Part shown: one piece after another, positions 1-64,000 of the stretch
Numbering within the stretch: position 1 is the first letter of the stretch
Layout of the letters: each line of letters starts with the position of its first letter
Origin: Escherichia phage phAPEC8
Sequence record: NC_020079.1
Direction: 5' to 3' (one strand)
DNA: 64,000 nucleotides
The notes under the pieces: generated by a model
The model's database searches: none
Seen by the model: only the letters and a program-made list of their open reading frames with translations
What the model was told of the DNA's origin: nothing
Position numbers and translations under genes: made by a program

Positions 1-726
1 GAATCTTTCTTTCAACGTGAATGGTTACATAAAATATCTTATAAAGATGTTCCTAACAATCTTAAACTAATGCGAGCATGGGATAAAGCTGTTTCAGTTC
101 CTACAGAAACCTACCGTTATCCAGACTATACAACATCTGTCAAAATGGGTAAAGACCAAGATGGTAATATCTACATCTTTGGCGACTATGATTATGATGC
201 TGTGGATGAGAAAAGTAAAATTTTCGGAAGGTTTAGAAGACTACCTGGGGAAAGGGATAATCTGATTCTTAACCAATGCAAGATTGATGGACCAGAAGTT
301 ACAGTAGTGCTTCCTAAAGACCCATCTGGTGCTGGGACAATAGAATATACAGAGTCTGCAAAAAAACTTATTCTAGAAGGTTTTGTTGTTAAACCAGATG
401 CTATGCCAGGTAACAAGAAAAAGCTTCAGCGTTTTATGCCTTTTAGTAGTGCGTGTCAAAACGGTTTTGTTTATATTGTTGAAGATTCTTTCCCTAATGT
501 GGAAACTCTAACCCACTTTTATAAAGAATTGGAGTCTTTCAATGGTGAAAGATCTACAGCCACTATTAAAGATGACATTCCCGATGCTGCTGCTTCTTGT
601 TTTAATACTCTGTCAAAAGAAAATACTTTCAAGGCAGTAGCTATCCCTGCAACAACAAATGCTCCTACAGGATACAGTAGAATGAACAGTGGATTTCACC
701 AACCGTATAGTGTCCGTAAAAGATAA
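1..726 (+). CDS. terminase large subunit, C-terminal portion (5' end upstream of window)
   Basis: Reading frame of ORF 70..726 is open back to nt 1 with no in-frame stop; sits immediately upstream of the portal/head module. Assigned by synteny only, no motif verified. Confidence 0.4.
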   Translation, partial: ESFFQREWLHKISYKDVPNNLKLMRAWDKAVSVPTETYRYPDYTTSVKMGKDQDGNIYIFGDYDYDAVDEKSKIFGRFRRLPGERDNLILNQCKIDGPEVTVVLPKDPSGAGTIEYTESAKKLILEGFVVKPDAMPGNKKKLQRFMPFSSACQNGFVYIVEDSFPNVETLTHFYKELESFNGERSTATIKDDIPDAAASCFNTLSKENTFKAVAIPATTNAPTGYSRMNSGFHQPYSVRKR

Positions 727-729
727 TTG

Positions 730-758
730 TTGACAAAAGTCACTTTAAAGTGTATTAT
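730..758 (+). promoter_or_regulatory. sigma70-like promoter, TTGACA-N17-TATTAT with TG extended -10
   Basis: TTGACA at 730-735, 17-nt spacer, TGnTATTAT ending 758; lies in the gap between the terminase stop (726) and the portal start (828). Confidence 0.45.
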
Positions 759-827
759 AACTAGATAGGTGAGGTTGTATATAATACAGCCTTGCCTTAA
801 CGATTTTATACCTGACTGGAGGAACAA

Positions 828-2393
828 GTGTCAACAGGAAAAAGAACGTACACTAAAAAGTCAGAATACTGGGACAAAGGTGCTGCAAATAAAGCTGCTC
901 TCTCTCCAACAAAAGAGGCAGAGAAAGAGAAAACGTTACTCCTGTCACCTGAAATAGGAACGATCGGATTAAACTCAATCAAAGCATTTACGAATTTCAT
1001 GCAACCTTATGAGACTCGTTTCCCAGAATGTATTCGCACTTTTAAAGAGATGGGTGAAGACCCTGATGTAGCTACTGCTCTTGACGCTACATATATCTTT
1101 GTAGATAGAGCATTCTTTGATTTCAAGATAAAATACAATGTAAACTCGGCAAAGTCAAGAAAAGCTGCCAAGTTTATTGATTACATGTTACGCAATATGC
1201 AAGCCCCTCTACGTCAATATGTTAGATCACTTTTGACATATAAGCAATATGGTTTTGCATTCGCAGAGAAAGTTTATGAGTTGGATGAAGATCCTAAAAG
1301 TCCTTACTTTGGGTATTGGCGATTGACCAAATTGGCTTTTAGACCACAAGACACTCTTCACATGGCTCAACCTTTTACATATTCGGCAGACGGACGTTCT
1401 ATTCTATCTGTTAACCAGAATATCACCAATACGATGTTAGCTCCAGGTAATACAACTTTAGAAACTGGTATCAAAGAAATTCCTTTCAGTAAAGTTTTAT
1501 TTGTTGGTAGCAACATTACAGAGAATAACCCACTAGGAGTTAGTCCGCTTTTAGCTGTATATCGTAGCTGGCGTGAAAAATCTCTTATTCAGGAATTTGA
1601 GGTTATTGGGGTATCTAAAGATTTAGGCGGTATGCCAGTTCTCAAGGTTCCAAGTGACATTCTAAACAGGGCATCTTTAGATCCTGCTGGGGATGAAGCA
1701 CAATCTCTTCGAGTTCTCCAAGCCAACATCGCTAACCTGCACTCTGGTGAGCAAGCCTACATGGTATTGCCTTCAGACGTTTATGAAGGTACAGTGATGC
1801 GTCAATACGATCTTGTATTCCAAGGTGTTGATGGCACGGGTAAACAGTTTGACACTCAAGCGCTAATCAAACAACGCAAACTGGATATTTATAACCGTTT
1901 TGGTGCGGGTGTGTTGATTATGGGTGATGGTGATGCAGGAAGTTTTGCGCTTTCTGACAACAAACAAACACTATTGTCTCATTTTATTGAGCGAGATGTA
2001 GATATTGTTGTAGAAGCTATAAACTCTCAACTGATCCCTCAAACACTACGATTAAACAATATCTTCCTCTCTGATGAAGATATGCCTAAGTTTGTCAGTG
2101 GTGAAATGGGTGATCCTGATATTGAAGTAAATGCTAAAGCTATTCAGCAGTTGGTAGCCTCTGGTGCAATACCTTTAACCCCAGAAGTTATTAACGAGTT
2201 CCTTGAAAAAATTGGTTTTGAATATCGCATCCCTGATGATATTGTTGCCAACAAAGAGAAATTCTTTGAATTCATGGATAACTATATGCCTGACAAAACT
2301 TCACGATCAGGAGATGGTTTAGCTACAGCAGGAACTGGAACATCTGATAGCATTTCTGCTTTAGATCCTTCAGCACAAAACCTGTCGAATTAA
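828..2393 (+). CDS. portal protein (putative)
   Basis: 521-aa ORF with GTG start preceded by GGAGGA; position between terminase and head assembly genes and size fit a portal. No motif confirmation. Confidence 0.5.
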   Translation: MSTGKRTYTKKSEYWDKGAANKAALSPTKEAEKEKTLLLSPEIGTIGLNSIKAFTNFMQPYETRFPECIRTFKEMGEDPDVATALDATYIFVDRAFFDFKIKYNVNSAKSRKAAKFIDYMLRNMQAPLRQYVRSLLTYKQYGFAFAEKVYELDEDPKSPYFGYWRLTKLAFRPQDTLHMAQPFTYSADGRSILSVNQNITNTMLAPGNTTLETGIKEIPFSKVLFVGSNITENNPLGVSPLLAVYRSWREKSLIQEFEVIGVSKDLGGMPVLKVPSDILNRASLDPAGDEAQSLRVLQANIANLHSGEQAYMVLPSDVYEGTVMRQYDLVFQGVDGTGKQFDTQALIKQRKLDIYNRFGAGVLIMGDGDAGSFALSDNKQTLLSHFIERDVDIVVEAINSQLIPQTLRLNNIFLSDEDMPKFVSGEMGDPDIEVNAKAIQQLVASGAIPLTPEVINEFLEKIGFEYRIPDDIVANKEKFFEFMDNYMPDKTSRSGDGLATAGTGTSDSISALDPSAQNLSN

Positions 2394-2421
2394 AAATATT
2401 TAATATTTTTTAATTTTTCTA

Positions 2422-2450
2422 TTGACAAAACAACAAATATCCTGTAGACT
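2422..2450 (+). promoter_or_regulatory. sigma70-like promoter, TTGACA-N17-TAGACT with TG extended -10
   Basis: TTGACA 2422-2427, 17-nt spacer, TGTAGACT ending 2450; AT-rich intergenic region upstream of ORF 2487. Confidence 0.4.
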
Positions 2451-2486
2451 AAGATTTATGGGATATCTGTTTTTAAGAGGTTTCAA

Positions 2487-2966
2487 ATGGAACTCAATAA
2501 AGATACACTGTGGGAACTCTTCAAAACCTTCGCTGGTTTTAAAGAGAATTCTGAATCCCAACAAGATTCTATACCATCTCAAAAACCTGAAACTCTAGTC
2601 AAACAAAATAAATTTGATGAAGAAAAGATGCAGGTTATTGAGGTCTTGTATTGTCCACCTGAAGAAGACGATCTCCACGGAGAGCGCATGTCTGATTTGG
2701 AAATCAGGAAGATGGTTGACAACTTCAATGAGAATATTACCAACATTAGTGGTAATCTTGGTCACATGAAGAACACCGATAAGTTTTCTCCAATTAAAGC
2801 TTGGGTAAATGAAGTCGATTGTTACATTGGTGACGAACTCGTTGTGGAAGGAACTCCCCTCGTTAAAATCCAATTCAACGACCCTGAATTATATCAAGCT
2901 CGTAAAGACGGCGTTCTTAAAGGTTTGAGTATAGGCGCAATGGGCGTTAAAGTCAAGAAGGACTAA
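2487..2966 (+). CDS. head morphogenesis protein (function unresolved)
   Basis: 159-aa ORF between portal and scaffold-like gene, SD AAGAGG before ATG. Role (protease or assembly factor) not determinable from sequence alone. Confidence 0.35.
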   Translation: MELNKDTLWELFKTFAGFKENSESQQDSIPSQKPETLVKQNKFDEEKMQVIEVLYCPPEEDDLHGERMSDLEIRKMVDNFNENITNISGNLGHMKNTDKFSPIKAWVNEVDCYIGDELVVEGTPLVKIQFNDPELYQARKDGVLKGLSIGAMGVKVKKD

Positions 2967-2968
2967 TC

Positions 2969-4084
2969 GTGGCAAATACATATTTAACTAACGTAGACTT
3001 TTCAGGAAAAGCTACGGAAGAGTCACTAGGTGCTCATATTGCTTACACTTTTGATTTTCAAGGTGGAGCGGCATCTGGTTATAATACCCCCCTTTTATTT
3101 AAGTCAGACGGATCTCCAGACATAACTTTTGAAAAGTTAGAAGCTCTCACTAAAATGGGAGAAGATGTTACAGAGTTACGTAAAAGCTATATTCAACAAG
3201 TGATGGATCGCATTTCTGAAAAAGTGCGTGAAAAATTTGAAGCTGGTTGGGATTGGGTTTACGTTATTGATGCTGACTTCGATGCGAACGTTGCAATTTT
3301 CTGTTCAGATAACGGTATGTTCTCTGTTGGCTTTAAAGTTGACGGACTGAATGTTGAAGTTGAAGAGGTTGCTAAACCTGTTGTTCGTGTTACTGATTAT
3401 CAAGTTGTTGATGGTGATGTAATGATCTCCATTGATTTCTTTGAGGACGTTTTAGACGATGCTTTGAGTAATCTCGTTAAGAGTTCCTTGAAACAAAGTC
3501 AAGTTAAAGATTATTTAGTGAAAGCTCACGCTAAAGCTAATACAAACTCTGTGGATGCAGAGGCTAACCCCGCAGGTGATAAATCTGCAAACACAACTGG
3601 AATCAATAAAGGAGAAACCCCTTTGGAAAATATCAACAAAGAAGAATTCCTGAAATCTGCTGAATTCCAAGAACTGATGAAAGCACAGATTGCTGAAGCT
3701 GTAGAAAAAGCAGCAGCAGATGCACGTGCAGCCGCAGAACTTGAAGCACAGGAAAAAATCGCTAAGGCAGAACAGGAAGCAGAAGAACTTCGTAAAGCTG
3801 AACAAGCTCGTATCGAAGAAGAATATACAACTGTTGTTAAATCCTATTCTTTCGTAGAAGAAGACAAAGTTGAAGCTCTCGTTAAATATCTGGTAGACAA
3901 TAAAGATATCGCTGAAACTATCGTCAAAGCATTCGAAAAAGCACGTGCAGAAGTGGACGCAGTTAAGAAAGAATTTGGAACAGAACGTGGTGTTGACGTG
4001 ATCAATACTCAACCTGTAGCTAAATCTTCTTCTGAACTGATTAGTCAGAAAGCTGCTGAACTTAAAAAAGCCCAGAAACAATAA
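2969..4084 (+). CDS. scaffolding-like protein with Ala/Glu/Lys-rich coiled-coil C-terminal half
   Basis: 371 aa; C-terminal half is low-complexity, e.g. AEAVEKAAADARAAAELEAQEKIAKAEQEAEELRKAEQ, typical of scaffold proteins; located just upstream of decoration-like and major capsid genes. Confidence 0.45.
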   Translation: MANTYLTNVDFSGKATEESLGAHIAYTFDFQGGAASGYNTPLLFKSDGSPDITFEKLEALTKMGEDVTELRKSYIQQVMDRISEKVREKFEAGWDWVYVIDADFDANVAIFCSDNGMFSVGFKVDGLNVEVEEVAKPVVRVTDYQVVDGDVMISIDFFEDVLDDALSNLVKSSLKQSQVKDYLVKAHAKANTNSVDAEANPAGDKSANTTGINKGETPLENINKEEFLKSAEFQELMKAQIAEAVEKAAADARAAAELEAQEKIAKAEQEAEELRKAEQARIEEEYTTVVKSYSFVEEDKVEALVKYLVDNKDIAETIVKAFEKARAEVDAVKKEFGTERGVDVINTQPVAKSSSELISQKAAELKKAQKQ

Positions 4085-4103
4085 TCTTAGGAGATTAAAT
4101 TAA

Positions 4104-4502
4104 ATGGCTAAAGGAATTACTTTATCTAACTCTCGCCAGGAATTCGGACACCTGGTTCTGGGTGGAGTGTTTAGCTCTGACCTTGGACACTGTGTACGTG
4201 AAGTTAACCTGGTTAAAACAGCAACCATGAAAATTGGTTCTATCCTGAAAGCTGACAACACTGAAGCTGCTAAAGCTGAAGCTGCCGATGCTGCTAAAGT
4301 TCTGATTTGGACTGATGCTCTGTTCGGTATTGACGATGTAGCAGTAGGTGACACTTTCACCGCAGTTGTTGGCGTACGTGATCTTACTCTGAACCGCTTT
4401 GCAGTATACTACAAAGATGGCTCCCTGGTAGATGACGCTGGCGTAGCAGCACTGGAAACACATGATCTGAAACTGACCGAAAAAGTCGTTTTCACTTCTT
4501 AA
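4104..4502 (+). CDS. head decoration-like protein (gpD position)
   Basis: 132-aa ORF directly upstream of the major capsid gene; its initiation region TAGGAGATTAAATTAA-ATG is near-identical to that of the capsid gene, suggesting co-abundant expression. Confidence 0.4.
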   Translation: MAKGITLSNSRQEFGHLVLGGVFSSDLGHCVREVNLVKTATMKIGSILKADNTEAAKAEAADAAKVLIWTDALFGIDDVAVGDTFTAVVGVRDLTLNRFAVYYKDGSLVDDAGVAALETHDLKLTEKVVFTS

Positions 4503-4523
4503 TTTTAATAGGAGATTAATATA

Positions 4524-5525
4524 ATGCCAGCAGTAATTTTAGATCAGGTTGTAGATTTCAGCCCTATGATCGAACTTCAGGATTCCCCTGATACACTGAT
4601 TGCCAGCCTGAATCTGTTCAGTGTTGACTATCATTCAACTACCGCTATTGAAATCGGTAAAGAAAAAGCTGAAGATGCTCTGATCTCCGCTCGTGAGCGT
4701 GGTGGTGAGCGTAACTTCCTGACCATGAAAAATCCAGAACTGAAAGCGTTCCGCATTCCGTTCTTCCCTCTGGATAAAAACATCAAAGCTCAAGATATTC
4801 AATCTTTCCGTAGCTTTGCAATGGCAGGAATCAATGACTCTCTGCGCACAGACGCTGAAGTTGTTAACCGCTATATGTCCCAGATTCTGCGTGACGTAGC
4901 AAAAACCAAAGAGAAAATCTTTGCAGAAGCAGTTATGGGTCGTGCCTATAACGGCGTAGGTGGTGCAGCTAACTCTGCATACAACTGGTATACCGAATGG
5001 GGTGCTACCCAGAAATCTGTTGCTGTAGACTTTGCTTCTACCACTGTTTCTCCAGCAGCCACTATCGAACAAGAAGCTCGTGCTTACATCATCGATACTA
5101 AACAAGATGGCTCTACCGCTACCCGTATCGTAGCTCTGTGTTCTCGTGAATTTTTCGCATCTCTGGTTAACTCTCCGTTTGTTCGCCAGGCGTATCAGTA
5201 TTTCCAGGGAACTCCTAACCTTCTGCGTGACCGCCTTAGCGGTAACATGGATGTTCAGGTGTTCGAATGGAATGGTGTAACTTACATTGAAGATATCCAC
5301 GGTAACATCCCTGCTGGTGAAGCATATGTTCTGCCTATGGGTATCGAAGGTATGTTCCAGGCGCACTACGCTCCTGCGGATACTCCAGAACTGGCTAACA
5401 CCCAGGCTCGTGAACTGTATACCTTCATGATCAGCCAGCACCGCACTATTCAGCTTCAGTCTGAATTCTCGCTGCTCGCAGTTAACACCCGTCCAGAACT
5501 GGTAGTTAAACTGACTACGGCTTAA
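4524..5525 (+). CDS. major capsid protein, lambda gpE-like
   Basis: 333 aa; C-terminal region NTQARELYTFMISQ...ELVVKLTTA parallels the lambda gpE C-terminus (NTQARGLRTYG...EFVSVQLA, from memory); strong SD AGGAG; followed by an intrinsic terminator. Confidence 0.7.
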   Translation: MPAVILDQVVDFSPMIELQDSPDTLIASLNLFSVDYHSTTAIEIGKEKAEDALISARERGGERNFLTMKNPELKAFRIPFFPLDKNIKAQDIQSFRSFAMAGINDSLRTDAEVVNRYMSQILRDVAKTKEKIFAEAVMGRAYNGVGGAANSAYNWYTEWGATQKSVAVDFASTTVSPAATIEQEARAYIIDTKQDGSTATRIVALCSREFFASLVNSPFVRQAYQYFQGTPNLLRDRLSGNMDVQVFEWNGVTYIEDIHGNIPAGEAYVLPMGIEGMFQAHYAPADTPELANTQARELYTFMISQHRTIQLQSEFSLLAVNTRPELVVKLTTA

Positions 5526-5545
5526 TAGAACTCTGTTAATATTAG

Positions 5546-5579
5546 AGGCTCGTCCGTGATGGGCGAGCCTTTTCTGTTT
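5546..5579 (+). terminator. rho-independent terminator after major capsid gene
   Basis: Stem AGGCTCG(5546-5552)/CGAGCCT(5564-5570) with extra inner GC pairs, followed by TTTCTGTTT. Confidence 0.55.
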
Positions 5580-5609
5580 ACAATAAGAGTTTACAATGAG
5601 GAGATTGAT

Positions 5610-5954
5610 ATGTCAAACCCAGAATTGAAACGTTACTTTAGTTATCACGAAATGATTCGTGATTTCGAATCGCTTTCACCACTGATTGATGCTGATAAAA
5701 CATTAGTATCTGCGCCACCAATGTCTTTCTATCTGAAAGATGGTCGTATTGCATTAGGTGGAAACTTCATTCACTTCCTCACGCGTTTGAGAGAAGAAAC
5801 AGGTATTCTTGTGCATCCTTTTGCAAGTGAAGAACACATGGGTTACTATCTTGTGAGTTACGAAGACTATGCACCTGTAAAAATCAAAGAAGAAGTTTTA
5901 AAAGTAGAAGCGGTAGACACTCCAGCTAAAAAACGTTCCCTTCGTAAAAAATAA
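5610..5954 (+). CDS. hypothetical head-completion/connector protein
   Basis: Track ORF 5556..5954 begins inside the terminator hairpin; in-frame ATG at 5610 has SD GAGGAG (5598-5603) and gives a 114-aa product. Confidence 0.45.
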   Translation: MSNPELKRYFSYHEMIRDFESLSPLIDADKTLVSAPPMSFYLKDGRIALGGNFIHFLTRLREETGILVHPFASEEHMGYYLVSYEDYAPVKIKEEVLKVEAVDTPAKKRSLRKK

Positions 5955-5963
5955 GGTGGGCTT

Positions 5964-6512
5964 ATGCTGAATGCGGTAGAGTTGGCACCACTGATCCGAA
6001 TTCTTGTTTATAACCCTTCTCAAGAAGTATTGCCAGATGCAATGCTGATTCAGATCATCCAAACTTGGATTGATATTATAGGGAATGAAGATAAGGATAA
6101 GTGTGCAGTATTGTGGAACAGCTTGATTTCTGTTTTAGAGTATTTATGGAACAACGATGTTCTTAACAACAGTACTCAAACAGGGGGAGCTATGTCCCGC
6201 AGAGAAAAGATGGGTGAAGTCGAAGTTGAAGTTAAATTTAACAACGGTCAAATCACTTATAAGTCTCCGTGGGAAGATATCTATCATAACTATTTAAATG
6301 GTCTTATGGTCATTCCTGGGTGCACGGCAGGACGAGGAGCAACCAGTAAAGTTCTTATTGGTGGTGTTGATGCTCGTGAGATTGATCGAGTAAACAGCGA
6401 TCCTAACTCTGTAAATGGTCTTGGTAATGTTGCAAGTGTTGATCGTAATACACGCAACGTTAATTATTTGCGAAATTACGGACCTGTTTCTTTTTATCGT
6501 AGGGACAAATAA
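5964..6512 (+). CDS. hypothetical head-tail joining protein
   Basis: 182-aa ORF tightly packed in the head-to-tail gene block; SD AAGGTGG before ATG. Confidence 0.45.
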   Translation: MLNAVELAPLIRILVYNPSQEVLPDAMLIQIIQTWIDIIGNEDKDKCAVLWNSLISVLEYLWNNDVLNNSTQTGGAMSRREKMGEVEVEVKFNNGQITYKSPWEDIYHNYLNGLMVIPGCTAGRGATSKVLIGGVDAREIDRVNSDPNSVNGLGNVASVDRNTRNVNYLRNYGPVSFYRRDK

Positions 6513-7000
6513 TGGAAAGTGAGATCTTACCAGGGGACGATACAGATTGGGAAACCATTATCAAAAAGATGATGGACCTTGAACAAGTTCAAATCGAAGC
6601 TGGTTTTTTAACAAACAGAAGGCATCCTGAATCAGATCTCACTATTCCTGCAATAGCAGCTATTCAACAATATGGTAATGAAACAAATAACATACCTGCT
6701 CGCCCTTTTATAACAGATGGTGCTGTTATCTCACAGAACAATATCGCTAAAAAGATGAAGCAGGTGTTTGCAAATTACTTAATGCATAATGTTGGGTTAG
6801 CTGTTTTTGAGCCTATAGCGAGAGCCTCTAGAGAAGGAATAGCTCAAGCGATTGCAATGCAACGTTATCGTCCTTTATCTCCTGTGACAATTAAGATACG
6901 ACAAGATAAAGGCAACTATTCTAATCATATCTTAATAGATACGGCACACATGATAAATGCAATCGAAACAAAAATCACAAAAAGCAAGTCTAAAAAATAA
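6512..7000 (+). CDS. hypothetical head-tail joining protein
   Basis: 162-aa ORF; start overlaps the preceding stop (ATGG junction), typical translational coupling in structural operons. Confidence 0.45.
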   Translation: MESEILPGDDTDWETIIKKMMDLEQVQIEAGFLTNRRHPESDLTIPAIAAIQQYGNETNNIPARPFITDGAVISQNNIAKKMKQVFANYLMHNVGLAVFEPIARASREGIAQAIAMQRYRPLSPVTIKIRQDKGNYSNHILIDTAHMINAIETKITKSKSKK

Positions 7001-7001
7001 C

Positions 7002-7030
7002 TTGCATAAACTTTGTTTTTGATGTATACT
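7002..7030 (+). promoter_or_regulatory. sigma70-like promoter, TTGCAT-N17-TATACT with TG extended -10
   Basis: TTGCAT 7002-7007, 17-nt spacer, TGnTATACT ending 7030; followed by SD AAGGAG (7034-7039) and GTG at 7046. Confidence 0.35.
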
Positions 7031-7045
7031 AAAAAGGAGATACAA

Positions 7046-7462
7046 GTGTTACTAGATCAATTTACTCTCCTTGATCTAACTGAATACCAAGGTCGTAGAC
7101 GAGTCTACAAAGAGGCCGTTGGTTCAGTTATTGCTAACTTAGAAAGTAGTGTAGAATATGAACCATTTACTATTGAAGCTGCAAGCTTACAACCGATATC
7201 TGGTAAAACACTGAATGCACTACCTGAAGGTTACAGATCTAAGGCTCAATATAGTTTCTGGACTAAAACAGAAATGAAGGGGTTACAACAAGGAACAGAA
7301 CAGTTATCAGATCAGATATTGATAGATGGTAAATGGTATTCTGTTTATTCCCTTAAAGATTGGACCAGAACATCTTTCTTAGTCCATCATCACTGTGTTG
7401 CAATATTAGATGATCAAAACAACTCCTGGTCTTATGGAACAGAAGGAGGAAATTTTGGCTAA
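7046..7462 (+). CDS. hypothetical neck/tail-completion protein
   Basis: Track ORF 7013..7462; the in-frame GTG at 7046 has a near-perfect SD and lies downstream of the promoter-like element, so it is the preferred start. Confidence 0.45.
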   Translation: MLLDQFTLLDLTEYQGRRRVYKEAVGSVIANLESSVEYEPFTIEAASLQPISGKTLNALPEGYRSKAQYSFWTKTEMKGLQQGTEQLSDQILIDGKWYSVYSLKDWTRTSFLVHHHCVAILDDQNNSWSYGTEGGNFG

Positions 7463-8093
7463 TATTTACCAACAAATAGAAGCATACGAAAATGCCATCT
7501 ACTTAAATATAGGTGGCTTCCTTCAAGAATTAGTGGGGTTGCCAGTCTATGTTATGGATAAGCCATTCATTAAACCGGATACTCCTTACCTAGCACTACG
7601 TATTATCACTTCCAGCGATTCTGGAGGTTGGTCTTACCGAAGCTCTATTCAAAATGATATGTATTCCTACGAGATGGATAATACCTACGAGATTGAACTT
7701 GTAGCCTATCGTGGAAGACCTACCACTTTGATGAGCTATGTTCTGGCTGCTCTCCGTGGTGCAGAGGAATTAAAATACAAACATCTCTATTCTAAAGGTC
7801 TTGGTTTTTTAGGAGCCTCTAATATAGCTCAAGCCAATACAATTGTAGACGGAGATAAGACTGAATTAAGAGCGCGTATGGTTATGACGTTCAACACTCG
7901 TATGAGTATTGAAGATATTGCTACTACACCAATAGAAGCAATCAACATGCACATCCGTTCATTCAGAGATAGTTACAATGATCCTATCCCTTTAGATTTA
8001 ATTCTAAACAGGGTTTATGCAATTACTTTGGTTCCAGGCGAATACTCGTCAGTTAATCAAAATGGATCATTATTTAACAACCCTACCGAATAA
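7434..8093 (+). CDS. hypothetical neck/tail-completion protein
   Basis: Track ORF 7410..8093; start ambiguous (ATG 7410, ATG 7434 or TTG 7455 after GGAGGA); overlaps the 3' end of the upstream gene. Confidence 0.4.
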   Translation: MEQKEEILANIYQQIEAYENAIYLNIGGFLQELVGLPVYVMDKPFIKPDTPYLALRIITSSDSGGWSYRSSIQNDMYSYEMDNTYEIELVAYRGRPTTLMSYVLAALRGAEELKYKHLYSKGLGFLGASNIAQANTIVDGDKTELRARMVMTFNTRMSIEDIATTPIEAINMHIRSFRDSYNDPIPLDLILNRVYAITLVPGEYSSVNQNGSLFNNPTE

Positions 8094-8127
8094 ACTCATT
8101 GGAATTAAGTTTCTAACAGGAGCATAA

Positions 8128-9501
8128 ATGGCAACTTTTCGTGAAAAGGTAGCAACCGTAACTTTACTGTATGGTGCTACATCAATTCGTGAAACCCAGT
8201 TCGATATTCCCCTGATCCTTACAGGTCAGAACGTAACTGGCGAAGCGATTCAATATTACTCTTCTTCCGATGCACTTTTGGAAGCAGGTTATGGATTAAA
8301 TGATCCAGCGTATATTATGGCAGTCAAACTGTTTAACGGTTTGTTCCCACCAGATCAAGTCATGGTTGGTAAGCGTGAAGTTACAAACTTTACTCTAACT
8401 CCAATCGTAGAAGATAGTGCAACTTACACAATTACCATCAAAAATGGTACCAAGAAAAAAGAATTTAAATTCATTGCTGATGACACTGCAACTGCACAAG
8501 AGATTGTAGTTGGTCTGACTGAAATGATCAATGCAGATCTTGTTTATGGCCCACTGTTTACAGTAGCTAACAACGGTGCTGCAATGACTTTCACTCCAGT
8601 AGAAGGTAAGTTTGGTTCTATTGACAGCACAGGTTTCACTCAAGAAACTGTCTATGCTAATGCTATTACGGAAGATATTGCTGCTCTGCATGATATTGAT
8701 AGTAGCTGGTTCTGGACCCTTTCAGATTCCCATGAAACAGAAGATGTTCTAGCTTTGGCTGCATGGGTAGAAGAGAATGATAAAGTTTACTTCTTCTCTA
8801 GCTCTGAACCTGGAATTAAAACGAAAGCAGAAGATAACGTTCTGGAACGACTGAATGACCTCGGTTATAATAACACTTGCTTTGCTTTGTGGATGACCGA
8901 TGCAGATTCTGTATTCCCAGAAGCAGCAGTTGTTGGTGCAATCTGTTCTCGTCAACCTGGTTTAACTACTCTTCACGGTAAAACACTGGTAGGCGTAGAG
9001 ATCGAGAAACTGGATCAGACTTCGGAAAACAATATTGTTCAACAGAACGGTAACATCTATCGTAAAGAGCATGGAACTCTGTTCTATCGTGACGGATTGA
9101 TGGTTAGCGGTTTCTTTGTTGACTATGTTGTTCATGCTTTGTGGTTTAAAGCTCGCACAGAAGAATCACTGTTTACACTGTTTAAACAACAGTCTATGCT
9201 GGGTGGTGGTGTTCGTGCTACTTCAAATGGTCTGGCTTTGATTCGACAAGCTGTTCTGGCTAACCCGATCCAAGTAGGTATCCTCAACGGTTCCATCGCT
9301 AATGAAGTTGTTACTTCTGAAGAGACTGGTTTGCGTGTCGATCTGAAACCTATCGTTTATATTCCTTCTCGTGCCGATATGACTGATGCGCAAATCAATG
9401 CTCGTCTGGTCGATGGGATGAAGATTGAATATGTTTACGCTGGCTTCTTCCATTACGTTAAAGTTCAGGTTAACGTCCTGACTAACCGTACTGCAAACTA
9501 A
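8128..9501 (+). CDS. tail sheath protein (putative)
   Basis: 457-aa ORF immediately upstream of a 159-aa tube-like gene, chaperone pair and tape measure, the canonical contractile-tail order. No motif confirmation. Confidence 0.45.
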   Translation: MATFREKVATVTLLYGATSIRETQFDIPLILTGQNVTGEAIQYYSSSDALLEAGYGLNDPAYIMAVKLFNGLFPPDQVMVGKREVTNFTLTPIVEDSATYTITIKNGTKKKEFKFIADDTATAQEIVVGLTEMINADLVYGPLFTVANNGAAMTFTPVEGKFGSIDSTGFTQETVYANAITEDIAALHDIDSSWFWTLSDSHETEDVLALAAWVEENDKVYFFSSSEPGIKTKAEDNVLERLNDLGYNNTCFALWMTDADSVFPEAAVVGAICSRQPGLTTLHGKTLVGVEIEKLDQTSENNIVQQNGNIYRKEHGTLFYRDGLMVSGFFVDYVVHALWFKARTEESLFTLFKQQSMLGGGVRATSNGLALIRQAVLANPIQVGILNGSIANEVVTSEETGLRVDLKPIVYIPSRADMTDAQINARLVDGMKIEYVYAGFFHYVKVQVNVLTNRTAN

Positions 9502-9504
9502 TAC

Positions 9505-9525
9505 GGCGGGGGTTAAGCCCCCGTT
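9505..9525 (+). terminator. GC-rich stem-loop after sheath gene (weak terminator or stability element)
   Basis: CGGGGG/CCCCCG stem (9507-9512 / 9518-9523) with flanking wobble pairs; downstream U-tract is poor. Confidence 0.3.
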
Positions 9526-9547
9526 ATCAAAATAAAGAGGATCTATA

Positions 9548-10027
9548 ATGGATAAAATGCTTACTGGCGTAATGGCCTACGACCCATCTCAAGTTATCCT
9601 TTCATTAGGTGGTTGGGAACCGTGGGGTTTTGCGGCTGATACTAAAATCGTTATTGCTAAATCTAACGATATTATCAACCCTTATTCAGGGACTGATGGC
9701 GACGTTTCACTAGCTTTGAGTCGTAACCGTTTAGGAACACTCACAATGTCTTTGCAACGCACATCTCCAGCTAACGAAGTACTTGCAACATATGCACAAA
9801 CAATGTATTCTACTCGTCAAGTAGCGTTCAGTGTTTACTTGGAAGACCCACGTGGCTATTACATTAGCACGATTGGATGGATTCAAAGTCAGCCTGAAGA
9901 TACTATTGGCGAAATGATTACAGAGAACCAATGGGTTATTGGTCTTAAAGATGCAAGCCTTCTGCGTAATGAAGTTGGTGTAGGTTTGAGCACCCTTAAC
10001 TCAATCTCTGCTCTGACAATTCAATAA
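9548..10027 (+). CDS. tail tube protein (putative)
   Basis: 159-aa ORF between sheath-like gene and tail chaperone genes; strong SD AAAGAGG; followed by a terminator. Confidence 0.45.
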   Translation: MDKMLTGVMAYDPSQVILSLGGWEPWGFAADTKIVIAKSNDIINPYSGTDGDVSLALSRNRLGTLTMSLQRTSPANEVLATYAQTMYSTRQVAFSVYLEDPRGYYISTIGWIQSQPEDTIGEMITENQWVIGLKDASLLRNEVGVGLSTLNSISALTIQ

Positions 10028-10033
10028 TAAATA

Positions 10034-10060
10034 AAGGGCAGAAATGCCCTTTTTATCATT
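10034..10060 (+). terminator. rho-independent terminator after tube gene
   Basis: Stem AAGGGCA/TGCCCTT with GAAA loop followed by TTTTATCATT. Confidence 0.55.
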
Positions 10061-10072
10061 AGAGAGGAAAAT

Positions 10073-10555
10073 ATGTCACAAGAACAAGATAACACAATTC
10101 AAAAATATGCTCGACCAGAAGAAGTAGTTGAGATTCCGTTAGATGGAAACAGATCTGTTACTTTCCGTATTATGAAGTGGAGTCCATCTAAAGTGTTTGA
10201 CAGGATTCCAGAATTAGGTAGTGTTCTGGTTGTTCCTATGACTATGTATAGCACAGCAACAATGTCCGCAGACGAAGACCTTGAGTCACGTATTGCTATG
10301 GCACTGATCCAACTTTTTGCAGGTTTGGAAGAAAAGAATTTAACTGTCTTTTTGCGTAAAATTTTAGATGAGGTTTATACTCAAGACGGTTATAACGTTG
10401 CAGAAAATTTTGATGAATTATTTATGGCTCACCCAGAACTAGTGTTAGATCTTACGGCTAAAGTTCTGGAGGTAAACTACGGCCCTTTTTTCAAACGAGG
10501 TTTCGGAAAACTGTTCACACAGCTTCAGGCGATGACGAGTTTAGCAGCAAATTAA
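10073..10555 (+). CDS. tail assembly chaperone (G-like, zero-frame product)
   Basis: 160-aa ORF directly upstream of the tape measure gene; contains slippery heptamer T_TTT_TTC near its 3' end with an open -1 frame continuing downstream. Confidence 0.55.
   Translation: MSQEQDNTIQKYARPEEVVEIPLDGNRSVTFRIMKWSPSKVFDRIPELGSVLVVPMTMYSTATMSADEDLESRIAMALIQLFAGLEEKNLTVFLRKILDEVYTQDGYNVAENFDELFMAHPELVLDLTAKVLEVNYGPFFKRGFGKLFTQLQAMTSLAAN
10486..10492 (+). other. programmed -1 ribosomal frameshift slippery site (T_TTT_TTC)
   Basis: Heptamer in X_XXY_YYZ register relative to the 10073 frame (codons CCT TTT TTC AAA); the -1 frame is open from 10462 to the stop at 10819-10821. Confidence 0.5.
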
Positions 10556-10821
10556 CACCTGCGATTGAACATGCTATCGACACAGCAACGAAAACCCTTA
10601 CTTTGAAGTGGTATGAGGTTATTCTTTGCAAAGTCGTTAAAGATACCTCGGAAACACTGAAAACATTGGATAACTACGGTGTAGATTATCTTTTAAAACT
10701 ATATGAGTATTTAACATACGAAGAGTATGTTGAAGCCATGTATGTTAAAGACACTTCAATAAAGAGAAAACATCAAAACCAGACAAATAAAATGTCAGAT
10801 TTGTTTAAGAAACTTGTTTAA
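10489..10821 (+). CDS. tail assembly chaperone -1 frame extension (GT-like fusion, C-terminal part)
   Basis: After a -1 slip at 10486-10492 translation continues ...PFFQTRFRKTVHTASGDDEF... to 10821, giving a fusion of about 250 aa; track ORF 10603..10821 is the tail of this frame. Confidence 0.45.
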   Translation, partial: FQTRFRKTVHTASGDDEFSSKLTPAIEHAIDTATKTLTLKWYEVILCKVVKDTSETLKTLDNYGVDYLLKLYEYLTYEEYVEAMYVKDTSIKRKHQNQTNKMSDLFKKLV

Positions 10822-10841
10822 TCCAACACGAGGAACATACT

Positions 10842-12830
10842 TTGTTAGAAATTAACGCCTCCAAAATTAGTAACGTGGTTACGTTTAAGGTGGACAAGAA
10901 CAGTCTCAAGGAAGCAAAAGATGCCGTGTTGAGTGTTCAGAAGTTTGCAAATAAAATGCAACCCACTATGAACATGACCAAGTTTAGACAGCAAATGAAA
11001 GAGATTGAGCGTGAACTTAAGAAAGCTCAAACTCAAAGTCAAAAACCTATGCGAGCACCTACTCCCGCTGGAGCGGGTGCTCCTGTAGGAGGATCTGGTA
11101 GACCTAGAACTCCTAAAACCCCGCAAGGAAGAGAAGAAGAAAAAGCTCGTAAAGCTGCTGAACGCGAAGCTAAAGCAGCAGCACGTAGGGAAGATTTAGG
11201 TAATCTTCGTTTGCAGAACTTTAACTATCGAGCAAGAGCATTTAGTAAAGCTAGTCCTGGCGCTATGCAAGAAGCTAGAGACGTTATGGGTAAAGCTGTA
11301 GAACAATACAAAAAGGGTGAAATAACTCTTCAACGTATGAACCAAGCTCTTGCTCACCAGTTAGATGCCTTACGCAGATCTCATCGTGAAAAGAATGCTG
11401 AAATAGAAGACGAGGTTCGCGGTCGTCGCCGTATTCGTAGAGAGCTAGAAGCAGAAGCTAAAATGCGTATACGTATGCGAAATCGTGAACTTAGAGATAT
11501 AGAACGCAACCGTAAGCGTGAATTAGCTCAACAAAAACGTGATCGTGATCGTCGATATGGACAATTAAAAGAAGGTGCAGCAGGTCTTAATCCACGCATG
11601 ATTGCATCCTCTTTAATAGGTGCTGGGCTGTTTGCAGGTGGTTCTGTAGTTGGTAACACGTTGATGAATACTAACGAAAGAATTAAACTTGTAAGTCGTG
11701 GTGCTGAAAACGTTCAGACAAACGCCAACGCTATTTTGGCAATGACAGCTTGGGGTGAACAGAACGGTGTAGACTCTGCAAATATTATTAAGTCAATAGA
11801 TAATATTAAAGACGTTCGTGAACGTCTTGGTAATACAGTTTTAGCCTCAAAATGGAATGAGAAAGAAGGGAAGTGGAAAGGCGGTGATAATGGCATAAAT
11901 GACATTATGAACTTGTTTGGATGGAATCCAGAACAGCTTAAACCTTTACAGAACGATCCTTTAGCTTTTATTCAGGCTACTGTTAATGAAGGTGAGCGTC
12001 GAGGTATGAACTCTGCTCAAATCGGGCGACTTCTTGAAAACCTTGGTGATGACCTTATGCACTACCAACGTATGTTTAGTAAAAACGGCGAAGGGTATAA
12101 TGAAGTATTGAAAATGCTTCAAAGAACAGGTGCAACATTAACTCAAGAACAAATAGATGCTTCTAAAGAGTTTACTCGTTTTGCTGCAACAGTTCAGCTT
12201 GTAGGTCAAGGTATGCAGAACCATTTCTTAGAGGGTTTTGTAAAAGCTTTACCTAAAGATGATTCTTGGTTGGATAACGTTAAAGTGCTAGATCAGTTCG
12301 CCAAAGATTTAGGTGAAGAACTTGGTAAAACAACAGTTCAACTTGGTGGTTTTGCTAAAGAATTAGGAGATGGTTTCGGATCTTTTACCAATTGGCTTAA
12401 AGAAACATTCCCAGATACCTTCGGAGACAACACAGATCCTAATAAATCTTTGGCACAAAAAGCATACGAGGCAACGCAAAGTGGAGACAGCAATCCTGTA
12501 GCAGATTGGTTGTACAATTTAACAGGTATTGATACACAAGATATTGGTCGTATGTGGAGAGGAGAAGAAACAAGGACACGTGCTTTTGGATTTGGTAATC
12601 CTCTTGAAGATTTACGTGAATCAGCCTATACACCTAACGTAAGTTTGGCTCGTAATCAACCTGTTGTTGAGAATACGGTAGCAATACCAAGTGATCTTAT
12701 CAAAGTTACGATCAGCCCTTCTTCAGAGTTTGGAAATATTCTTGATGCAAGAATTCAAAATAGCGGAAATAGCATTTTCCAACGTTTGTCTCTTTCAACT
12801 CTAAGTGGACAATCTAACACTGGTGGTTAA
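10842..12830 (+). CDS. tail tape measure protein
   Basis: 662 aa; charged helical repeats (EEKARKAAEREAKAAARRED, RRRIRRELEAEAKMRIRMRNRELRD) and Gly-rich hydrophobic segment; located immediately after the frameshifted chaperone pair; followed by a strong terminator. Confidence 0.7.
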   Translation: MLEINASKISNVVTFKVDKNSLKEAKDAVLSVQKFANKMQPTMNMTKFRQQMKEIERELKKAQTQSQKPMRAPTPAGAGAPVGGSGRPRTPKTPQGREEEKARKAAEREAKAAARREDLGNLRLQNFNYRARAFSKASPGAMQEARDVMGKAVEQYKKGEITLQRMNQALAHQLDALRRSHREKNAEIEDEVRGRRRIRRELEAEAKMRIRMRNRELRDIERNRKRELAQQKRDRDRRYGQLKEGAAGLNPRMIASSLIGAGLFAGGSVVGNTLMNTNERIKLVSRGAENVQTNANAILAMTAWGEQNGVDSANIIKSIDNIKDVRERLGNTVLASKWNEKEGKWKGGDNGINDIMNLFGWNPEQLKPLQNDPLAFIQATVNEGERRGMNSAQIGRLLENLGDDLMHYQRMFSKNGEGYNEVLKMLQRTGATLTQEQIDASKEFTRFAATVQLVGQGMQNHFLEGFVKALPKDDSWLDNVKVLDQFAKDLGEELGKTTVQLGGFAKELGDGFGSFTNWLKETFPDTFGDNTDPNKSLAQKAYEATQSGDSNPVADWLYNLTGIDTQDIGRMWRGEETRTRAFGFGNPLEDLRESAYTPNVSLARNQPVVENTVAIPSDLIKVTISPSSEFGNILDARIQNSGNSIFQRLSLSTLSGQSNTGG

Positions 12831-12837
12831 TAAAATA

Positions 12838-12859
12838 CCTCGCTTCGGCGGGGTTTTTT
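12838..12859 (+). terminator. rho-independent terminator after tape measure gene
   Basis: Stem CCTCGC/GCGGGG with UUCG tetraloop (12838-12853) followed by T6 (12854-12859). Confidence 0.6.
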
Positions 12860-12867
12860 CGTTTCCC

Positions 12868-12897
12868 TTGACACGAAGTTTCTATATGTGTTACAAT
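12868..12897 (+). promoter_or_regulatory. sigma70-like promoter, TTGACA-N18-TACAAT with TG extended -10
   Basis: TTGACA 12868-12873, 18-nt spacer, TGtTACAAT ending 12897; sits between the terminator and the next gene start at 12957. Confidence 0.4.
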
Positions 12898-12956
12898 AAT
12901 CAATATGGGAAGATCTTGCATCTTCCTTTTGGCATTATCATTACTACGAGGTTATC

Positions 12957-13658
12957 ATGGCAGCAATGACTCCACAACAGTCGGTGAGAGCCGTCTATAA
13001 GGCAGAACAGGAAATCAACTCTACCGAGAATAAAAATACCTCGGCATCTACTGTAAAGGGTGATAATGGTTTCTGCATTTTAGCAAGTGTTTATAATAGT
13101 TCAAGTGATCAATATATTCAAAACTTTAAAGCAATTACTTTCGATTCAGTCCCTGAAATAGGTGTAACTCGTGAGGCAGATGTTACAAGTTTTCCAGTAG
13201 AATCAGGATCAGATGTAAGTGACCACGTTCAAATAAAAAACAACAGATTTAAACTTTCAGGTATAATTACCGAAACACCAATTCGGCTTATGCGAGATCA
13301 ACTATACAGCGCAGGTGTAAATGGGGCAAGGATTTCTCAAGCAATAGAATATCTAGATCAAATATTTGAGTCAAGACAACCAATAGTTCTTTTGACAGAA
13401 CACAGGACTTTTGAAAATGTTATTCTGAAAGGCTACTCTTATGATTATAAATCTGAATTTGCTATGCAATTTGATTTAGAGTTCGAACAAATTCGTCTAG
13501 TCTCTAAGGCCACTACTAATGCTATTGCTGTAAAAACAGCACCAAATAAGTCAACTGGTGGTGATGTGAAAGGTCAAGTCGCTTCTAATGGTCCTAAGTC
13601 AGATATTACAGTAAGAACTGCTGAAGCTACTAACACCCCAACAAACAACGGAGGTTAA
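12957..13658 (+). CDS. hypothetical tail/baseplate protein
   Basis: 233-aa ORF, first gene after the tape measure; SD GAGG before ATG. Confidence 0.45.
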   Translation: MAAMTPQQSVRAVYKAEQEINSTENKNTSASTVKGDNGFCILASVYNSSSDQYIQNFKAITFDSVPEIGVTREADVTSFPVESGSDVSDHVQIKNNRFKLSGIITETPIRLMRDQLYSAGVNGARISQAIEYLDQIFESRQPIVLLTEHRTFENVILKGYSYDYKSEFAMQFDLEFEQIRLVSKATTNAIAVKTAPNKSTGGDVKGQVASNGPKSDITVRTAEATNTPTNNGG

Positions 13659-13660
13659 TA

Positions 13661-14074
13661 GTGACAACTTATTCTAAAACAACAAGGTCTACAAGTAATA
13701 CAGGCTACAGTGCAGTTTATCTGGAGGACCATTCTACTTATTTTGCATGGTATCTGAAAACTGAAGAGTACCCTGATCAAACATATACAGTTACATTGGA
13801 TGGAGTTGATTATGACATTCGTTTAAGGTGGAACACTAGGGACGAGTCTTGGCAATGTCAGATCGGATTATCTGGAGATGATCCAAGTATAAGTTTCAAA
13901 GTTACAAATGGTTTAGATCTTCTTAAACCTTATAAATATCTTGAAAGTGTGCCAGATGGTCAATTGTATATAGTAGATACAGTTAAGATTAATGGTCGTC
14001 CTGGGTATACAACTACAGGTCGAGATAAACGTTTTGTATTGGTTTATATTGATAACAAACCTAATCAGGCGTAA
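13661..14074 (+). CDS. hypothetical tail/baseplate protein
   Basis: 137-aa ORF tightly packed downstream of the tape measure. Confidence 0.45.
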   Translation: MTTYSKTTRSTSNTGYSAVYLEDHSTYFAWYLKTEEYPDQTYTVTLDGVDYDIRLRWNTRDESWQCQIGLSGDDPSISFKVTNGLDLLKPYKYLESVPDGQLYIVDTVKINGRPGYTTTGRDKRFVLVYIDNKPNQA

Positions 14075-14083
14075 GGAGATAAT

Positions 14084-15094
14084 ATGGCAGAAAGAGAGTA
14101 TACAAAAGCTCCTGCCCCTAATTTAAACAGGGCATACAAATTATTAATTGGTTCTGCCACAAACACAATACAGAAGAGAACTAAGAACTCGGCATTTAAA
14201 TCTACAGTAGATTTGGATACCAAGTTAGGAACAACAGAAAAATCCTCTTCTAATTTGTATTTGTTGCAAGACCATCAAATAACCTTCAGTATTAAGAAAG
14301 ATAATAACAAAGATCCTAACCAAGCAGAGATTGTAGTTTATAACCTTTCGGATGATACTGTTAACTATATAAACCGTGGTATCCGAAATAACTTGGCTGT
14401 TGCTTTAGCGGTAGGATACGAAGGTGAAGAGTTGGTTATGGTCTTCAAAGGAACTATCCAGTGGGTTAGTGATACTTTTGACTCGGTAGACAGGAAAACC
14501 ACTTTACACTGTTTGGATGGCGGTATTAACATTGCAGAAGCAAGAACAAGCCGCAGTTATCCAAAAGGAACTAAAATCAAACGTGTTGTGACAGATTTGG
14601 TAAAGGATTTAGGAACTACAGAAGGTAATATACACGTAGATAATGATCAAACCTTATCCTCAGCAACAGCTATGTGTGGAAACACTTCACATTACCTAGA
14701 ACATATTTGTAAAAGTATTGATCACAATGTGTCAATACAAGATGGATCTGTTTATGTCACTCCTCGTTCACAAATGTCTAGTGCACGTAGCGCCTACATT
14801 AGCCCTGAAACTGGTCTGATAGGAAGTCCAGAACCATTCCACAACGATATAAAACCTACTAAAAAAGTTACCAAGTCATCTAAGAAGGCAAAGAAACCTA
14901 CAGATGGTGTTAAATTCAAATGCCAAATGAATGGTGCAATATTACCAGAAAAAACAATCTGGTTAAAAAGCCGAGATTATGATGGTCCATTTAAAGTTGT
15001 TTCTGTTTCTCACAATGGTGATAAAGAGGGTAAAGAGTGGGTTACTGAAGTGGAGTGTGTATCCGTGTCTGAAATAATGACTAAGGAGAAATAA
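14084..15094 (+). CDS. baseplate hub-like protein (putative)
   Basis: 336-aa ORF preceding the gpV-like spike gene; assignment by position only. Confidence 0.35.
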   Translation: MAEREYTKAPAPNLNRAYKLLIGSATNTIQKRTKNSAFKSTVDLDTKLGTTEKSSSNLYLLQDHQITFSIKKDNNKDPNQAEIVVYNLSDDTVNYINRGIRNNLAVALAVGYEGEELVMVFKGTIQWVSDTFDSVDRKTTLHCLDGGINIAEARTSRSYPKGTKIKRVVTDLVKDLGTTEGNIHVDNDQTLSSATAMCGNTSHYLEHICKSIDHNVSIQDGSVYVTPRSQMSSARSAYISPETGLIGSPEPFHNDIKPTKKVTKSSKKAKKPTDGVKFKCQMNGAILPEKTIWLKSRDYDGPFKVVSVSHNGDKEGKEWVTEVECVSVSEIMTKEK

Positions 15095-15828
15095 TGGATG
15101 CATTGAATTTTGTCACAGCAATGCGTGGCTTAATGACAGAACAATTAGCAGAAGTCCATACAGCCTTGCCAGTCCGTGTGACTGGCGTTAATTATGGTGC
15201 TAAAACTGTCACTTTAGAATCTATTGTTAAAAACACACGATCTAGTGAAGATGAAATAGATTACCCTACTTTTGAAGATGTTCCTTTTATGGTTAATGGC
15301 GGGGGGACAGGAAGAATCTCATTCCCTATTAAAGCTGGTGATTTAGGAACTGTTATATTTTCTGAAAGAGATCCTTCTAATGCACTGCAAACTAGTGGGG
15401 AAACCTCTTCATCATCCACTTTTATGCAGCCTTGTGGATTATACCCTATTTGTTTTATTCCCAAAATAGCTACAGGAACAGATTCAACAGAAGCTGTAGA
15501 TTCTGAAAAGGTAGTTATTTCTAATAACAAAAACACGTACGCTTCTTTCGACCCTACAGGTAATATTTCAATATGGAATAGTCAAGGGATGAAAATAGAT
15601 ATTACTACCTCTGGTATTACTATTACAGATGGCACAGGGACTTTGGATCTAAAAGGTGGTAATTTAACTTTCAAAGGCGGCGTAGCAGATATTAATGGTC
15701 TTAAAATAGATCAGAACGGTTTGATGACAGATGGTAATGGCATCGGATTCCATACTCACACGCACACGGTTCGTAACATTCAGAGCGGTAGCTCAAGTGC
15801 CGAGTCCTTAAAACCAACAGGAGCCTAA
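15094..15828 (+). CDS. baseplate spike protein, gpV/Mu gp45-like (putative)
   Basis: 244 aa; N-terminal pattern ALPVRVTGVNYGAKTVTL...GRISFPIKAGDLGTVIFSERDP resembles the OB-fold of gpV-type spikes; His-rich HTHTHT near the C-terminus. Confidence 0.5.
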   Translation: MDALNFVTAMRGLMTEQLAEVHTALPVRVTGVNYGAKTVTLESIVKNTRSSEDEIDYPTFEDVPFMVNGGGTGRISFPIKAGDLGTVIFSERDPSNALQTSGETSSSSTFMQPCGLYPICFIPKIATGTDSTEAVDSEKVVISNNKNTYASFDPTGNISIWNSQGMKIDITTSGITITDGTGTLDLKGGNLTFKGGVADINGLKIDQNGLMTDGNGIGFHTHTHTVRNIQSGSSSAESLKPTGA

Positions 15829-15829
15829 C

Positions 15830-16456
15830 ATGGGAATCCCTTTTGACTTAAAACTTGGACCAAACAACGACCTCATCATGGATGATGGGGATTTGGTCCT
15901 CACTACAACCAGAACAGAAATTGCAGCACAAACTCTTGGGATAACTCTGAACACGTATCGTGGGGAGTGGTTTTTAAATACTAACTTCGGTGTTCCTTAC
16001 TTACAAGAGATTATTGGTGTTGCTAGAAAGAAAGATATTGTAGACAGAATATTTTTAGCAGAGATTGCCAAAAACGTTTACATAGATACAATAAACAGTT
16101 ATAAATCTGCTTATGATATGGATCAACGTTATTACTCAATGACAGTTATGGTCACAGTTGGAGCAGATACAGTAACATCTATATTCAATACTCAACCTTC
16201 TGAAGAGTTTATTTACCCTGAAGCTGGTGAAGACAATGCAGCGATCATTTGTGAAGCTTACAGTATTGTTGAGAATTCGAATAGACTTTATCGCTTTATC
16301 AACTTTGTTGGTTTGCCACGTGATACCTACTCTACTTGGTGGAATGAATGGTCTACAGAGTCAGCAGTGGAAAGAATCATGGTTAACGAAAAAGGTGATG
16401 CATTAGCTACAAACAATAATTTCGGTATAACAGCTATGACAGGAGTAGAAGAGTAA
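15830..16456 (+). CDS. baseplate wedge protein, gp25/gpW-like (putative)
   Basis: 208 aa; N-terminal segment DLKLGPNNDL...TLGITLNTYRGEWFLNTNFGVPY resembles the GPW/gp25 signature. Confidence 0.4.
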   Translation: MGIPFDLKLGPNNDLIMDDGDLVLTTTRTEIAAQTLGITLNTYRGEWFLNTNFGVPYLQEIIGVARKKDIVDRIFLAEIAKNVYIDTINSYKSAYDMDQRYYSMTVMVTVGADTVTSIFNTQPSEEFIYPEAGEDNAAIICEAYSIVENSNRLYRFINFVGLPRDTYSTWWNEWSTESAVERIMVNEKGDALATNNNFGITAMTGVEE

Positions 16457-16929
16457 TGGCAGATTTAACTACGATCAAAATTTCTGATCTTACACAAACA
16501 ACCTCTGTGTCTGATACAGATTTCTTTGTAACAGATCAGGCTGGAATAACAAAGAAAACTTCTTTGAAAGTGCTGTTGAGTGGTGCAGGGGTAACTAGAA
16601 ACCGTTTAAATGCACGTGGAACAGTAACTAGCACCTTGGCATTAGATATTAGTTCAGCAGAATATTTTTCGGCAACTTTATCTTCTGCAACATGCACAAT
16701 TAGTTTTACTAATATTCCAGTAGCAACAAATGCAGTTTTAAACTTTACTTTAGCTTTGCGTCAAGGAAGTGGTGCAAATAAAGTTGTATGGCCTTCTTCT
16801 GTAAAATGGAGTTTTGGTCGTTCCCCAGTTTTGAGTTATCGTCAAGGTGCAACAGACACTTTTGAGTTTATCAGTTATGATAATGGTGCAACTTGGACAG
16901 GTAGCTTAGTTTTAGCAGGAGTTATTTAA
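16456..16929 (+). CDS. hypothetical baseplate protein
   Basis: 157-aa ORF; start overlaps the preceding stop (ATGG junction). Confidence 0.45.
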   Translation: MADLTTIKISDLTQTTSVSDTDFFVTDQAGITKKTSLKVLLSGAGVTRNRLNARGTVTSTLALDISSAEYFSATLSSATCTISFTNIPVATNAVLNFTLALRQGSGANKVVWPSSVKWSFGRSPVLSYRQGATDTFEFISYDNGATWTGSLVLAGVI

Positions 16930-19805
16930 TGTCAAGAGTTAAGCACAATATTGACAACACGTTTCAGTTGATTGAAGGGTTGGTTCAGTTTTTGGAAAGA
17001 AATACTGGGCTTACCATAGATCCTACGGTTCAGCATTACATTATCAACCCACAAAACGTATTGGCGAACAACAGACACTTTATTAACTGGACAGCGCAGG
17101 AAGGGCAACCAAACGGTGACGCTACTACCGAAGGTCAATCTGTGCTTATCACTGGTTTTGCCTATGCATATTTGGCTACAGGGGATAAAAAATATCTTGA
17201 ATCTGCCGAGAAGTATTGGCAAGCCTATATAGATCACTTCTTCGGGGGCCAACCTATTCCTGATCCTCCGGCTAAATATCGTCCCAACTGGATCATCAAT
17301 GGTAAAGAACCACGTTTAGCACATTACCCTCTCACAGATGATGGGTATCCTACGCACGGTGGGTTCAAAGGTAGCATGATGACTTGGATTAACGGAAGGA
17401 CTGTTATTCCTAAAGGTGCACCGCATTGGGGGGAATACTTAGATAAAGCTTGGTTTGCTTTCAATGGCAATCTTGGTTGGAACTCCGTTAACGCAACAGT
17501 TTATGCAACTAACCCAGATGGTTCAACCAACTGGAAAGAATATGGAGATCAGTGGGACGTTGAATGGATTATAGACCGTCTAGGACGTAAAGTTGATTGG
17601 GATGGTAACATTTTATCTACTGGTCATAGCTTTGCAGAATATGGAACAGTACAACTTAAAAATGCTTCTGTGAACGGGGACTATAAATTCAACTACGCTA
17701 CATGCAATCCTGTAGAACACGGTGGATATCTGCTTAAGCGTAATGAGATGTGGCATAACCGTCCTGTAAACGTTCCGGTAGAGTTAGGCTATCAAGATAA
17801 TGCTTCCGATGCTGAAACGTGGTGGTGTGATGCAAACTACTTGATGTATCAGATCACAGGAGAGAGAAAATACTGGCTTTGCTGGCAATCTTCTTTATTG
17901 TTGTGTCAAGACTACTCAAACATCGATATGTTTGATAAATTCTTCCGTAGATCTACGACAGCAATAATTCCTTTTACAGATGGTATCTCGTATGATTACT
18001 CATACCCATCTACAGCAATACCTAAATATTCTCGTGACGAATTAGGATACACAGTAATTCGCCAAGATGTTTCAGCACAAACAACTCTAGAACAACAGGC
18101 AGTTTGGTTCAGAGTAGATCAGAATTCAAAACTGCGTATTGAGTTTCAAGGTGTAGATGATGCAGGGGAAGGTGTTCTTTTCCGTCCAGAGCTAGAATTA
18201 AGCAAAACTAAGAGTGAAACAGACACAGTGACATATCGTTGTGGCTTACCTCTTGGTGCAGCTAATATGACTAAGATGGATATACCTTTATCTAGTTTTA
18301 TGCGCACCGAACCTCCTGGAGGTGGTGTATATATTATTGCTGAACCTAGAATTATTGTTGACTGGGGAAGCAATACTGTGATACAATATAAATATGCAAC
18401 TGGTATTGCTGGGACAAATAGTGATCAGATAGTTTCTGCTAATATGGATTCAGATGGTGGTTTTACTGTTGGGTTTTGGTTAACACCAACTAAAACAGCC
18501 AATTTAAAATCTATTACGTATCGTTCATACGCAGATGATTTTAACATCACTATTACGGATTCCGCAGGTTGGAGATGGTGGGCCATGTTAGAAAAAACAA
18601 ATTCTGCATGGGTTACTAAAGCTTTAAGTCCTGCTGATTTCAAATTAAGCACTTGGCAACCCAATCATAACGACACAGAGACAAAACCTTCGTCAATAAA
18701 CCTGACTGCTGTTGATCAGATCAACATTGCATTGGATTCTGAACCTGCAAATGGCTTGACAGGGGCAATCGATTTTTATTGTGTTAACGATATCCCATCT
18801 TTGTATTCTTCAGCCGCTGGTGATGATTACACAATGTATTTCAGGGTTACAGTTTCATCTGAAAATCCTTATACAGCAAAACTTGGAGATTGTACAATAC
18901 TGGACTATAAACTTGACAGTTTGAATTATACTCCAGGAATCATTCCATTTTCCAATATTAGTGATCCTAACACAGCATTATATGACGGTTGGCGTGGTAT
19001 TCCTTACCCAGGTTATCAATACCCATCCTTATATTGTTTTAAAGGGAGAGATATTGACTGGGTTCGTATGAACAACAGTATAGACTTTTTATATGATTCA
19101 CAAATGTGGTTTTATAATAAGTTTGCCCCTGTGATGCCTGGGCCAATGGCACAAGCTTATGTTTGGGATCGTTGGGATGCTCATAAATACGGAAACAAGA
19201 ATGAGTTCACAATGTATCATTGGAACGATAAAGCTTGGGATGGTTATGAAGCACGAGCATTCTTCTGTGCGTGTCATACAGTATACGAACTGAAGCAACG
19301 AGGAGCAGAAGTTCCTGAAAAACTTTTAACAGTTTGTAAAAACTGGATCAATTATCTGAAGTGGTTCCAGGATAACAACGAAGGAAGAACACCAACAATA
19401 TTTTATCCCAACGGAGAAGTGGCTGCGCCTGTAGATGACTTTACAAGTCACATGTCTGCGCTCTTTATGGCGGGATGTGCTATAATGGGGATGGCTGGAT
19501 ATGATTCAGAAATTCCTAACATTAAAATAGTAGCAGATCGCTGTTTTGAACTTATTCAGGAAAATTATATTGTTCTTGGTCCTAATCACGTTATGAATGG
19601 TTGTTGGAGTGCTGCTCCTAGACCAGACAGTGATAACGGAGTCTTCTTTGGCTTCCACGCCGGAGAGTTGTTACGTGGTTTTGGGTTGTATGCCTTATAC
19701 AAAAAACTTAATCCCCAAAATGCATTACCTGTTTTGGATTCGAGCAATATTCCTGCACTTACTGTTTTGACAATGGCAAACATTAGTGTGGACGTTACCG
19801 AGTAA
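16929..19805 (+). CDS. large tail-associated protein, possible glycan-degrading receptor-binding protein
   Basis: 958 aa; Trp/Tyr-rich segments (ITGFAYAYLATGDKKYLESAEKYWQAY, WWCDANYLMYQITGERKYW) reminiscent of alpha/alpha-barrel glycoside hydrolases; first of three consecutive large tail genes. Confidence 0.35.
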   Translation: MSRVKHNIDNTFQLIEGLVQFLERNTGLTIDPTVQHYIINPQNVLANNRHFINWTAQEGQPNGDATTEGQSVLITGFAYAYLATGDKKYLESAEKYWQAYIDHFFGGQPIPDPPAKYRPNWIINGKEPRLAHYPLTDDGYPTHGGFKGSMMTWINGRTVIPKGAPHWGEYLDKAWFAFNGNLGWNSVNATVYATNPDGSTNWKEYGDQWDVEWIIDRLGRKVDWDGNILSTGHSFAEYGTVQLKNASVNGDYKFNYATCNPVEHGGYLLKRNEMWHNRPVNVPVELGYQDNASDAETWWCDANYLMYQITGERKYWLCWQSSLLLCQDYSNIDMFDKFFRRSTTAIIPFTDGISYDYSYPSTAIPKYSRDELGYTVIRQDVSAQTTLEQQAVWFRVDQNSKLRIEFQGVDDAGEGVLFRPELELSKTKSETDTVTYRCGLPLGAANMTKMDIPLSSFMRTEPPGGGVYIIAEPRIIVDWGSNTVIQYKYATGIAGTNSDQIVSANMDSDGGFTVGFWLTPTKTANLKSITYRSYADDFNITITDSAGWRWWAMLEKTNSAWVTKALSPADFKLSTWQPNHNDTETKPSSINLTAVDQINIALDSEPANGLTGAIDFYCVNDIPSLYSSAAGDDYTMYFRVTVSSENPYTAKLGDCTILDYKLDSLNYTPGIIPFSNISDPNTALYDGWRGIPYPGYQYPSLYCFKGRDIDWVRMNNSIDFLYDSQMWFYNKFAPVMPGPMAQAYVWDRWDAHKYGNKNEFTMYHWNDKAWDGYEARAFFCACHTVYELKQRGAEVPEKLLTVCKNWINYLKWFQDNNEGRTPTIFYPNGEVAAPVDDFTSHMSALFMAGCAIMGMAGYDSEIPNIKIVADRCFELIQENYIVLGPNHVMNGCWSAAPRPDSDNGVFFGFHAGELLRGFGLYALYKKLNPQNALPVLDSSNIPALTVLTMANISVDVTE

Positions 19806-19813
19806 GGGGTAAA

Positions 19814-21967
19814 ATGAAACAAGCTATATTTACTGTCACGCGAGACAAGAGAGTAAATGCGAGTTCATTTAACTACACGACTGTTGATGGAACAGCAGTC
19901 GCTGGTAGAGATTATATTGCAAAATCGGGAACACTTGTGTTCCCTGATGATGCTGATTCTGCTACCATTGTGGTTGAAGTATTTGAACGACCAAAGAACT
20001 CAATAGATCTTAACTTCTCCCTCCAAGTTTCAGGGATTAGTCAAAATAATATGATGGTTGAAACAACCATCAATTGTATTATAACTACTATCCAAGAAAA
20101 TACTACTCCAATAACTTGGACTACAAAAGACGTTAAAATGTTCTCTCCTATGTATTGGACAATAGATTCTCAAGCAACGGAAAGTTGTTCTATTGTATCT
20201 CATGGAGACTCTTTTACTGCAAGATTTGTAAACAGAACAACAGCAGGTTTGGCAGGGGTTATCTGGAGCACAGTTGACAAATATGACCATAAAGGTGTTG
20301 GGTATTTACCCCACACAGATTTAAGTTCAGAGAAACTTTGGTTTAAAATGGAAATTAGTCAAAACATGCCAGGTTTTAAAGAAGAACCTTTGGTGCCGAC
20401 TTTGACTGTAACTCTCCTGGATAAAAGTGTTCATTATGTCAGTTTAGGATTCTACGCTTCAGATATTTCAGAAGATGGTAAAACAGCTACAATCAAGTTA
20501 GATTTTGGTAATATCTTTTCTGGCCCTAATAATGATATTCCTTTGGATATGAGTGCTGTAGATAATATTTTCTTCTCTTTGATTACAGCAAGGTATGAAG
20601 AAATAGAAGAGGTTGTACCTATTGACAGTCAAGAGGCTTGGTTTACTTTCACTCTTCTTGAACCTACTTCTGGTTACAGTATGATGAAAGTCAGCAACCT
20701 TGTCCAGCCTGAACATGATATTCGCATGTGCACATCTTATGATGATATGTATAACCTGACTCCAGAGAGAGTTATTTATAATACATATGCACTAGGTTAT
20801 CGTGGGATGATTAACCATTATAACGGAATGTCTCACTATTATGAGTTCTCATGGAATGGAACATCTTGGGCTTTAAATAAATCTGTTTTCCTGAATCCGG
20901 CTACAGAAGCTTGGCTTAACAGCTTTCATTCTATAGCAAACGAGAAGGGCTACACAATAATGAACTCTTTAAGTTTTGAATTGATGAGCACAGTTTGTCC
21001 TGTAGAATGGGTCCAGCATGATTGGAACGATGCTCTTGCAGCAACAGGGTATAAACCTCCTAGTTATGTGTTGTCTCCAACTATTGACGAAGGTATGGAA
21101 TATTTGCAAAATGTTATTAATAAAATAGCATCTATTTCTCAAGCTAACAATATTCCAGTCGTCATTCAAATTGGTGAACCTTGGTGGTGGTATAATACAG
21201 CAAGTAAAATGCCTTGCATATATGATTACACTACCAAACTGGCATTCAACACAGAAACAGGTTTATTTGCACAAGATGCAGGAACAATAGATAATTATAA
21301 AACAGGAACGCCGTTTGACGAATACTATGCATTTTTGTCTCGTAAACTAGGATTAAGAGTTACAAAGTTTGCAACAGATCCCAGAGCAACTTACCCAGGA
21401 GCCAAGGTAACATTGCTTCCGTTCTTGCCATCAATTATCGGCAACGGTTTGATGGAGAAAGTTAACTTTCCGTCTGATTACTACATTCCTGAAACTTTTG
21501 ATTTTTACTGTTCAGAGTGTTACGACTGGCTTCTGGAAGGTAAAATGATGAAAGCATTCGATGCAATTACCATACCACATGAAAAATTAGGTTTTGAATA
21601 TTCTGATATTCACTATCTTTCGGGTTTTGTTCCAGATGCTACTCTTGCACCTTTGTATGGCTTCGATCCTGAATCAAACTACCGAACGTATCTTTGGAAA
21701 ATGATTATAGGCAATATAGTATTGAACGCCAACAAGTTTGACGGACTTACACAATATATATGGGCCTATCCTCAAATAATGCACGATTCCATCACGGTAG
21801 TTAATTCTCAATCTCAAGTTTTCTATATGGGTAACGTGCCTTTGAACGTTTATTTACAGGATATCACTCTTAAACAGGTAAATGTTGAGATTGCCACCAT
21901 AAGTGGAATTACATTAGCCACTAAATCTGGAGAAGATTTGGTAACAACACAAAAATTTTATATATAG
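19814..21967 (+). CDS. tail fibre/spike protein with N-terminal Calx-beta-like segment (putative)
   Basis: 717 aa; N-terminus TTVDGTAVAGRDYIAKSGTLVFPDDADSATIVVEVFERP resembles a Calx-beta motif; lies within the receptor-binding gene block. Confidence 0.35.
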   Translation: MKQAIFTVTRDKRVNASSFNYTTVDGTAVAGRDYIAKSGTLVFPDDADSATIVVEVFERPKNSIDLNFSLQVSGISQNNMMVETTINCIITTIQENTTPITWTTKDVKMFSPMYWTIDSQATESCSIVSHGDSFTARFVNRTTAGLAGVIWSTVDKYDHKGVGYLPHTDLSSEKLWFKMEISQNMPGFKEEPLVPTLTVTLLDKSVHYVSLGFYASDISEDGKTATIKLDFGNIFSGPNNDIPLDMSAVDNIFFSLITARYEEIEEVVPIDSQEAWFTFTLLEPTSGYSMMKVSNLVQPEHDIRMCTSYDDMYNLTPERVIYNTYALGYRGMINHYNGMSHYYEFSWNGTSWALNKSVFLNPATEAWLNSFHSIANEKGYTIMNSLSFELMSTVCPVEWVQHDWNDALAATGYKPPSYVLSPTIDEGMEYLQNVINKIASISQANNIPVVIQIGEPWWWYNTASKMPCIYDYTTKLAFNTETGLFAQDAGTIDNYKTGTPFDEYYAFLSRKLGLRVTKFATDPRATYPGAKVTLLPFLPSIIGNGLMEKVNFPSDYYIPETFDFYCSECYDWLLEGKMMKAFDAITIPHEKLGFEYSDIHYLSGFVPDATLAPLYGFDPESNYRTYLWKMIIGNIVLNANKFDGLTQYIWAYPQIMHDSITVVNSQSQVFYMGNVPLNVYLQDITLKQVNVEIATISGITLATKSGEDLVTTQKFYI

Positions 21968-21975
21968 GAGTAAAA

Positions 21976-24741
21976 ATGTCAACTACAATTACTAATTTAC
22001 CCGAAACATCAAAAGTTAATGGTTCTGATTACCTGGTTTTAGATCAACCTGATAAGACTGTTAAAAGCACAGTTTCCAACTTTCTTACTGACACTGGGGT
22101 GGTTTTAGCCACCCAGCTAAAAGATACTTCTGGAGCTACCAAGTATCCAGAACTTCAAATGTCACGTTGGAGAGATGAAGGTGATCCTAGAGGATGGGGA
22201 GCAGTAGGTGACGGAGCAACAGACGATACTAATGCCATAACACAGCTTCTTGCTGCTATGCCTGATGGATGGATTGTTGATGGGCGTAATCTCACTTTCA
22301 AGGTTACAACACTACCAGATATAAGCAAGTTTAAAAACGCTGCTTTTGTTTACGAGCGTATTGTTGGACAACCCCTTACTTACGTATCTGAGGGTTTCTT
22401 TGATGGAAATCTGACAAAAATTACGGATACACCATTTTACAATGCTTGGACGCAAGATAAGACGTTTGTTTATGACAATGTTATATATGCACCATTTATG
22501 GCTGGCGAACGTCATGGTGTACAAAACCTCCATGTAGCGTGGGTTAAATCAGGAGATGATGGACAAACTTGGTCTATGCCAGAATGGTTAACTCCAATTC
22601 ATCCTGATTATAATGCCTCTTCAGCAAACAAAGTTAACTATCATTGTATGAGTATGGGTGTATGTGGTAATCGCTTATATGCGGTGATCGAAACCCGTTA
22701 CTTATCTAACATGCGATTGAAGAAAGCAGAACTTTGGTCACGTCCAATGCCTTATTATAGAAGGCCAACTGGAGGCATAACAATTAGTTCTGGGTCTACT
22801 ACAGCGACAATTGTTTTAGAAAAGCATGGTCTTAAAGTTGGAGATGCTGTTAACTTTTCCAATTCAGGTGCAACTGGCGTATCTGGAAATATGACTGTTG
22901 CATCTGTAATTAACAAGGATACATTTACTGTTACATTAGCGAGTGCTGCCACATCTAATATAGATAATACAGGAACTACTTGGCATTTTGGAACACGTTT
23001 CTGGGATAGCCCTTGGGAAATTACAGAATTACCAGATGTTGCCTATTCTACTAATGCAGATTTATGTGTTACAGAAACCCATAGTTTTACAGTTATAGAT
23101 GATGATAATTACACTTTTGCTGTTGGTTATCACAATGGTGATGTTTCCCCAAGAAGATTAGGTATTTTGTATTTCAATAATGCTTACTCTGACCCAAGTT
23201 CTTTTACTCGTAGAACAATTAGTCAAGAATATGCTGACAATGCAGCAGAACCCTGCATTAAATATTATGATGGAATTTTATATTTAACTACCAGGGGTAC
23301 TTCAACTTCTGCTGCTGGTTCTACATTAGCAATGAGTACCGACCTTGGAGAAAACTGGAACTACTTAAGATTCCCTAACAACGTTCATCATACAAACTTA
23401 CCATTTGCAAAAGTTGGTAACTACCTTTATATCTTTGGTACAGAACGTTCATTCGGAGAATGGGAAGGAGAAGAACTAGATAATAGATATAAAGGCACGT
23501 ATCCTCGAACGTTTATGTGCAAGATTAATGTATCTTCATGGCCTACATCTTTATCCGATGTTCAATGGTTTAATATCACTGATCAGATGTATCAAGGGCA
23601 TATTGTTAATTCTGCATGTGGTGTTGGTTCGGTATGTGTTAAAGATGGTTGGTTATATTATATCTTTGGAGGCGAAGATTTCTTATCTCCTTGGTCTATT
23701 GGGGATAATAGTAAAAAATTATGGTACAAGCATGATGGTCATCCAGCCGATTTATATAGTTATAGACTAAAGATTACCGAACATGATTTTGTATCACGTG
23801 ATTTCAAATATGGAGCTACGCCAAACCGTACATTGCCTGTATCTATGGGTACAGATGGGGTAAGGCATGTCTCAGCCCCTGTAACTTTTGATAATGATGT
23901 ACAAGTATACTCTTTAACAGTTACTGGCCTTGAGCATGATGGGACACAACAATCTGCCGTTAGAATAAAATTAGATGGTGATTATGGGGTTGTTGCAAAA
24001 AATGTCCCAATAAAAAATCCTTCTAAACAGCGACTAATCCTATGTGGAGGAGAAACTCCTTACGTTACTGATGGATCGCTATTACAACTATATGGTTCAA
24101 ACCATACGTATCCAAACAGAGCAGTTTTATATGCCCCAGGAGGAGCATATACCCAAAATAATTTCATGCCGTATTTAGATGGACAAGTTGCATTAGGCGG
24201 TGCGTCTAACAGATGGTCAGAAGTGTACGCATCTACAGGAACCATTAATACTTCAGATGGAACATTAAAAACTAAACCTACAGAGATTGAAGATATTTTA
24301 CTGAAAGCATGGGAAGATATTCATGTAATCTCTTACCAATGGCTTAGTGCTGTCGCGGAGAAAGGAGATTCTGCGCGTATTCATTTTGGTGTTATAGCTC
24401 AAGATGTAAGAGATATTCTGATTAATTATGGCTTAATGGATGAAAATAGCACTGATTGTAAGTATGCTTTTCTGTGTTATGATGAATACCCTGCTATGTA
24501 CGATAGTGTTGTTACGGGACAAAAAGAAATCCCTTTATTTGATGATGAAGGGAATGTTGTAATTGATGAAGAAGGTAATCCAGTAACAATCGTAGAAGAT
24601 GTTGTAGAAACTATCGAAATAATTCCAGCAGGATCGCGATGGGGTATCCGCGCTGACCAAATGTTTTTTATTGAGATGGCTTATCAACGTAAAAAGTTAA
24701 AAGCTCTTGAAGAAAGACTTGCAACCCTGGAAAGTAAATAA
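21976..24741 (+). CDS. endosialidase-like tailspike with C-terminal intramolecular chaperone (peptidase S74-type)
   Basis: 921 aa; WGAVGDGATDDTNAIT motif, Asp-box repeats (SGDDGQTW, STDLGENW), and a C-terminus (HFGVIAQDV...SRWGIRADQMFFIEMAYQRKKLKALEERLATLESK) typical of the self-cleaving chaperone domain of endosialidases and L-shaped fibres. Confidence 0.6.
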   Translation: MSTTITNLPETSKVNGSDYLVLDQPDKTVKSTVSNFLTDTGVVLATQLKDTSGATKYPELQMSRWRDEGDPRGWGAVGDGATDDTNAITQLLAAMPDGWIVDGRNLTFKVTTLPDISKFKNAAFVYERIVGQPLTYVSEGFFDGNLTKITDTPFYNAWTQDKTFVYDNVIYAPFMAGERHGVQNLHVAWVKSGDDGQTWSMPEWLTPIHPDYNASSANKVNYHCMSMGVCGNRLYAVIETRYLSNMRLKKAELWSRPMPYYRRPTGGITISSGSTTATIVLEKHGLKVGDAVNFSNSGATGVSGNMTVASVINKDTFTVTLASAATSNIDNTGTTWHFGTRFWDSPWEITELPDVAYSTNADLCVTETHSFTVIDDDNYTFAVGYHNGDVSPRRLGILYFNNAYSDPSSFTRRTISQEYADNAAEPCIKYYDGILYLTTRGTSTSAAGSTLAMSTDLGENWNYLRFPNNVHHTNLPFAKVGNYLYIFGTERSFGEWEGEELDNRYKGTYPRTFMCKINVSSWPTSLSDVQWFNITDQMYQGHIVNSACGVGSVCVKDGWLYYIFGGEDFLSPWSIGDNSKKLWYKHDGHPADLYSYRLKITEHDFVSRDFKYGATPNRTLPVSMGTDGVRHVSAPVTFDNDVQVYSLTVTGLEHDGTQQSAVRIKLDGDYGVVAKNVPIKNPSKQRLILCGGETPYVTDGSLLQLYGSNHTYPNRAVLYAPGGAYTQNNFMPYLDGQVALGGASNRWSEVYASTGTINTSDGTLKTKPTEIEDILLKAWEDIHVISYQWLSAVAEKGDSARIHFGVIAQDVRDILINYGLMDENSTDCKYAFLCYDEYPAMYDSVVTGQKEIPLFDDEGNVVIDEEGNPVTIVEDVVETIEIIPAGSRWGIRADQMFFIEMAYQRKKLKALEERLATLESK

Positions 24742-24789
24742 TACAGCTTAGGTGGTATTTCAATCTTTATATCCCACTTAGAGGTACTC

Positions 24790-25053
24790 ATGGCTAAAGA
24801 GAAAAATGGTTTTAAAAAATTTATTCGCGGAATGTTCTGCACTTACCCCGGCAACGGGGTAAGCTCTACGAAAGTCTGGAACGCTGTAGGCATGTCTGTT
24901 ATGACAGGCATGTTTATCTTTTTAGGAATAGAAAAAGAAATTCCTGAATGGATGGGCTGGGCTTTTGTTTTCATGATAACCCCTTCTCGCCTCATGAAAA
25001 ATCTTATTGATTTACGTTGGGGCAGATCACAATCTACCAAAGAGGATGACTAA
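24790..25053 (+). CDS. small two-TM membrane protein (holin-like topology)
   Basis: 87 aa; two hydrophobic helices (VWNAVGMSVMTGMFIFLGI, WMGWAFVFMITP) and a charged C-terminus; embedded between tailspike and baseplate genes. Confidence 0.4.
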   Translation: MAKEKNGFKKFIRGMFCTYPGNGVSSTKVWNAVGMSVMTGMFIFLGIEKEIPEWMGWAFVFMITPSRLMKNLIDLRWGRSQSTKEDD

Positions 25054-26540
25054 TGGACGAATATGGTTTGACAGATGCGGGATTTGTAATCCCGACTTTT
25101 GACGATGTTTTAAACAACTACATGACAGCAGTAAAAAACACATTTGGTGCAGATGCAGCCACTTCGGAAGACACTGTGATCGGGCAACTGTTTAGAATAA
25201 TTGCATACACAGATTACACATTGTGGGAAGGTATGCAAGGTGTTTATAATACTCAAACACTGGATGGTGCAGAAGGTATTTATCTTGACGAAATCTTTTC
25301 TAAACGCGGTTTCTATCGAGCAGGGGCAGCAGCAAGTACAGGTTATGCATATGTTAAGAGCAATAACAAAGCAGCTTGGACTTATGAGCTAGGCACGGAT
25401 ATTTACTTCAACTCTGATAGTGATATGAACTACTATGTTAGCACACCAACTATGTTGAATGCTAAGATTGCAGCTTATCAAATCTCTTGTGCTAATGCAA
25501 CTGCTACAGGTGTTCCAAATATTACTTTTTATGCACAAAGTGCGGTAGATGGAGGACTAAACAGTAAAACACTTGCACCTGGTTCTTCTACATTTATAAC
25601 CGATCTTGAAACTTTTATCAAGGCAAATTTAACAGAAGCTGATCGTAGTCTTGTATTTTCTGATTCAGGTAACTTATCAATTGGTTTTACTTCTTTAACT
25701 AGTGATACTCCAGTGGGACTGGTAACTCCTATTAAATTTTATGCTAGTGTTCCGGTTGGAACCAAGTGGAGTGAGATTCCGGTAGTTGCAGCAGAGAAAG
25801 GATACAACCCTGTTGGCGTGGAGTCTATTACAGGGATATCTTCTACCTTTACAGGTTATCTTGACAGTGGTAACTTTTATTCATTTTCTCCTGGTCGGGA
25901 TGTTGAGACAGACGCAGAATTCCGCTCTCGTTTCAATGACAACGTTGATGAAGCTAACGCAGGGACACGAGCAGCTATTGTGAAAGCTCTGCTACTTACA
26001 GATGGTGTTACTAAGGTGAAGATTTATGATAACCCTACATTACATGATCAAGAACATGCTCCGGCTATGACTTTCCAGACTATAGTTTATGGAGGAAGTG
26101 CTGAAGAAGTTGCTGAAGTTATTTACAAAACTAAACCAATCAACAGTTTGACACATGGAACAACCAACATAACTGTTACAACGGAAGACGGAGGACAAGA
26201 AATTATTCGTTTTTCTCCTGGTGCTTCTGCTACGTATTCCGTAAAACTTGTTTATCAAACTGTCAACGGAACAACTTTAAGTGGAACAGAAAAACAAAAC
26301 ATTGTAGAAGCTTTACAAAACCTGCAAGCTTACTTTGAATTAGGTTCTTCAGTAACGAACGATCAAATCAAAGGTGTTATTTATGCAGCACTTGCTTTTG
26401 GACGCTTGACTTCTCTTCGTGTTTATGTTAAACTTAATACTGAGGATGACAGTAAATATACAGAGAATAATATAGTTCCTGCTTATAATGTTGTCCCTTC
26501 TTTTGACCTTGATAACATTTCTTACGAGTATGGAGTGTAA
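25053..26540 (+). CDS. baseplate J-like protein (putative)
   Basis: 495-aa ORF followed by a 209-aa ORF, a fibre and a fibre-assembly gene, mirroring the P2 J-I-H-G order; N-terminal pattern loosely similar to gpJ. Confidence 0.4.
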   Translation: MDEYGLTDAGFVIPTFDDVLNNYMTAVKNTFGADAATSEDTVIGQLFRIIAYTDYTLWEGMQGVYNTQTLDGAEGIYLDEIFSKRGFYRAGAAASTGYAYVKSNNKAAWTYELGTDIYFNSDSDMNYYVSTPTMLNAKIAAYQISCANATATGVPNITFYAQSAVDGGLNSKTLAPGSSTFITDLETFIKANLTEADRSLVFSDSGNLSIGFTSLTSDTPVGLVTPIKFYASVPVGTKWSEIPVVAAEKGYNPVGVESITGISSTFTGYLDSGNFYSFSPGRDVETDAEFRSRFNDNVDEANAGTRAAIVKALLLTDGVTKVKIYDNPTLHDQEHAPAMTFQTIVYGGSAEEVAEVIYKTKPINSLTHGTTNITVTTEDGGQEIIRFSPGASATYSVKLVYQTVNGTTLSGTEKQNIVEALQNLQAYFELGSSVTNDQIKGVIYAALAFGRLTSLRVYVKLNTEDDSKYTENNIVPAYNVVPSFDLDNISYEYGV

Positions 26541-26542
26541 AA

Positions 26543-27172
26543 ATGGCAGTGAGTGTTGACCATGTAACAACTTGGGCCAGTATCAATGAAGACGTTAAAA
26601 ACCTTCTGATTGAAGATTTTAAATCTTCTCCTAACATTGTCAAGCTCCTCTACATCGTATCCAGTGAAAAGCAAAAGATAGATCAGGCAATGATCTATCT
26701 TGCTAAACACCGCTTGATCTCCACAGCCACAGGCAAATACCTAGATATCTTAGGAGAAGAAATGGGGATCGAACGTAATGGCTCTGATGATGAAGAGTAT
26801 AGAACAATATTAAAAATCAGGGCTTACCGCGTAGCCTCATCGGGGACTCGTGGTGACATAATTGATATCTTCGCCCGTTTCACAGGAACAGAGCGTGAAA
26901 CGCTTAATACTTACGTAGGTTTGAATAAAACCTTTGATGTGTTTTTCTACAACCTGTGTCTTCAATCTGATCAAGCTTTAGAGCAGTTGCTAAGTGTTTT
27001 CCCTATTATTAGTAGCTACCGTCTTGGAGCAAAAGCAGGATCAGCTTTTGGTTTTAGTTCTTATTATGCTACCAAACCGCCTCATGGTATTGGTGGTTTA
27101 GGTTCCCTGTACATGGAATCTACTGGGGATGAAACAGGACGCATGTGTACGCTTCTCAAGCAAATAGATTAA
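26543..27172 (+). CDS. baseplate I-like protein (putative)
   Basis: 209-aa ORF between the J-like gene and the tail fibre gene; synteny only. Confidence 0.3.
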   Translation: MAVSVDHVTTWASINEDVKNLLIEDFKSSPNIVKLLYIVSSEKQKIDQAMIYLAKHRLISTATGKYLDILGEEMGIERNGSDDEEYRTILKIRAYRVASSGTRGDIIDIFARFTGTERETLNTYVGLNKTFDVFFYNLCLQSDQALEQLLSVFPIISSYRLGAKAGSAFGFSSYYATKPPHGIGGLGSLYMESTGDETGRMCTLLKQID

Positions 27173-27181
27173 GGAGTTTAA

Positions 27182-28243
27182 ATGGCGAAGCCAATATATT
27201 ATCCTGACTGGGCTACACAAACTGTAACGCTCCCAGGAACTTTAAACACAAACAAAATTAGACCTAAAGAAACCATCCGCACAATTGGTATGGATTATGG
27301 TCAAATCATGACTTGCGAAGAGATGAACTGGATTCTTAATAATATCGGTTTATGGATTCGCTATTTGGTGGATGATTTTCTTCCAACTTTACCTAATACC
27401 TACTTGCCTTTAGTGGGAACTAAGATTACAATGGCAGGTGATGCTACTGGTGAGGCCACTTGGAACGGTAACAAAGAAGTTACTTTATCTATCCAAGTTC
27501 AAGATAACAGTCATAATCACTTGTCAGCAAACATTACAGATGCTACTAGTTCAACAGTAACACCAAACGTGTTGGTAAAACGTGATGCGGGTGGTGCTAT
27601 TTATGGTGGCGATGTTTATGTTAACGGTACTTCCACAACAGATCCTGCAACACTGTTCTTCAAAAACTTTGCAGGACAAACAAATGGTGAGATTTCTGCC
27701 GAGTATCAAAGCGGAGGTCAGCTTTACATCTATCGTAGAAATCCTAGCACAGGTAGTGTATCGGCAGGTGTTCGTTTATATGATGCAGGTTATGTTCTAA
27801 TAGATAATCCAAGATCGAACAGTGGACAAGATACTTCTAACGGAAATGCTTTAGTTCGTTTAGATTATCTGAACTCTCGTTTGACTTCCCTTCAGAACAC
27901 ATTGCAGACGAATATTAACACTGTTCAAAACAACTTGAATAATGTTAACAACAACCTCTCTTCTCGTATAAACAATGTAGAAAGTAATCATCAAAGTCAG
28001 ATTACAAATAACTACAACTATGCTAACGGAACCTTTGTAAGAGATATTCGTTATACTAGCCAAGGTGTGTATTATCCACCAGGGAACGAGGTTTCTTGGA
28101 CTTATATCTGTTCTTCTGGTTATGTTCTTTCTGGTATTATCGTACAGGAAACAGGACGTAGCTCTGCGGATAACATCGGTGGGGTTTACTTCAAACGCCT
28201 CCAGCGCAACGTTAACGGAAACTGGTACGATATTGGAGGCTAA
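27182..28243 (+). CDS. tail fibre protein (short)
   Basis: 353 aa; Asn/Ser/Thr-rich central region with heptad-like NNLNNVNNNLSSRINNVESN stretch; immediately followed by a tail-fibre-assembly gene. Confidence 0.5.
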   Translation: MAKPIYYPDWATQTVTLPGTLNTNKIRPKETIRTIGMDYGQIMTCEEMNWILNNIGLWIRYLVDDFLPTLPNTYLPLVGTKITMAGDATGEATWNGNKEVTLSIQVQDNSHNHLSANITDATSSTVTPNVLVKRDAGGAIYGGDVYVNGTSTTDPATLFFKNFAGQTNGEISAEYQSGGQLYIYRRNPSTGSVSAGVRLYDAGYVLIDNPRSNSGQDTSNGNALVRLDYLNSRLTSLQNTLQTNINTVQNNLNNVNNNLSSRINNVESNHQSQITNNYNYANGTFVRDIRYTSQGVYYPPGNEVSWTYICSSGYVLSGIIVQETGRSSADNIGGVYFKRLQRNVNGNWYDIGG

Positions 28244-28789
28244 ATGATATTTACAAACTTTAAAAAATATATTCCTGAAGACCCTGAACTAAAAGAATTG
28301 GTAGAAGCAGAGAACATTCTTTTTCTTCGTTGCGATCAAGGTTACGACTGGTATGATTTACGTAGCACAGAATTCAATAACGATAAAATGAAAGTCGTTT
28401 TTGATGATCAAAATCGTATTGTGTTTTGGAATACTGATCCTACACTACTTTGCCCTGAAGATCTTTCTATAGCACAAGTAGATTTTAATATAGATACTTT
28501 TGAGGATATTAGGAACAAGGTTCTGGATTTAGAAACCTTAACTCTTAAGGATAAAGAGTATTCCCGTGAAGAGTTGATGACACAAGCTAGTGCAAAAATT
28601 CGCTCTTTACAAGAAACAGCGGTAGCACTTATAACACCTTTACAGTATGCTAAAGATTTAGAAATGGCTACTGAAGACGAATTAGCTTATCTTAAAAATC
28701 TTCAAGTTTATGTAGTTAAACTAAATCGTGTTCCGCTTCAAAAAGACTATCCTTACGCTATAGATTGGCCTACATTACCGACAGAATAA
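28244..28789 (+). CDS. tail fibre assembly protein (Tfa/gpG-like)
   Basis: 181 aa; C-terminus AYLKNLQVYVVKLNRVPLQKDYPYAIDWPTLPTE matches the conserved Tfa ending (W..YR..LNRVD...P.I.WP..P). Confidence 0.6.
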   Translation: MIFTNFKKYIPEDPELKELVEAENILFLRCDQGYDWYDLRSTEFNNDKMKVVFDDQNRIVFWNTDPTLLCPEDLSIAQVDFNIDTFEDIRNKVLDLETLTLKDKEYSREELMTQASAKIRSLQETAVALITPLQYAKDLEMATEDELAYLKNLQVYVVKLNRVPLQKDYPYAIDWPTLPTE

Positions 28790-28798
28790 GGGATCACT

Positions 28799-29134
28799 AT
28801 GGAATTTCAAGAAGCATGGGGACTTGCAAAGGATGCAATAATCCCTTTAATCGGAGTCATCTGGTTCTTTTTCAAACAAAAAATGGATAAATTCGGCTCT
28901 GATCTTGAGGAAATGGAGGAGAAAAGTCGAGAGCTAGAGAAGAAGTTGGTCTTTGTTGAATCAACTTACGCAACTAAAGCCGAACTTACCCAGATGCTAA
29001 ATCAAATTAACTCTACATTAATGGCAAATAACAACACCCTTGAGCAAAAAATTGAAAAGATTATGGACCTCAAGAATGCGACTATCCAAATGATGCTAGA
29101 TGACATAGTTAAACGTACACAGAATAAGGGGTAA
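28799..29134 (+). CDS. small protein with N-terminal TM helix and coiled coil
   Basis: 111 aa; hydrophobic IIPLIGVIWFFF followed by charged helical region; function unknown. Confidence 0.4.
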   Translation: MEFQEAWGLAKDAIIPLIGVIWFFFKQKMDKFGSDLEEMEEKSRELEKKLVFVESTYATKAELTQMLNQINSTLMANNNTLEQKIEKIMDLKNATIQMMLDDIVKRTQNKG

Positions 29135-29137
29135 TTA

Positions 29138-32100
29138 ATGGCAACATTCCCAACATATCCAGCAACGTCTCTCGAACAGGGCGTAGACCTGGTTATTTTC
29201 TCATCTAACCAACTCCATGATGTTATTAATGGAAGTGCTACAGAGAGTATTGAAACAGAATCAGGGTTGATACCAACCCTGAGAAAAGCCCTTGTTGACA
29301 ACTTTTTCTTTAAAAGTCCATTAGATTGGGCGCAAGGCACAAACGAAACAGTTTTTAACCAACTTCGTTATTTCCAGAACGGGGTGTTGAGTGGTTATTA
29401 CTATGCGCCTAACGCTACACTGGTAAACCCAATTCCTATGCAAGGGACTCCAGTAGGAGATAACAACTGGGTATTGTGGGGACTGAAGACAGAACAACTA
29501 GCAACAGAAGTCACCCCTTGGGTATATTCTGGTGCAACTGGTTATGAAACAGTAATCAGTCCTCCCTACATCTTTGATAGTGCTATTGTTACGATCAATG
29601 GTGTTATTCAGGTTCTGGGAGAAGCTTTCCGCATAGAAGATAGTAAAATCATCTTATCTGAACCTTTGGGACACGATCCTGCAACAGGACTGCCAAACAA
29701 ACTTTTTGCCTATATTGGTAAAATCGTAGCTTCCGCAGATACAGATCCTAACTTAGAAAACCGTCTTGTCAGTTTAGAAACAAAAACTGAAGAACTGACA
29801 GAAAGCATGGATAAAGTACCTTTACAAACTATTGCTCGTAAATACGGTTTGTTGGATGATGAAGTAGCTTACGCAACAGCGGGTCAATCGTTAACAGGGA
29901 TTAAAGCTCTGTATGATCCAGTAGCACAATCTTCCTACACATTGCCTCCTAACATCACAGGGACTTTAACATCCTTGTCTGTTTCTGGAGTAATGACTTA
30001 TTCTGGCGGATCTGTAGATCTTTCTGCATTGGCTGTTGAACGTGGACAGTTTGTTCATTTGCCTACAAGCTTTGGTAATAACGTAACTCTGACAGCTAAA
30101 AATCAGACGATTGGACGTGGTGCTGGTCGTTATCGTTGGGCTGGGAGTTTACCAAAAAGTATTTTGGCCTCAGATACATTGGAGACAAGCGGTGGATTAG
30201 GTCCAAATGCATGGGTTCTGACCAATACAGAAGGACTGTTAACCCCTCGTGGTGGAACATACAACGATTTATTCGATGTTGTCTACTTATCAGAATTTGC
30301 TAACAACACAACAACATATACCACACCAGAAGCAGCTTTCCAAGCGGCACTGTTAGCAGCAAAAGCTTCGAAAAGCAAGATTCTCGATGCTTACGGTTGC
30401 GATATGACTTTCACGACAAGCTCTTTTGATATTCAAGGTATCACTTTGCGTGGGGGTGTGTTCCGTGGTCAACGCGACTATCGTGTGCAAAATGCTACAG
30501 TAGAAGGCACAACTTTCCGTAACTCTCGTGTTATGTATTGGGGTGGTGCTGTGCGCATGTTCGATTGTTTGTGGGACGGTGCTCCTCGCGCAGGTCAAGT
30601 TGGTAGCTTGGTATTCCAAGGCAACCCAATATCAGGTACTTTTGAAATTGATAACTGTACTTTTAAAAACGGGTTGTATGGCATCCTTCAACAAGGAACA
30701 GGGGAACCAGTAACACGTGGTGTCTTCCGTAACCTTACCTTCATGGACATGCAAGGTGATGCAATAGAACTGAACGTCATCAATAAACATTATGACGATG
30801 GTTGTGTGATTGAGAATATTTACCTGTCTAATATCGATGGGACTAACGCTCCTATTCCTCTGTCCAACTGGGGTATCGGTATCGGTGTAGCTGGTAAAGG
30901 ACCATATGGTTACGGAATCCCTGATGATCAATATTGCAAGAATATTACAATTCGTAACGTTTTTGCAAAACGTTGTCGTCAGATTGTCCACGTAGAAGTT
31001 GGTCGTAATATCTCTATCGAAAACATTCATGGCGATCCAGACCAGACCGTATCTGTTGGGACAGGTTTGGCAACTGGCGCAGTTGTAATGTATGGAAGTA
31101 AAGATTTTACGATTGACGGTGTTTACGGAGAGCCTAAAACAGACGGTAGCACACTTGCAAGTAATATCCGTATGATTTATTTGGAGTGGGGAACTAACGC
31201 AGTTCTGGACGAAGAGGGTAATCCGGTAGTTCCGGCACAGGGTAGACCTTCAAACCCATGCTTTAACTATTCTGTTCGTAATATTCACACCAAAACTGGG
31301 CGTGTTTTTGCAGGAGTTTCCGCTGGGCCAGGTTATGAAAACAGAGTTAGCTTTGAAAATATTCGTTGCGCTGCATTGCAGTTATTCGGTATAGCTTCTT
31401 GGCTTTCAATGTCTAACATCACCTGTAATATCTTCGATTGTGTTGGTCAACCTGAATCTGGTCCAGGGACATTTTATGATGGATTCTTCCGTAGAGAAAA
31501 ATCTGTTCTTGAAATGGTTAACGTGAACTGTTACCCAGATGGCAAGACGATGGTTACTGGTCGTCCACAGTGGAGCCGTTGCCGTTACTCGGATATTCAT
31601 CGTGTCAATTGTAATGTTGAAGCTAATATGTATACCAATATCGCAGGTGGTATTGGAGCTATTGTAGGGACAACGGGCAAAGTTTATTACTTAGAGCCTA
31701 ATCCTAGTCGAAACATTGATGGAATGCATTTCCCAACAGGGAAAGAGTTTGACAAAGGTGATATGATAGTCAAGGCGGATAATACGTTCTTCCTTGTAAC
31801 AACAAGTGGGGCATATATTCCAGATATCCCAGCTTTCGGTATTCGAGCTACACAGGCAGGAGATACCTTCCTGACACAGAACTTGACTCCTAACGGGACA
31901 GCAACAAATGCTTCTTGGTTGTATCATTACCCTCTGTCAGCAGGGACACGTATCCGTATTCCTGGCGCTGGTGTAGGTGGAGCAGATTTGGACACAGTTA
32001 TTACTCGTGCACCTTATCAAGATAATGATACGTGGACTAACCCAGTTAAAATAGACATTGCAGATCCAATTGTAACGCCTACAAGTGCTGGAGTTAGAAT

Positions 32101-32191
32101 TAAAACCATACCTAATGATTCCAGTAATGTTTCTGTAGGTAATACTGCGGTTATTCGCCCAACGCCAGTAGTAGATGTGCCAACAACCTAA
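29138..32191 (+). CDS. tailspike protein with right-handed beta-helix (pectate-lyase-like) domain
   Basis: 1017 aa; repeated beta-helix rungs (NCTFKNGLYGILQQG..., NLTFMDMQGDAIELNV..., NITIRNVFAKRC..., NISIENIHGD...) typical of polysaccharide depolymerase tailspikes. Confidence 0.6.
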   Translation: MATFPTYPATSLEQGVDLVIFSSNQLHDVINGSATESIETESGLIPTLRKALVDNFFFKSPLDWAQGTNETVFNQLRYFQNGVLSGYYYAPNATLVNPIPMQGTPVGDNNWVLWGLKTEQLATEVTPWVYSGATGYETVISPPYIFDSAIVTINGVIQVLGEAFRIEDSKIILSEPLGHDPATGLPNKLFAYIGKIVASADTDPNLENRLVSLETKTEELTESMDKVPLQTIARKYGLLDDEVAYATAGQSLTGIKALYDPVAQSSYTLPPNITGTLTSLSVSGVMTYSGGSVDLSALAVERGQFVHLPTSFGNNVTLTAKNQTIGRGAGRYRWAGSLPKSILASDTLETSGGLGPNAWVLTNTEGLLTPRGGTYNDLFDVVYLSEFANNTTTYTTPEAAFQAALLAAKASKSKILDAYGCDMTFTTSSFDIQGITLRGGVFRGQRDYRVQNATVEGTTFRNSRVMYWGGAVRMFDCLWDGAPRAGQVGSLVFQGNPISGTFEIDNCTFKNGLYGILQQGTGEPVTRGVFRNLTFMDMQGDAIELNVINKHYDDGCVIENIYLSNIDGTNAPIPLSNWGIGIGVAGKGPYGYGIPDDQYCKNITIRNVFAKRCRQIVHVEVGRNISIENIHGDPDQTVSVGTGLATGAVVMYGSKDFTIDGVYGEPKTDGSTLASNIRMIYLEWGTNAVLDEEGNPVVPAQGRPSNPCFNYSVRNIHTKTGRVFAGVSAGPGYENRVSFENIRCAALQLFGIASWLSMSNITCNIFDCVGQPESGPGTFYDGFFRREKSVLEMVNVNCYPDGKTMVTGRPQWSRCRYSDIHRVNCNVEANMYTNIAGGIGAIVGTTGKVYYLEPNPSRNIDGMHFPTGKEFDKGDMIVKADNTFFLVTTSGAYIPDIPAFGIRATQAGDTFLTQNLTPNGTATNASWLYHYPLSAGTRIRIPGAGVGGADLDTVITRAPYQDNDTWTNPVKIDIADPIVTPTSAGVRIKTIPNDSSNVSVGNTAVIRPTPVVDVPTT

Positions 32192-32197
32192 TGGAAT

Positions 32198-32217
32198 AGA
32201 GGGGGGATTCCCCCTCT
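32198..32217 (+). terminator. stem-loop after tailspike gene (probable terminator)
   Basis: 8-bp stem AGAGGGGG/CCCCCTCT with GATT loop; downstream tract pyrimidine-rich but not a clean U-run. Confidence 0.4.
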
Positions 32218-32253
32218 TCTTCCAATAGAATGGTCTAATGATAGGAGAGATAA

Positions 32254-34278
32254 ATGAATTTAACAAGACCTAATAGTGCGATAGCCGATCTGGTAGAAGC
32301 TACTTATCGAAAACGTCGCAGCTTTGAGGCAGGTTTTACATTACGTAATTCCCGTGAAGTTTTGCTGTTAGCAGCAGAAGGGAATTATTACCAATGGAAA
32401 GGAACTTTTCCTAAAGTTGTTCCAGCAAACTCTACGCCAGCCACCACAGGTGGTATTTCTTCCCTTGCATGGCAAAGTGTTGGGACCGCTGATGATATAG
32501 CAATTATCAATGCCAAGTTTACGGCAATGCAGCAACAGATTGATGATCTGTCGGAAACAATACCTGAAGCTGGTAAATCGGCTTATCAGATCGCACTTGA
32601 TAATGGTTTTGTTGGAACAGAAGCACAATGGCTTGCTTCTTTGAAAGGGGATACTGGTGCTCAACTTAATATTAAAGGATCATTAGCAAGCACTAGTGAA
32701 CTACCATCCACAGGTAACGTTGCAGGGGATGGTTATATCGTAGGTGATGTAATCTACGCTTGGGATGGTTCTGTTTGGAAACTTATTTCTTCTCTTGGGC
32801 CAGAAGGTAAATCAGCTTACGAGGTATGGTTGGCAGATGGTAATACAGGATCTGTTTATGATTTTCTTACCTCTATAAAAGGTGATAAAGGTGATGTTGG
32901 TCCTACAGGGCCACAGGGAGCACCTGGTGTTAACGCCAACGGTTTTGATTATCGTGGGGATTTGCCTTCTACAAGTAACTTACCACAACCTAACTCTGAA
33001 AACGTAAGCCAAGCTTATTCTATCAATGGTAATCTTTATGTCTCTAATGGGACAGCTTGGGTCAACATGGGTAATATTGTTGGTCCTCAAGGTCCACAAG
33101 GTGAGGCAGGTAAAGACGGTCTTGATGGAACAGATGGAGATGAAGGGAAATCTGCATATCAAAGTTGGCTGGATGCTGGTAATGAAGGGACAGAAGTAGA
33201 TTTTATTGCCTCACTTAAAGGTCCAAAAGGAGACAAGGGTGATCAAGGAGAGCGAGGTCCACAAGGTGAACTAGGTCCACAAGGACCAGTGGGTGCAACA
33301 GGATCAGGCTTAGAGATTATCGGGGTTCTGAACAGTGAAGCTGAACTTCCTCCTACTGGAGAAGTAGGTGATGCATATAAAATTAATAATGATTTGTATG
33401 TTTGGATTCAAGATGCTACGGAATGGATGAATGTTGGCAGTCTTGGAGGAACATCAATTACAGCTAAAGGTCATGTTCCGAACAGTGAAGCTCTCCCTGT
33501 TTATAATAACTATGGCGATGCCTACTTAACTGAAGACACCAGTAATCTTTACATCTATACCTACGATCAAGACACCAATTCCGCATCTTTTGTTGACATG
33601 GGAAGTATTAAAGGCGACAAAGGTGAAAAAGGGGATAAAGGGGATAAGGGTGATCCTGGAACAAATGGAACCAACGGTACTGATGGGACCAACGGTAAGG
33701 ACGGCGCACAGTGGTTTGTAGCAACAACTAATCCAGTCGCAGGAGACGGTGTTATCAATGATTACGCCTTCAATACTACCACTGGAGCAGTGTTTAAGAA
33801 AACAGATTCTTCTACGTGGACACTTATAGGAACTCTTCCTAGTATACCAGAAGCCCCTCAAGACGGCTTGACGTATGGTCGTTCTGATGGAAACTGGATC
33901 GAAATATCAGGATCAGATCCTACAGAAGCTATAACACCAACTAGAGTTACAGCAGGTTTCATGGAACTTGAAACAACTACTGCCAACTCTGGAGCATCTT
34001 GGACTCCTTCTGGAACTTCCAATATGTATGTTGTTACAGTAACTGATGCTCTGACAGTTGGAGCATGGCCTGGTGTCACTGGCTCTACAAAACCTAAAGC
34101 GTTTTCAGCAATGATTTATTTGATTCAAGATACAACGGGACACACGGTTACACTAGATGCGTCTTATGGAGCACTAAATGATACAGAAATAGCAACTACT
34201 GCTAACGCAGTAACAATTTTGCAATTAACGTATCCTGGTGTGGGTGATATCGTGGACATGGTTGTTGTAACACGATAA
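32254..34278 (+). CDS. collagen-like tail fibre protein with phage-fibre repeats
   Basis: 674 aa; three copies of K-SAY-x-(A/W)L-x-GFVGTE/GNTGS...(A/T)SLKG motif and several Gly-X-Y runs (GDKGEKGDKGDKGDPGTNGTNGTDGTNGKDG). Confidence 0.65.
   Translation: MNLTRPNSAIADLVEATYRKRRSFEAGFTLRNSREVLLLAAEGNYYQWKGTFPKVVPANSTPATTGGISSLAWQSVGTADDIAIINAKFTAMQQQIDDLSETIPEAGKSAYQIALDNGFVGTEAQWLASLKGDTGAQLNIKGSLASTSELPSTGNVAGDGYIVGDVIYAWDGSVWKLISSLGPEGKSAYEVWLADGNTGSVYDFLTSIKGDKGDVGPTGPQGAPGVNANGFDYRGDLPSTSNLPQPNSENVSQAYSINGNLYVSNGTAWVNMGNIVGPQGPQGEAGKDGLDGTDGDEGKSAYQSWLDAGNEGTEVDFIASLKGPKGDKGDQGERGPQGELGPQGPVGATGSGLEIIGVLNSEAELPPTGEVGDAYKINNDLYVWIQDATEWMNVGSLGGTSITAKGHVPNSEALPVYNNYGDAYLTEDTSNLYIYTYDQDTNSASFVDMGSIKGDKGEKGDKGDKGDPGTNGTNGTDGTNGKDGAQWFVATTNPVAGDGVINDYAFNTTTGAVFKKTDSSTWTLIGTLPSIPEAPQDGLTYGRSDGNWIEISGSDPTEAITPTRVTAGFMELETTTANSGASWTPSGTSNMYVVTVTDALTVGAWPGVTGSTKPKAFSAMIYLIQDTTGHTVTLDASYGALNDTEIATTANAVTILQLTYPGVGDIVDMVVVTR
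33613..33706 (+). repeat. collagen-like Gly-X-Y coding repeat tract
   Basis: Triplet-periodic GGN-NNN-NNN repeats encoding GDKGEKGDKGDKGDPGTNGTNGTDGTNGKDG within the fibre gene. Confidence 0.6.
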
Positions 34279-34281
34279 CAG

Positions 34282-34306
34282 AAGCCCCGAAAGGGGCTTT
34301 CTTTTT
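34282..34306 (+). terminator. rho-independent terminator after collagen-like fibre gene
   Basis: Stem AAGCCCC/GGGGCTT with GAAA loop followed by TCTTTTT. Confidence 0.6.
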
Positions 34307-34319
34307 ATGGAGGGTTTAA

Positions 34320-36995
34320 ATGTTTCCAATTCCAATATTTACTATTATGACCAGCACTGGTGTCGTTCCTCTGCCAGCAGGTATTGTTAAAAAAGTAATC
34401 ACTTTAGATTACCCAGATAATGCTGGTAATTCTAACAGCAGTTTAGCAATTTTGCTTAATGATGGTAGATTGTTTACTCAAGGCGCAAACCTTTTTGGTG
34501 AGATTGCAGATGGAACTCGTAGTGCACGATTCAATAATTTCCACTTAGCTTCTACTGTAGTAGCGGATGTGTTTACCGCAGATCGTTGTTTTGTTATTAA
34601 AACTAACAGTGGGGGATGGCAATATTCAGGATTGACAGCAGGATTGGTAGGATCTATAGCAGCAGGTGGTACGGACGCATGTGTAACTACTTGGACCAGC
34701 TTTCCATCTGTAATAACAGGGACTATCTCTTTAGCCAATCTTAAAGAGGTTAAGGGAGGATATAACAACACTCTCTGGTTAATGAATAGTGGTGTTCTTT
34801 ACGGATCTGGTCAAAACACAGTAGGCAGTTTAGGTGCAAGTACTACTAACGAAGTTTCTACTCCTCGTCAGATAACAAGTGCAGCAGTTGCTTTTGATGC
34901 AGGTTACAACCAATGCTCTTATGTCAACAATGTGGGAACCTTGCGTGTTTGTGGAGCTAGTAAAGGTTTAGCAGGTAATAATAACACAACAACAGCTTTT
35001 GTCAATGCCAAGATATCCGCTACTGAAACAGTGTATGTCAAAGATTACATCAATACAGTTTCCCAGACAATAGTTGTAGGAGATACCTCCGGTGGCACGG
35101 GTGCAGTAAACTACTTATATGTTAGATCTAATACAGAAACAACCTACACTAAACTGGATACCTTTGCAGCAGGTTTCTCAACATGGAAATTTCCACCAAG
35201 CCGCCACTCTTTTTTCGTTGGGATCAATAATTCCTTGTGGGCTATTGGTAAGAACTACACTGCAAACTTAGGTTTGGGGTATGATTCTGCGAGCGGAGAT
35301 CCACTTCAAGTGGGAAAACCAGTTAAACCTGAAGGAGTGGGTTCCTGGGATATAAACAAGCTCACAAGCGTTCATACGCTGAATATGGATGTTACTAACC
35401 AATTAGGTTATCAAGGAACCTTTTTCGTTTATAATGGAGATATGTATTATTCCGGTATTTGGAAAGATGGAAAAGCCTCGTATCTGTTCAATAGTGGTCT
35501 AAACTATAATAAATTCACACCAATAGCAAGCTCCGTGATTACGGGTGATATTCTGGCAACTGGCTTAACTACGGATTCTTTAGGAATTTGTATTGTAGGT
35601 GGAACTAAACAGTTGACACATTCTGTTAGCCCAGAAGGAGGTAAACTTTTCAATATTAAATATACTTCTTCTGCCCCTGCAAACATGACAATATCGTCTA
35701 CTGGTTTAATGACTTTCCATGCAGAAGGTGGTTTTGATGCAGGTATGACAGCCTTAAACGCTGAAGGAACAACTTTATCAGATACCTCTGGAGGATATGC
35801 TTCAACATTGAGTGTTTACACCCCTAGCTTATCTGCGATGGATGTAGGAACAACACAAACAATGGTAGCAGAAATAACGCCAACAGGAGCAGCAAGCTTA
35901 CCTGGCATGGTTGTTGAGTATTTCTCTAATGACCCTACGGTAGCAACAGTTGACCCCGTTACAGGCGTTATTACAGCGGTTGCTGATGGAGGTTGTCGTA
36001 TCGGTTGTAGAGCAACTTATCAAGGTGTGGTAACTGCCGAAGATAGTTCTTATCTCACAGTGAATGCTGTGGTGATTGTGATGGATTATGATTTGACGCA
36101 AGAAACTATTCCGGCGGATGTAAAGGTCAACAGGAGTAACCGTTATGCCAGGGCTTCTGGAGATATCCTTGTACCTACAGAGAGTTCTGCTCCCGTAGCA
36201 CCTTTAGAATATGTTGGTACAACTCCACAAGGTAGACGTGTTGTAGCAGCCAACCGTACACATATCTTTATCAACAATAACTTGACAACAGCTTCCCCGT
36301 GGTTGAAGACGAACTTGACAGTCACAGCATCAACAATCAACTCTCCGGTTGGAACTACGGCTAACACTTACAAGTTAACACCTTCTACAACTTCAGGACA
36401 ACATATTTTATCAGCAGTGAATACAGCTTCTGATATTACAGCAGGTAAGCACTGGGCGGCATCCGTATTCTTGAAGCCAGATGGGATCACTAAAGTGAAA
36501 CTCAAATTGACTTCAGGAGATGAGATTAACGAAGGGACTTATGATCTTGTAGCTGGAACATTTACAGGTGCAGATGCAAACATAATCGATATGGGGAATG
36601 GTTGGTATCGTGTAATTCTACACAAAGTGACAGTTGCCAAACAAGCATCTATAACCTATGAGATTATAGCTTTGAATGCAAGTGGATCAGACACTTTCGC
36701 AGGAGATGGTACGGCAGGTCTTATTGCTTGGGTTCCACAGCTTGAGATGGGGGATATGACAAATCCAGTTTGGGCGGGGACACCATTTGTTTGTTCTTAT
36801 GCACGAGACACTACCAGTGCTGTTACCTTCACTATTCCTAAGAATGGACATACTGGCGTGGACATTTACCACACTGATGGTACTGTGCAACGAGAGGTCT
36901 TCACTGGTACAGCTACAACTTGGATGTTGACGTTCACCGCCGCAAGTGCGGATTGGGGATCGAAGTTCATTACAGGTTTGAAATATTACGACTAA
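34320..36995 (+). CDS. tail fibre/adhesin protein with Ig-like (Big_2-type) domain
   Basis: 891 aa; segment VVEYFSNDPTVATVDPVTGVITAVADGGCRIGCRATYQGVVTAEDSSYLTVNAVV resembles a bacterial Ig-like group 2 domain; last gene of the plus-strand arm. Confidence 0.5.
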   Translation: MFPIPIFTIMTSTGVVPLPAGIVKKVITLDYPDNAGNSNSSLAILLNDGRLFTQGANLFGEIADGTRSARFNNFHLASTVVADVFTADRCFVIKTNSGGWQYSGLTAGLVGSIAAGGTDACVTTWTSFPSVITGTISLANLKEVKGGYNNTLWLMNSGVLYGSGQNTVGSLGASTTNEVSTPRQITSAAVAFDAGYNQCSYVNNVGTLRVCGASKGLAGNNNTTTAFVNAKISATETVYVKDYINTVSQTIVVGDTSGGTGAVNYLYVRSNTETTYTKLDTFAAGFSTWKFPPSRHSFFVGINNSLWAIGKNYTANLGLGYDSASGDPLQVGKPVKPEGVGSWDINKLTSVHTLNMDVTNQLGYQGTFFVYNGDMYYSGIWKDGKASYLFNSGLNYNKFTPIASSVITGDILATGLTTDSLGICIVGGTKQLTHSVSPEGGKLFNIKYTSSAPANMTISSTGLMTFHAEGGFDAGMTALNAEGTTLSDTSGGYASTLSVYTPSLSAMDVGTTQTMVAEITPTGAASLPGMVVEYFSNDPTVATVDPVTGVITAVADGGCRIGCRATYQGVVTAEDSSYLTVNAVVIVMDYDLTQETIPADVKVNRSNRYARASGDILVPTESSAPVAPLEYVGTTPQGRRVVAANRTHIFINNNLTTASPWLKTNLTVTASTINSPVGTTANTYKLTPSTTSGQHILSAVNTASDITAGKHWAASVFLKPDGITKVKLKLTSGDEINEGTYDLVAGTFTGADANIIDMGNGWYRVILHKVTVAKQASITYEIIALNASGSDTFAGDGTAGLIAWVPQLEMGDMTNPVWAGTPFVCSYARDTTSAVTFTIPKNGHTGVDIYHTDGTVQREVFTGTATTWMLTFTAASADWGSKFITGLKYYD

Positions 36996-36996
36996 T

Positions 36997-37031
36997 AAAA
37001 AAGGGAACCCGCAAAGGTTCCCTTTTCTTTT
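36997..37031. terminator. bidirectional intrinsic terminator at the convergence of plus and minus transcription arms
   Basis: A6 (36997-37002), stem GGGAACC/GGTTCCC (37003-37022), then TTTTCTTTT; flanked by U/A tracts on both sides so it can serve either strand. Confidence 0.65.
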
Positions 37032-37058
37032 ATAAAAACTCTTTATAAATCAATAAGA

Positions 37059-37946
37059 TTAGAATGGGATATCATCGTCGAAGTCCATTGGAGGTTCTTC
37101 TTGATTGCTTGGAGTTGGTTCTGGTTGTGGTTCAGGTTTCTTCTCTTCTTTCTTCTCTTCTTTCTTAGGTTGTTCTGCGGAACCACGAATGGCAGCAGCA
37201 ACTTTATCAGACAGAGCCAGAACTTTACGAGCAGAGTCAATCAGATCTTCTACAGATACAGTCTTAATGGTATGGTCTTTACAAGCATTGAGAATAGCGT
37301 GACCAACAGATGCCCCAAGATCATAATCATTAATATCAACGCCACGAGATTCAGCAATTTCAGATTTCAGCGTGACAGTTGCAGATTGAACAACCCCAGC
37401 GATATCGAAAGCATCGCCTTTAACACCATTACGAATCAGTTCCAGTGCACCATTTACTGCGTGACCAGTTTCCAGACCTACAGTATCACGTTTTTTATAG
37501 GACTGCTTAGGAGCAGCATCGTTGGAACCTTTATTGCCAGAAGATTTGTTAGACTTCTGAACACCATCGGTAGACAATACTGTAATACGAGATTTTTTAG
37601 TATTGTAGTAAGTCTTACCGCCTTTATTATCAACGCGATCAATATCAATACTTACTTCTACACCTTTTTCAATAGTGATCCAATTATCACCTTCTTTGAC
37701 TTGCAGGTTTTCATAACCTTCTTTCAGTTCAATGTCACCAAGAGAAATCCAAACACCTTTCTCATCTGGTTTAGCACCTTTCTCTTTCAGAACAAGAGAA
37801 GCTCGGTGAGTTGAAACAATCGTTTTCCCTTCCCAATGAAAAGTTTTAGGTTCAGCGAATTTATCCAGTTTAACGTAGTCTACGATACCAGTTGCATAAG
37901 TTACGGTTTTGCCTTTACGATCAGTTTCAGTATTAATTACGGACAT
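37059..37946 (-). CDS. ssb: single-stranded DNA-binding protein with E. coli SSB-type C-terminal tip
   Basis: 295 aa; C-terminus ...SNQEEPPMDFDDDIPF matches the acidic protein-interaction tip of E. coli SSB (PMDFDDDIPF, from memory); disordered Lys/Glu/Pro-rich linker precedes it. Confidence 0.6.
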   Translation of the reverse strand: MSVINTETDRKGKTVTYATGIVDYVKLDKFAEPKTFHWEGKTIVSTHRASLVLKEKGAKPDEKGVWISLGDIELKEGYENLQVKEGDNWITIEKGVEVSIDIDRVDNKGGKTYYNTKKSRITVLSTDGVQKSNKSSGNKGSNDAAPKQSYKKRDTVGLETGHAVNGALELIRNGVKGDAFDIAGVVQSATVTLKSEIAESRGVDINDYDLGASVGHAILNACKDHTIKTVSVEDLIDSARKVLALSDKVAAAIRGSAEQPKKEEKKEEKKPEPQPEPTPSNQEEPPMDFDDDIPF

Positions 37947-37962
37947 TATTATCTCCTCTACA

Positions 37963-38355
37963 TTACATTAATTTTGCACAGAAAGAGCGGAGTCTTTCCA
38001 TATCATCTTGCTCTAACAGGTATTTACCTTTACCTATTCCAACTCCAATTTCACCATTAGGAAAATGAACTATTTGCACTGGGAAACCTCCGAGTTTAAT
38101 TGTGGCAGCTTTGCCTTCTTCGTCTATAACGTTTCGGATTGTATCTTGCAGTGAAATGAATTCTTTGTTTGTAACAGTGGTTTCAATTATTTCAGATGTT
38201 TCGACACGAGCAGTTAGCTTCTTGTTTCCACCTTGAATAACCAAAATTTGAAAATAAAAAGAGTTGTCAAGACCTACAACATTTTTCTCAACTAGTGTCA
38301 AACTGGTATAGTTTCCATAAACAGTTTCAACAGCTATCTTAGAACGTTCAGTCAT
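37963..38355 (-). CDS. hypothetical protein
   Basis: 130-aa ORF between the SSB and nucleotidyltransferase genes; no recognisable motif. Confidence 0.45.
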   Translation of the reverse strand: MTERSKIAVETVYGNYTSLTLVEKNVVGLDNSFYFQILVIQGGNKKLTARVETSEIIETTVTNKEFISLQDTIRNVIDEEGKAATIKLGGFPVQIVHFPNGEIGVGIGKGKYLLEQDDMERLRSFCAKLM

Positions 38356-38400
38356 TGAATGCTATCCTATCATAAAATGTTTAATATTGTCAAGCTTTAA

Positions 38401-38994
38401 TTACCAAGGAATATCATCTTCTTCCAATCTGGTATCTACTTGAGGTGGACGTGGAACCTTAACCTCTTTCACAAAACGAAGATATGGGAAACGTGTAGCA
38501 ATTTTAATAACATGTTTGGCATCTTCTCTAACATCTTTGTGCAAGAAGCAGATCCCTGTTTCCAAGGTTGTTTCAAAATCTTTAGAATAATAACAGTCCT
38601 TCCCATCAAATGCAGCCTGGCAGATGGACAGATCGAACTCATTTAGAAAGGTTGTCATTACGCTTGGTTCCATAATCATAAGGTTGCAAAGCTGACCATC
38701 ACGTTCAAACTCAAAAACGTGTTTAAGACCAGTAACACCTTCATAATTGTCAGAAGCCTCTTTGTTCCCTAGTTTACGAATATTGGTTCCCATTAAAGCA
38801 GATGCAATTAATCCTTGTATTTGTTCTTCAGTCCGATGTGCAGGAAGGGATGTATAGAAATCCAGATCACGTCCAGCAATATCAAGAATACGCCAATCAC
38901 GAACAGCACCGCCAGCCAAGACAGAATTAGGATCAGCGATCTTTAATATGGTAAGAATTTCTTTGGCAATATTGATTTGTTTTGATTTAGTCAT
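38401..38994 (-). CDS. minimal Pol-beta-type nucleotidyltransferase (CCA-adding / poly(A) polymerase head-domain-like)
   Basis: 197 aa; N-terminal GGAVRDW...DLDF matches the GGAVRD + DxD catalytic signature of class II tRNA nucleotidyltransferases; no body/tail domains present. Confidence 0.5.
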   Translation of the reverse strand: MTKSKQINIAKEILTILKIADPNSVLAGGAVRDWRILDIAGRDLDFYTSLPAHRTEEQIQGLIASALMGTNIRKLGNKEASDNYEGVTGLKHVFEFERDGQLCNLMIMEPSVMTTFLNEFDLSICQAAFDGKDCYYSKDFETTLETGICFLHKDVREDAKHVIKIATRFPYLRFVKEVKVPRPPQVDTRLEEDDIPW

Positions 38995-39205
38995 TGATAC
39001 GCTCCACAGTTACTTTTACAACATCGTCCATATTAATCTCATCCCCCAAGACCTCAATAACACCTTCCTCATAAAGTCGAGCACATTCTTCCCACACTTC
39101 AGCTTCCGTCATTCCACCTGCAATCTTATTTGCAAGACCTTTAATAACATCTTCATTTTGTTCATCAACAAGAATTGAAACATTAAAGCTCACTAATTTA
39201 CGCAT
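38987..39205 (-). CDS. hypothetical small acidic protein
   Basis: 72-aa ORF; start overlaps the stop of the upstream gene. Confidence 0.4.
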   Translation of the reverse strand: MRKLVSFNVSILVDEQNEDVIKGLANKIAGGMTEAEVWEECARLYEEGVIEVLGDEINMDDVVKVTVERIND

Positions 39206-39215
39206 TGTTTTCTCC

Positions 39216-39368
39216 TTATACTTCTAAACGGAAAGTTTCTTTAGATACAAAATCGTATCCACCTTTTTCAAGCCAATCGTTGTAAACCTCATCGGCTTGA
39301 GACTCTATCATAAAATACCGAGTGGTAACTTCGTCTCCGACAATACGCACAATTTTATAGCAAATCAT
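39216..39368 (-). CDS. hypothetical small protein (50 aa, below ORF-track cutoff)
   Basis: Hand-translated ATG..TAA ORF (MICYKIVRIVGDEVTTRYFMIESQADEVYNDWLEKGGYDFVSKETFRLEV) filling an otherwise empty intergenic gap; weak SD. Confidence 0.3.
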   Translation of the reverse strand: MICYKIVRIVGDEVTTRYFMIESQADEVYNDWLEKGGYDFVSKETFRLEV

Positions 39369-39382
39369 GATACCATTTCCCA

Positions 39383-39574
39383 TTAATCTTCCTCCAGATC
39401 AATTTCATTATAACAATGTATACAGAAACCATCATTGTGCATATGTTGTTCATAAGACATATCTTTACCACAAGACCAACAACGGATATCCCCATCGTCC
39501 CATTCACGTTCTTCTTCACCTTCAAATTCATCTGGTAGGTAAGGCATACCAAAATAATCTAAATCGTAACTCAT
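39383..39574 (-). CDS. small acidic Cys-rich (zinc-ribbon-like) protein
   Basis: Track ORF 39383..39679 overlaps the polymerase 3' end; internal ATG at 39574 has SD AGGAG and gives a 63-aa product with CWSCG...CIHC. Confidence 0.4.
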   Translation of the reverse strand: MSYDLDYFGMPYLPDEFEGEEEREWDDGDIRCWSCGKDMSYEQHMHNDGFCIHCYNEIDLEED

Positions 39575-39587
39575 ATCTTCTCCTATA

Positions 39588-39605
39588 AAGGGGCAGAAGC
39601 CCCTT
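39588..39605 (-). other. GC-rich stem-loop between polymerase and small downstream gene
   Basis: Perfect 7-bp stem AAGGGGC/GCCCCTT with 4-nt loop; lacks a U-tract, so more likely a processing/stability element than a terminator. Confidence 0.35.
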
Positions 39606-39623
39606 ATAAAACAATACGTTAGA

Positions 39624-42221
39624 TCAATGACAGGATGCCCAGGAATTACCCACATCATATCCGGCAGTAAGCTGAACATTAAGATTGTAAAATTCTCCAG
39701 CCTTAGTAACAGCTAAGGCAGCAAGTTCACCTGCCCGACTATAGGCTGTAAACCATCCACCTTTGGGAGATTCATGAATGTTAGCCCAAATTTGTCCCGT
39801 CTCTTTTTCCTTATTATGCTTCCATTCTTCAACTTTAGCAAGGCATTCTTTATCAATTTTCTTTTGTTCTTCAGGATCGTCTACTTTCTTCCAACCTAAC
39901 GATTCAGGTGAAAACCATTTGAATTCTACAAGGTTACGAGAAACTTCAAGCTGGGCTTCATCGTGATATGCGATCATTTGTTGCACGAAGTCTTTATTCT
40001 TCCAGTCATCTTTAAAGAAGTCAACACTTAGTCCTTCTTCTTCGATCATGTCGTCATAAATAACCATTGCACGTTTAGCACAGATAACCCCACCACTTTG
40101 GAACAGAGAGTTAAGAATCGCGTGAGCAGAACGAGTAGGAACCTTACGACCGTCAATACCCAAAACATATTGTTTACCAGTCTTAACCCAGAAATCGTTT
40201 AAACGTTCTTTAAGACGCGCCAATGGGAATGCAGCTTCCCAGAAAGCATCGAACACCAATTGACCTGTAAACTTATCGCTACCAATTGTTTTAGCAACCT
40301 TGTCGGCTTGTGCACCATAGGTAATACCATACTTAACAGATTTAGCAGGACTACGTTCAAATTTACGTCCAATAGTTTCAGTGATACGTTTTGCCATCAT
40401 TGTGTGAACATCATTAGGTTTCTCTAACAGCAGAGCGTTACAATATTCGTGTGGCTCCGGCTCGTACCGCCAACAGTAGTGTGATTCAATTTTTGCTTCC
40501 AAAGAGTCGAAGTCGTAGCCGATCTGGAAGTATTTAGGAACCTCTACACCAAACAAGTTACGCATCTCCCATCCAAACAAAGATGTGACACGAGGAATAT
40601 TAGCTACAGATCTATGCTTCATACGAGAGGTTGCAGCATCACATGTAGCGGCTGGTGTAGGAATACGCCCATCCGCCCTTACTGCGGCTAAGAAACCTTT
40701 ATCGTATTCTTGATCTTCTTCGTCTTCTTCCCAATCAGCACCGCCACCTAAAATAGAGTTCCTACGATGCTTATACGTTAAGTATTCTACAATCTGTGTA
40801 GCATAAGGGAATTTCTCACCCAAAGCTTGCAGGTTAGGACAGATTTCTTTTTCCTGACCTTTGGTAAAACATGGGTTAGTCAATACTTTAAGACCGCGAC
40901 CTTTACCTTTTGCTATACGCTCTTGAATCTTCCTTTCCAAGGTTTCCGGTGTGCACTCCAGATGATCACAACGGTCCTGACAAAAATTAGAAGATAGAGT
41001 TTGCTCAACGTAAGCTCGAATACCTTTCTGAAGTTCTTCCTCGCTCTTTTTAATCTTGGTGCCAGATTTAAGAGTCAAGTCTTTATCTTTATATTCAGAC
41101 GGTACCCAACCTAATCCTACAAGCCAGTTTTTAATATGGGTTGTATCGTTCAATGTTGCAGGGATGTTAGGATCACACAGAGGCTCATCTGCTGCAACTG
41201 GCAGTTTCCACTCTTTCCCCAACATAACTAACCACCAATCGCCATCCCTCTCTTCCAAATGACCATCATGTTTCTTAGCAAAATTGATCATATGGTTAGT
41301 TGGCTCTAAGTTCTTTTTAATTTGCAACTTAGGTGGAATAAAAGCTTTAAGATAACCTTTTGTTGCTGGTTTAGGTGGCAAAATAGGCTCAACGAGTAAA
41401 CGAAGACGCTCCATTTCTGCATCCAAAAAAGCAAGGTTCTCTTCTGCTTGTTTCATGTTAAAAGCAAACCCACGGTGTTCCTGGCGTGTAATAATGTCTG
41501 CTACACGTTGTTCAAGTTCAAATGGACCTTCCCATTTATCATAATCACCCCATTCTTCCATAAGGTAATTATATACGCTCGTATTGGCTTTGTTGTCATA
41601 GATACAGTAATAAAGCATATCCGCAGCAAAAGTCTTAAATCGATCTTCTTCTGGAATCTCTTTACGGAAATCTATTTTTACATCACCACCTGCTTTTCGA
41701 GAAAGTGCTGCCAAGCTATGTCCTGATTTGCCCTCAATCTTTCGATCTGGGTTTAACACTTTACTCAAAATCAAGGAGTCAATAAGTTTTACCTTATTTT
41801 TGCCCCACGTATTATATTTAACACTGTAATCTAATCCATAAAACAGTTTTGTAGCCAACCAGTCGTAGTTGATACCGTTGTGAGCCACAGCCATTTCAAC
41901 CAGATATTCAGGCTTGTCTTTAAAATAACCTTCATGATTAATAAAATCTGGGAAATCTTTTAGTTGAAAATGTGTGTAATCTTGTGCCACATACTCTTTA
42001 AGAACATATGTGTATTTACCATCTGACTCTTCATAAGGACGCCCATCAAAGATGTATTTAGGGCCATCGTGGAAAGCTACTATTTCTCCTGTTTCATGGT
42101 TCTCTAAGACAATACAGTGCATTTGAAATGTGTCTTTGAGACGATAAGGACTAGCTAAATAATCAATAGTGTCATTATTCAACAATCCGTTTGCTTCAAT
42201 ATCCCATGTAAACTTACTCAC
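39624..42221 (-). CDS. DNA polymerase, family A (PolA/T7-like) with 3'-5' exonuclease domain
   Basis: 865 aa; Exo I motif WDIEANGL at N-terminus; motif B-like RSPAKSVKYGITYGAQ and motif C-like AYHDEAQLEV; GTG start overlapping the methyltransferase stop, with SD AAGGAGG. Confidence 0.8.
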   Translation of the reverse strand: MSKFTWDIEANGLLNNDTIDYLASPYRLKDTFQMHCIVLENHETGEIVAFHDGPKYIFDGRPYEESDGKYTYVLKEYVAQDYTHFQLKDFPDFINHEGYFKDKPEYLVEMAVAHNGINYDWLATKLFYGLDYSVKYNTWGKNKVKLIDSLILSKVLNPDRKIEGKSGHSLAALSRKAGGDVKIDFRKEIPEEDRFKTFAADMLYYCIYDNKANTSVYNYLMEEWGDYDKWEGPFELEQRVADIITRQEHRGFAFNMKQAEENLAFLDAEMERLRLLVEPILPPKPATKGYLKAFIPPKLQIKKNLEPTNHMINFAKKHDGHLEERDGDWWLVMLGKEWKLPVAADEPLCDPNIPATLNDTTHIKNWLVGLGWVPSEYKDKDLTLKSGTKIKKSEEELQKGIRAYVEQTLSSNFCQDRCDHLECTPETLERKIQERIAKGKGRGLKVLTNPCFTKGQEKEICPNLQALGEKFPYATQIVEYLTYKHRRNSILGGGADWEEDEEDQEYDKGFLAAVRADGRIPTPAATCDAATSRMKHRSVANIPRVTSLFGWEMRNLFGVEVPKYFQIGYDFDSLEAKIESHYCWRYEPEPHEYCNALLLEKPNDVHTMMAKRITETIGRKFERSPAKSVKYGITYGAQADKVAKTIGSDKFTGQLVFDAFWEAAFPLARLKERLNDFWVKTGKQYVLGIDGRKVPTRSAHAILNSLFQSGGVICAKRAMVIYDDMIEEEGLSVDFFKDDWKNKDFVQQMIAYHDEAQLEVSRNLVEFKWFSPESLGWKKVDDPEEQKKIDKECLAKVEEWKHNKEKETGQIWANIHESPKGGWFTAYSRAGELAALAVTKAGEFYNLNVQLTAGYDVGNSWASCH

Positions 42222-43015
42222 TATCCCTCCTTTCTAATGTTCTCCAGAACCCACTGAAGTTCTTTTAAACTTAAACTTCTTACTCCCGCAGTTTTACTAG
42301 CTTCAGCTTTAAGTAACGGGTAAGCCTCAATGATACGCGTTTTAAGATCAGAAGTCAAGGCTTTTAAAAAATAGGTAGATGCTTCAGATAAAGAATCCTC
42401 TTCTGATAACACTTTACCTGCACTTGCTCCCGCTCTCCTAACGGCTATGTCGTAGTCTTTACTGTTGCCTAATACGAATAGTCGATTTTCTCCTAAAACA
42501 ACGGGAGAACGCTTCTCGTTGCGTTTAATCCATATCTGGAATACACAAGGAACATCCCAAGGTTCTCCATGAAGAATAAAAGATCCTTTTGGACATTCTT
42601 CTTCGTAAAGAAGATGCATGTGGGGATTTAGTTTGTGTGCAAAAAAGATTTTTTGAAATGTGCGAGGCAAGATAAAACAAATACCACCTTCGTTATCCAG
42701 CATTTCAGCACAATGGTTAAAGAATTTAATGGCAAGACTAGCATTTTTTCCAAACGGAGGATTACCGACAAAAGCAGTTACACTGCCAACAGACTCAACA
42801 GATTGAGCTAAAAAATCTGCCTCAATACAATCTTCAAACTTAGGGTCAATATCAAAAGAAGTTATGTTTTTAAAACAAGAAGAGAAAGCTCCTTCTCCCG
42901 CAGATGGTTCTACGTAGTTAGCTTCCTCTCCAAAAATTTCTTTGATCTTATCACATAAGAACCCCGCATAAGCGGGGTTAGTGTAATATTGATCAAGTGT
43001 GTTCAACTTGCTCAA
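42221..43015 (-). CDS. SAM-dependent methyltransferase, N6-adenine/N4-cytosine DNA MTase-like (NPPF motif)
   Basis: 264 aa; motif I-like VEPSAGEGAF and motif IV VGNPPFG; translationally coupled to the DNA polymerase gene. Confidence 0.55.
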   Translation of the reverse strand: MSKLNTLDQYYTNPAYAGFLCDKIKEIFGEEANYVEPSAGEGAFSSCFKNITSFDIDPKFEDCIEADFLAQSVESVGSVTAFVGNPPFGKNASLAIKFFNHCAEMLDNEGGICFILPRTFQKIFFAHKLNPHMHLLYEEECPKGSFILHGEPWDVPCVFQIWIKRNEKRSPVVLGENRLFVLGNSKDYDIAVRRAGASAGKVLSEEDSLSEASTYFLKALTSDLKTRIIEAYPLLKAEASKTAGVRSLSLKELQWVLENIRKEG

Positions 43016-43024
43016 TAGTCCTCC

Positions 43025-43456
43025 TTAGTTGTTAGCGAACTCAATAGTGAGGTCAACTTTACCATCGTCAGAAATAACCATGTTTTTGGTATTTTTAAAG
43101 ATGATATCTACTTTACCTTCACTTACACGACAGAATGCAACACCATCTGCAACTTTATCGATATAATATTTGTAAGAAAGAATACCCACTTTACTACGAC
43201 CAGCACCTTTTGTGAAAGAAGGGCTTACATCGAAACGGAAACCTTTAGAAGAAACAACACGGTAAGAACGTCCAGTTGGAAGATGTTCAATAACAGAGAC
43301 ATTATTCTCAACAACTTTTACAGCAAACTCTTCAGGATGATCCTCAACAATCATATGTGGGATGGCAAATGCCAACGCTTGTTTGTGTTTAATAACACCA
43401 GCACCCAGAGCACCAGCAGCTTTAACTTTTGCATTCAGATCGATTGTCATACGCAT
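43025..43456 (-). CDS. hypothetical protein
   Basis: 143-aa ORF with SD GAGGAG and its own consensus promoter upstream. Confidence 0.5.
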   Translation of the reverse strand: MRMTIDLNAKVKAAGALGAGVIKHKQALAFAIPHMIVEDHPEEFAVKVVENNVSVIEHLPTGRSYRVVSSKGFRFDVSPSFTKGAGRSKVGILSYKYYIDKVADGVAFCRVSEGKVDIIFKNTKNMVISDDGKVDLTIEFANN

Positions 43457-43489
43457 TTTTACTTCTCCTCTTGTTTGGTTGATGAGACA

Positions 43490-43518
43490 AGTATAAGTCT
43501 CTTCCGTAAAGTTGTCAA
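43490..43518 (-). promoter_or_regulatory. sigma70 consensus-like promoter on minus strand (TTGACA-N17-TATACT)
   Basis: Minus-strand TTGACA (43513-43518), 17-nt spacer, TATACT (43490-43495); 34 nt upstream of the ATG at 43456. Confidence 0.5.
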
Positions 43519-43534
43519 CAGGTATTTTTAATAA

Positions 43535-43550
43535 AAGGGCCGAAGCCCTT
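43535..43550 (-). terminator. stem-loop at primase-helicase stop (probable terminator)
   Basis: Stem AAGGGC/GCCCTT with 4-nt loop overlapping the stop codon; minus-strand downstream sequence begins UUAUU. Confidence 0.4.
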
Positions 43551-45327
43551 AATAGTTGCTATCCGTAGGCAAATTAGCAGGATTGTTGAAATACTGCTCT
43601 TTGTCATGCAGAGTTGCAGTTCTAATGTCATAGTAAAACTGCCCTGCCGGACCAGTTTCTGAGAACTCACGGTTTTTTAGGATAAAGCAATGAGTCGTAT
43701 TGCGTTCTACAGGGTCTTCAGCGGCTTTATCTCGTTCCAAAGCCAAGGTAATACCAGCACCTTTAGCCAAGAAACTACTACCCATTGCATCGTCCTCTGT
43801 TAAGTGTTCATTGCCACCATTAGCCGATTTCTTAACGTGTGAGATGACAATAATAGTTATAGCATACTCTTTCATGATGCGCTTCAACCATGTTGCTAAC
43901 TCTTCCTGGGCTTGAACATCCATACCAGAAAGCAAATCAGAATAAGGGTCGATAACAAGAATTGTTACTCCAAAATAGATGATCATCTCCAAAACTTTTT
44001 CTTTGATAGACTCCACATCTGCTCCACGATCATCACACACATAAAAACGTGGTGATCCATCTTCTCTTTCGTAAAAATCTAGGATTTTTTCTTTATTCTC
44101 TTCCAAGATTTGAAATTTCTCTTCCGGTGTTTTCCTGTGTAGAGGAATATGCAGGAACGAGGACAACAGGTTACGAGAATATTTCTTATAAGTTGCTTCC
44201 AAGGACAGAATACCTAGGGTATGTTCTGGGTGCGCAACAATAATATGTTTGGTGATCTCGTTCACCATCAAAGTTTTACCGATACTGGTCTTTGCCAGGA
44301 TAACTGTAATCTCTTCCTCTACTAAACCACCACCCAGCATATTTGCAGCAACACGCATAAAAGGAGGCAAGGTAATCATCTTGGATTCCAAGCATTCTAA
44401 TGCAGCTTCATACAAGACATTAGAAGCATAAACACCTGCTGGGGTGTATAGACGAGCACTCCAAAAAGCTTTTACGAAATCTTTTGCACGACCTTCTTCC
44501 AGATACTGATTGGCATCCTTAAGATCCATCTGCATACGGTAGACTTTGTTACGAGGCAACACCTTAACAATATTTTCAAATGCCTCATTACCTGCTTTGT
44601 CATTATCCATGCAAACAATAATCTTCTTAAATTTTTCAAAGAAAGGATATTGTGCCTGAACTTGTTTATACATACTGGTTTCACCAGTTGTGCCACTAAC
44701 TACTGCTGGAAGTTCATATTTGTTGTCCAAGTTTTCAGACAGCATTTGATAAGCTGCCAGAGCATCGTGTTCACCACCTGTAATTACCACAGTATGAGAA
44801 CGGTCTGCAAAACGAATTTGTCCAAAAAGATCTACATCTTTACCTACTTGACCAATAGGTTTACTGAAATCTTTAGGATGAATACGACGCTTAAAACCAA
44901 CCAATTCTTTACCGATAGTAGTTGGATATAAACAACTTTCTACTACCATCTGATCCCCTTCCTGGCGGTATTCATAACGAACACCATAGAAAGATGAAAC
45001 TTTTTCTTTAATGCCTCGATAACCACGTGGGTTGGTTGATGTTTCTTGAACAATTTTACGATGAATCTGTTTATTAAATTCCGAACCCACAATCTCCTCC
45101 TCTTCTTCTAAAACTTCACCATTTTCTCGTAACCATTCTACGCTAGGAATAGTGTATTCACACGCAAAGCACTTAGCACCTTTATGCTCTCCATTAGAAT
45201 CTAATCCATAAACCATCAGGTTATTACGAGAGCGATCCTTGCCATTTTTCATGCAGCGCGGACAACCTGTATGTCCTTCCTTGCTAAGATCAACATCAAA
45301 TCCATATTTAGTTATAATGTGCGACAC
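43549..45327 (-). CDS. DNA primase-helicase (T7 gp4-like: zinc finger, TOPRIM, DnaB-type helicase)
   Basis: 592 aa; N-terminal CxxC...CxxC zinc ribbon (CPRCMKNG...CFACEY), TOPRIM motifs (ITGGEHDALAAY, CMDNDKAGNEAF), Walker A AKTSIGKT and Walker B ILVIDPYSDL. Confidence 0.8.
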   Translation of the reverse strand: MSHIITKYGFDVDLSKEGHTGCPRCMKNGKDRSRNNLMVYGLDSNGEHKGAKCFACEYTIPSVEWLRENGEVLEEEEEIVGSEFNKQIHRKIVQETSTNPRGYRGIKEKVSSFYGVRYEYRQEGDQMVVESCLYPTTIGKELVGFKRRIHPKDFSKPIGQVGKDVDLFGQIRFADRSHTVVITGGEHDALAAYQMLSENLDNKYELPAVVSGTTGETSMYKQVQAQYPFFEKFKKIIVCMDNDKAGNEAFENIVKVLPRNKVYRMQMDLKDANQYLEEGRAKDFVKAFWSARLYTPAGVYASNVLYEAALECLESKMITLPPFMRVAANMLGGGLVEEEITVILAKTSIGKTLMVNEITKHIIVAHPEHTLGILSLEATYKKYSRNLLSSFLHIPLHRKTPEEKFQILEENKEKILDFYEREDGSPRFYVCDDRGADVESIKEKVLEMIIYFGVTILVIDPYSDLLSGMDVQAQEELATWLKRIMKEYAITIIVISHVKKSANGGNEHLTEDDAMGSSFLAKGAGITLALERDKAAEDPVERNTTHCFILKNREFSETGPAGQFYYDIRTATLHDKEQYFNNPANLPTDSNY

Positions 45328-45339
45328 TTTGTTCTCCTG

Positions 45340-45618
45340 TTAAAATGGTTCGTTAGTCTCCATCATATATTCTGCTTCTAGTTCTTCCATATGCTTTCTA
45401 AATTGGAAAGCAATTTCTGCTACAGTTACATTTAAATCTTTTTCAAAAACTTCTGTAGAGCCTTCATAAAAACGAATACCGTCAATTAAAAGCCCTCCGT
45501 GGTAATCCCAATCACTTTCACGAGAAAGCGGGTTAGGCTCTTCATAATAGTAATCCACCTCCACGACTAAAGCTTTCCCGTTACGAGCGGTGTATTCAAA
45601 ATCAAAAGTGTTAATCAT
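45340..45618 (-). CDS. hypothetical protein
   Basis: 92-aa ORF between the primase-helicase and glycosyltransferase genes. Confidence 0.45.
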   Translation of the reverse strand: MINTFDFEYTARNGKALVVEVDYYYEEPNPLSRESDWDYHGGLLIDGIRFYEGSTEVFEKDLNVTVAEIAFQFRKHMEELEAEYMMETNEPF

Positions 45619-46562
45619 TATAGCTCCTCAAATAAAAGTCTACGACGCTCATTCAACACATCAATGTGATAATGAGTCCTGACATACTTAGCTAATGCTA
45701 ATCCTTTCTCCATGCAAACATCGGGAGCACTTAATAAGTATTCCGTAATATCTTTCCACTCGGAAGGTGTTTCAGCAAAGAATAACAAATCTTTAAACTC
45801 TTGTGTATGATAATTCTCACGAGGAGAACAGATCAAAGGTAAACCCTTAGCACCTGCCTCAAGAATTTTAAGATTGCTTTTTGCATTATTAAACACGTTA
45901 TCAATCAATGGCGCAAGACTGATTTGATGACCATCGTAAGATTCCATGTAGTTGGCATATGGTCTTACACCTTCATAAACACAAGTTGGTGCTACATTTT
46001 CTCTGATTACAGACCATTCACGACTACTTAAAACTTCAGAATCCCTACGAAAACCACATATTGTAAGATCTTTACCAAAATCGGGCAAGATAGCCAAGTC
46101 TTGTTTATGTGTTTCACTTCCAGCCCAGACTAATGGAGTTTTGGAGTAGCGATCACGGGTCAACACAAATTGACCTTCATCGTAAGGAAGTCCATTAGGG
46201 ATTATGTGCACATTATCATTGTATTGTGAAAGTTCAACTTGCAAAGCAGGTGTCGTAGTTGTAACGAGATCGCTGTGCTCTAAAAACCATTTTAAATGTT
46301 CACGAATACCTGATTCAAAAATACCTTCTAACATGTGTCCTTTTGGAATAACTAAAGAGTCATCCAAATCCATAACCATTTTAAAGCCTAGGTTTTTAAG
46401 GGCTAAAAAGCCCTCTTTACCTTTTGTTGGCACCCCGTTAAAAACGAAAACGTTGTGTTTAGGTTGTGAAGAGAACTGCCTTGAGTAAGGCAGCACTACT
46501 CTATGGAAATCGCAGACACTATAATTGATTCCGTTACGATTGTCAAGAATTATTTGTCCCAT
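45618..46562 (-). CDS. glycosyltransferase, GT-B fold (GT4-like), paralog 2
   Basis: 314 aa; shares extended identity with ORF 46570..47520 (e.g. FNNAKSNLKILEAGAKGLPLICS vs FNNCKSNLKILEAGAKGIPIVCS); K-x-LEAGA-x-G-x-P motif typical of retaining GT-B enzymes. Confidence 0.5.
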   Translation of the reverse strand: MGQIILDNRNGINYSVCDFHRVVLPYSRQFSSQPKHNVFVFNGVPTKGKEGFLALKNLGFKMVMDLDDSLVIPKGHMLEGIFESGIREHLKWFLEHSDLVTTTTPALQVELSQYNDNVHIIPNGLPYDEGQFVLTRDRYSKTPLVWAGSETHKQDLAILPDFGKDLTICGFRRDSEVLSSREWSVIRENVAPTCVYEGVRPYANYMESYDGHQISLAPLIDNVFNNAKSNLKILEAGAKGLPLICSPRENYHTQEFKDLLFFAETPSEWKDITEYLLSAPDVCMEKGLALAKYVRTHYHIDVLNERRRLLFEEL

Positions 46563-46569
46563 ACTTCAC

Positions 46570-47520
46570 CTACAAACTTTCAATAACCTGGCGTCGCAAC
46601 TCGTTTGCATCTGCCAGATTATAATGTGTTCGAACATGTTCAGCCAAGAACAAGCCACGATCTTCCCGATAGTTTGGATTGCGAAGAAGCTTAACAATTT
46701 CGTAATGCCATTCTGCTTTATTCTCTGCGTAAGCAACAGCGCGAGCATCTACAGGGTTAAAATAAGGTAATACCTTAGAACAAACAATTGGAATACCTTT
46801 TGCTCCAGCTTCCAGGATTTTGAGATTACTTTTACAATTATTAAAATCGTTATCTACCAAAGGAGCTATAGCAATAGCATGACTTTCGTAAACACTCATG
46901 TAATTATCTAAATCTTTTACAGCGGCTTTATATTTGGCATTTGGTAAATTTCTGCGAATCTTAATCCACTCTTGTCCTGTGATGCTTTGTGATGCTTCAT
47001 ATCCCGCAATAGTAAGAAGTTCATCATCGAAAGTATTAGAGACTAGTCGTAAATCGGGTTCGTGACTAGCACCGCCAGCCCATACAACAGGGGTACCGGA
47101 TGAACGATCATTTGACAAAGTGAATTGTCCGCTATCAAAAGGAAGTGCATTTCGGATCACAACAACATTCCTATTTAAGTGGCGGATCTTATATGCCAAA
47201 TATTCCGTAGTCACAATAACCACATCAGCAAGCTTAACCATAGCTACAATAGCATGAGTGTTTGACTCGTATAGACTTGCTAAATAATGTTCTGGATTGA
47301 GTTGGTAGAAATCATCTAAATCTACAACAATCTTAACACCTTGACGTTTCAAAGATAAAACGTATTCTGCACCTTTAGAGTGGATACGGTTAAACACAAC
47401 AACATCTTTCTTAGGTTGAATATTATTGTTGTTAAAGGGCATAACAATACGATGATAGTCACAACCGCTATGAGGTTTTGCATCAATTTTTAGTTTAGAC
47501 CATTTTTTTTTATTTGACAT
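46570..47520 (-). CDS. glycosyltransferase, GT-B fold (GT4-like), paralog 1
   Basis: 316 aa; tandem paralog of ORF 45618..46562 with the same conserved blocks (CDYHR, VDLDD, TPVVWAGG, KILEAGAKG). Confidence 0.5.
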   Translation of the reverse strand: MSNKKKWSKLKIDAKPHSGCDYHRIVMPFNNNNIQPKKDVVVFNRIHSKGAEYVLSLKRQGVKIVVDLDDFYQLNPEHYLASLYESNTHAIVAMVKLADVVIVTTEYLAYKIRHLNRNVVVIRNALPFDSGQFTLSNDRSSGTPVVWAGGASHEPDLRLVSNTFDDELLTIAGYEASQSITGQEWIKIRRNLPNAKYKAAVKDLDNYMSVYESHAIAIAPLVDNDFNNCKSNLKILEAGAKGIPIVCSKVLPYFNPVDARAVAYAENKAEWHYEIVKLLRNPNYREDRGLFLAEHVRTHYNLADANELRRQVIESL

Positions 47521-48193
47521 GTGCTAGTGCCTCCTCATAGGAAATTCGGATTTTCCCATTTTTAATATCCTCTAAAGATGCTTTATATTCTTCCCAGTTA
47601 ATCCCAATAGCAGCTTCTTTCTCTTCTTTTGTCAGATTAGCAAAAGGCATAGGATTGTTTCCAAAAACATCGTCTGGGTGGATATAAGCCATGATACGAA
47701 GTGGACAAGGTGTTGCCTGAATACCATGATTCAAACCAGCAGCTTGCAAACGGTGTCCCCATTCAGCATCTTCAAAACCATAACCGTGAGTGTAAGGACG
47801 GAAATAACCCATCTTCTCAACAACGGCACGAGAATACATTGCAAATTGACACATTGCAAGTTCCCAGAGAATAACTTCTCCTTTGCTTCCAACAACTTTA
47901 TCTTTGAAATACTCCGGCATACCAAAGAAATCCCATCCTCCAGAGACAGCTTGATCTACAAAGTATGTTTCCCATCCCTCCATGACTGGGTAGCAATCGT
48001 CGTCAAAAATAAACCAATAATCATAACCTTCTTCATAAAACTGGTGCATAAGTTCATTCCTGGCATAAGCTACACCTTTACGATCTGGATCGTTGAATAC
48101 TCGAAAATCTGCACGTGGATCTGTTACAAGGTAGTCTTTAAGTGGACGGACACCTACAGTGATAACACCCACTCCGATTTTAATATTTTCCAT
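47510..48193 (-). CDS. glycosyltransferase, GT-A fold-like (DxD motif)
   Basis: 227 aa; N-terminal IGVGVITVGVRP and acidic FIFDDDCYP motif resembling the DXD nucleotide-sugar-binding motif. Confidence 0.45.
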   Translation of the reverse strand: MENIKIGVGVITVGVRPLKDYLVTDPRADFRVFNDPDRKGVAYARNELMHQFYEEGYDYWFIFDDDCYPVMEGWETYFVDQAVSGGWDFFGMPEYFKDKVVGSKGEVILWELAMCQFAMYSRAVVEKMGYFRPYTHGYGFEDAEWGHRLQAAGLNHGIQATPCPLRIMAYIHPDDVFGNNPMPFANLTKEEKEAAIGINWEEYKASLEDIKNGKIRISYEEALAHVK

Positions 48194-48201
48194 TTTCTCT
48201 C

Positions 48202-48765
48202 CTAAATAGTTTTACTGTGATCATGACAGTGTAATAAATGATGTATAGACCGTTGAGGATTTGTTTGACCTAATCTGTAAATGTGAAACAGATACATTCC
48301 CCGCATCAATCCTAACCTCTTTCCTTTTTCATGTAAAGTGCGAGAGAAAATTAAGTCGAATTGGATAGATTTTTCTTCGAAAGGAATTTCATTCCACAAT
48401 GATTTTCTAAAAAGCAAAAAGAAACCTGCCAGAGGTGTTCCGAAAGGAACTTCTTCAACATTTACTTTATGATATTCTCTTGCAATCTTAGCATATTCTA
48501 TATGGTTTAGAATATCGGGATCATCGTTAATTTGGTTAGAGAAAAGCTGATAACCACTACCTAACCTGTTACAAGTTGCACCTATTACATCAAAAGGCGG
48601 GTTTGACATAACAAGCTCTTCAAGCATAGATGGTTGATCAGGTAGGAGGAACATTGTATCGGTATCTCTTAAACACACCCAACTATCATCTGGAAGAACG
48701 GCAATGGCTTCATTGATAGCCTTGCCGATATTTCCTGTCAGATAGGGAGTAATATAATAAATCAT
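48202..48765 (-). CDS. glycosyltransferase-like protein (GT-A-like N-terminus)
   Basis: 187 aa; N-terminal IYYITPYLTGNIGKAINEAI and CLRDTDTMF (DxD-like); weaker assignment than the three upstream GT genes. Confidence 0.35.
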   Translation of the reverse strand: MIYYITPYLTGNIGKAINEAIAVLPDDSWVCLRDTDTMFLLPDQPSMLEELVMSNPPFDVIGATCNRLGSGYQLFSNQINDDPDILNHIEYAKIAREYHKVNVEEVPFGTPLAGFFLLFRKSLWNEIPFEEKSIQFDLIFSRTLHEKGKRLGLMRGMYLFHIYRLGQTNPQRSIHHLLHCHDHSKTI

Positions 48766-48781
48766 TCTCCCCTCCGTTATA

Positions 48782-48973
48782 TTAACTGTCGGCTACAATC
48801 CCGCGTTTAATCATTTCCTGTTGGATTTGGATGACACGATCTCGTGCTTCCATGTATTCTTTAAAAGATTCTTGAAGATGGTCACGAGCTACGTCTCGTA
48901 GCTTAATCAGTTTGTCGTTTGTCACTTCTTGAAGAGAGATTTCGCCAGTTTCATTGGTCCCAAGCGTTTTCAT
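48782..48973 (-). CDS. hypothetical small protein
   Basis: 63-aa ORF, helical and charged. Confidence 0.4.
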   Translation of the reverse strand: MKTLGTNETGEISLQEVTNDKLIKLRDVARDHLQESFKEYMEARDRVIQIQQEMIKRGIVADS

Positions 48974-49181
48974 TTACAACCTCCTTAATAGCTACTGCAC
49001 AGTTCTTACAAATACATTGACCTTTGTTCTTAGAAATTTCAATGTAAGGTTCATTTTCGTTTTCTCCGCGTCGTGAGTCGTATATTACTGTATTGAAGCA
49101 GACAACGCAAATGTTTTTAATAACGACATATTTTTGCACTTTCTGTTTAGTGCGAAAATTGACTTCAATGACTTCTCCCAT
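48951..49181 (-). CDS. small Cys-rich zinc-ribbon-like protein
   Basis: Track ORF 48951..49229 trimmed to the internal ATG (MGEVIEVNF...) that abuts the upstream gene; contains CVVCF...CICKNC. Confidence 0.4.
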   Translation of the reverse strand: MGEVIEVNFRTKQKVQKYVVIKNICVVCFNTVIYDSRRGENENEPYIEISKNKGQCICKNCAVAIKEVVNENAWDQ

Positions 49182-49465
49182 CAATGAATCTCCCCTAAAA
49201 TGTTGTTTTGAGACATTACTGCGGAGCATTCTACAGCATCATGAGTCCTTGCAAAACGCTCCCACAACACAGCATCTACTTTAAGAACCATACAAGGATA
49301 AATACTGTCGTTGATCATGTCAATGCTATATTTATCTACATCCTTTTCATCTTCCATAAACAAAGTAGCGTATGCTTCTAAATGCTTACGGGTGTAGTAT
49401 ACATCCTCTTCAGTAAGACCGACAACCAGGTAACTTGCTACAACAACAGTATTATCTTCTTGCAT
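49181..49465 (-). CDS. hypothetical protein
   Basis: Track ORF 49181..49528 trimmed to the internal ATG (MQEDNTVVV...) immediately after the stop of the hydrolase gene. Confidence 0.4.
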   Translation of the reverse strand: MQEDNTVVVASYLVVGLTEEDVYYTRKHLEAYATLFMEDEKDVDKYSIDMINDSIYPCMVLKVDAVLWERFARTHDAVECSAVMSQNNILGEIH

Positions 49466-49466
49466 T

Positions 49467-49988
49467 TTAACTCCCCTTTGGTAGATAGAAACCATGCACT
49501 TTATCTCGATAAACAAGACGCATATCACGTTCCCAGTGTGTCCTTATATTCCGTTTCTTGAAGTATAGAGCACCTTTAGTAACATCTAAAACAGACCGCA
49601 ATTCAGGAAAATGTTTCTCTAAATAAAGTAAACGCTCCGCTATTGCTTTTGCTTCCTGCCACTTATCTTTCTCTGTTACGTTAAAAGTTTTCGCATATGA
49701 GAATTGCCCTTTCTGGAACAAGACTCCTCTGACTGTGTTAGGGAAGTAGGTATCATTTCTTCTGTTGATTACCACATTCCCAACGGCATTCATTCCTTTT
49801 TTACCCAGACCGCGACCTTCTGCGTAAATTGCACAAGCTAATAGAATTTTATCATTATATTGCTTTGTACATTTGTGAACTACTTTAGCGGTTTTTACGT
49901 TTGCAGCTTCGGCTTTCGCCACAACAGGTGTAAATGTAAAAGCAGTTAAGGATAGTAACGCAACTGTTACAAAGTTTTTTATCAGCAA
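49467..49988 (-). CDS. secreted cell wall hydrolase, SleB/Hydrolase_2-like (endolysin candidate)
   Basis: 173 aa; N-terminal signal peptide (LLSLTAFTFTPVVAKAEA) and core ACAIYAEGRGLGKKGMNAVGNVVINRRN...FPNTVRGVLFQKGQFS matching the SleB-type signature; TTG start with SD AGGAGG and its own promoter. Confidence 0.55.
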   Translation of the reverse strand: MLIKNFVTVALLSLTAFTFTPVVAKAEAANVKTAKVVHKCTKQYNDKILLACAIYAEGRGLGKKGMNAVGNVVINRRNDTYFPNTVRGVLFQKGQFSYAKTFNVTEKDKWQEAKAIAERLLYLEKHFPELRSVLDVTKGALYFKKRNIRTHWERDMRLVYRDKVHGFYLPKGS

Positions 49989-50020
49989 ATTTTGCCTCCT
50001 TTTTAAGTTAACGAACTTCT

Positions 50021-50049
50021 AGTATAACACGATAGAGGCTTTATTGCAA
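50021..50049 (-). promoter_or_regulatory. sigma70-like promoter on minus strand (TTGCAA-N17-TATACT)
   Basis: Minus-strand TTGCAA (50044-50049), 17-nt spacer, TATACT (50021-50026), 32 nt upstream of the TTG start at 49988. Confidence 0.45.
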
Positions 50050-50069
50050 GAGGGGGATTTCTCCCCCTC
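50050..50069 (-). terminator. stem-loop downstream of TerD-like gene (possible terminator, weak U-tract)
   Basis: Perfect stem GAGGGGGA/TCCCCCTC with TTTC loop; minus-strand downstream is UUGCAAUAAA. Confidence 0.3.
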
Positions 50070-50087
50070 AAAATCATTTGTTAATTA

Positions 50088-50690
50088 TTATGGACATTCA
50101 TACCATTCTTTTTTACCACCAAAGGCCATCACCACATCGCAAATATCCAGACCAGCTTTACCTACACCATATGCTTTCAGCTTCCATTCCCCATCTTCAC
50201 GAACCAGCGAAGCCACGTGGCAGATTGTGTTGCCAGCTACTTCAGGAGCCAGGAAGTCAAAATCCAGAATTTCCACATTGCGCTCGGAGTCGAAGATTTT
50301 AAGCATACCTTCAGAAGCATGACCAAAACGTTTCAGACCTGTATCATCATCAATGGTCAGAACAAAGGCAATCTCTTGTGCATCAGGAGAGATTTTAGCC
50401 AGAGTAATATCAATCTGCTCCATGCTGCCAGTTCCATCACGAACATCGTCACCAGCGAAGGTAGAACGTTCAGGATCAAACTTGTTAGCATAGCAAACCA
50501 GATGACGTGCAGACAGCATTTCAGGATTGCCAGCGGCATTATGACGACAAACCAGTGCACTTACATCCAGATCCAGTTTAGAATCAGATTTCCAAGAGAA
50601 TTCCAGGCGCAGTTCTTTCAGAGCCGGAGCAACTTTCTTCAGGGAAATTTTTTCGCTAGAACCTTTTTTCAGGGAAATTTTATCAGTCAT
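50088..50690 (-). CDS. TerD-family protein (tellurium-resistance TerD/TerZ/TerE-like)
   Basis: 200 aa; alignable block-by-block with E. coli TerD as recalled: ISLKKG..ISLKK, LDLDVSAL, AGDDVRDGTGS, IAFVLTIDD, FG...G, GEWKLKAYGVGKAGL. Confidence 0.8.
   Translation of the reverse strand: MTDKISLKKGSSEKISLKKVAPALKELRLEFSWKSDSKLDLDVSALVCRHNAAGNPEMLSARHLVCYANKFDPERSTFAGDDVRDGTGSMEQIDITLAKISPDAQEIAFVLTIDDDTGLKRFGHASEGMLKIFDSERNVEILDFDFLAPEVAGNTICHVASLVREDGEWKLKAYGVGKAGLDICDVVMAFGGKKEWYECP
50638..50681 (-). repeat. 14-bp direct repeat (TTCAGGGAAATTTT x2, 30-bp period) at the 5' end of the TerD-like gene
   Basis: Two identical copies at 50638-50651 and 50668-50681 encode the duplicated KISLKK peptide at the TerD N-terminus; a similar sequence opens the vWA gene. 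Confidence 0.5.
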
Positions 50691-50705
50691 CTTTTGTCTC
50701 CTCTA

Positions 50706-50975
50706 TTATTTAAGTGTAATACCAGTTACAGTCAATTCTACTTCCAAAAGCTTAGATGTGTTTTGGATTGATACTAATTGTGCATGATGGTTTAGTTCTA
50801 CAGCAGAATAATCATTTTCCCCATCATCTACTTTTAAATAAACAATGATTTCACTAAGGTCTAAACCATTTTCGTCAAATGCATTTTCATAGACGAAAGT
50901 ATCTCCTACATCCAAATCTTTAATGGTAAGGCATCGTTTATTTACTTTTTGCTCATCAATTTCGAAGTTTAACAC
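50706..50975 (-). CDS. small protein, paralog B of a duplicated family preceding Ter-type genes
   Basis: 89 aa; GTG start with SD AGGAGG overlapping the upstream gene end; paralogous to ORF 51997..52275 (shared DLDVG.TF...Y, ...VE(V/L)(D/E)L(E/T)VT(N/G)ITLK). Confidence 0.45.
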   Translation of the reverse strand: MLNFEIDEQKVNKRCLTIKDLDVGDTFVYENAFDENGLDLSEIIVYLKVDDGENDYSAVELNHHAQLVSIQNTSKLLEVELTVTGITLK

Positions 50976-51204
50976 TTCTTCCTCCTAATGTTATCTCCGG
51001 TTTGTATATACGAAGAATTATAGCATTTTCATTTTCTTTGTCAACCCATTCTTCATAATCGGGCCATACATGAATCTCTACTCTACTTACAATATCTTCC
51101 ATCCGCACAATCCCAATGAAATACTCTTTGAGACTGCGCATAATGAAAGCTTCTCTCTCGCGCCAATAATTTTCTACGACTTGAGAGGCAAGCTCGTCGA
51201 TCAT
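50956..51204 (-). CDS. hypothetical small protein
   Basis: 82-aa ORF between the vWA and paralog B genes; start overlaps the vWA stop. Confidence 0.4.
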   Translation of the reverse strand: MIDELASQVVENYWREREAFIMRSLKEYFIGIVRMEDIVSRVEIHVWPDYEEWVDKENENAIILRIYKPEITLGGRSVKLRN

Positions 51205-51995
51205 TTTTTAGCACCTACTTTAACAACCCACTCTCCGAACTCTTCAGATAAGAGTTTGTCATAAAGCTCTGAATCTGTCAAGTCTAAATCTTTAATGCCA
51301 ATGAAACCAACATTATCATAAGCATTTGCCAGTTCTTTCAGGAAGCCAAACTTCTCATTACCAACGCCAACCATGAACCAATAAATAGGTTTATTCTTAT
51401 TCTCTTCGATAAGACGACGAACAGCACTAGGATCACCATTCTCACCATCCGTTTGGAAGAATACAACACCAGGGGTAACGTCAGCACCTGGTTCAGATAC
51501 AGCTACAACCTTTTCACGCTCTACAGATACTGTTTCAGTTTTACCAAGCAGACGATTAAAGAAGCCTTTCTTTGGAGCCTCCTCTTGTACCACTTGTTTA
51601 GTGGTAATATATTTGGTAACAGTGCCAAAATACTCGTCGTAGATATCTGCCATTACAGGGGCGTAGTTTGTTCCACCTCCGATACGAACATTACGCATAC
51701 ATTTACCAACATAATCATCGTAAACGTCTGCTGTTGCTGGGGTAAGCTCTTGAGAACTCGTATTAAAGGCCCACATATCAATTTGTTCATTATCGTCGAA
51801 CAGCATACCAAAAGGAAGCAGTTTACCTACAAAATCACTCACTACCCCACTAGCATATAGACCATGCATACTACCAGAAATATCTAGAGCACATGCTACA
51901 CGAAGAACAATCTTACCTTCATTCAGGTTCTTATTCTTTTTCAGAGAGAAAGCAAGGTTTTCTTGACGTTTTTTCAGGCTGATTTTCTCGGACAT
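51201..51995 (-). CDS. von Willebrand factor A domain protein (TerY-like context) with TerD-like N-terminal peptide
   Basis: 264 aa; MIDAS motif DISGSM, GGTNYAP and TDGENGD; N-terminus MSEKISLKK...FSLKK echoes the TerD N-terminal repeat. Confidence 0.65.
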   Translation of the reverse strand: MSEKISLKKRQENLAFSLKKNKNLNEGKIVLRVACALDISGSMHGLYASGVVSDFVGKLLPFGMLFDDNEQIDMWAFNTSSQELTPATADVYDDYVGKCMRNVRIGGGTNYAPVMADIYDEYFGTVTKYITTKQVVQEEAPKKGFFNRLLGKTETVSVEREKVVAVSEPGADVTPGVVFFQTDGENGDPSAVRRLIEENKNKPIYWFMVGVGNEKFGFLKELANAYDNVGFIGIKDLDLTDSELYDKLLSEEFGEWVVKVGAKK

Positions 51996-51996
51996 A

Positions 51997-52275
51997 TTAT
52001 TTCTCCTTCTTAAGTGTAATGTTGGTAACTTCTAAATCTACTTCCACCATCTTTGTATCTGGTGGGATGCAATGAGTATAGCCTCGTTGTGCTAGTGATC
52101 CATTAATACAGATCGCACTGTTTGTGGAATTTTTAATGAACACCAAGTTACGGTAGGTATCCAACCCTGCGTCTTCATAGGCATCATAATACATGAATGT
52201 GGCCCCTACGTCAAGATCTTCGAAAGCAATAGGTAAATCCTGACTTTTTTCTTCTTGAATATTGAATCTAAACAC
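51997..52275 (-). CDS. small protein, paralog A of a duplicated family preceding Ter-type genes
   Basis: Track ORF 51997..52341 trimmed to a GTG with SD GAGGAGG that overlaps the upstream gene end, the same arrangement as paralog B. Confidence 0.4.
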   Translation of the reverse strand: MFRFNIQEEKSQDLPIAFEDLDVGATFMYYDAYEDAGLDTYRNLVFIKNSTNSAICINGSLAQRGYTHCIPPDTKMVEVDLEVTNITLKKEK

Positions 52276-52831
52276 GCATACCTCCTCTACCAATTTTGAA
52301 GCCCAAATCGTAAGCTTCCTTAGTGATCTTTTGTAACTCACTTATAGGAAGTGTTACAAGAGGATCATCTTCTTCAATTTCCATCTTGTCATCTTCTGTT
52401 TCAATGAGAGTATTATGCACTTTGTGATAAGGGTTGTCAACACGTTTAAACTTATTCTTTTCTGTGCTGAAAAAACAATCTGGATCTTCTTCACCATCAC
52501 CCCAACCTTGGTTAGGATCTCCGTCAGATTGTTCTGTAGGGATTTCACCTGTAAAGTACTCTTCCAGCACCATAGCGATACCGTCCCTTGGATTTGAGGA
52601 ATGCATCAAATCACAAACCTTACTCCAATCCATAGCCCATTCAAATCGTTCACGAACACCATTTTCATCCTCCTTTCCAGAGAAAACACAACCATAACTA
52701 TCATAGTTGCCATACATCTCTTCAATAACAACACCGTCCTTCAAAAGAAAGAGATAACAAGGTGATCCGTCGAAAGAAGTAGAAAGGGCAGCTTTGCCCG
52801 ATTCTTTGCACAAAAAGCTAAAACAACCCAT
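52268..52831 (-). CDS. hypothetical acidic protein
   Basis: 187 aa; Asp/Glu-rich central region (EQSDGDPNQGWGDGEEDPDCFF, ETEDDKMEIEEDDP). Confidence 0.45.
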   Translation of the reverse strand: MGCFSFLCKESGKAALSTSFDGSPCYLFLLKDGVVIEEMYGNYDSYGCVFSGKEDENGVRERFEWAMDWSKVCDLMHSSNPRDGIAMVLEEYFTGEIPTEQSDGDPNQGWGDGEEDPDCFFSTEKNKFKRVDNPYHKVHNTLIETEDDKMEIEEDDPLVTLPISELQKITKEAYDLGFKIGRGGMRV

Positions 52832-53229
52832 TACAAACCCTCCTTCAGATTATCAAGAGCTACAGTGGTTTCACAAAATTCTCCATAAGCTTTATGATGT
52901 TCCAGAAAAGCTTCGGGTCCACCCCAGTCATTATCTTGTGTATTCCAGCCATCAATAAAAGCATCTTCAATGATTGTGATCAGTTCCTGTCGAGTCAACG
53001 TAATGGTATCAGGTTTCTGCGTAGTTTCCACACGGAACCCTGGTTCTTCATAAAAACCTTTAGTTACAATGGATTCTAACTCTTCTGCATCACAGAGGAA
53101 GTAGCCACAAAGATAACACCCACCGTCATCATCTTTCATTACTTCATAAACTTCACCACTTGCTAACTTGATGAAAAGAGTAGGGTCTGTTACTGTAAGT
53201 TTTAAAAGAATACCTGTTGGATTATACAT
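52831..53229 (-). CDS. hypothetical protein
   Basis: 132-aa ORF; ATG overlaps the 3' end of the small acidic ORF upstream. Confidence 0.45.
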   Translation of the reverse strand: MYNPTGILLKLTVTDPTLFIKLASGEVYEVMKDDDGGCYLCGYFLCDAEELESIVTKGFYEEPGFRVETTQKPDTITLTRQELITIIEDAFIDGWNTQDNDWGGPEAFLEHHKAYGEFCETTVALDNLKEGL

Positions 53230-53395
53230 CTTCTTCCTCCTCTAAGATATGGAACCCGTAATTACAATAATCCTGAAAGGTTTCGTGTGCAAGATCTTCT
53301 ATATCTTCTTGAGACATATCATCTTCAATTTCGATATCTACAACCTCATTGCATCCACACCAAGCCGTTTCAATATTCACTCGTAATATTTTCAT
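53222..53395 (-). CDS. small highly acidic protein (57 aa, below ORF-track cutoff)
   Basis: Hand-translated ORF MKILRVNIETAWCGCNEVVDIEIEDDMSQEDIEDLAHETFQDYCNYGFHILEEEEDV; preceded by GGAGGAGGAGGAG; its ATG shares a nucleotide with the upstream stop (TAATG). Confidence 0.4.
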   Translation of the reverse strand: MKILRVNIETAWCGCNEVVDIEIEDDMSQEDIEDLAHETFQDYCNYGFHILEEEEDV

Positions 53396-53595
53396 TACTC
53401 CTCCTCCTCCTCATTGAAGTCAATATCTGCAAGGAGTTCGAATTTACGGAAGTTACGACAACCTTCATAAATATAACAATCACGACAAACTGCTAGAACA
53501 CTTGGGGGATATATGCCTCCCATCGGTGCGAATCGTTTTTCGTCATCATAACGGACACCAATGTCTTCATCAATTATATAGATACGGATTCTCAT
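53395..53595 (-). CDS. small acidic Cys-containing protein
   Basis: 66 aa ending in NEEEEE; start overlaps the upstream gene stop. Confidence 0.4.
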   Translation of the reverse strand: MRIRIYIIDEDIGVRYDDEKRFAPMGGIYPPSVLAVCRDCYIYEGCRNFRKFELLADIDFNEEEEE

Positions 53596-54704
53596 TTACC
53601 AAGCCCTCGTTTCACAGCAGCTACCATCCCGTCTTCCAGAGATTGAACTTCATTAATATAATCAACACGAGCAGCACGGGCTTCCGTATTGATGCGGTTA
53701 GTTTCTTCCAACATCTTAACCAAGTTTTCCTGATCGTGACGCAGAGTTTCAATATCCAACACTTGACGGTTAGCCAGTGCTGCTGCTTCGATCTGATTCT
53801 GTGTGGCAAGATCGCTACCCAGTTTAATTGCCAGGTTAAATTCATCAAGAACGTTATTCTGCGTCTCTGCTGCTTTCATTTGACGTAAGCTCTCGATATA
53901 CATTGAGAAGTTAGCAGAGTAAGCAGGAATAACATTATTTACTATGTTACGCGCAGATCGCATTAAGCTTGCAGAAACTTTTTGCATACCTTGTACACGC
54001 GGTCCCATTTGGACACACAGTAGGCGCAATGCTTTTAAATCTGCAATACGAATCTCCAGAAGATCCAAAGTATCTCGGATCACTTGTCGCTGTTCTACTG
54101 CATCTTCTGGAAGAGCAGCCAAAGCTTGTTCTTCTTTTTCATAGGTTGCTGTTAGAAGCTGCATATCTCGGTTCAAACTTGCAGCATATTGTCCAATAGC
54201 TTGATGTAGCTTTTCAAGATATACCAAGGAATCTTCTTCTTTGCGAATATCCATTTGAAGGTTCTTTACCAACTCTTCAATACGGTTATTAACATTATCA
54301 AACTCCCCAAACAGATCTTCTTTCATACCCATAACTTTTTTAATGAGTTTAGTAATACCCTTGCTTTGTTTAATAGAGTTTGGATCAAGTTGTTTTGCCT
54401 GTTTAATCAAAGCTGTGAGTCGTTCACTCATCTGATCGCCTTGATTACTACGTTGATGTTTTAATACCTCGGCATTCAAGGAACGCAAGGTTGTTCCTGC
54501 CTCTGCCCCAATCTCTTCAATCTCTTGTCGGGTCATAGAAGGCAAAACTGGAACTTCTTGCGGTGCCGCTGGTGCATAAACAGGACTGGCATCTAACACG
54601 CTTGGAGCGAATACAGATTTACTTGCATCGGTTGTTGCAGCAAATACGCTCATTTCAGGCTTCTTCTGACCACCAGTAGCTGCTTTTAAAAATGGACTTG
54701 TCAT
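53592..54704 (-). CDS. coiled-coil protein, TelA-like (toxic anion resistance family) candidate
   Basis: 370 aa, predominantly helical/coiled-coil; TelA assignment rests on size, composition and proximity to TerD/TerC/vWA genes, not on a verified signature. Confidence 0.35.
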   Translation of the reverse strand: MTSPFLKAATGGQKKPEMSVFAATTDASKSVFAPSVLDASPVYAPAAPQEVPVLPSMTRQEIEEIGAEAGTTLRSLNAEVLKHQRSNQGDQMSERLTALIKQAKQLDPNSIKQSKGITKLIKKVMGMKEDLFGEFDNVNNRIEELVKNLQMDIRKEEDSLVYLEKLHQAIGQYAASLNRDMQLLTATYEKEEQALAALPEDAVEQRQVIRDTLDLLEIRIADLKALRLLCVQMGPRVQGMQKVSASLMRSARNIVNNVIPAYSANFSMYIESLRQMKAAETQNNVLDEFNLAIKLGSDLATQNQIEAAALANRQVLDIETLRHDQENLVKMLEETNRINTEARAARVDYINEVQSLEDGMVAAVKRGLGK

Positions 54705-55291
54705 TCTTCATTCTCCTCTTCTGCATCTCTTATATATGGTGAAACACCGTACTCTTTAGCTACTTTAACCCAATCGTCCCATTTATACAACCATAATTTT
54801 CCTTCGGTCCCTTCTTTATCTGATTTCAACCACATATTAGGTTGCTTACCTGGGTACATGCGATTAGGTTTACGATTATAACCTCTAACACATCTTGTCG
54901 CAAACCCATCTACCAGAACAAGAACATATTTATATTCGTGGTTCAACGGCTCTTTGGAAGTGGCTTTAGGATTAGCCCCTAATTCTGCTGCCAGTTTTTG
55001 CCAATGAGCACCGTGCCTACTAAACTTACCCATACAACCATCAATAGCATGAGCAATTTCGTGCTTCATTGTGTCCACGATCATATCTCTTGTGGAGTTC
55101 TTATGCAAGTGCCAATTTACAACAACAATTTTATCTCGGTAGTTGCACCAACCGAAAGAGTTATTCACTTTGTTTCTAACACAAGCTTTATATCCTGCTT
55201 CACGTAACATGTTGTAGTAAACAGGAAAATCTTCTTTTATTTCCTGCATCACTTCCCACCACAAGAGTTGCAAGTCTCTCTCGGTATGCAT
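54701..55291 (-). CDS. SprT-like zinc metalloprotease domain protein
   Basis: 196 aa; HEIAHAIDG (HExxH) followed 8 residues later by HGAHW, the SprT-family pair of motifs. Confidence 0.6.
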   Translation of the reverse strand: MHTERDLQLLWWEVMQEIKEDFPVYYNMLREAGYKACVRNKVNNSFGWCNYRDKIVVVNWHLHKNSTRDMIVDTMKHEIAHAIDGCMGKFSRHGAHWQKLAAELGANPKATSKEPLNHEYKYVLVLVDGFATRCVRGYNRKPNRMYPGKQPNMWLKSDKEGTEGKLWLYKWDDWVKVAKEYGVSPYIRDAEEENEE

Positions 55292-55294
55292 AAC

Positions 55295-55888
55295 TTACAC
55301 CTTAAAAGCGAAATGCGTGGTCGTGGCTTCAAAATCAGGGCCAGATAAACTTGCACTGAAATCTGAAATATTTGTAATTAAAAAGCTTTTATGCATACCT
55401 AACACAGCCACGCTTTCAATATCTTCTACTAACATTTCAATCATGTTAGAAACATGGCTGAACGTATAGTTTTGTTTTTTGATGGTGTAGAAAGAAAGAC
55501 TCCCACCTGCTGTATAAGATACCTCTTCAAAATCTTTAATCGTATATTGTGTACCATCAGTAAAGAAAATGGTAGCTTTATTAGTAGCACGTTTCTTGTT
55601 TTTTGGTCCTTTTTTACGTTTACTGCGAGTAGGCAAACCGTTTGGGAACACCGTAGCTACAAATTCTTCAGGGGAAACCTCCTTACCGAAATCATAATCG
55701 TAAGAAACAGCGTCTATACACTCGTCGTCTTCATTTTTAAAATAATGAAAATAGGGCCAATTTGAGAGATTATCGAGCATCTTATGCGCATCCACAACAG
55801 AGAACGTATCCCTCAAAGCACGTGTGATTTGCAAAGCATTAGGCAAACTTTTAACACCTGTAATGGAAGTACGAATAGAAATTGTCAT
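55295..55888 (-). CDS. hypothetical protein
   Basis: 197-aa ORF with a basic central patch (RSKRKKGPKNKKRATNK). Confidence 0.45.
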   Translation of the reverse strand: MTISIRTSITGVKSLPNALQITRALRDTFSVVDAHKMLDNLSNWPYFHYFKNEDDECIDAVSYDYDFGKEVSPEEFVATVFPNGLPTRSKRKKGPKNKKRATNKATIFFTDGTQYTIKDFEEVSYTAGGSLSFYTIKKQNYTFSHVSNMIEMLVEDIESVAVLGMHKSFLITNISDFSASLSGPDFEATTTHFAFKV

Positions 55889-55902
55889 TGTTTTTCTCCT
55901 TA

Positions 55903-56355
55903 TTAACGTCGCTTGCTACGAGATGAACTCTTTTTACTTAAAGGGCTATTGTAAGATTTACGAGTTGTATAGCTACTATTTGTTTTAAAAGTTTGTCTCG
56001 GCTTTTCATAAGTTTTTATCTCTTGTTTAGGCTTACCATAAAAATTAGTTTTCGGTTTAGGTGTATTATAATGCTTATTAATAATCGTTCTGTTATCGTT
56101 ATAATCCCCACTGCTACGATTACTACCACCACTCATCATATGCCCTAACAACATACCTGTAGCAAACTCACCAACACCGCTACTACTAGAACCGCCACCA
56201 TTGTTGATAATAGTTGTATCTCCGTCAGATCCTTGTTGAGCGTATTGTTGAGGAGGTTGTTGGTATTGTGCAGGATTTGTTTCATCCTCGCAAGCTGTTA
56301 AAAAGATACAACCAATTAAAATCAGGGCTAGTTTTTTCATATTTGCTTTCCTCAT
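55903..56355 (-). CDS. lipoprotein (signal peptide + lipobox LTAC), Gly/Ser/Gln-rich
   Basis: Track ORF 55903..56415 trimmed to MRKANMKKLALILIGCIFLTAC; classic n-h-c signal region with lipobox Cys; alternative start at 56340. Confidence 0.5.
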   Translation of the reverse strand: MRKANMKKLALILIGCIFLTACEDETNPAQYQQPPQQYAQQGSDGDTTIINNGGGSSSSGVGEFATGMLLGHMMSGGSNRSSGDYNDNRTIINKHYNTPKPKTNFYGKPKQEIKTYEKPRQTFKTNSSYTTRKSYNSPLSKKSSSRSKRR

Positions 56356-56527
56356 TTTGACTATTAATACATCTGTGTTTGAAATCTCCAGAGAAGCAAT
56401 AAAGTTGCTCTCCATCTCGGTATAAACTCACTTTACTGCCGTTGATTACGCTTGTCAATACAAAAATTACAACAAACAACCCTATTGCAAAACAAATATT
56501 TTCAAACACAACCAACAAGTATTTCAT
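56282..56527 (-). CDS. small membrane protein overlapping the lipoprotein gene start
   Basis: 81-aa ORF with N-terminal TM helix (LLVVFENICFAIGLFVVIFVL); its 3' part overlaps the lipoprotein gene in another frame, so true extent is uncertain. Confidence 0.3.
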   Translation of the reverse strand: MKYLLVVFENICFAIGLFVVIFVLTSVINGSKVSLYRDGEQLYCFSGDFKHRCINSQNEESKYEKTSPDFNWLYLFNSLRG

Positions 56528-56874
56528 TTTAAAAATACCTCATCATCAGTCTCATTATCCCAGAAGAACAAATCCCAACCATTCGGATCATTCCATTTGG
56601 CTGCTGGAGAAGTCCATATTTGTTCGATATCAATATTCAAAACTTCACCGTTTCGTTTTGAAACAGCTTTAGTTAATTCCCAACGAGATACAGGCTCTAC
56701 TTCCCCTGAACCACTCCCACAACAAGCTACCACGTTAGGAGGCAAATTAATTGGATCTTTGGTCACGATCATAACGCTTACCCCAGGGTAAACTTTTGAA
56801 AGATAATCTAAAACGTAATCCACATCACCAGATAAATCCCAAACAAGTTCTTGAATTTCATCAAAATTATTCAT
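56524..56874 (-). CDS. hypothetical protein
   Basis: 116-aa acidic ORF immediately downstream of the TerC-like gene. Confidence 0.45.
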   Translation of the reverse strand: MNNFDEIQELVWDLSGDVDYVLDYLSKVYPGVSVMIVTKDPINLPPNVVACCGSGSGEVEPVSRWELTKAVSKRNGEVLNIDIEQIWTSPAAKWNDPNGWDLFFWDNETDDEVFLK

Positions 56875-56916
56875 AAGTCTCTCCTATAAAATAGCCTCCC
56901 GAAGGAGGCTCATCTA

Positions 56917-57891
56917 TTAAACAGCAGCTTCTTCTTTTTCAGGGAAGATAAAGCTTGCAATAACACCAAGAGCTAATGTGCCTAGAACAATCATCAGACT
57001 TACGTTAGGGGAAATATCATGCGGGAGGAATGACCACTTGGCATGAAGTGTTTCACCGAACGGGTGATACATAAGTTTAGCACCGACAAATACCAGAACC
57101 ACAGCAACAGCTTTCTCTAAGTGAACCAGATATTTCACAGCCACACTTAACACAAAGAAAAGTGCACGTAAACCAAGAACAGCCATCAGCATTGCAGAAT
57201 AAACTAGCAGAGGTTCTTGTGTCACACCGATCACAGCCGGAACTGAATCAAAAGAGAAGACAATATCTGTAAGCTCAATAACAAACACACAAAGAAGAGC
57301 AGGAGTTGCATATTTAATACCATTCTTAATGGTGATGAACTTTTCACCATCTAGTGCATTGTGCACAGGCAGAACTTTACCTACTAAACGAACAGCCCAA
57401 TGCTTAGAGTAATCAATATCCTCTTCTTCGTCACCACCTTTGATGATAGCCACGGCAGACCAAGCTACAATCAAACCGAACAACACTTGGACCGACCAAT
57501 GAAGGTTAAACAAAGCGGTCCCTGCTGCAACAAAAATACCTCGGAAGACAATGGCTCCTGCAATCCCCCAAAGTAAAATCTTATGTTGGAGATGTGTGCT
57601 CTTAATTCCAAAGCTTGCAAAAATTGCCATGAACACCATCAAGTTATCTACAGAAAGACTCTTTTCCAACACATAGCCACTTAGGAAAAGCGCGGCAAAC
57701 TCTTTACCATGTTCTACCCAAATGAATGCGTAATATCCTAAAGCTAAAGCAATCCAAAAAACAGACCAAAGCAAAGCAGATTTAATTCCAATTTCTTTAT
57801 TCTCTTTATGACCAAAGAAATCGATACCAATAGACAATGCTAAAATACCAACCAAAACAACTACATCAATAATGGGGAAACCAAGTTGCAT
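56917..57891 (-). CDS. TerC-family integral membrane protein
   Basis: 324 aa, multi-pass hydrophobic; contains EKSLSVDNLMVF and ELTDIVFSFDSVPAVIG, matching the two conserved TerC blocks (SxDN and ExxDxxFxxDSxPA). Confidence 0.6.
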   Translation of the reverse strand: MQLGFPIIDVVVLVGILALSIGIDFFGHKENKEIGIKSALLWSVFWIALALGYYAFIWVEHGKEFAALFLSGYVLEKSLSVDNLMVFMAIFASFGIKSTHLQHKILLWGIAGAIVFRGIFVAAGTALFNLHWSVQVLFGLIVAWSAVAIIKGGDEEEDIDYSKHWAVRLVGKVLPVHNALDGEKFITIKNGIKYATPALLCVFVIELTDIVFSFDSVPAVIGVTQEPLLVYSAMLMAVLGLRALFFVLSVAVKYLVHLEKAVAVVLVFVGAKLMYHPFGETLHAKWSFLPHDISPNVSLMIVLGTLALGVIASFIFPEKEEAAV

Positions 57892-57910
57892 TATTTTCTC
57901 CTTTCTCTTT

Positions 57911-57929
57911 GCGGGGAACCACTCCCCGC
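57911..57929 (-). promoter_or_regulatory. 5'-UTR stem-loop upstream of the TerC-like gene
   Basis: Stem GCGGGGA/TCCCCGC with 5-nt loop, 20 nt upstream of the ATG at 57891 and downstream of a promoter-like element; no U-tract. Confidence 0.3.
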
Positions 57930-57941
57930 CTCATGTGATAC

Positions 57942-57969
57942 ATCTTACTCTATTCTAAAACTTTGTCAA
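57942..57969 (-). promoter_or_regulatory. possible sigma70-like promoter (TTGACA-N16-TAAGAT) upstream of the TerC-like gene
   Basis: Consensus -35 TTGACA (57964-57969) with a weak -10 TAAGAT (57942-57947). Confidence 0.3.
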
Positions 57970-57972
57970 CAC

Positions 57973-58194
57973 TTATTTTGAAGAACTTGAGGAAAAGATC
58001 CCACGTAGTACAGCCATGATAAATGCCACACACACCACAGTCCAGAAGGTGACAGGAACAGTGATATCTGTGTGACCCATCATTTCAACAACGTAGTTAT
58101 AAGCCAGCAGCAGAAGCCATGCTGGAATCATACTAATCAGAAAAGCAATAACAAACACAATAATCACTGCAAGAATACCTGCTAAAACGCCCAT
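57973..58194 (-). CDS. small hydrophobic membrane protein (3 predicted TM segments)
   Basis: 73 aa, almost entirely hydrophobic (ILAVIIVFVIAFLISMI, WLLLLAYNYVV, VTFWTVVCVAFIMAVL). Confidence 0.45.
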   Translation of the reverse strand: MGVLAGILAVIIVFVIAFLISMIPAWLLLLAYNYVVEMMGHTDITVPVTFWTVVCVAFIMAVLRGIFSSSSSK

Positions 58195-58207
58195 AATATT
58201 TCTCCTC

Positions 58208-58681
58208 TTAAAGTTTATAAATAGTCACATCGTGACCTGTTTTTACTAAAGTTTCTTCAATCATCACTTGGATGATAGCCCAATTACCTCCAGCATGTCC
58301 AGCGCCAATCATAGGTAAGCCGATCTTACATTTTTGGTCACGGAGAAGCAAATCGTTAGCCATAGCTATTAGTGCATCGTAAAGTGCATCATAGTCCAAC
58401 TGACGACCTTTAGCATTGTATCCGTAACGGTATTGCCCGTATAGATTATATACCAAAGGGTCTGATTGTTCGTCTGGCACTCCTAAACTAAAACAACCTA
58501 GTTTACTTTGATCACCAGCCATTGTGTCTAAGTCTGCTGCATATGCGTAAGGAAATGCTCGTTTGATTTGTGGGGCAATACCTGCCCCCATATTACACAT
58601 ACAGTTGCAACAATGAGCAATAACAGTTACTTCACCTGCTTTAGCGGCATCAATAAGATTACCTGTTTTCATTTTAAGCAT
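58208..58681 (-). CDS. macro domain protein, TARG1/DarG-like (ADP-ribose-processing hydrolase)
   Basis: Track ORF 58208..58786 trimmed to the ATG with SD AAGGAG just after the upstream stop; motifs VIAHCCNCMCNMGAGIA and GLPMIGAGHAGGNW...VTIYKL parallel human TARG1 (AHCISEDCRMGAGIA, MPRIGCGLDRLQW...ITVYTL, from memory). Confidence 0.65.
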   Translation of the reverse strand: MLKMKTGNLIDAAKAGEVTVIAHCCNCMCNMGAGIAPQIKRAFPYAYAADLDTMAGDQSKLGCFSLGVPDEQSDPLVYNLYGQYRYGYNAKGRQLDYDALYDALIAMANDLLLRDQKCKIGLPMIGAGHAGGNWAIIQVMIEETLVKTGHDVTIYKL

Positions 58682-58694
58682 TTTTAGCTCCTTA

Positions 58695-59522
58695 TTACAG
58701 AATGTGTTGTTTTGTGTAACGATCCAAGAATTCAAAGTTTTCAGCATACTTTGAAATTCGGTTGTAACCTTCTCCCAAGCATCCAAAGAAAAGTTGCTCT
58801 ACATAGTAATGTGGCAATTGGCTAAGAATGATTTTGAAGTCTTCATGATTTTGGCCCATAAGATACTTAATAGGACGAACAAGACACTGTGCATCACGTT
58901 CTTCATTAATCATTTTAACAAACGCTTCCGGTGTATTAATGTAGTTAAAATTCAGTTTAGCTTCGGTATCTGCTTGATTACCTTCATATTTTGCAAAATA
59001 CAGGAAGTAAACATCATTTTTAACTTGATTTTCATTAAGGATCTCAATCAGTTTGTCTTCATGCGTTCCAGTGATATTTACATCATCAATGAATACAAGC
59101 TTCTTATCACCCCAGAATTCTTTGTTACAGTAGAATGTATCCCCATCAATAAGTTTCTTACGACTAGCTTTATCCAAGAAACCATAATCGTTGATATAGC
59201 TAACTTTACGATGAATAATGTCCAGTTCTGCTGAACGACCTTGATCATATTGTGATTGCAACATATTAAAGTAATTAATAAAATGATCTGTCATCATTGT
59301 TGCAGCATTATGCACATGGTTGTAAGGAGAAGGAATGATAACAAATTGTTCCCCAATATGTTTCATTGCCACTTGAGCAAAAAACTGAAGTGCCAATTCT
59401 TTACCCATACGACGCGCGGCTTGGTTACTACCAAATTTCAATTTTGAATAATCTTGGATATCAAAAGTAGCAGTTTCCAGGTCATCAAATTTATTTGCAA
59501 AAATTTGAGTTTGATTACGCAT
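58695..59522 (-). CDS. type I phosphoribosyltransferase-fold protein (PRPP-binding loop)
   Basis: 275 aa; KKLVFIDDVNITGTHEDK matches the PRPP-binding motif (hydrophobic-DD-x-x-TG-x-T) of type I PRTases and PRPP synthetase homologues. Confidence 0.5.
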   Translation of the reverse strand: MRNQTQIFANKFDDLETATFDIQDYSKLKFGSNQAARRMGKELALQFFAQVAMKHIGEQFVIIPSPYNHVHNAATMMTDHFINYFNMLQSQYDQGRSAELDIIHRKVSYINDYGFLDKASRKKLIDGDTFYCNKEFWGDKKLVFIDDVNITGTHEDKLIEILNENQVKNDVYFLYFAKYEGNQADTEAKLNFNYINTPEAFVKMINEERDAQCLVRPIKYLMGQNHEDFKIILSQLPHYYVEQLFFGCLGEGYNRISKYAENFEFLDRYTKQHIL

Positions 59523-60171
59523 TTACAATTTCTCCTCTTTTAAGTTTCTCTAGTAAGTCGTTAGGGTTCTTAATATGACAGAAGTTAAATCCTAAGTCAA
59601 CACATTTTCCATCATATTCTTCACTATCGCCTACGTGCAATACTTCGTGCCCTAACAGAGGGATCGGAGAATACGTGAGCGTGCGAGCAAAGAATCGCGG
59701 ATCTGGTTTACAAAGTAAAGCTTCATCCGAGAAATGGGTGAACTCAAAACAATTCCAACTATCAAACTTACAAGCACGACGCAGGATATCCCCTGATATA
59801 AAGTTGGTATTGCTCTTAATACTCAAATCATAACGTCCCGAAAGATACAGCAAGTACATCGGCAGATCCACGGCTACGTGTGGTGGAAACTTAAGGAACC
59901 ACTGTTCACACTCGAAACGAAGCTTTGCAGACTTCCAAGGTGTTATCCCAAGTTCAGAACCAAGTCTTTCCCAGGCGTATGCTGCACACTCGGCTTTGCC
60001 TTGAAGTGCTGCATTATCCAGTTCCTTTTTGATCTTCTTATAAGCTGCTCTTGCTTCCACTTCCGTAATATCTCCATATTTTGCGATAGTCCAGGCTCGC
60101 ATGTCTGCGTAATTGGAGTTTGCTGTGATCAGTGTGTTCCATACATCAAAAGAGATATGTTTAATAGTCAT
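59515..60171 (-). CDS. HAD-superfamily hydrolase-like protein (putative phosphatase)
   Basis: 218 aa; N-terminal ISFDVWNTLI (motif I-like, Dx(W)xT) and C-terminal LHVGDSEEYD (motif IV GDxxxD); second Asp of motif I is replaced, so assignment is tentative. Confidence 0.4.
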   Translation of the reverse strand: MTIKHISFDVWNTLITANSNYADMRAWTIAKYGDITEVEARAAYKKIKKELDNAALQGKAECAAYAWERLGSELGITPWKSAKLRFECEQWFLKFPPHVAVDLPMYLLYLSGRYDLSIKSNTNFISGDILRRACKFDSWNCFEFTHFSDEALLCKPDPRFFARTLTYSPIPLLGHEVLHVGDSEEYDGKCVDLGFNFCHIKNPNDLLEKLKRGEIVNA

Positions 60172-60172
60172 A

Positions 60173-60778
60173 TTAAGCCCACCATGCGTCTAAGTTAAGA
60201 TTACTGTCCACTACCACTTGTTCTATGTGGTAGCCTTTTATCTGTATCCCACTGTTCAAGAGCATATCATACGCTTCATTGAAACGCAACTTATCTTCTG
60301 CGGAATATAAGCGAGCATTATAAAATCGGTAATCAATTTCTTCAGCATTAGAAGAAATACGGAAGAAGTTTGTTTCTACTTCGGGATCACTTGCTGAAGT
60401 CTTAATGTGAACTTCTCCGTAATTTTCTTTACTTAGATCCATGAAAAGAACACAGGCAACATGTTTAAACATTCGTTCCAGTTTGTAACGAACAACATTG
60501 AAACCTGCATTCTCAAGTTTTTCTACACACTGCAACATTAAAGTAGTGTCGAGATCGCTTTGATACTTTGTTAACATACGATCACGTTGAGACTTTGTAT
60601 CCCGATGTAAATCAATTGTTGTGCATTTGGCACCAATAATCTTAGCTGCTTTCATCAACTCTTCAGAACTAACGTTAGATAAAGTAAGATGAAAGTGGGC
60701 TTTCCACACTTTTTTAGCAGGGACACCAAAAGATTTATCCCCACTATTCGGCATGTTGACTACTACACTATGTTGCAT
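60173..60778 (-). CDS. hypothetical protein (one HxTx motif, possible 2H-phosphoesterase relative)
   Basis: 201 aa; contains HFHLTL but a clean second HxT/Sx motif is missing. Confidence 0.4.
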   Translation of the reverse strand: MQHSVVVNMPNSGDKSFGVPAKKVWKAHFHLTLSNVSSEELMKAAKIIGAKCTTIDLHRDTKSQRDRMLTKYQSDLDTTLMLQCVEKLENAGFNVVRYKLERMFKHVACVLFMDLSKENYGEVHIKTSASDPEVETNFFRISSNAEEIDYRFYNARLYSAEDKLRFNEAYDMLLNSGIQIKGYHIEQVVVDSNLNLDAWWA

Positions 60779-60793
60779 TACTTATCTCCTCAC

Positions 60794-60985
60794 TTAAAAT
60801 GGAAGTCTTTGAAGTTCATCTCCTCCGATATCAAGTAATTTAGCAACATCTCGATCAGAAAGCAACTCTTTTCTTTGTAAAATATCCACAAGGGTTGCAA
60901 GAATGTCCTTAACGTCCCGATCACTGTTCTTCAAAAGTTCTCCTGCCGTCCCTACTCTATCTCCTACAGCAAAATATGTAACCAT
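60794..60985 (-). CDS. hypothetical small protein
   Basis: 63-aa ORF between nrdG and the downstream metabolic genes. Confidence 0.4.
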   Translation of the reverse strand: MVTYFAVGDRVGTAGELLKNSDRDVKDILATLVDILQRKELLSDRDVAKLLDIGGDELQRLPF

Positions 60986-60997
60986 GAAACCTCCTAG

Positions 60998-61468
60998 TTA
61001 ATCTGATTGCCAACCACTTGCCGTTTTGGTCCATAATCTTTGATTATCTGACCCTCTGAAAGGTTTTGTAGTTGGATTGTTTATTTCATACTTTCCGTCT
61101 ACAATAATGTCAACAAGATTTTTAATATACAAAGGCACTTCCTCAAAAGTATACCCTGTATACACCATTATATCTTTGCTTGACCCATAAACGTCTCTAA
61201 CCTTTTCTATAAGGTTTTTAACATTGTAAATATTCTGTGGATCTAATGGCTCTCCTCCTAAAATTGTTAAACCTTTTACAAACGGTCTTGACAAATCTTT
61301 TAAAACTTGCTCTACATTTTCGTGAGTAAACGGTTTCCCATAAGAATAAGACCAGGCTTTTTGGTTAAAACAGCCACGACAACCGTGGCTACAACCACTA
61401 ACCCAGAGGGAGCACCTAACTCCCTCACCATTAATAAGATCTACAGGTTCGTATCCTGCAAAATTCAA
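60998..61468 (-). CDS. nrdG: anaerobic ribonucleotide reductase activating protein (radical SAM)
   Basis: 156 aa; VDLINGEGVRCSLWVSGCSHGCRGCFN parallels E. coli NrdG (VDIVNGPGTRCTLFVSGCVHECPGCYN, from memory); start overlaps the nrdD stop. Confidence 0.85.
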   Translation of the reverse strand: MNFAGYEPVDLINGEGVRCSLWVSGCSHGCRGCFNQKAWSYSYGKPFTHENVEQVLKDLSRPFVKGLTILGGEPLDPQNIYNVKNLIEKVRDVYGSSKDIMVYTGYTFEEVPLYIKNLVDIIVDGKYEINNPTTKPFRGSDNQRLWTKTASGWQSD

Positions 61469-63279
61469 AAATGTTTCTCCCTTTGCAAAACTTCCTGCAT
61501 TTTACCTTTGTTGTAAGGCCGTGAATTAGGGGCAGAAAGATACCCTGATACACGTCTAACTACAGAAATAGTTTCTTCTTCATGGTTGCCACAATCAGGA
61601 CACTCAAACCCTTTAGCCGTTGCCTTAAATTCTCCATGAAAACCACACTTAAAGCATTGATCCACGGGCTGATTAATACCAAAATAGTGAATATGTTCAT
61701 AAGCGTAGTCTACTAAAGTCTCCAAAGCTTCTAAGTTATTCTTTAAGTTTGGTGTTTCGACATAACTTATGTTACCACCATTACTAATCTGTGCAAAACC
61801 TGCTTCATAATCCCATTTTTCAAAAGGATTTGTTACCAACCACACAGGTTGATGAAAAGAGTTAGTAAGATAATCTCTTTCTACCAAACCTGGGTATTTT
61901 TCATTTAAAGCTGTTGCAAACTTATAGCACAAGGATTCTGCTGGAGTTCCATAGAGACTAAACGCCAAATTAGATCGTTCTTTAAACACAGCACACACAT
62001 CTTTCATATGTTGCAGAATGTTTTTACCAAGTTCCTTTTTATCTTTTTCTTCTGGATAAAGGATTTCCAAAGCTTCGGCAAGACCTACATAACCAATACT
62101 AATAGAAGCATAACCACCTTCAAACAAAACACCAATTTCATCGTTGGCATTTAAACGCGCTAAAGCCCCTTCCATGAAAAGAATAGGGTTTTCAGATGCT
62201 TTGGTATGTCTGATACGGTTTACACGTAGCATGTGAGCATCGTAGGCTATCTCCATATGTTTATTAAGAAGATCGGTGAAAGATTCTCCTTTACTTCTCG
62301 CTTCCGCAGCGATCAGAGGTAAGTTGATAGAAACTACTCCAAGGTTGAATCGTCCATCGTATTTTTCTCCTTGTTCTGTGGCATAGTACGACAAAAAGGA
62401 ACGACAACCCATACTCGTAACAGTGCCATCTGCTGATCCCGTAACTTCTTTGTTCAAAGGAACAGAAATAAAATCTGGATAAATACGATCAGCACAACAT
62501 GCCAAAGCTTGTTGCTTAAGGTCATAGTTAGGATCACTAGGTTTCATGTTAACACCTTCTTGTAAAAAGAAAATAACTTTAGGGAATACAGGCGTTACAT
62601 GATCTTTGCCTAGACCATTACTATGCACTTTAAGATAGTTAGCTGTGATCATTCTGCCAAAAACAGAGGTATCCAGACCCATACTGATTGTAATAAAAGG
62701 AGATTGTCCATTAACACTCATTAAAGTATTAACCTGATACAAGAGAGTTTGCATAGCATCATATACATCTTGTTCGGTCATTTCTAGGGCTTCTTTCCTT
62801 GCATAACAACCGTAGCGACGTTTGGTTATCTCCATGTTTTTAAGGAAACTAGCTTCAACATAAGGACTAAGACCTTTATCAATGTGCGCACACGTCTGAC
62901 CTCCATACTGACTGGAGGCAACAGCTTGGATGATTTGAGTTAGCACTGTGGTAGCTACTCCAATAGATTTTGGTTTTTCTATCTGTGCGGCACCGATTTT
63001 AAAACCATTTTCTAACATATCTTGATAATTAACAAGACAACAGTTTGTAAGAGGAGAGAGCAGATAATCCAAGTCGTGAATATGTCCAAAACCTTCTGTA
63101 TGCCACTCTGACAAGTTTTTTGGCAGTATCTGTGTCATTGCCATATGTTTGCTTAAAATCCCCGCCAAGAGATCCCTATGCGTGTTAACGAGGTGGGAAG
63201 GTTTGTTTGCATTCTCTCTAGTGTATGTTTCTGAAGTACGATCTAAAAAAGAAAAAACATCTTGGTACAAATCTTTCAT
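61465..63279 (-). CDS. nrdD: anaerobic ribonucleoside-triphosphate reductase (glycyl-radical enzyme)
   Basis: 604 aa; C-terminal zinc ribbon CFKCGFHG...CPDCGN followed by glycyl-radical motif RRVSGYL; gene pair order nrdD-nrdG. Confidence 0.85.
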   Translation of the reverse strand: MKDLYQDVFSFLDRTSETYTRENANKPSHLVNTHRDLLAGILSKHMAMTQILPKNLSEWHTEGFGHIHDLDYLLSPLTNCCLVNYQDMLENGFKIGAAQIEKPKSIGVATTVLTQIIQAVASSQYGGQTCAHIDKGLSPYVEASFLKNMEITKRRYGCYARKEALEMTEQDVYDAMQTLLYQVNTLMSVNGQSPFITISMGLDTSVFGRMITANYLKVHSNGLGKDHVTPVFPKVIFFLQEGVNMKPSDPNYDLKQQALACCADRIYPDFISVPLNKEVTGSADGTVTSMGCRSFLSYYATEQGEKYDGRFNLGVVSINLPLIAAEARSKGESFTDLLNKHMEIAYDAHMLRVNRIRHTKASENPILFMEGALARLNANDEIGVLFEGGYASISIGYVGLAEALEILYPEEKDKKELGKNILQHMKDVCAVFKERSNLAFSLYGTPAESLCYKFATALNEKYPGLVERDYLTNSFHQPVWLVTNPFEKWDYEAGFAQISNGGNISYVETPNLKNNLEALETLVDYAYEHIHYFGINQPVDQCFKCGFHGEFKATAKGFECPDCGNHEEETISVVRRVSGYLSAPNSRPYNKGKMQEVLQREKHF

Positions 63280-63350
63280 TATTAATCCTTATTTTGTGAG
63301 TAGAACTATTATTCTACCTCTTCCAACCGAAAAAAGCTTTGAGGAAAATC

Positions 63351-63374
63351 AAAAAAGGCGCAAAGTGCGCCTTT
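63351..63374 (-). terminator. rho-independent terminator upstream of nrdD
   Basis: Stem GGCGCA/TGCGCC (63357-63371); on the minus strand it is followed by U6 (plus-strand A6 at 63351-63356). Confidence 0.6.
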
Positions 63375-63379
63375 AAGTT

Positions 63380-64000
63380 TTATCGTTTGGAGAGGAATTG
63401 TCTTCCCATGATCTTACCGTTCTTTACAGCGGTCCCATCGTGTCCATTATAATCCCAAGTTCCATCAATGTTACGCAAGAAGCTATCACGAACAGTGTAG
63501 GCTTTACCGTTCTCTACTTTACTTTCTTCAACAATGATTGCCATAACAAGCTTATTTTCAATTTCGGTAGTAACCGATTCTTTAATACCCTCTGTAACTT
63601 CACGATCATATTGGATATAAACTCGCTCCTCGGTTACTTGCACATCAACCACATTTTTAAATGTGTATGTCTGTTGTGTAGTGTAGAGGACACGAACGAC
63701 ACTCTTCTTACCTACCGGAGGCTTCTTACGAGGCTTACGGTAACGTGGTTTAGGGTTGTTAGTTGGAAGCCAACCAACAATATCCCGATCATATCCAACA
63801 TGACCCCAAGTGAAATGCGTAGCCGATCCACTATCCGTAGTTCCGTCACGAAAGAGAACTTCTACGTGACCACCACAAGGGCGGTGTCCACCATTATTAT
63901 AGTTGTATTTTGCCGTGCGCGGGAGAATGAAGTATTCTTTAATCGCCCACTCTTCCAGATTGTCGATATTCCAAGTGAATACTGTTCCCTTAGCAACATC
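63380..64000 (-). CDS. partial ORF (N-terminus beyond window), possible M15-like peptidoglycan peptidase domain
   Basis: Track ORF 63380..63652 is the 3' end of a frame that stays open to nt 64000; in-window part includes NYNNGGHRPCGGHVEV, loosely resembling the GGHVE ending of L-Ala-D-Glu peptidase endolysins. Confidence 0.3.
   Translation of the reverse strand, partial: DVAKGTVFTWNIDNLEEWAIKEYFILPRTAKYNYNNGGHRPCGGHVEVLFRDGTTDSGSATHFTWGHVGYDRDIVGWLPTNNPKPRYRKPRKKPPVGKKSVVRVLYTTQQTYTFKNVVDVQVTEERVYIQYDREVTEGIKESVTTEIENKLVMAIIVEESKVENGKAYTVRDSFLRNIDGTWDYNGHDGTAVKNGKIMGRQFLSKR

Follow-up and report, generated by a model that had tools for sequence, protein, structure and literature searches.

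A phi92-like adsorption module with several predicted receptor-binding and glycan-modifying proteins in a phAPEC8-like Phapecoctavirus

Introduction

The closest well-described counterpart of the locus presented here is that of phage phi92, in which gp141–gp151 are treated as a multivalent adsorption apparatus in the accounts that relay the original work (Schwarzer et al. 2012, via PMC5380687, PMC8594841). The published passages on which we draw credit phi92 with no fewer than five distinct receptor-binding proteins (RBPs) and speak of a "Swiss army knife" design in this phage and its relatives. Phapecoctavirus and phi92-like phages are reported to have these loci in common. The same portions of the literature describe the multi-spike design, an N4-like spike and variability of the endosialidase slot for phi92, ESCO5/REC, PNJ1809-36 and the BASEL phages, and the endoN of ESCO5 and the variability of the gp143 slot had been described as well. 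Phage AV125, with four fibre sets and two spikes, has the broadest host range of its collection. Counting against a multivalent reading, the BASEL authors argued that on any one host phages of this kind may in effect be monovalent.

Related proteins occur in phages of other types. The tail appendages Gp64 and Gp65 of phage N4 target the N4 glycan receptor (NGR), and dependence on nfrB/wecB, and so on the NGR glycan, has been found for Vequintavirinae and phi92-like phages (PMC8669472). According to published genetics, N4, Vequintavirinae and phi92-like phages share a spike type that goes together with dependence on wecB/nfrB. The branched tailspike complex of CBA120 (Ackermannviridae) combines several different depolymerase spikes on one baseplate, an arrangement that is predicted from the genes of the present locus also.

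Here we analyse a 20-kb locus within a stretch of 64,000 nucleotides (the window). We are confident that this locus constitutes a baseplate-periphery and host-adsorption module from which several receptor-binding or glycan-modifying proteins would be displayed on one baseplate; presence in the virion and display on the baseplate are predicted from the genes, and co-display is taken from the published work on phi92.

Results

Over its whole length the locus is 98.3% identical in nucleotide sequence to Escherichia phage vB_EcoM_ASO2A (100% coverage). In the nucleotide comparison, 52 records span at least 80% of the locus, and 59 records fall in the 95–99% identity band. These comparisons place the source phage in Phapecoctavirus (subfamily Stephanstirmvirinae), as a relative of phi92 that resembles phAPEC8. 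Gene order is identical in the Phapecoctavirus phages phAPEC8, ESCO5, REC, PNJ1809-36 and vB_EcoM_ASO2A, at 97–98% nucleotide identity over the locus, and ASO2A, PNJ1809-36 and MirsaeidiM_Esher1 match over all 20 kb, endosialidase allele included. None of the Phapecoctavirus records compared is fully identical, and vB_EcoM_UP17, with a last large protein (ORF K) 100% identical to the one found here, spans only 87% of the locus, which is therefore a mosaic of known alleles. Synteny with phi92 (Justusliebigvirus) holds gene for gene from gp135 to gp151. Within gp141–gp151 the order is retained at 60–97% amino acid identity (60–87% for the homologues of gp141, gp142, gp145–147, gp149 and gp151) and sizes are similar (here/phi92, in aa: 958/958, 717/719, 921/918, 495/495, 209/209, 353/326, 181/183 and 111/113). 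The likeness to rV5/phi92-like myoviruses proposed in the initial annotation is thus borne out by the ASO2A match and the phi92 synteny. Its description of the arsenal as unusually large is not, as the size is normal for the subfamily and a multi-spike arsenal is ordinary for the phi92-like group.

All genes discussed are on the + strand. Upstream, and outside the finding proper, lie inner baseplate genes, recognized from Pfam matches and annotations, for a Dit-like protein (12957–13658), a Pam3 gp18-like plug (13661–14074), a baseplate hub (14084–15094) and a central spike (15094–15828), and for two small proteins (15830–16456 and 16456–16929) homologous to phi92 gp139 and gp140. Amino acid identity to phi92 gp137–gp140 in this region (12957–16929) is 73–83%. 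The ORFs of 958, 717, 921, 353, 181, 1017, 674 and 891 aa on which the initial annotation was built are all present in the ORF list, with exact coordinates, and for each of them a PHROG tail family was hit at E ≤ 1e-100. The large ORFs are not strictly consecutive, as had been claimed. The third of them is separated from the short fibre by an 87-aa gene (24790–25053; a phi92 gp144 homologue annotated as a membrane protein, with no Pfam match) and two wedge genes, and ahead of the 1017-aa ORF lies a gene of 111 aa (28799–29134; a phi92 gp149 homologue annotated as a lipoprotein). The wedge genes, recognized by both Pfam and PHROG, encode a Baseplate_J-like protein of 495 aa (25053–26540) and a gpI-like/DUF2612 protein of 209 aa (26543–27172), 80–87% identical to phi92 gp145 and gp146. 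By homology this pair (25053–27172) is structural and does not represent receptor binders. No tRNA genes were found in the window, and sigma-70-like promoter matches showed no enrichment (42 found, 43.4 expected from shuffles).

The domain labels given earlier (endosialidase, Calx-beta/TIM barrel, beta-helix/Tail_spike_N, collagen and Big_2) are upheld by Pfam matches. ORF A (958 aa, 16929–19805), the homologue of phi92 gp141, yields a confident model with a split (alpha/alpha)6 glycoside-hydrolase-like barrel into which beta-sandwich domains are inserted, and the predicted fold matches (alpha/alpha)6-barrel glycoside hydrolases (GH8/GH76/GH105-like). Residues D294, E296, D750 and E913 are invariant in the family. 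ORF A has no membership by sequence in a curated GH family, and the family is covered by no solved structure and no Pfam family.

ORF B (717 aa, 19814–21967), homologous to phi92 gp142, consists of a Calx-beta domain (4–82), an NCTSP_N domain (107–292; E 2.9e-16) and a TIM barrel (299–658; TIM-barrel_NCTSP, E 3.1e-78) that matches the Gp64 spike of phage N4 (PDB 9lc0, chain 9lc0_M) at E 4.7e-30. The TIM-barrel_NCTSP and NCTSP_N families are shared with N4 Gp64/Gp65, a spike type that is glycan-deacetylase-like, and by analogy ORF B may bind or modify NGR. ORF B differs from N4 Gp64 in that it is part of a myovirus baseplate, begins with a Calx-beta domain and probably has ORF A as its mount.

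ORF C (921 aa, 21976–24741) has four endosialidase Pfam domains (PF12218, PF12217, PF12195 and PF12219), all far above cut-offs with E values down to 3.6e-213, which cover the N-terminal extension, the beta-propeller with its inserted beta-barrel, and the stalk. It scores 1573 bits against the solved phi92 endoN (PDB 4HIZ), at 97% amino acid identity. A conserved anchor occupies the N-terminus (from aa 1 to approximately aa 54–75), and at the C-terminus Peptidase_S74 (760–819) and a match to 3gw6 (663–921) predict a cleavable intramolecular chaperone. In an alignment to 3gvl, the conserved residues E425, R440 and R491 correspond to E581, R596 and R647 of endoNF, which we take to be its catalytic Glu/Arg/Arg triad in that numbering. 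By sequence ORF C is a complete endosialidase (endoN, GH58), a putative depolymerase of K1/K92 polysialic acid. Being 97% identical to the phi92 enzyme, which is biochemically characterised, it is expected to cleave alpha-2,8 (and alpha-2,8/2,9) polysialic acid. The gene is 96.3% identical to that of phi92 at the nucleotide level, against 63–79% for the flanking genes. It is absent in ESCO13 and phages like it, and a different 762-aa spike takes its slot in Ro121c4YLVW. Judged by this combination, ORF C behaves as an exchangeable cassette. PNJ1809-36, the locus of which is 98.2% identical to the present one, is reported to require both the K1 capsule and LPS.

The short tail fibre (353 aa, 27182–28243; phrog_4465) is immediately followed by the gene for a Tfa-type assembly chaperone (181 aa, 28244–28789; phrog_136, Caudo_TAP, PF02413 at E 3.2e-13), an arrangement like that of P2 gpH/Mu GpS with Tfa/GpU. 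The fibre tip matches the short tail fibre 9cuy; tip and chaperone diverge jointly from phi92, the chaperone being 24% identical. By analogy, and with the BASEL literature among the grounds, this fibre may have the LPS core for its terminal receptor.

ORF I (1017 aa, 29138–32191; phrog_6117, Tail_spike_N, PDB 6e0v) is a chimeric tailspike. It combines a gp150-type anchor (1–215), an Ackermannviridae-like tailspike N-terminal module (226–400), which in the PDB search also matches CBA120 tailspike N-termini, and a beta-helix depolymerase part (426–1000). The beta-helix matches the phi92 colanidase gp150 (PDB 6e0v) at E 1.4e-79 over 426–1000, which by sequence makes the putative depolymerase a distant relative of that enzyme. 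Identity to gp150 is 75% over 1–215 and 33% over 455–1007, the latter, in the catalytic part, being too low for transfer of substrate specificity; the label "colanic acid degradation" on ORF I is an inherited annotation. Compared with gp150, ORF I is 213 aa longer, the Ackermannviridae-type module is inserted, and the beta-helix is the part that is only 33% identical. The Tail_spike_N/TSP N-terminal module of CBA120 TSP2-4 recurs in ORF I (226–400) and in ORF J (12–77), although CBA120 has other anchoring proteins and another organisation of the locus. In the branched complex such modules dock one spike onto another, and those of ORF I and ORF J are candidates for a like function.

The last two large genes encode putative fibres. 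ORF J (674 aa, 32254–34278), 60% identical to phi92 gp151, has the Tail_spike_N anchor, repeated fibre motifs, a collagen-like Gly-X-Y run (454–485) and a globular C-terminal tip, and is followed by a terminator-like hairpin (34281–34300). ORF K (891 aa, 34320–36995), examined by Pfam, PHROG, PDB and Foldseek searches, has an RCC1-like beta-propeller (approximately 20–400), two Ig-like/Big_2 domains (410–582) and a variable C-terminal beta-sandwich tip (585–891), with a strong terminator-like hairpin at its 3´ side (36999–37026). In the model, the linker (584–659) and parts of the tip are of low confidence. In a whole-chain Foldseek search the RCC1 propeller was the sole match and the C-terminal tip was unmatched; no characterised homologue of ORF K was found. 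In place of ORF K, phi92 has the 202-aa Ig-like gp152, a counterpart to the Ig-like part only. We considered phi92 gp153 as a counterpart of the tip, and tblastn gave no such match.

Discussion

That the large ORFs are chance or decayed genes without a functional set deserves practically no credence. With stop codons at approximately 6.5% per codon at 39% GC, the probability of a chance ORF of at least 674 codons is about 1e-20 (our own calculation), which identifies the large ORFs as real genes. Moreover, they are intact, the proteins share 98–100% identity with their orthologues from numerous lytic phages isolated independently of one another, and the Pfam and PHROG domain matches run full length. 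A purely structural baseplate role applies only to the two wedge genes (495 aa and 209 aa), left out of the count in the initial annotation; all six of its large ORFs have an enzymatic or binding domain. ORF A is the member of the set for which a structural role has most to be weighed, and we consider it probably a baseplate-anchored enzyme or a scaffold that carries ORF B. That it is mainly a scaffold or adaptor at the baseplate periphery, its glycosidase-like fold no longer catalytic, is possible but the less likely reading. The family is conserved over its full length (approximately 940 aa, 43–55% identity) on contigs of Pseudomonas, Stenotrophomonas, Psychrosphaera and Spongiibacter, and such conservation across very different hosts is more in keeping with a structural or adaptor protein than with receptor binding specific to the host. 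Modular swapping of N- and C-termini was not seen among the homologues compared, no Pfam glycosidase family is matched, and in natural fusion proteins ORF A-like modules are linked with ORF B-like ones or with a baseplate domain of the P2 gpI type, as would befit an adaptor. Were ORF A mainly structural, independent receptor binders would be fewer than first counted, perhaps 4 or 5.

For ORF K, we think it rather improbable that the protein, instead of being a baseplate RBP, decorates the tail or head or serves as an accessory adhesin, with weak, non-essential binding to, e.g., mucus or surface glycans in the manner of Ig-like domain proteins such as Hoc. Several features do point in that direction: the Big_2 Ig-like domains; PHROG matches that include "major tail protein" and "structural protein with Ig domain" (head category); the annotation of phi92 gp152 with a lambda gpV-like fold; a match of the C-terminal region to the RcGTA head-spike fibre; and the position of the gene as the last of the module, between terminator-like hairpins of its own. 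However, close relatives differ by exchange of the C-terminal third, whereas the N-terminal two-thirds are conserved (the tips of ESCO5 and REC are unlike the present one), and in a phi92-like phage the same tip is carried by another N-terminus. Each of these is a hallmark of host-range determinants, even though a decoration adhesin could do likewise.

With ORF K read as a fibre and ORF A as an enzyme or scaffold, homology and published work on relatives suggest the following sequence of events. Glycan-directed spikes would bind and clear surface polysaccharides, allowing the virion to reach the outer membrane. The ORF C endosialidase would act on the K1/K92 polysialic acid capsule, the ORF I beta-helix depolymerase on a colanic-acid-like exopolysaccharide, and the N4 Gp64-like TIM-barrel spike of ORF B on the N4 glycan receptor, which depends on NfrB/WecB. 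The conserved glycosidase-fold protein, ORF A, would carry ORF B and is probably seated on the gpI/gpJ-type wedge. Fibres with globular tips for further receptors may be formed by ORF J and ORF K, and the short fibre, folded by Tfa, would then bind the LPS core and trigger contraction. Host range may be tuned by cassette exchange behind conserved N-terminal anchors, at the ORF C slot, at the ORF K tip and at the short-fibre tip together with its chaperone; in the sequence comparisons, module exchange is limited to these three places. A host range linked to capsules and to several receptors, as initially inferred, is in line with what has been published for phi92, for the BASEL collection and for Phapecoctavirus isolates, with the reservation that most of the spike and fibre set is conserved and is probably aimed at conserved glycans.

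In conclusion, the design, the variable endosialidase (gp143) slot and the N4-like spike are already known from published work, and the locus adds another isolate and no new principle. One more tentative proposal concerns the phi92 gp141-like family of ORF A, which may be a widespread baseplate enzyme-scaffold, a gpI-anchored, split (alpha/alpha)6 glycosidase that serves as mount for exchangeable spikes, e.g. ORF B. If this is true, the fact that the family is conserved in enterobacterial, marine and Pseudomonas phages alike would imply activity on a glycan that many Gram-negative envelopes share. Multi-spike phages are useful for therapy and biocontrol in that one particle copes with several capsule or surface-glycan types, and the present locus predicts activity on K1/K92-capsulated E. 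coli.

Gene content of the locus

An ORF scan recovered on the + strand, at unchanged coordinates, all open reading frames (ORFs) named in the initial annotation, which had counted at least six large fibre or spike genes here: ORF A (16929–19805, 958 aa), ORF B (19814–21967, 717 aa), ORF C (21976–24741, 921 aa), a short fibre (27182–28243, 353 aa) whose 3´ side adjoins a Caudo_TAP chaperone gene (28244–28789, 181 aa), ORF I (29138–32191, 1017 aa), ORF J (32254–34278, 674 aa) and ORF K (34320–36995, 891 aa). The large ORFs exist, but contrary to the initial annotation they are not strictly consecutive. An 87-aa gene and two baseplate wedge genes, Baseplate_J-like (25053–26540, 495 aa) and gpI-like (26543–27172, 209 aa), both on the + strand, lie between ORF C and the short fibre; ORF I has a 111-aa gene directly in front of it. 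Only the wedge genes are purely structural and neither had been counted. As the six large ORFs include no plain structural protein, the alternative named at the outset, that they are baseplate components lacking receptor-binding or enzymatic domains, does not apply. Each listed ORF matches a PHROG tail family (E 1e-108 to 0). By our own estimate from base composition, ORFs this long have a chance probability of ~1e-20 at 39% GC, making a chance origin of the large ORFs effectively impossible.

Genes for the inner baseplate, which encode a Dit-like protein, the hub, the central spike and a plug resembling Pam3 gp18, lie 5´ of the locus, and the GC skew changes sign at ~37 kb, the start of the leftward replication module. 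GC content is 41–44% across ORFs I, J and K (30000–38000) vs 36–39% elsewhere, and terminator-like hairpins are located immediately 3´ of ORF J (34281–34300) and ORF K (36999–37026), features consistent with cassettes acquired or transcribed separately. At the strand switch (37059–37946), a 295-aa − strand ORF, annotated as ssDNA-binding protein in the ESCO5 RefSeq record and as hypothetical in others, overlaps a 237-aa + strand ORF (37101–37814); a Pfam search with these ORFs gave no significant match.

Relatives and apparent mosaicism

When the 20-kb region was compared by megablast with 50,697 phage records, vB_EcoM_ASO2A was the best match (98.3% identity at 100% query coverage), followed by PNJ1809-36 (98.2%) and MirsaeidiM_Esher1 (98.1%), all members of the genus Phapecoctavirus, subfamily Stephanstirmvirinae; 52 records covered at least 80% of the region. 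In phage phi92 (Justusliebigvirus, also Stephanstirmvirinae), genes gp135 to gp151 are arranged in the same order, so the initial comparison with rV5/phi92-like myoviruses was correct. ORF K is 100% identical to that of UP17; the endosialidase allele instead matches ASO2A, PNJ1809-36 and Esher1, and the window has the appearance of a mosaic built from known alleles. A near-identical locus (97.6%) is filed as "Acinetobacter phage vB_AbaM_ABPW7", a "Campylobacter phage B15" record matches bases 1–1751 of ORF K at 94.3%, and Pseudomonas-, Klebsiella- and Cronobacter-labelled records also occur in the organism tallies of the locus and ORF K searches. Part of this host labelling is probably erroneous, or due to E. 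coli phages present in the samples.

The endosialidase and the gp143 slot

ORF C has all four endosialidase Pfam domains and a Peptidase_S74 chaperone, each far over threshold, and its match to the solved phi92 endosialidase 4HIZ reaches 1573 bits; judged from its sequence, it is a complete endosialidase. Its residues E425, R440 and R491 are conserved and align to the catalytic triad of endoNF (E581, R596 and R647). The gene is 96.3% identical in nucleotides to phi92 gp143 (9765–12521 of the phi92 locus), whereas all other genes of the locus are 63–79% identical in a per-ORF comparison, which indicates recent transfer of the endosialidase cassette between Phapecoctavirus and Justusliebigvirus.

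In ESCO13-like phages the slot is empty (ESCO13 locus, 4386–6702), and the 687-aa ESCO13 homologue of ORF B aligns to residues 1–683 of the window protein. In Ro121c4YLVW, the slot (11048–13894 of its locus) holds a 102-aa ORF and a different, 762-aa Tail_spike_N spike that has only residues 1–54 in common with ORF C. The full endosialidase gene was found in only 12 records, RefSeq duplicates included (~10 phages); among the matches listed, many other Stephanstirmvirinae records share its first 224–248 bases only. Variability of this slot and an ESCO5/REC endosialidase 96% identical to phi92 endoN have been described previously. In phi92, gp153 (22096–22983, 295 aa), without counterpart in the window, is annotated with weak gene-call statistics and has a sub-threshold match to SASA, a sialate O-acetylesterase family (E 0.0079), a tentative but intriguing similarity for a phage of sialic-acid capsules.

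The remaining spikes and fibres

ORF A had no Pfam match and no PDB sequence match, and its structure was therefore modelled, with 32 aligned homologues as input. Confidence is high (pLDDT 86.5, pTM 0.82), and the model predicts a split barrel (helices ~8–104, 293–330 and 711–924) with beta-sandwich domains inserted between. The predicted fold is in line with a review table that lists phi92 gp141 as a "glycosidase"; no curated GH family fits. ORF B comprises Calx-beta followed by NCTSP_N and TIM-barrel_NCTSP (Pfam E 3e-78), and matches phage N4 Gp64 (PDB 9lc0, E 4.7e-30). Dependence on wecB and nfrB has been shown for N4, Vequintavirinae and phi92-like phages (PMC8669472), which favours the N4 glycan receptor over ECA. 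Two natural fusions bear on assembly: P0105 (1557 aa) joins ORF A-like and ORF B-like parts without Calx-beta (52% identity to ORF B residues 108–675), and in P0087 (1097 aa) a P2 gpI domain is fused with an ORF A-like part. They suggest that ORF A is a platform carrying mounted spikes, and from them we infer a mounting order of wedge, ORF A, ORF B, in which Calx-beta would be the adaptor. Other ORF A homologues, of ~1620 aa, have a Gly_rich_2 C-terminal domain.

ORF I is chimeric: residues 1–215 are 75% identical to phi92 gp150, residues 226–400 match CBA120-type tailspike N-terminal modules, and residues 426–1000 match the gp150 beta-helix (6e0v, E 1.4e-79) at only 33% identity, so that its colanic-acid substrate is an inherited label. 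ORF J carries a Tail_spike_N module at its N-terminus, followed by repeated fibre motifs, a collagen-like run of Gly-X-Y and a globular tip. The short-fibre shaft is 75% identical to that of phi92, whereas the tip (from ~aa 268) and the Tfa chaperone (24% identity) diverge together (window 27980–28789 vs phi92 locus 15770–16513).

The ORF K model is weaker than that of ORF A (pLDDT 76.6). It combines an RCC1-like propeller (Foldseek E 1e-14 to UVR8/RCC1) with two Ig-like domains and, after a disordered stretch, a beta-sandwich at the C-terminus; by sequence, this C-terminal region is similar to the RcGTA head-spike fibre (E 5.7e-14). Many relatives match bases 1–1751 only, alternative C-terminal domains, DUF285 among them, occur within the family, and the tip (36070–36995, aa 585–891) is exchanged in ESCO5-like phages. 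The window's tip recurs at 91% aa identity in phi92-like VivaForever (3856–4791 of its locus), on a 942-aa protein with a different, phi92 gp152-like N-terminus. Like the endosialidase slot, the ORF K C-terminus thus appears exchangeable.

Discussion

Direct observations of homology, domains, synteny and exchanged modules support the interpretation of the locus as a set of multiple receptor-binding proteins; from these we infer where the proteins sit in the virion, what their substrates are and which receptors they use. The multi-spike mechanism published for this lineage is the best-supported reading. One baseplate would display several glycan-directed spikes and fibres together; these would attach to surface glycans and break them down or alter them, the targets being capsule for ORF C, exopolysaccharide for ORF I and the N4 glycan receptor for ORF B. 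The short fibre would thereby gain access to the LPS core and set off contraction. For PNJ1809-36, a near-identical phage, K1 capsule and LPS are both reported as needed. ORFs A, B, I and J have 96–100% protein identity among the five Phapecoctavirus genomes compared (residues 1–683 only for ESCO13 ORF B), which matches the view of the BASEL authors that much of such loci is aimed at conserved glycans.

In conclusion, the observation is correct and already known, every element having been described. As summarised in PMC5380687 and PMC8594841, phi92 is a "nanosized Swiss army knife" with at least five receptor-binding proteins (Schwarzer et al., 2012). Four fibre sets, two spikes and very broad host ranges have been stated for Phapecoctavirus phages. 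Six "tail fibre" genes, including those of 958, 891 and 353 aa, have also been described, the 891-aa one being absent from Justusliebigvirus. The questions raised by the ORF A family and ORF K are modest, and neither is specific to the window.

Follow-up and report, generated by a model that had tools for sequence, protein, structure and literature searches.

A phi92-type endosialidase tailspike of Escherichia phage phAPEC8 as a probable swappable receptor-binding cassette

Results

The endosialidase gene and its domains

We analysed a 64,000-nucleotide stretch of DNA (the window) from Escherichia phage phAPEC8 (NC_020079.1), a Phapecoctavirus with a genome of ~150 kb. One open reading frame, orthologous to phi92 gp143 and ESCO5_00098, encodes a 921-aa protein in which all five Pfam endosialidase domains are present (N-terminal, beta-propeller, inserted beta-barrel, stalk and S74 chaperone). 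The features of the gene are as follows.

21966..21970, + strand: AGGAG ribosome-binding site (sequence reading; the same AGGAG is annotated before phi92 gene 143)
21976..24741, + strand: endosialidase (endo-N-acetylneuraminidase) tailspike precursor, 921 aa (ORF list, Pfam, PDB and protein identities)
21976..22137, + strand: putative N-terminal virion-attachment adaptor, aa 1-54 (common to unrelated tailspike alleles at the locus)
22201..22401, + strand: endosialidase N-terminal domain, aa 76-142, with GDGxTDDT motif (PF12218, E 3.5e-33)
22402..23775, + strand: catalytic six-bladed beta-propeller, aa 143-600 (PF12217, E 3.6e-213, 366/367 profile positions)
22549..22572, + strand: Asp-box 1, SGDDGQTW, aa 192-199 (motif reading)
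22750..22998, + strand: beta-barrel inserted in the propeller, aa 259-341 (PF12195, E 4.1e-38, nested within the PF12217 match)
23335..23358, + strand: Asp-box 2, STDLGENW, aa 454-461, with N for consensus T (motif reading)
23782..24252, + strand: stalk / triple-beta-helix domain, aa 603-759 (PF12219, E 5.1e-63; trimerisation predicted)
24253..24738, + strand: intramolecular chaperone C-terminal domain, aa 760-921 (PF13884, Peptidase_S74, at aa 760-819, E 1.5e-12; 3GW6)

A preliminary description of this DNA had proposed an endosialidase-like tailspike, and alignment to known endosialidases bears this out, with 97% identity to phi92 gp143 and 53% to endoNF in addition to the five domains. That proposal was staked on the presence of a sialidase fold, and residues 75-759 align with PDB 4HIZ (phi92 endosialidase) at ~97% identity (1573 bits, no large gaps). 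The endoNF structure sequences also match the tailspike at E ~1e-237, and for 3GW6, the structure of the endoNF C-terminal domain, the match spans aa 663-921 (E 1.6e-70). By these alignments, the protein and the phi92 endosialidase, which has been crystallised and characterised biochemically, are near-identical alleles.

The N-terminal motif had been described as of pectate-lyase type. The motif is indeed present, but the label is wrong: the PF12708 (pectate-lyase) match, GAVGDGATDDTNAITQLLAA at aa 74-93, is weak (14 bits versus a cutoff of 27, E 0.043) and the region belongs to PF12218, so a pectate-lyase identity of the N-terminus was rejected. Judged by these profile scores, GDGxTDDT at aa 74-93 is a short motif held in common with the pectate-lyase family and not a PF12708 domain.

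Both of the Asp-boxes reported earlier are present (chance expectation 0.009 per composition-shuffled protein), though the second fits SxDxGxxW and breaks the strict SxDxGxTW pattern. In the alignment to K1F, the propeller residues H180, R393, E425, R440 and R491 are identical to H350, R549, E581, R596 and R647, and Q160, D161, H369, S370, K429, N545, S760 and K765 likewise match their K1F counterparts. L702 lies at the position of endoNF Q853, which we take to be a stalk-site residue, and the beta-barrel domain of endoNF is a polysialic-acid binding module. A mutational scan of K1F names the counterparts of the conserved residues as functionally critical (PMC12632334).

The C-terminal self-cleaving chaperone domain of the preliminary description was recovered as Peptidase_S74 with a 3GW6 match, and S760/K765 align with the Ser/Lys dyad of endoNF (S911/K916); self-cleavage is thus predicted at S760, K765 serving as base. 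The mature spike would end at T759, since 4HIZ stops at query residue 759 and the mature-peptide boundary curated for phi92 gp143 agrees, as does the annotated endoN92-CTD feature of phi92 with the chaperone domain at aa 760-921.

Translation signals and transcription context

The ribosome-binding site lies 5 nt before the ATG and overlaps the preceding gene's stop codon, and the endosialidase gene sits, with this coupled site, inside a long co-directional late tail operon. Sigma70-like promoters elsewhere in the window had been offered as support for a K1/K92-type capsule target; around the gene, promoter-like sites number 14 against 13.4 expected from shuffled sequence. Terminator-like sites there number 3 against 2.3 expected from shuffled sequence, and a promoter or terminator of the gene's own was rejected because both scan counts equal the shuffled expectation. 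The E. coli-type SSB tip, also offered as support, was confirmed: the open reading frame at 37059..37946 (- strand) ends in DFDDDIPF.

A multivalent adsorption apparatus

In the window, the endosialidase gene is surrounded by at least five more genes for fibres or spikes.

16929..19805, + strand: gp141-like large tail protein, 958 aa (syntenic with phi92 gp141)
19814..21967, + strand: gp142-like protein, 717 aa, with Calx-beta, NCTSP_N and TIM-barrel (PF23845, E 3.1e-78; synteny with phi92 gp142)
27182..28789, + strand: short tail fibre (353 aa) and tail-fibre assembly protein (181 aa) (ORFs; ESCO5 'gpH domain protein' and 'tail fiber assembly protein')
29138..32191, + strand: colanic-acid-degrading tailspike homologue, 1017 aa (Tail_spike_N, PF18668; ESCO5/Ro121c4 annotation)
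32254..34278, + strand: gp151-like tail fibre or spike, 674 aa, with Tail_spike_N and collagen repeat (Pfam; ESCO5 and phi92 records)

A Pfam search of the 958-aa gp141-like protein matched no family; phi92 gp141 is listed as a glycosidase receptor-binding protein (RBP) in PMC5380687. For comparison with the 1017-aa spike, phi92 gp150 is annotated as a colanidase.

A cassette behind a conserved adaptor

A sliding identity profile against phi92 DNA delimited the following segment.

21915..24828 (approximate), no strand assigned: cassette ~96% identical to phi92 DNA, with flanks at 70-80%

Judging from the mismatch positions, one of its junctions lies at about 21915-21940 and the other at about 24745-24828. 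The first 54 residues of the protein share 53 of 54 positions with the 762-aa spike of phage Ro121c4, after which the two diverge completely; DNA homology with Ro121c4 ends at 22136. At a coverage of at least 80%, the endosialidase gene was found in 12 records and the 24-kb tail region in 61. Going by these comparisons, the 54-aa adaptor is the same in most Phapecoctavirus relatives but is followed there by an unrelated spike, and the conservation of aa 1-54 across alleles suggests that the adaptor attaches the spike to the virion.

Because the gene is 96% identical to that of phi92, a phage of another genus, where the flanks reach 70-80%, and because unrelated spikes stand behind the same adaptor, we regard it as a mobile receptor-binding cassette. 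The sharpness of the identity step (96% versus 70-80%) would mark a very recent exchange between genera.

Discussion

Proposed function of the tailspike

We consider it very probable (about 0.93) that the gene encodes a phi92-type endosialidase tailspike, one of several RBPs of a multivalent Phapecoctavirus, carried as a swappable cassette and acting by the following mechanism. As in endoN92 and endoNF, three 921-aa chains would assemble into a trimer with the help of the C-terminal chaperone, which would then cut itself off after T759 by means of Ser760/Lys765. The mature trimer would sit on the myovirus baseplate through the 54-aa adaptor, where it would bind and internally cleave alpha-2,8 polysialic acid (K1) and alternating alpha-2,8/alpha-2,9 polysialic acid (K92), tunnelling the virion through the capsule to a cell-wall receptor. 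The gene itself would have moved recently between Phapecoctavirus and Justusliebigvirus (phi92).

From the 97% identity to endoN92, the enzyme is predicted to hydrolyse polysialic acid with alpha-2,8 (and alpha-2,9) linkages. The phi92 annotation gives activity on poly-alpha-2,8 and poly-(alpha-2,8-alpha-2,9) sialic acid, and polysialic-acid hydrolysis by endoN92 is described in PMC10269720.

Host range

The preliminary description had inferred from the tailspike that the phage probably targets a K1/K92-type capsule. For the enzyme this stands, while the further step to a capsulated host goes too far. The host reading, in its full form, holds that the phage resembles K1F or K1E in being capsule-dependent and K1/K92-specific and that its natural host must bear a polysialic-acid capsule, and we judge it unlikely. 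In its favour are the intact enzyme, the isolation of phi92 on E. coli K92 and of several close relatives on APEC or O2 strains, and the K1 hosts listed for most of the other phages in the collection that bear an endosialidase; APEC and O2 strains are often K1. Against this, ESCO5, whose protein is 99.1% identical, is explicitly described as not K1-dependent, the K1 capsule not being its receptor, and it propagates on K1-negative O78 and O88 strains (PMC5374246). Phi92, according to PMC5380687 and PMC7552041, also infects the non-capsulated E. coli K-12, B and EV5, as well as Salmonella. The same gene, at 98-99% DNA identity, occurs in nepoznato, isolated on K-12 MG1655, and in ECO340P2, isolated on Shigella flexneri, and the window holds the additional fibre and spike genes. 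Together these observations set the phage outside the capsule-dependent K1-specific class (K1F / K1E type), in which the endosialidase is the sole or obligatory primary RBP and only polySia-capsulated hosts are infected.

Given the multivalent apparatus, the K1-independence of ESCO5, the infection of non-capsulated strains by phi92 and the isolations on K-12 and Shigella, the gene therefore predicts a capacity to penetrate the K1/K92 capsule and does not predict a capsulated host. The enzyme widens the host range to K1/K92 strains without defining the host.

Substrate preference and integrity of the enzyme

The tailspike differs from endoN92 at 29 positions (26 substitutions and, in a loop of the propeller, the three inserted residues NAS at aa 213-215). 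That these changes alter linkage preference or processivity, for example towards better alpha-2,9 cleavage, seems quite improbable; if they did, natural alleles would offer a way to obtain the alpha-2,9-specific endosialidase that is wanted in glyco-engineering. It is still harder to sustain that the 29 differences have carried substrate preference away from that of endoN92, whether to stronger alpha-2,9 cleavage, to O-acetylated polysialic acid or to another nonulosonic-acid polymer. The substitutions and the loop insertion give such drift its material, and K1F tunes its host discrimination through loops of the beta-barrel and residues of the stalk (PMC12632334), but the mapped catalytic and substrate-channel residues are all identical, identity to endoN92 across propeller and barrel is 97.6%, and the same allele recurs in about ten sequenced phages, among which ESCO5 and REC have been discussed as degraders of the K1/K92 capsule. 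That the spike is catalytically dead and merely binds, or is a remnant in decay, has nothing specific in its favour and is scarcely credible given an intact, full-length reading frame, conservation of every catalytic residue examined and of the cleavage dyad, and 99% protein conservation among relatives.

Significance

The phi92-type endosialidase as such is already known: a crystal structure and a characterisation exist for the phi92 orthologue, and for ESCO5 and REC the same allele has already been annotated and discussed. Its presence here would mean that the phage can remove K1/K92 polysialic-acid capsules, a property relevant to phage therapy of neonatal-meningitis, urinary-tract and avian-pathogenic E. 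coli; the enzyme is also a reagent for work on polysialic acid. As a correction, a single depolymerase gene in a multivalent myovirus cannot serve as a host identifier. The cassette junctions could set out recombination rules for receptor-binding cassettes in Stephanstirmvirinae.

Comparison with known endosialidases

The closest characterised counterpart is phi92 gp143 (endoN92; PDB 4HIZ; FR775895 gene 143), which has the same domain order and cleavage site, is 918 aa long against 921 aa here, shares 97.2% amino-acid and 96.3% DNA identity, and likewise lies between gp142-like and gp144-like genes. GenBank curation of phi92 presents gp143 as a precursor of mature endoN92* and a released CTD. 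The phi92 genome belongs to Justusliebigvirus, whereas the phage analysed here is a Phapecoctavirus.

Within the genus, ESCO5, REC, nepoznato, ASO2A, ECO340P2, PNJ1809-36 and MirsaeidiM_Esher1 carry the same gene at the same locus, at 98.2-99.2% DNA identity with few point substitutions. The ESCO5 endo-N-acetylneuraminidase is 99.1% identical in protein sequence and the MirsaeidiM_Esher1 protein differs by 5 aa. The ESCO5 paper itself states that phAPEC8 carries the gene (PMC5374246). Several Phapecoctavirus records label the endosialidase merely 'tail fiber' or 'tail spike'.

Among more distant relatives, the siphovirus 63D / K1H-type endosialidases (Kagunavirus) form the next-closest catalytic clade (~79% identity over aa 75-759), with another virion type and another adaptor. 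K1F endoNF (PDB 1V0E, 3GVJ-L; CTD 3GW6) has the same catalytic architecture, Asp-boxes and Ser-Lys dyad, and identity to it is 53% overall, 60% in the propeller, 38% in the stalk and 21% over aa 1-54. Unlike the tailspike described here, endoNF is 1064 aa long with a T7 gp17-like adaptor, and K1F is a K1-dependent podovirus with a single spike type, in contrast to the multivalent phage that carries the phi92-type allele.

Identity and architecture of the tailspike

A single open reading frame at 21976..24741 (+) encodes the 921-aa endosialidase tailspike precursor, with an AGGAG ribosome-binding site 5 nt 5' of it that shares bases with the upstream gene's stop codon. A Pfam search returned the full endosialidase architecture:

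aa 76-142, End_N_terminal (PF12218), E 3.5e-33
aa 143-600, End_beta_propel (PF12217), E 3.6e-213
aa 259-341, End_beta_barrel (PF12195), nested within the propeller, E 4.1e-38
aa 603-759, End_tail_spike (PF12219), E 5.1e-63
aa 760-819, Peptidase_S74, "chaperone of endosialidase" (PF13884), E 1.5e-12

A preliminary description had reported an endosialidase-like tailspike with a pectate-lyase-type N-terminal motif, two Asp-boxes and a C-terminal self-cleaving chaperone domain, an observation that stands with minor relabelling given the Pfam results and the Asp-boxes. The N-terminal string is real (GAVGDGATDDT..., aa 74-93) but lies inside the endosialidase N-terminal domain, and assignment to the pectate-lyase family failed (PF12708, 14 bits versus a cutoff of 27). 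The Asp-boxes are SGDDGQTW from aa 192 and STDLGENW from aa 454, the second one position off the strict consensus; shuffled sequence is expected to yield 0.009 such motifs. All features that define phage endosialidases and the S74 chaperone, so far as sequence can test them, are present.

In a PDB sequence search, the phi92 endosialidase (4HIZ) aligned over aa 75-759 with scattered substitutions and one 3-residue gap, followed by the K1F endosialidase endoNF (1V0E and 3GVJ/K/L, E about 1e-237), while the endoNF C-terminal chaperone (3GW6) matched aa 663-921 (E 1.6e-70). Near-identity to the solved phi92 structure confirms the enzyme identification and supports a sialidase fold. Globally aligned, the spike is 99.1% identical to the ESCO5 endo-N-acetylneuraminidase, 97.2% to phi92 gp143 and 53% to endoNF, and differs from the MirsaeidiM_Esher1 "tail fiber" at 5 of 921 residues. 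The gene is already known, and the same allele has been annotated and discussed in the literature. The closest catalytic domains that are not of the phi92 type come from 63D/K1H-type siphoviruses (about 79% identity), followed by CUS-3 (60%), K1F (53%) and K1E/K1-5 (about 51%).

Catalysis and self-cleavage

A recent deep-mutational scan of endoNF (PMC12632334) found H350, R549, E581, R596, R647, Q330, D331, H527, S528, K585 and N699 to be critical for catalysis or structure. The first five correspond to H180, R393, E425, R440 and R491 of the spike and the remainder to Q160, D161, H369, S370, K429 and N545, all identical. S760/K765 align with the endoNF cleavage dyad S911/K916, which, with the PF13884 and 3GW6 matches, bears out a chaperone domain predicted to cleave itself off. 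In the curated phi92 record, mature endoN92* and the released endoN92-CTD meet at the corresponding residue position, and gp143 is annotated as active on poly-alpha-2,8 and poly-(alpha-2,8-alpha-2,9) sialic acid. Relative to endoN92, the spike has 26 substitutions and an extra NAS (aa 213-215, nt 22612-22620) in the propeller loop after the first Asp-box, an insertion shared with the ESCO5 allele; these changes might alter linkage preference or processivity.

Domain order, catalytic residues, cleavage dyad and shared adaptor are read from the sequence. By analogy with the biochemistry of endoN92 and endoNF, stalk trimerisation would be chaperoned by the C-terminal domain, which would then cut itself off at S760; aa 1-54 would hold the mature trimer on the baseplate, and the trimer would depolymerise K1 or K92 capsule, giving the virion access to a cell-wall receptor.

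Capability versus host

The preliminary description also predicted a polysialic-acid-capsulated host. That prediction is supported only in part, because the hosts of phi92 include acapsular E. coli as well as Salmonella (PMC7552041; PMC5380687), and relatives with the spike gene were isolated on K-12 MG1655 (nepoznato, 98.2% DNA identity) and Shigella flexneri (ECO340P2, 99.1%). The gene predicts what the phage can degrade, not which capsule type its host has, and the host prediction was overstated. Membership in the class of K1-dependent single-spike phages also failed.

The spike gene as an exchangeable cassette

DNA identity to phi92 is 96.3% in the spike gene versus 70-80% in every flanking tail gene, rising at about 21915-21940 and falling at about 24745-24828. 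Within Phapecoctavirus, only 12 records (about ten phages) carry the gene at a coverage of 80% or more, whereas 61 reach that coverage for the 24-kb tail region. In the remaining records, Ro121c4 for example, homology ends at 22136 and restarts at 24816, and the slot is filled by a 762-aa spike with a Tail_spike_N domain, in which a domain search found no S74 chaperone domain; 53 of the first 54 residues are common to both spikes, with no similarity beyond. The identity step and this replacement together make the gene a cassette for receptor binding, joined to a 54-aa adaptor that is conserved. The sharpness of the step indicates a recent exchange between Phapecoctavirus and Justusliebigvirus, the genus of phi92. 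Published comparisons note that, in its genus, phi92 alone has gp143 (PMC7552041; PMC10269720). This fits a transfer into phi92 from a Phapecoctavirus-like donor, a direction that we infer.

Genomic setting

The phage belongs to Phapecoctavirus, subfamily Stephanstirmvirinae. Across the 24-kb tail region it shares 97.7-98.4% identity with ECO340P2, ASO2A, PNJ1809-36, MirsaeidiM_Esher1 and ESCO5, and the replication half of the window shares 99.0% with ASO2A. This E. coli phage group is also matched by records that bear the label "Acinetobacter phage vB_AbaM_ABPW7" (98.7% over 24 kb) and by several "Campylobacter" phage records; these host labels look doubtful.

Coding strand and GC skew flip at about 37000-38000 (+ genes to 36995, - genes from 37059), the border of the late structural and replication modules. 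Beyond it, the reported E. coli-type SSB tip was recovered as DFDDDIPF, ending a 295-aa ORF (37059..37946, -). A similar acidic tip, EEDDIPW, closes the neighbouring 197-aa ORF (38401..38994, -), where it might mimic the SSB tip a second time or serve to dock a partner protein.

The spike gene lies within a co-directional late operon; in a scan around it, promoter-like and terminator-like sites were about as frequent as expected from shuffled sequence. Its tail-gene neighbours are:

16929..19805, gp141-like protein, upstream
19814..21967 (+), gp142-like protein with Calx-beta and TIM-barrel domains, upstream
baseplate wedge genes, downstream
27182..28789, short fibre and its assembly protein, downstream
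29138..32191, colanidase-like spike, downstream
32254..34278, collagen-repeat fibre, downstream
34320..36995 (+), 891-aa RCC1/Big_2 protein, downstream, at the end of the tail module

The last combines an RCC1-like beta-propeller with a Big_2 domain. The gp142-like protein, with an N-terminal Calx-beta domain and the "non-contractile tail sheath protein" N-terminal and TIM-barrel domains (PF23844/PF23845), is likely a second glycosidase-type receptor-binding protein. The layout as a whole mirrors the multivalent adsorption apparatus of phi92, which carries at least five receptor-binding proteins (PMC5380687).

Follow-up and report, generated by a model that had tools for sequence, protein, structure and literature searches.

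A small membrane protein encoded in the tail block of Escherichia phage phAPEC8: probable holin of an uncharacterised family

The T4-type lysozyme of Escherichia phage phAPEC8 is soluble and has no neighbouring membrane protein (PMC12210895). An enzyme of this sort leaves the phage in need of a holin, and for rV5-like phages no holin has been identified (PMC3606486; PMC7344957). Which gene supplies one is the question raised by an 87-aa ORF situated among tail genes at positions 24790..25053 (+ strand) of the window, i.e. the 64,000-nucleotide stretch of record NC_020079.1 analysed here. In an initial annotation its product was described as a holin-like protein with two TM helices and a charged C-terminal tail, comparable in topology to class II holins or pinholins and encoded in an atypical place. 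The reading favoured below, at a probability of roughly 0.6, is that the 87-aa protein is the phage's holin and belongs to an uncharacterised family; the argument for it is drawn from sequence comparison, and turns on the company kept by the genes of distant relatives.

The gene and the predicted topology of its product

The ORF starts with ATG, codes for 87 aa as first described, and is a real and conserved gene. That it is not a chance ORF follows from relatives detected by tblastn in 370 phage records (Stephanstirmvirinae, Vequintavirinae and Aeromonas phages) and from a match to the phrog_1322 HMM with E 2.6e-26, in which residues 7-87 align with positions 2-82 of the 87 in the profile. 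It is a phrog_1322 member, and its orthologs include phi92 gp144, rV5 gp29 and PVP-SE1 gp42. From a reading of the sequence, a Shine-Dalgarno motif, GAGG (24781..24784, +), is present 5 nt before the ATG, and the same motif is annotated for gp144 in the phi92 record. Relatives differ at the N-terminus, which reads MAKEKNGFKKF... where the protein has 87 aa and MRKF... where it has 80.

The gene is where it was initially placed, between an endosialidase tailspike and a Baseplate_J-like gene. The former is of 921 aa (21976..24741; Pfam End_beta_propel, 3.6e-213, together with Peptidase_S74), and the latter (25053..26540, +; Pfam Baseplate_J, 4.3e-09) encodes the wedge protein that is the ortholog of phi92 gp145 and matches the chain 'Phi92_gp145' of PDB entry 21vq at 2.2e-266. 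The TAA of the 87-aa ORF shares bases with the ATG of the baseplate-J gene (TAATG), and from this start/stop overlap the two would be translationally coupled within a late operon. The plus-strand structural block that contains the 87-aa gene extends over 70..36995. A scan for promoter and terminator signals around the gene gave none and was uninformative.

The N-terminal segment, predicted to be cytoplasmic (aa 1-28; 24790..24873, +), has 6 K/R by charge count and ends in S25-x-T27-K28, whose three specified residues are invariant, or nearly so, in the family; in the wider family the motif is SHTK. TM1 (aa 29-47; 24874..24930, +) has a Kyte-Doolittle value of 1.65 over its 19 residues. It is followed by a short, acidic and putatively periplasmic loop, EKEIPE (24931..24948, +), with an invariant E53-W54 at its end, and then by a second helix, marginally TM or interfacial (aa 54-77; 24949..25020, +), which is kinked at P65 and ends in a conserved L-R-W-G motif (conserved residues L75, R76 and G78). 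The AlphaFold2 model, derived from a 146-sequence alignment, gives a helical hairpin with helices at 26-48 and 53-63/66-77, the kink being at Pro65, and with a core pLDDT of ~88. Given 6 K/R before TM1, 5 after TM2 and acidity of the 6-residue loop, the predicted N-in/C-in orientation fits the positive-inside rule.

With regard to the two TM helices, the first is clear and the modelled hairpin is in agreement; it is the second that is questionable. Its hydrophobic stretch (M55-S66), flanked by E53 and R67 with no more than 13 uncharged residues between them, stays at or below 1.0 on a 19-residue Kyte-Doolittle window; the counterpart in the wider family has 16-21 uncharged residues and then one Lys. 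Published TMD predictions for orthologs conflict, with one TMD for PVP-SE1 gp42 and none for rV5 gp29, and the BME3 ortholog was assigned topology II. The C-terminal tail is indeed charged, RWGRSQSTKEDD having 3 basic and 3 acidic residues, and is net neutral, not basic; its variable part is GRSQSTKEDD (25021..25050, +).

What is shared with class II holins, as represented by the S protein of phage 21, is small size, the predicted N-in/C-in hairpin, a charged C-terminal tail, a gene in a presumed late operon and, in the case of relatives of the 87-aa protein, a location between endolysin and spanin genes. However, the second helix is short, the dual-start motif was not found in the ORF (Met15 is without a Shine-Dalgarno), the tail is net neutral where that of many holins is net basic, and there is no sequence similarity to the holin families named in Pfam and NCBIfam. 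As TM2 is marginal and a two-TM layout is generic, topology alone is weak evidence for a holin.

Relatives in lysis cassettes

The 87-aa protein has no named family in Pfam or NCBIfam, and no solved relative in the PDB either by sequence or by Foldseek with the AlphaFold2 model. A search of 1.84 billion representatives with the rV5/phi92-type profile yielded 159 clusters (50% identity) of proteins of 70-160 aa. All 146 of the aligned relatives match phrog_1322, nine of them also match PF10841 (DUF2644), and precomputed matches to PF10841 are present on many distant relatives. Neither the 87-aa protein nor any of 10 rV5/phi92-type sequences has a match to PF10841, or to anything else in Pfam, at E values up to 10. 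To judge from these profile matches, the protein is a distant relative of DUF2644 that falls outside Pfam's membership rule (the gathering score). Neither the Pfam nor the PHROG entry gives a function, and no mention of DUF2644 was found in the searchable literature. One UniRef entry labels a family member 'Holin', and a 2025 paper on BME3 (Table S1) has the ortholog as 'Membrane protein/ holin', from topology alone.

The suggestion of a holin-like function gains support of a different kind from homology to proteins of lysis cassettes: alignments of the rV5/phi92-type and the cassette-type sequences match each other by hhalign at 99.5% (E 3.8e-23, over 78 columns), and the sequences so matched include carriers of PF10841. 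Identity of the 87-aa protein to cassette members is only ~20-30%, and plain tblastn with cassette members recovers PVP-SE1 gp42 and others. This profile link to lysis-cassette proteins and the membership in phrog_1322, with DUF2644 as a distant relative, are what is new here.

Seventy-nine IMG/VR loci were retrieved with a 24-sequence subset of the 146-sequence alignment. The family gene adjoins an endolysin gene in 34 of them, mostly with a 4-bp overlap, and 30 of the 79 contexts are without assignment. The neighbouring endolysins are of six catalytic types (M15_4/VanY, M15_3, Amidase_2, GH19, Phage_lysozyme and GH108), and the order in the cassettes, across unrelated phages, is soluble endolysin, family gene and Rz-like spanin; at least 20 of 61 distinct downstream ORFs match Rz-like spanin PHROGs. 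For example, one locus (L012) has a GH108 endolysin, the family gene, an i-spanin and an overlapping lipobox o-spanin in that order, and in Ralstonia phage RS138 the endolysin, family and spanin genes are ORF26, ORF27 and ORF28. In Mu-like prophages the succession is Mor, an M15 endolysin, the family gene and, further on, gp27 TerS, and the family gene of Pseudomonas phage Bise is in an endolysin/spanin context too.

An N-terminal uncharged run of at least 16 aa is absent from all 16 of the Pfam-verified partner endolysins, and partners without such a hydrophobic stretch need a holin. In cassettes L012, L024, L036 and L099, and in that of RS138, the sole multi-helix membrane protein is the family protein. 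Where a soluble endolysin and a spanin are accompanied by one multi-helix membrane protein, that protein would, by elimination, be the holin. Because the family elsewhere occupies the holin slot, between cell-wall enzyme and spanins, the 87-aa protein is probably a holin, and the diverged rV5/phi92-type members would have the same role as the members in cassettes.

Location in phAPEC8 and competing roles

No lysis gene is adjacent to the 87-aa gene in this genome. Outside the window are the genes for the soluble T4-type lysozyme and for the Rz/Rz1 spanins, the latter just upstream of the terminase gene; in ESCO5, a close relative, the distance from the 87-aa gene is ~56 kb to the lysozyme gene and ~26 kb to the spanin genes. 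Within the window, at a distance of ~24 kb, is the gene for a SleB-like cell-wall hydrolase whose N-terminus resembles a signal sequence (49467..49988, -), which is one of two muralytic enzymes. Alternative holins were sought among the small ORFs that immediately precede the spanins in ESCO5 (gp261-263) and those beside both muralytic genes, and were rejected, none of them having a TMD.

The initial view that the location is atypical can largely be set aside, since the t gene of T4 comes directly after tail-fibre genes 37/38 and lysis genes are dispersed in all rV5-like phages (PMC7344957). The likeness to T4 holin T is in having a gene that closes the tail-fibre block, shares its strand and is far from the endolysin gene, and also in the scattering of lysis genes over a large virulent myovirus genome. 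T itself is different, being a 218-aa protein with a single TMD and a large domain in the periplasm, and is not homologous to the 87-aa protein. Linkage to an endolysin gene is typical of holins and yet, as the T4 case illustrates, not obligatory.

Several features are nonetheless unfavourable to a holin. That the gene keeps its tail-module place in all rV5/phi92-like phages could point to a function connected with tails or to some other one, and there are also the low identity to cassette members, the short second segment, the net neutral tail, the 30 IMG/VR contexts without assignment and a second candidate, of 73 aa. This rival candidate (57973..58194, -) has two strongly hydrophobic TMDs and is encoded beside TerC in an early/middle block, and the BME3 paper labels its counterpart 'Holin'.

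With the 73-aa protein, for instance, as the holin, the 87-aa protein could be a lysis accessory, such as an antiholin or a timing or regulatory membrane protein. An accessory would have the same association with lysis cassettes as a holin, and in two of these (L037 and L042) an extra small membrane ORF is indeed present between the endolysin and family genes. Moreover, the conserved SxTK and LRWG at the cytoplasmic face suit protein-protein contact as well as hole formation, and Table S1 for BME3 has two labelled holin candidates. However, one component of a cassette must be the holin, and many cassettes have no multi-helix membrane protein other than that of the family. Furthermore the 73-aa protein, apart from being early/middle, is found only in Stephanstirmvirinae, whereas the 87-aa family extends across the rV5-like supergroup as a whole. 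An accessory function is accordingly considered unlikely.

More doubtful still is a role in tail or baseplate morphogenesis, whether as membrane anchor, chaperone or minor virion component. The gene is always within the tail-fibre/baseplate module in ~370 phage genomes, being coupled to baseplate-J in Stephanstirmvirinae and, in Vequintavirinae, immediately preceding a tail-fibre gene, and the ESCO5 GenBank record names the ortholog 'structural protein', on a basis that is unstated. However, with the exact neighbour varying between subfamilies no specific structural partner is conserved, and homologs of Mu-like and other phages are far from tail genes. Presence in the virion, which the initial annotation had set against a holin, was not seen in the sources covered. 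The ortholog CB7_35 was missed by MS/MS that detected all of the flanking CB7_23-31, 36 and 37. Similarly, rV5 gp29 is not among the MS-detected proteins named in the rV5 main text or flagged for MS evidence in Table S3, the total given in the rV5 MS table being 19 proteins. PDB chains gave no match to phi92 gp144 or to the family profile, and the phi92 baseplate entry, 21vq, holds gp145 and gp146. Proteins that are small and hydrophobic readily escape detection, so that absence from virions is negative evidence only.

A pinholin, i.e. a protein whose small depolarising holes activate a secreted or membrane-tethered endolysin, was one variant of the initial proposal and is very unlikely. The family helices are weakly hydrophobic and rich in Gly/Ala/Ser/Thr, like pinholin and SAR segments, and the signal-like sequence of the SleB-like hydrolase also counts in its favour. 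However, the partner of the phage 21-type pinholin is a SAR endolysin, whereas all 16 verified partners of the present family are soluble and without an N-terminal hydrophobic segment, which suggests a large-hole mode, and large holes are also required by the soluble T4-type lysozyme that phAPEC8 has as well.

Least credible is a superinfection-exclusion or immunity protein which, in the manner of T4 Imm, would stop incoming phage DNA from the inner membrane: the size (~83 aa for Imm), the two-TMD layout, the PHROGs category ('moron, auxiliary metabolic gene and host takeover') and the solitary position of the family gene next to that for DNA polymerase in T4-like phage ACP17, in the place that imm has in T4, are all in its favour, but homology to T4 Imm was rejected (~0 bits by hmmsearch with three family profiles, 0.3% by hhalign), the 87-aa gene is in a structural operon that is presumably late, and coupled to a baseplate gene, where imm is early, the family is conserved across subfamilies and not patchy as morons are, and the lysis-cassette context of relatives would be left unexplained.

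A possible partner and the consequences for lysis

A second membrane protein of the tail block, of 111 aa and of the phi92 gp149 / rV5 gp31 type (28799..29134, +), has an N-terminal TMD and a cytoplasmic coiled coil and may be a lysis accessory. This type accompanies the 87-aa family throughout the phage supergroup, with joint occurrence in 24 loci. (In Vequintavirinae, one or two other membrane proteins are beside the family gene in the tail module.) Its PHROG matches are to phrog_15210 (4.3e-70), phrog_462 (5.7e-07) and the Rz-like phrog_739 (1.2e-3). The label 'lipoprotein' that has been attached to it was rejected, as a sequence without cysteine cannot be that of a lipoprotein.

The architecture, an N-terminal TMD with a cytoplasmic coiled-coil domain of ~100 aa, is that of the Mu gp25 'releasin' (DUF2730), and, with regard to position, 17 Mu-like cassettes have a phrog_462 protein encoded 2-3 genes beyond the 87-aa family gene, in the place of gp25. 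However, identity as a DUF2730 protein or releasin has no Pfam or hhalign support (0.3% for the latter), so that homology to gp25 is not established; for the Mu-like cassette protein of phrog_462 type hhalign gives only 33%, and what remains is the weak phrog_462 match together with the architecture. It is conceivable, if rather improbable, that the 87-aa and 111-aa proteins are the surviving pair of an ancient lysis module which moved into the rV5/phi92 tail-fibre block and is shared with Mu-like phages as a holin and its releasin-like partner.

If the 87-aa protein is the holin, as preferred here, it would be made from the late structural transcript, its translation immediately preceding that of baseplate-J and coupled to it. 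Its position in a late operon suggests late expression, and confirmed holins are characteristically expressed late (PMC9239132). The protein would insert as a helical hairpin, N-in/C-in, in the inner membrane and build up there harmlessly until triggering led to the formation of holes, presumably large ones in view of the soluble partner endolysins. Collapse of the membrane potential would follow, the soluble T4-type lysozyme would gain access to the cell wall, and the secreted SleB-like hydrolase and the Rz/Rz1 spanins would finish lysis.

Myoviruses of the rV5-like, PVP-SE1-like and phi92/phAPEC8-like groups, which are widely isolated, have therapeutic and biocontrol use, and for their holin three genome papers either report none or guess at differing genes. 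The assignment would fill that gap and leave the general understanding of lysis unchanged. A function would also follow for phrog_1322/DUF2644, with hundreds of clusters that are now 'membrane protein' or 'hypothetical', among them the occupants of the holin slot in many Mu-like prophages from Pseudomonas, Aeromonas, Serratia and Ralstonia. Should the two-protein module prove true, the coupling to baseplate-J would tie the dosage of the holin, and hence the timing of lysis, to tail production, and there would be a new and widespread holin family, with a conserved SHTK / LR(W/Y)G motif at the cytoplasmic face, that is part of a conserved two-protein lysis unit.

An old gene in a probable late structural operon

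The 87-aa ORF at 24790..25053 (plus strand) has an ATG start with a GAGG ribosome-binding site 5 bases upstream, and its TAA has one A in common with the ATG (25053) of the Baseplate_J-like gene, a stop/start overlap (TAATG) that points to translational coupling of the two. Its 5′ neighbour encodes a 921-aa endosialidase tailspike with a C-terminal intramolecular chaperone domain, and both the ORF and the position between tailspike and baseplate genes that was first described for it are borne out. The setting is a plus-strand block (70 to 36995), probably the late structural operon, in which a terminase fragment comes first, then portal, head and tail genes, and lastly those for the baseplate and several tailspikes, with replication and metabolism genes on the minus strand in the rest of the window. 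Identity to the Phapecoctavirus genomes ECO340P2, ASO2A and ESCO5 is 97-99.6%, and to phi92 82.5%, these being 150-kb myoviruses of the subfamily Stephanstirmvirinae. Within the ORF a terminator scan picked out a stem of 14 pairs with a T-rich run after it (24886..24917, plus strand); it falls on the TM1 codons for VGMSVMTGMFI and is probably a by-product of repeated GM(S/T/F) coding.

Judged by its distribution, the ORF is a real, old gene. With the 87-aa protein as query, tblastn reached 370 phage records, from Stephanstirmvirinae, all Vequintavirinae genera (where orthologs include rV5 gp29, PVP-SE1 gp42, CB7_35 and Mydo gp215) and Aeromonas Plateaulakevirus. In these phages the gene is always inside the tail-fibre/baseplate module and co-oriented with it, while the neighbour varies. 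Stephanstirmvirinae have it directly before the baseplate-J gene, with the tailspike upstream swapped among relatives and conservation beginning at the small ORF. In Vequintavirinae it is directly 5′ of the last tail-fibre gene, and upstream are a tail-fibre assembly gene and the gene for a 104-aa single-TMD coiled-coil protein, to which several genera add a 152-157-aa protein. The latter (phrog_7451), a third membrane protein encoded between the 104-aa and 87-aa-type genes (PVP-SE1 gp43, locus L106; locus L049, 3500-3970; CB7_34, locus L008), is assigned 4 TMDs in the PVP-SE1 record and occurs neither in the window nor in other Stephanstirmvirinae.

The two TM helices proposed in the initial annotation are plausible overall, the first (TM1, residues 29-47; Kyte-Doolittle 1.65 in a 19-residue window) being credible and the second marginal, with only 13 uncharged residues from E53 to R67. 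AlphaFold2, given a 146-sequence alignment, places helices at 26-48 and 53-63/66-77 in a hairpin kinked at Pro65 (mean pLDDT 79.5). Six basic residues N-terminal of TM1, an acidic 6-residue loop and five basic residues after TM2 suggest N-in/C-in by the positive-inside rule. The C-terminal tail, RWGRSQSTKEDD, is charged as described, yet net neutral. Published TM predictions differ among orthologs, with none for rV5 gp29, one for PVP-SE1 gp42 and a class II topology in BME3. Invariant or nearly so are S25, T27 and K28 just before TM1, E53-W54 opening helix 2, and L75-R76-x-G78 beyond.

Relatives of the protein in lysis cassettes

No Pfam or NCBIfam model matched the 87-aa protein; phrog_1322 ('membrane protein') did so at 2.6e-26. 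A profile built from ten rV5/phi92-type sequences, run against 1.84 billion representatives with E up to 1e-3, gave 159 clusters of 70-160 aa proteins of like build, with a common N-terminal motif (..L[IV]TD..G+[LV]SHTK[LF]W[SA]N[IV]..), two helices joined by a short loop, then ..SKF[LI]SL[KR][YW]G and a tail that is charged but variable; some wider-family members have an extra N-terminal helix. All 146 aligned relatives match phrog_1322 and 9 of the 146 match Pfam DUF2644, a precomputed PF10841 match being present on many more relatives; no mention of DUF2644 was found in the literature searched. Alignment of the rV5/phi92-type sequences to 24 SHTK-type sequences by hhalign gave 99.5% probability (E 3.8e-23, 78 columns), and plain tblastn from lysis-cassette members recovers PVP-SE1 gp42, 4MG and others. 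One UniRef entry, an Aeromonas family member, is named 'Holin'.

The key result is the lysis-cassette context of the family in other phages. At one locus, L012, a soluble GH108 endolysin is followed by the family gene, an i-spanin built of an N-terminal TMD and a coiled coil, and an overlapping o-spanin with lipobox. Mu-like prophages of Pseudomonas, Aeromonas and Serratia, and Pseudomonas phage Bise, have GemA, Mor, a VanY/M15_4 endolysin and, with a 4-bp overlap, the family gene, followed by genes for a 166-aa spanin-like and a 93-aa TMD-plus-coiled-coil protein, gp26-like, gp27 TerS, TerL and portal. Ralstonia phage RS138 has a late activator, endolysin ORF26, family gene ORF27 and Rz-like spanin ORF28. 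Among 79 usable IMG/VR loci, retrieved by the SHTK pattern, an endolysin adjoins the family gene in at least 34, in most cases immediately 5′ of it and overlapping by 4 bp, this being a lower bound because endolysins were recognised solely as BLAST homologues of 16 Pfam-verified sequences (M15_4/VanY, M15_3, Amidase_2, GH19, Phage_lysozyme, GH108); 15 have the rV5-like tail context and 30 were placed in neither class. At least 20 of 61 distinct downstream ORFs match Rz-like spanin PHROGs. None of the 16 verified endolysins has an N-terminal hydrophobic stretch, so the partner enzymes would be cytoplasmic and require a holin, and in cassettes such as those of L012, L024, L036, L099 and RS138 the family protein is the sole multi-helix membrane protein. 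The pairing of one small membrane protein with muralytic enzymes of six unrelated types is what classically marks a holin.

Other settings exist. Eleven near-identical loci (L083-L093; IMG/VR contigs of about 120 kb, several from human microbiomes) encode a 158-160-aa member amid genes none of which is recognisable as a lysis or tail gene. In the T4-like Acidovorax phage ACP17 (gp115, L104) the gene of a longer, three-TMD member stands by itself next to the DNA polymerase gene and on the opposite strand, as do the genes of three-TMD members in T4-like and other large phages (L069, L073, L074, L076, L078, L095).

The holin-like reading thus gains support from homology and cross-phage gene context, beyond topology alone. 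The 87-aa protein may well be the phage's hole-forming holin (a probability of roughly 0.6), and with greater confidence can be proposed to serve in lysis as a membrane protein, whatever its exact part.

Lysis genes of the phage and competing candidates

The T4-type lysozyme of the close relative ESCO5 (gp080) is a soluble enzyme with no membrane protein alongside. A SleB-like cell-wall hydrolase (49467..49988, minus strand) begins with a signal-peptide-like sequence (MLIKNFVTVALLSLTAFTFTPVVAKA/EA) and is probably exported without need of a holin, so of its two muralytic enzymes the phage would secrete one and have the other in soluble form. The Rz/Rz1 genes immediately precede that of TerL. 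No TMD is present in any small ORF near the lysozyme, SleB-like and Rz/Rz1 genes. An internal start in 55903..56415 (minus strand) gives a probable lipoprotein with a lipobox (MKKLALILIGCIFLTAC...), whose C-terminal region is low-complexity, Ser/Gly/Asn-rich and very basic.

In rV5 no holin homolog was found and gp129 was guessed (PMC3606486); for CB7, with lysis genes scattered across the group, the guess was a 65-aa protein adjoining SleB (PMC7344957). BME3 has endolysins without TMD proteins nearby, and its Table S1 holds two candidates, an 81-aa ortholog of the 87-aa ORF ('Membrane protein/ holin') directly 5′ of the baseplate wedge gene, and a 68-aa protein adjoining TerC (PMC12210895). 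The holin idea had accordingly been voiced for a sister genus, with topology its only basis.

The counterpart of that second candidate, itself labelled 'Holin' in BME3, is a 73-aa protein (57973..58194, minus strand) adjoining a TerC-like gene (56917..57891). It is a candidate for the holin in place of the 87-aa protein, both of its TMDs being very hydrophobic; however, its gene is in an early/middle block and confined to Stephanstirmvirinae (130 records). All confirmed holins are late gene products, according to the Young laboratory (PMC9239132), and the probable late operon in the window encodes just two small membrane proteins, the 87-aa one and one of 111 aa. Nor is the location in a tail block atypical, as had been thought, since in T4 the holin gene t comes straight after tail-fibre genes 37 and 38 and is far removed from endolysin gene e.

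The 111-aa protein (28799..29134, plus strand), the phi92 gp149 ortholog, combines an N-terminal TMD with a cytoplasmic coiled coil. The label 'lipoprotein' in RefSeq relatives is ruled out, as it lacks any cysteine. It or its rV5-type relatives (phrog_5345) are encoded together with an 87-aa family member at 24 of the 24 rV5/phi92/Aeromonas loci examined. Its build is that of the Mu gp25 'releasin', and it weakly matches phrog_462 (5.7e-07), whose TMD-plus-coiled-coil protein is encoded 2-3 genes 3′ of the family gene, in the Mu gp25 position, in 17 Mu-like cassettes. A two-gene lysis unit of common origin with these cassettes is a lead, and just that because DUF2730 (Pfam) was not matched and hhalign gave 33% against phrog_462-type proteins and 0.3% against gp25.

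Virion data and other roles

That the 87-aa protein is instead a lysis accessory, antiholin or regulator, is unlikely but deserves mention, given a second small membrane ORF in some cassettes and conserved family residues on the cytoplasmic face.

A morphogenesis factor, as the location in the tail module might suggest, is less likely again, fitting neither the homologs' locations elsewhere nor the virion data. MS/MS of CB7 virions confirmed CB7_23-31, 36 and 37, whereas CB7_33-35, all three of them membrane proteins, and the tail-fibre assembly protein went unconfirmed. rV5 gp29 is unnamed among the MS-detected proteins in the main text of the rV5 report and carries no MS-evidence flag in Table S3, the MS table (parts 1 and 4, footer) giving a total of 19 proteins. 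The window's baseplate wedge proteins (25053..27172) match Phi92_gp145 and Phi92_gp146 of the solved structure PDB 21vq (2.2e-266 and 5.9e-121), a structure on which the literature searched yielded no paper, and no PDB chain is matched by phi92 gp144 or the family profile. The three sources are consistent in that an 87-aa-type protein is not in the virion data they hold, and virion presence, named at the outset as an argument against a holin, was not encountered, although such negatives are imperfect, small hydrophobic proteins readily escaping detection. The GenBank entry for ESCO5 calls the ortholog a 'structural protein', with the basis unstated there.

Weakly hydrophobic, Gly/Ala/Ser-rich helices give the family a pinholin-like look, but with soluble endolysin partners a pinholin is quite improbable. 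Least probable is a T4 Imm-like exclusion protein: the lone genes of ACP17 and the other large phages have the position of T4 imm, but the family is unrelated to Imm in sequence and the window gene is probably late.

Assignment of the 87-aa protein as a holin would be no surprise for specialists; what is new is a candidate holin of an uncharacterised family, of help in annotating both therapeutically relevant phages and a large DUF-like family.

Follow-up and report, generated by a model that had tools for sequence, protein, structure and literature searches.

What separates two transcription arms that run head-on into each other in a large phage genome? We examined this question in a 64,000-nucleotide stretch of Escherichia phage phAPEC8 (NC_020079.1; hereafter the window), a Phapecoctavirus, or phAPEC8-like myophage of the Stephanstirmvirinae, that is ~99% identical over this stretch to many E. 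coli phage records. Phage UP17 is 100% identical over positions 36000–38000, and no single record is identical to the window throughout. Left of the junction all substantial genes lie on the plus strand and include those for terminase, capsid, sheath, tube, tape measure and tail fibre proteins, and right of it all substantial genes lie on the minus strand and include those for an SSB-like protein, a nucleotidyltransferase, DNA polymerase, a methyltransferase and a primase/helicase, among others. GC skew changes sign at the junction, from +0.03 to +0.10 in the plus arm to −0.10 to −0.16 in the minus arm, and cumulative GC skew across positions 1–64000 peaks there, near 36–37 kb. The two arms meet in a 63-nt gap that is the sole plus/minus convergence within the window. 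On its left, the last structural-arm gene (34320–36995, +) encodes an 891-aa tail protein (phrog_11922) in which an RCC1-like propeller is combined with a Big_2 Ig domain, and on its right, the last replication-arm gene (37059–37946, −) encodes a 295-aa SSB-like protein ending in ...MDFDDDIPF. We keep the name SSB as putative because only the acidic C-terminal tip of this protein resembles SSB families in PHROGs and a Pfam search detected no SSB domain, although some GenBank records name the homolog SSB.

A compact element occupies the left half of the gap. Past the plus-strand stop codon (TAA, 36993–36995) and a single T, an A6 run (36997–37002) is followed by a hairpin (37003–37022) with arms GGGAACC (37003–37009) and GGTTCCC (37016–37022) enclosing the loop CGCAAA (37010–37015), and then by the T-run TTTTCTTTT (37023–37031). 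Read on the plus strand, the hairpin has a 7-bp stem and a 6-nt loop, the T-run supplies a U-tract, UUUUCUUUU, that is broken up by one C, and the A6 run can pair with this U-tract to lengthen the hairpin. Read on the minus strand, a U-G pair closes the tetraloop UUGC to give an 8-bp stem, and the A6 run becomes a U6 tract for the terminator of the SSB-like unit, with UUUUUUAUU as the full U-tract. The tails mirror each other, with A6 preceding the hairpin and T4CT4 following it; A occupies 8 of the 9 positions immediately 5′ of the stem, and each U-tract is U at 8 of 9 positions. The distance from stop codon to stem is 7 nt on the plus strand and 36 nt on the minus strand. A preliminary description of this DNA had reported an A6 run, a 7-bp GC stem and a U-rich element at 36997–37031, and direct reading of the sequence matches it to the base except that the stem, correctly given as 7 bp, is not purely GC but contains 5 G-C and 2 A-T pairs. 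The same description had located the element exactly where the plus-strand structural arm meets the minus-strand replication arm, in agreement with a position in the only convergent gap, at which gene strands and GC skew both flip. The palindromic octamer TTTATAAA occurs four times in the window, and two of these copies, separated by 13 bp (37029–37036 and 37042–37049), lie beside the element where the SSB-like gene has its 3′ untranslated region; the pair is kept in relatives that lack an endonuclease insertion, and the octamer is not enriched in the window (4 observed versus 3.9 expected).

From its anatomy, fold stability, position, enrichment over chance and conservation with compensatory changes, all of which we observed and describe here, we conclude that the junction element is very probably a canonical bidirectional intrinsic (Rho-independent) terminator at which host RNA polymerase would stop where the late structural (+) and replication (−) arms converge; termination itself, its efficiency in each direction and the polymerase used are what we infer from these observations. 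The element combines a GC-rich stem-loop within the range of intrinsic terminators (stem of ~5–14 bp, loop of 3–8 nt) with an adjacent U-tract, at a non-coding site just past a sense-strand stop codon, and its structure is kept with compensatory changes. It also has the features of tonB-P14-type terminators, a place between convergent genes and an A-tract that mirrors the T-tract, so that each strand carries a hairpin and a U-tract. Published accounts of bidirectional terminators depict a hairpin flanked by an A-tail and a T-tail and active on both strands (PMC1852404; PMC4824070), and the junction fits this description. In the proposed mechanism, plus-strand RNA would fold into GGGAACC/GGUUCCC as polymerase enters UUUUCUUUU, with release expected ~7–9 nt beyond the stem, near 37029–37031. 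On the minus strand, the same DNA would yield the 8-bp hairpin and then UUUUUUAUU, and the RNA would be released near 36996–36994; this unit most likely begins at a conserved promoter-like site at 38393–38364. Such a terminator would prevent antisense transcription of either arm from the opposite one, and the two RNAs would be complementary over about 35 nt at their 3′ ends. A literature search for transcript 3′-end or transcriptome data on phAPEC8-like, phi92-like and other Stephanstirmvirinae phages found none that was relevant.

The promoter-like site is a sigma-70-like candidate (TTGACA, 18 nt, TG-n-TAGGAT; 38364–38393, −) in the 45-nt gap upstream of a 130-aa gene (37963–38355), and its −35 and extended −10 elements are kept from Phapecoctavirus to phi92, KP13-26 and Tr1 with a variable spacer between them. 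This site is likely the start of a ~1.35-kb two-gene unit that ends at the junction terminator. The candidate ends ~8 nt before the ATG of gene 37963–38355, and transcripts from it would be nearly leaderless, with Shine-Dalgarno-like bases that overlap or follow the −10 element. Within the 63-nt gap itself a motif scan found no sigma-70-like site, and across the window the T4-type late promoter motif TATAAATA is not enriched (6 observed versus 4.8 expected). A scan of the window for tRNA and tmRNA genes found none.

The element folds far better than its base composition predicts. Minimum free energy is −16.0 kcal/mol for the plus-strand RNA versus −6.9 ± 2.3 for dinucleotide shuffles (z = −4.0) and −19.3 kcal/mol for the minus-strand RNA versus −9.5 ± 2.7 (z = −3.6), and none of the 200 shuffles folded as well on either strand. 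With its A-U extension, the plus-strand hairpin reaches −15.3 kcal/mol and is the second most stable of the plus arm. We then scanned the whole window for G-C-closed hairpins with ΔG ≤ −7 kcal/mol and a minimum of 6 T among the next 9 bases. This strict scan returned 18 strand-instances of hairpin plus T-run versus 2.4 ± 1.6 in dinucleotide shuffles, an enrichment of ~7-fold, and 8 strand-instances with both an A-run and a T-run versus 0.1 ± 0.4 in shuffles. Intergenic sequence makes up only about 5% of the window, and the sense-strand sites lie 6–9 nt past same-strand stop codons, or 22 nt in the case of the capsid gene. The junction is the best flanked of these sites on either strand: T fills 8 of the 9 positions 3′ of the stem and A fills 8 of the 9 positions 5′ of it. 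A looser pattern scan of the whole window was not enriched overall (7 sites versus 11.2 expected) because its pattern is loose. A chance palindrome is ruled out by the fold relative to shuffles, by the enrichment of such sites and by covariation within the stem.

Does the symmetry of the element itself indicate use in both directions? In the strict scan, A/T symmetry is also present at terminators between co-directional genes (10036, 12838, 34284 and 63357), and symmetry alone is therefore no proof of two-way use. It is a general trait of terminators in this AT-rich phage, in part a by-product of AT-rich gaps, and no dedicated design of the junction; what makes two-way use plausible is position. 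The preliminary description had further listed similar AAGGGC-tetraloop-GCCCTT hairpins after several genes that it called highly expressed, and it is right in part: all four exist where it placed them (10034, 34282, 39588 and 43535), but their sequences differ from the junction and two lie on the minus strand with weak U-tracts. A repeat family is rejected, as the stems differ from each other and from the junction stem; the recurring hairpins share an architecture, and, as a further departure from REP-like elements, the pattern GGGAACC-N-GGTTCCC occurs just once in the window.

Two of these hairpins appear to be good plus-strand terminators by sequence. The first (AAGGGCA-GAAA-TGCCCTT followed by TTTATC; 10034–10051, +) comes after a gene for a 159-aa structural, tail-tube-like protein (9548–10027) and is annotated in phage ASO2A, and the second (AAGCCCC-GAAA-GGGGCTT followed by TCTTTTT; 34282–34299, +) comes after a tail fibre/spike gene (32254–34278) and is annotated in ASO2A and Schickermooser. 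On the minus strand, the hairpin AAGGGGC-UUCU-GCCCCUU (39588–39605, −) follows the DNA polymerase gene (39624–42221), has the weak U-tract UUUAUAGG and coincides with a minus-strand terminator annotated in ASO2A. This hairpin is missing from the close relative UP17, in which a gene for a 192-aa HNH endonuclease (phrog_953) fills the gap (UP17 locus 39583–40161, replacing window ~39575–39623), and is thus dispensable. The last codons of the UP17 DNA polymerase gene, beside the endonuclease gene, are recoded. A 6,001-base query covering the region of this hairpin is matched in phage anhysbys by two pieces extending over 6,736 bases, and anhysbys probably also carries an insertion, of ~735 bases, in this region. 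The remaining hairpin, AAGGGC-UUCG-GCCCUU (43535–43550, −), overlaps the stop codon of the primase/helicase gene (43549–45327), is followed by UUUUAUU and is not annotated in ASO2A. A near-consensus sigma-70-like site (TTGACA-17-TATACT, 11 of 12 matches; 43518–43490, −) begins no more than 17 nt past it, and 43490–43550 (−) thereby forms a terminator–promoter pair inside the replication arm, ahead of gene 43025–43456.

Further hairpins lie elsewhere in the window. The strongest on the plus strand (5547–5569, +) has a 10-bp G-C-closed stem of −16 to −20 kcal/mol followed by TTTTCTGTT, and begins 22 nt past the major capsid gene (4524–5525) at a place where ASO2A has no terminator annotation; the loop of this hairpin contains the start codon (GTG 5556 or ATG 5559) of the gene that follows. 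Two hairpin plus T-run sites on the sense strand within coding sequence (42962–42977, −, and 52786–52799, −) could be attenuators or chance occurrences.

To follow the element through evolution, we compared homologous junctions from 16 genomes comprising Phapecoctavirus, Justusliebigvirus (phi92, Paula and UAB_1), unclassified Stephanstirmvirinae (KP13-26 and Tr1) and two IMG/VR contigs; the IMG/VR search used the SSB-like protein and returned two loci, both bearing the hairpin. All 16 genomes have an A-run, a 6–7 bp stem, a 4–8 nt loop and a T-run at the point of convergence. The T-run reads TTT(T)CTTTT in 15 of the 16, the forms found being this one and TTTATTTG. Three stem alleles occur (GGGAACC/GGTTCCC, GGGAGCC/GGCTCCC and GGAGCC/GGCTCC), and the loops are unrelated across genomes (CGCAAA, ATTA, AATA, AAAT, ATTT, TGAT, TAAACA and TTGAAAAA). 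The 7 core pairs form in every one of the 12 distinct sequences (100%), and two stem pairs have undergone compensatory A-U to G-C switches that changed both sides. The covariation score is 0.183 versus 0.113 ± 0.021 in shuffles and was equalled by 1 of 500. In a control with the 3′ partner slid by 1–3 columns, 0–1 pairs show two-sided change and at most 73.5% of cells are paired, versus 93.2% for the structure. This covariation rests on few independent events among related sequences, and is supportive rather than decisive.

The architecture is maintained even when the neighboring genes change. A phrog_2340 endonuclease gene lies as an extra minus-strand gene between the SSB-like gene and the junction in ZCKP1, Mt1B1_P17, AV125 and phiWec188, and gp154 together with a methyltransferase gene occupies this place in phi92 and Paula; despite these inserted genes, the A-run, hairpin and T-run remain at the convergence point in all such relatives. 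In the four genomes with phrog_2340, the endonuclease gene is placed directly after the sequence CTTTTAT. In four divergent relatives the SSB-like protein runs past ...DDDIPF by an identical 15-aa extension, APIGLQYGRNFLHCF (locus coordinates: Mt1B1_P17 1452–2384, ZCKP1 2473–3405, phi92 1393–2340 and Tr1 1503–2474), and the extension is accompanied by extra minus-strand genes at this place, an endonuclease or a methyltransferase plus gp154; the protein stops at IPF in the window, tuntematon, AV125, phiWec188 and KP13-26. The GGAGCC/GGCTCC allele carries the loop AAAT in tuntematon, AV125 and phiWec188 and the loop ATTT in ESCO5 and Mt1B1_P17, and these loops are exact reverse complements, which fits inversion of the whole hairpin, with two point changes a less likely origin. 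In many Phapecoctavirus genomes that are 96–98% identical, homology to the window starts at ~36994, 37024 or 37057–37063, and the tail gene therefore appears to have been swapped as a block with its own hairpin allele, with the break at or beside the T-run.

The element is an ordinary one that is already annotated as a terminator in near-identical phage records. Phage vB_EcoM_ASO2A (ASO2A; MZ726793) has the same locus and hairpin, with terminators at 103002–103035 (−) and 103012–103045 (+), and differs from the window in nothing of substance apart from one additional T in the T-run. Schickermooser (NC_048196) has a terminator at 95083–95104 (+) in a gap that is identical to the window over the hairpin, and in both phages the hairpin likewise lies between homologous genes for the tail protein and the SSB-like protein. 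Paula, too, has terminator annotations on both strands at its homologous site. These annotations are computational, made with TransTermHP and WebGeSTer on both strands in ASO2A and with ARNOLD in Schickermooser, and the paper that accompanies terminator annotations merely counts terminators (PMC10612097). The symmetric bidirectional terminator proposed in the preliminary description is therefore supported by a hairpin and U-tract on both strands, by the convergent position, by compensatory changes and by the annotations of near-identical phages. Against Rfam 15, the whole window gave no match at gathering thresholds, and a permissive scan of 36800–37300 gave sub-threshold matches only (17–18 bits, E of 0.3–0.5), which fall on the hairpin and reflect the terminator hairpins of sRNA models.

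Comparable elements are known in unrelated systems. The terminator TD1 of phage phi29 sits where late and right-early transcription converge, a position like that of the junction; phi29 and its host are unrelated to those considered here, the phi29 genome is small, linear and protein-primed, and TD1 has no sequence homology to the element described here. The phi29 transcription map presents TD1 as a bidirectional terminator (PMC2731898). The E. coli tonB-P14 terminator (Postle and Good 1985) and the "hypersymmetric" terminators (Wright, Kumar and Hayward 1992), as cited in PMC4824070, resemble the junction in having a GC-rich hairpin with an A-tract and a T-tract between convergent genes; in that account they are experimentally tested elements and are not homologous to the junction, which is known from sequence. 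Closest in form is an annotated terminator of the Klebsiella phage Matisse (Slopekvirus, Straboviridae; NC_028750, 143937–143955), with the sequence AAAAAA-GGGAACC-GCAAT-GGTTCCC-TTTCTTTT, which also lies between convergent genes (a 5′-3′ deoxyribonucleotidase gene pair; locus coordinates 705–738) and is common to about 100 records of T4-like Klebsiella phages. Matisse belongs to another phage family and has other flanking genes, and the likeness is probably convergence on a short constrained motif, although ~35 nt cannot tell convergence from transfer.

How evenly the element would serve its two directions bears on the first of the alternative readings, in which it acts one way in effect, as an efficient terminator for the minus-strand SSB-like unit and a leaky attenuator for the plus strand, with ribosomes 7 nt upstream hindering the fold. 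The U6 tract of the minus strand is uninterrupted, its stem is 36 nt from the stop codon rather than 7 nt, and symmetric terminators with unequal efficiencies have been reported (PMC4824070). In a reporter system, repression of the lambda tR2 terminator was nearly complete at stop-codon distances as short as the 7 nt found here, and the terminator reached full efficiency only beyond ~27 nt (PMC4824070). Because the plus-strand stem starts so close to its stop codon, termination of the plus arm may be leaky under close translation coupling; termination on the minus strand would be unaffected by the stop codon at 36 nt, and the two directions may differ in efficiency. The plus arm offers parallels. 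The 41-nt gap at 34279–34319 consists of a terminator and a ribosome-binding site and is too small for a promoter; the last plus-strand gene is therefore presumably reached by read-through of a leaky terminator at 34282, and the other internal terminators of the plus arm, likewise 6–9 nt past stop codons, must also leak because the gaps that follow them fit no promoter. Weighed against this are the stability of the plus-strand hairpin, second in its arm, the 8 of 9 T downstream, the plus-strand terminators called by three prediction programs and the TTT(T)CTTTT run kept in 15 of 16 relatives. We consider a terminator that works in one direction only in effect to be unlikely, and prefer the bidirectional terminator with efficiencies that may be unequal.

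Another reading starts from the exchange of tail genes. The terminator hairpin would be the portable end of a module that travels with an exchangeable tail (receptor-binding) gene, the T-run and its AT-rich stretch would be a preferred site of crossover and a landing site for free-standing endonuclease genes, and the Matisse element would reflect transfer of a cassette between phage families and not convergence. We regard this combination as quite improbable. The stronger claim that the junction is foremost a DNA-level element (a boundary for recombination or between modules, or a place where mobile endonuclease genes insert) whose likeness to a terminator is incidental is scarcely credible: block exchange of the tail gene and hairpin allele and the endonuclease genes just past the T-run in four relatives speak for it, but any exchange of modules would be expected to leave its breakpoints at gene ends, and the two-tailed hairpin is kept whatever the flanking alleles, which points to selection on an RNA signal.

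Convergent genes also raise the possibility that the hairpin mainly pauses converging polymerases and that RNA release needs head-on and trailing collisions. Collision-driven terminators of E. coli (Ju et al. 2019; bioRxiv 10.1101/2022.10.23.513370) share with the junction a convergent gene pair and a hairpin, here encoded on both strands, and the mechanism has been proposed for many E. coli convergent gene pairs (bioRxiv 10.1101/2022.10.23.513370). That class, however, is unlike intrinsic terminators in lacking their canonical features and performs poorly in one-directional, one-promoter assays (bioRxiv 10.1101/2022.10.23.513370), whereas the junction has canonical U-tracts on both strands and is on this account not assigned to the collision-dependent class. 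The gene content of the arms suggests that they are probably expressed largely at different times, which would limit collisions, and we judge this mechanism very unlikely here. Stable 3′ hairpins are also well established as protecting mRNAs, and the junction hairpin could in principle guard both messages from 3′ exonucleases or mark a site of cleavage while polymerase is not stopped, as the hairpins with weak U-tracts at 39588 and 43535 may do. U-tracts conserved on both strands would be needless for stabilization alone; the two roles are not exclusive, and a stabilizing or processing signal in place of a terminator is highly improbable.

The canonical bidirectional terminator favored here matters little beyond annotation and opens no new question, and it may be of use as a compact two-way terminator part. 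For the phage, the element would set the 3′ ends of both the last structural transcript and the SSB-like unit, and it would mark the boundary between the two transcription arms, an aid to the transcription map of phAPEC8-like therapeutic phages.
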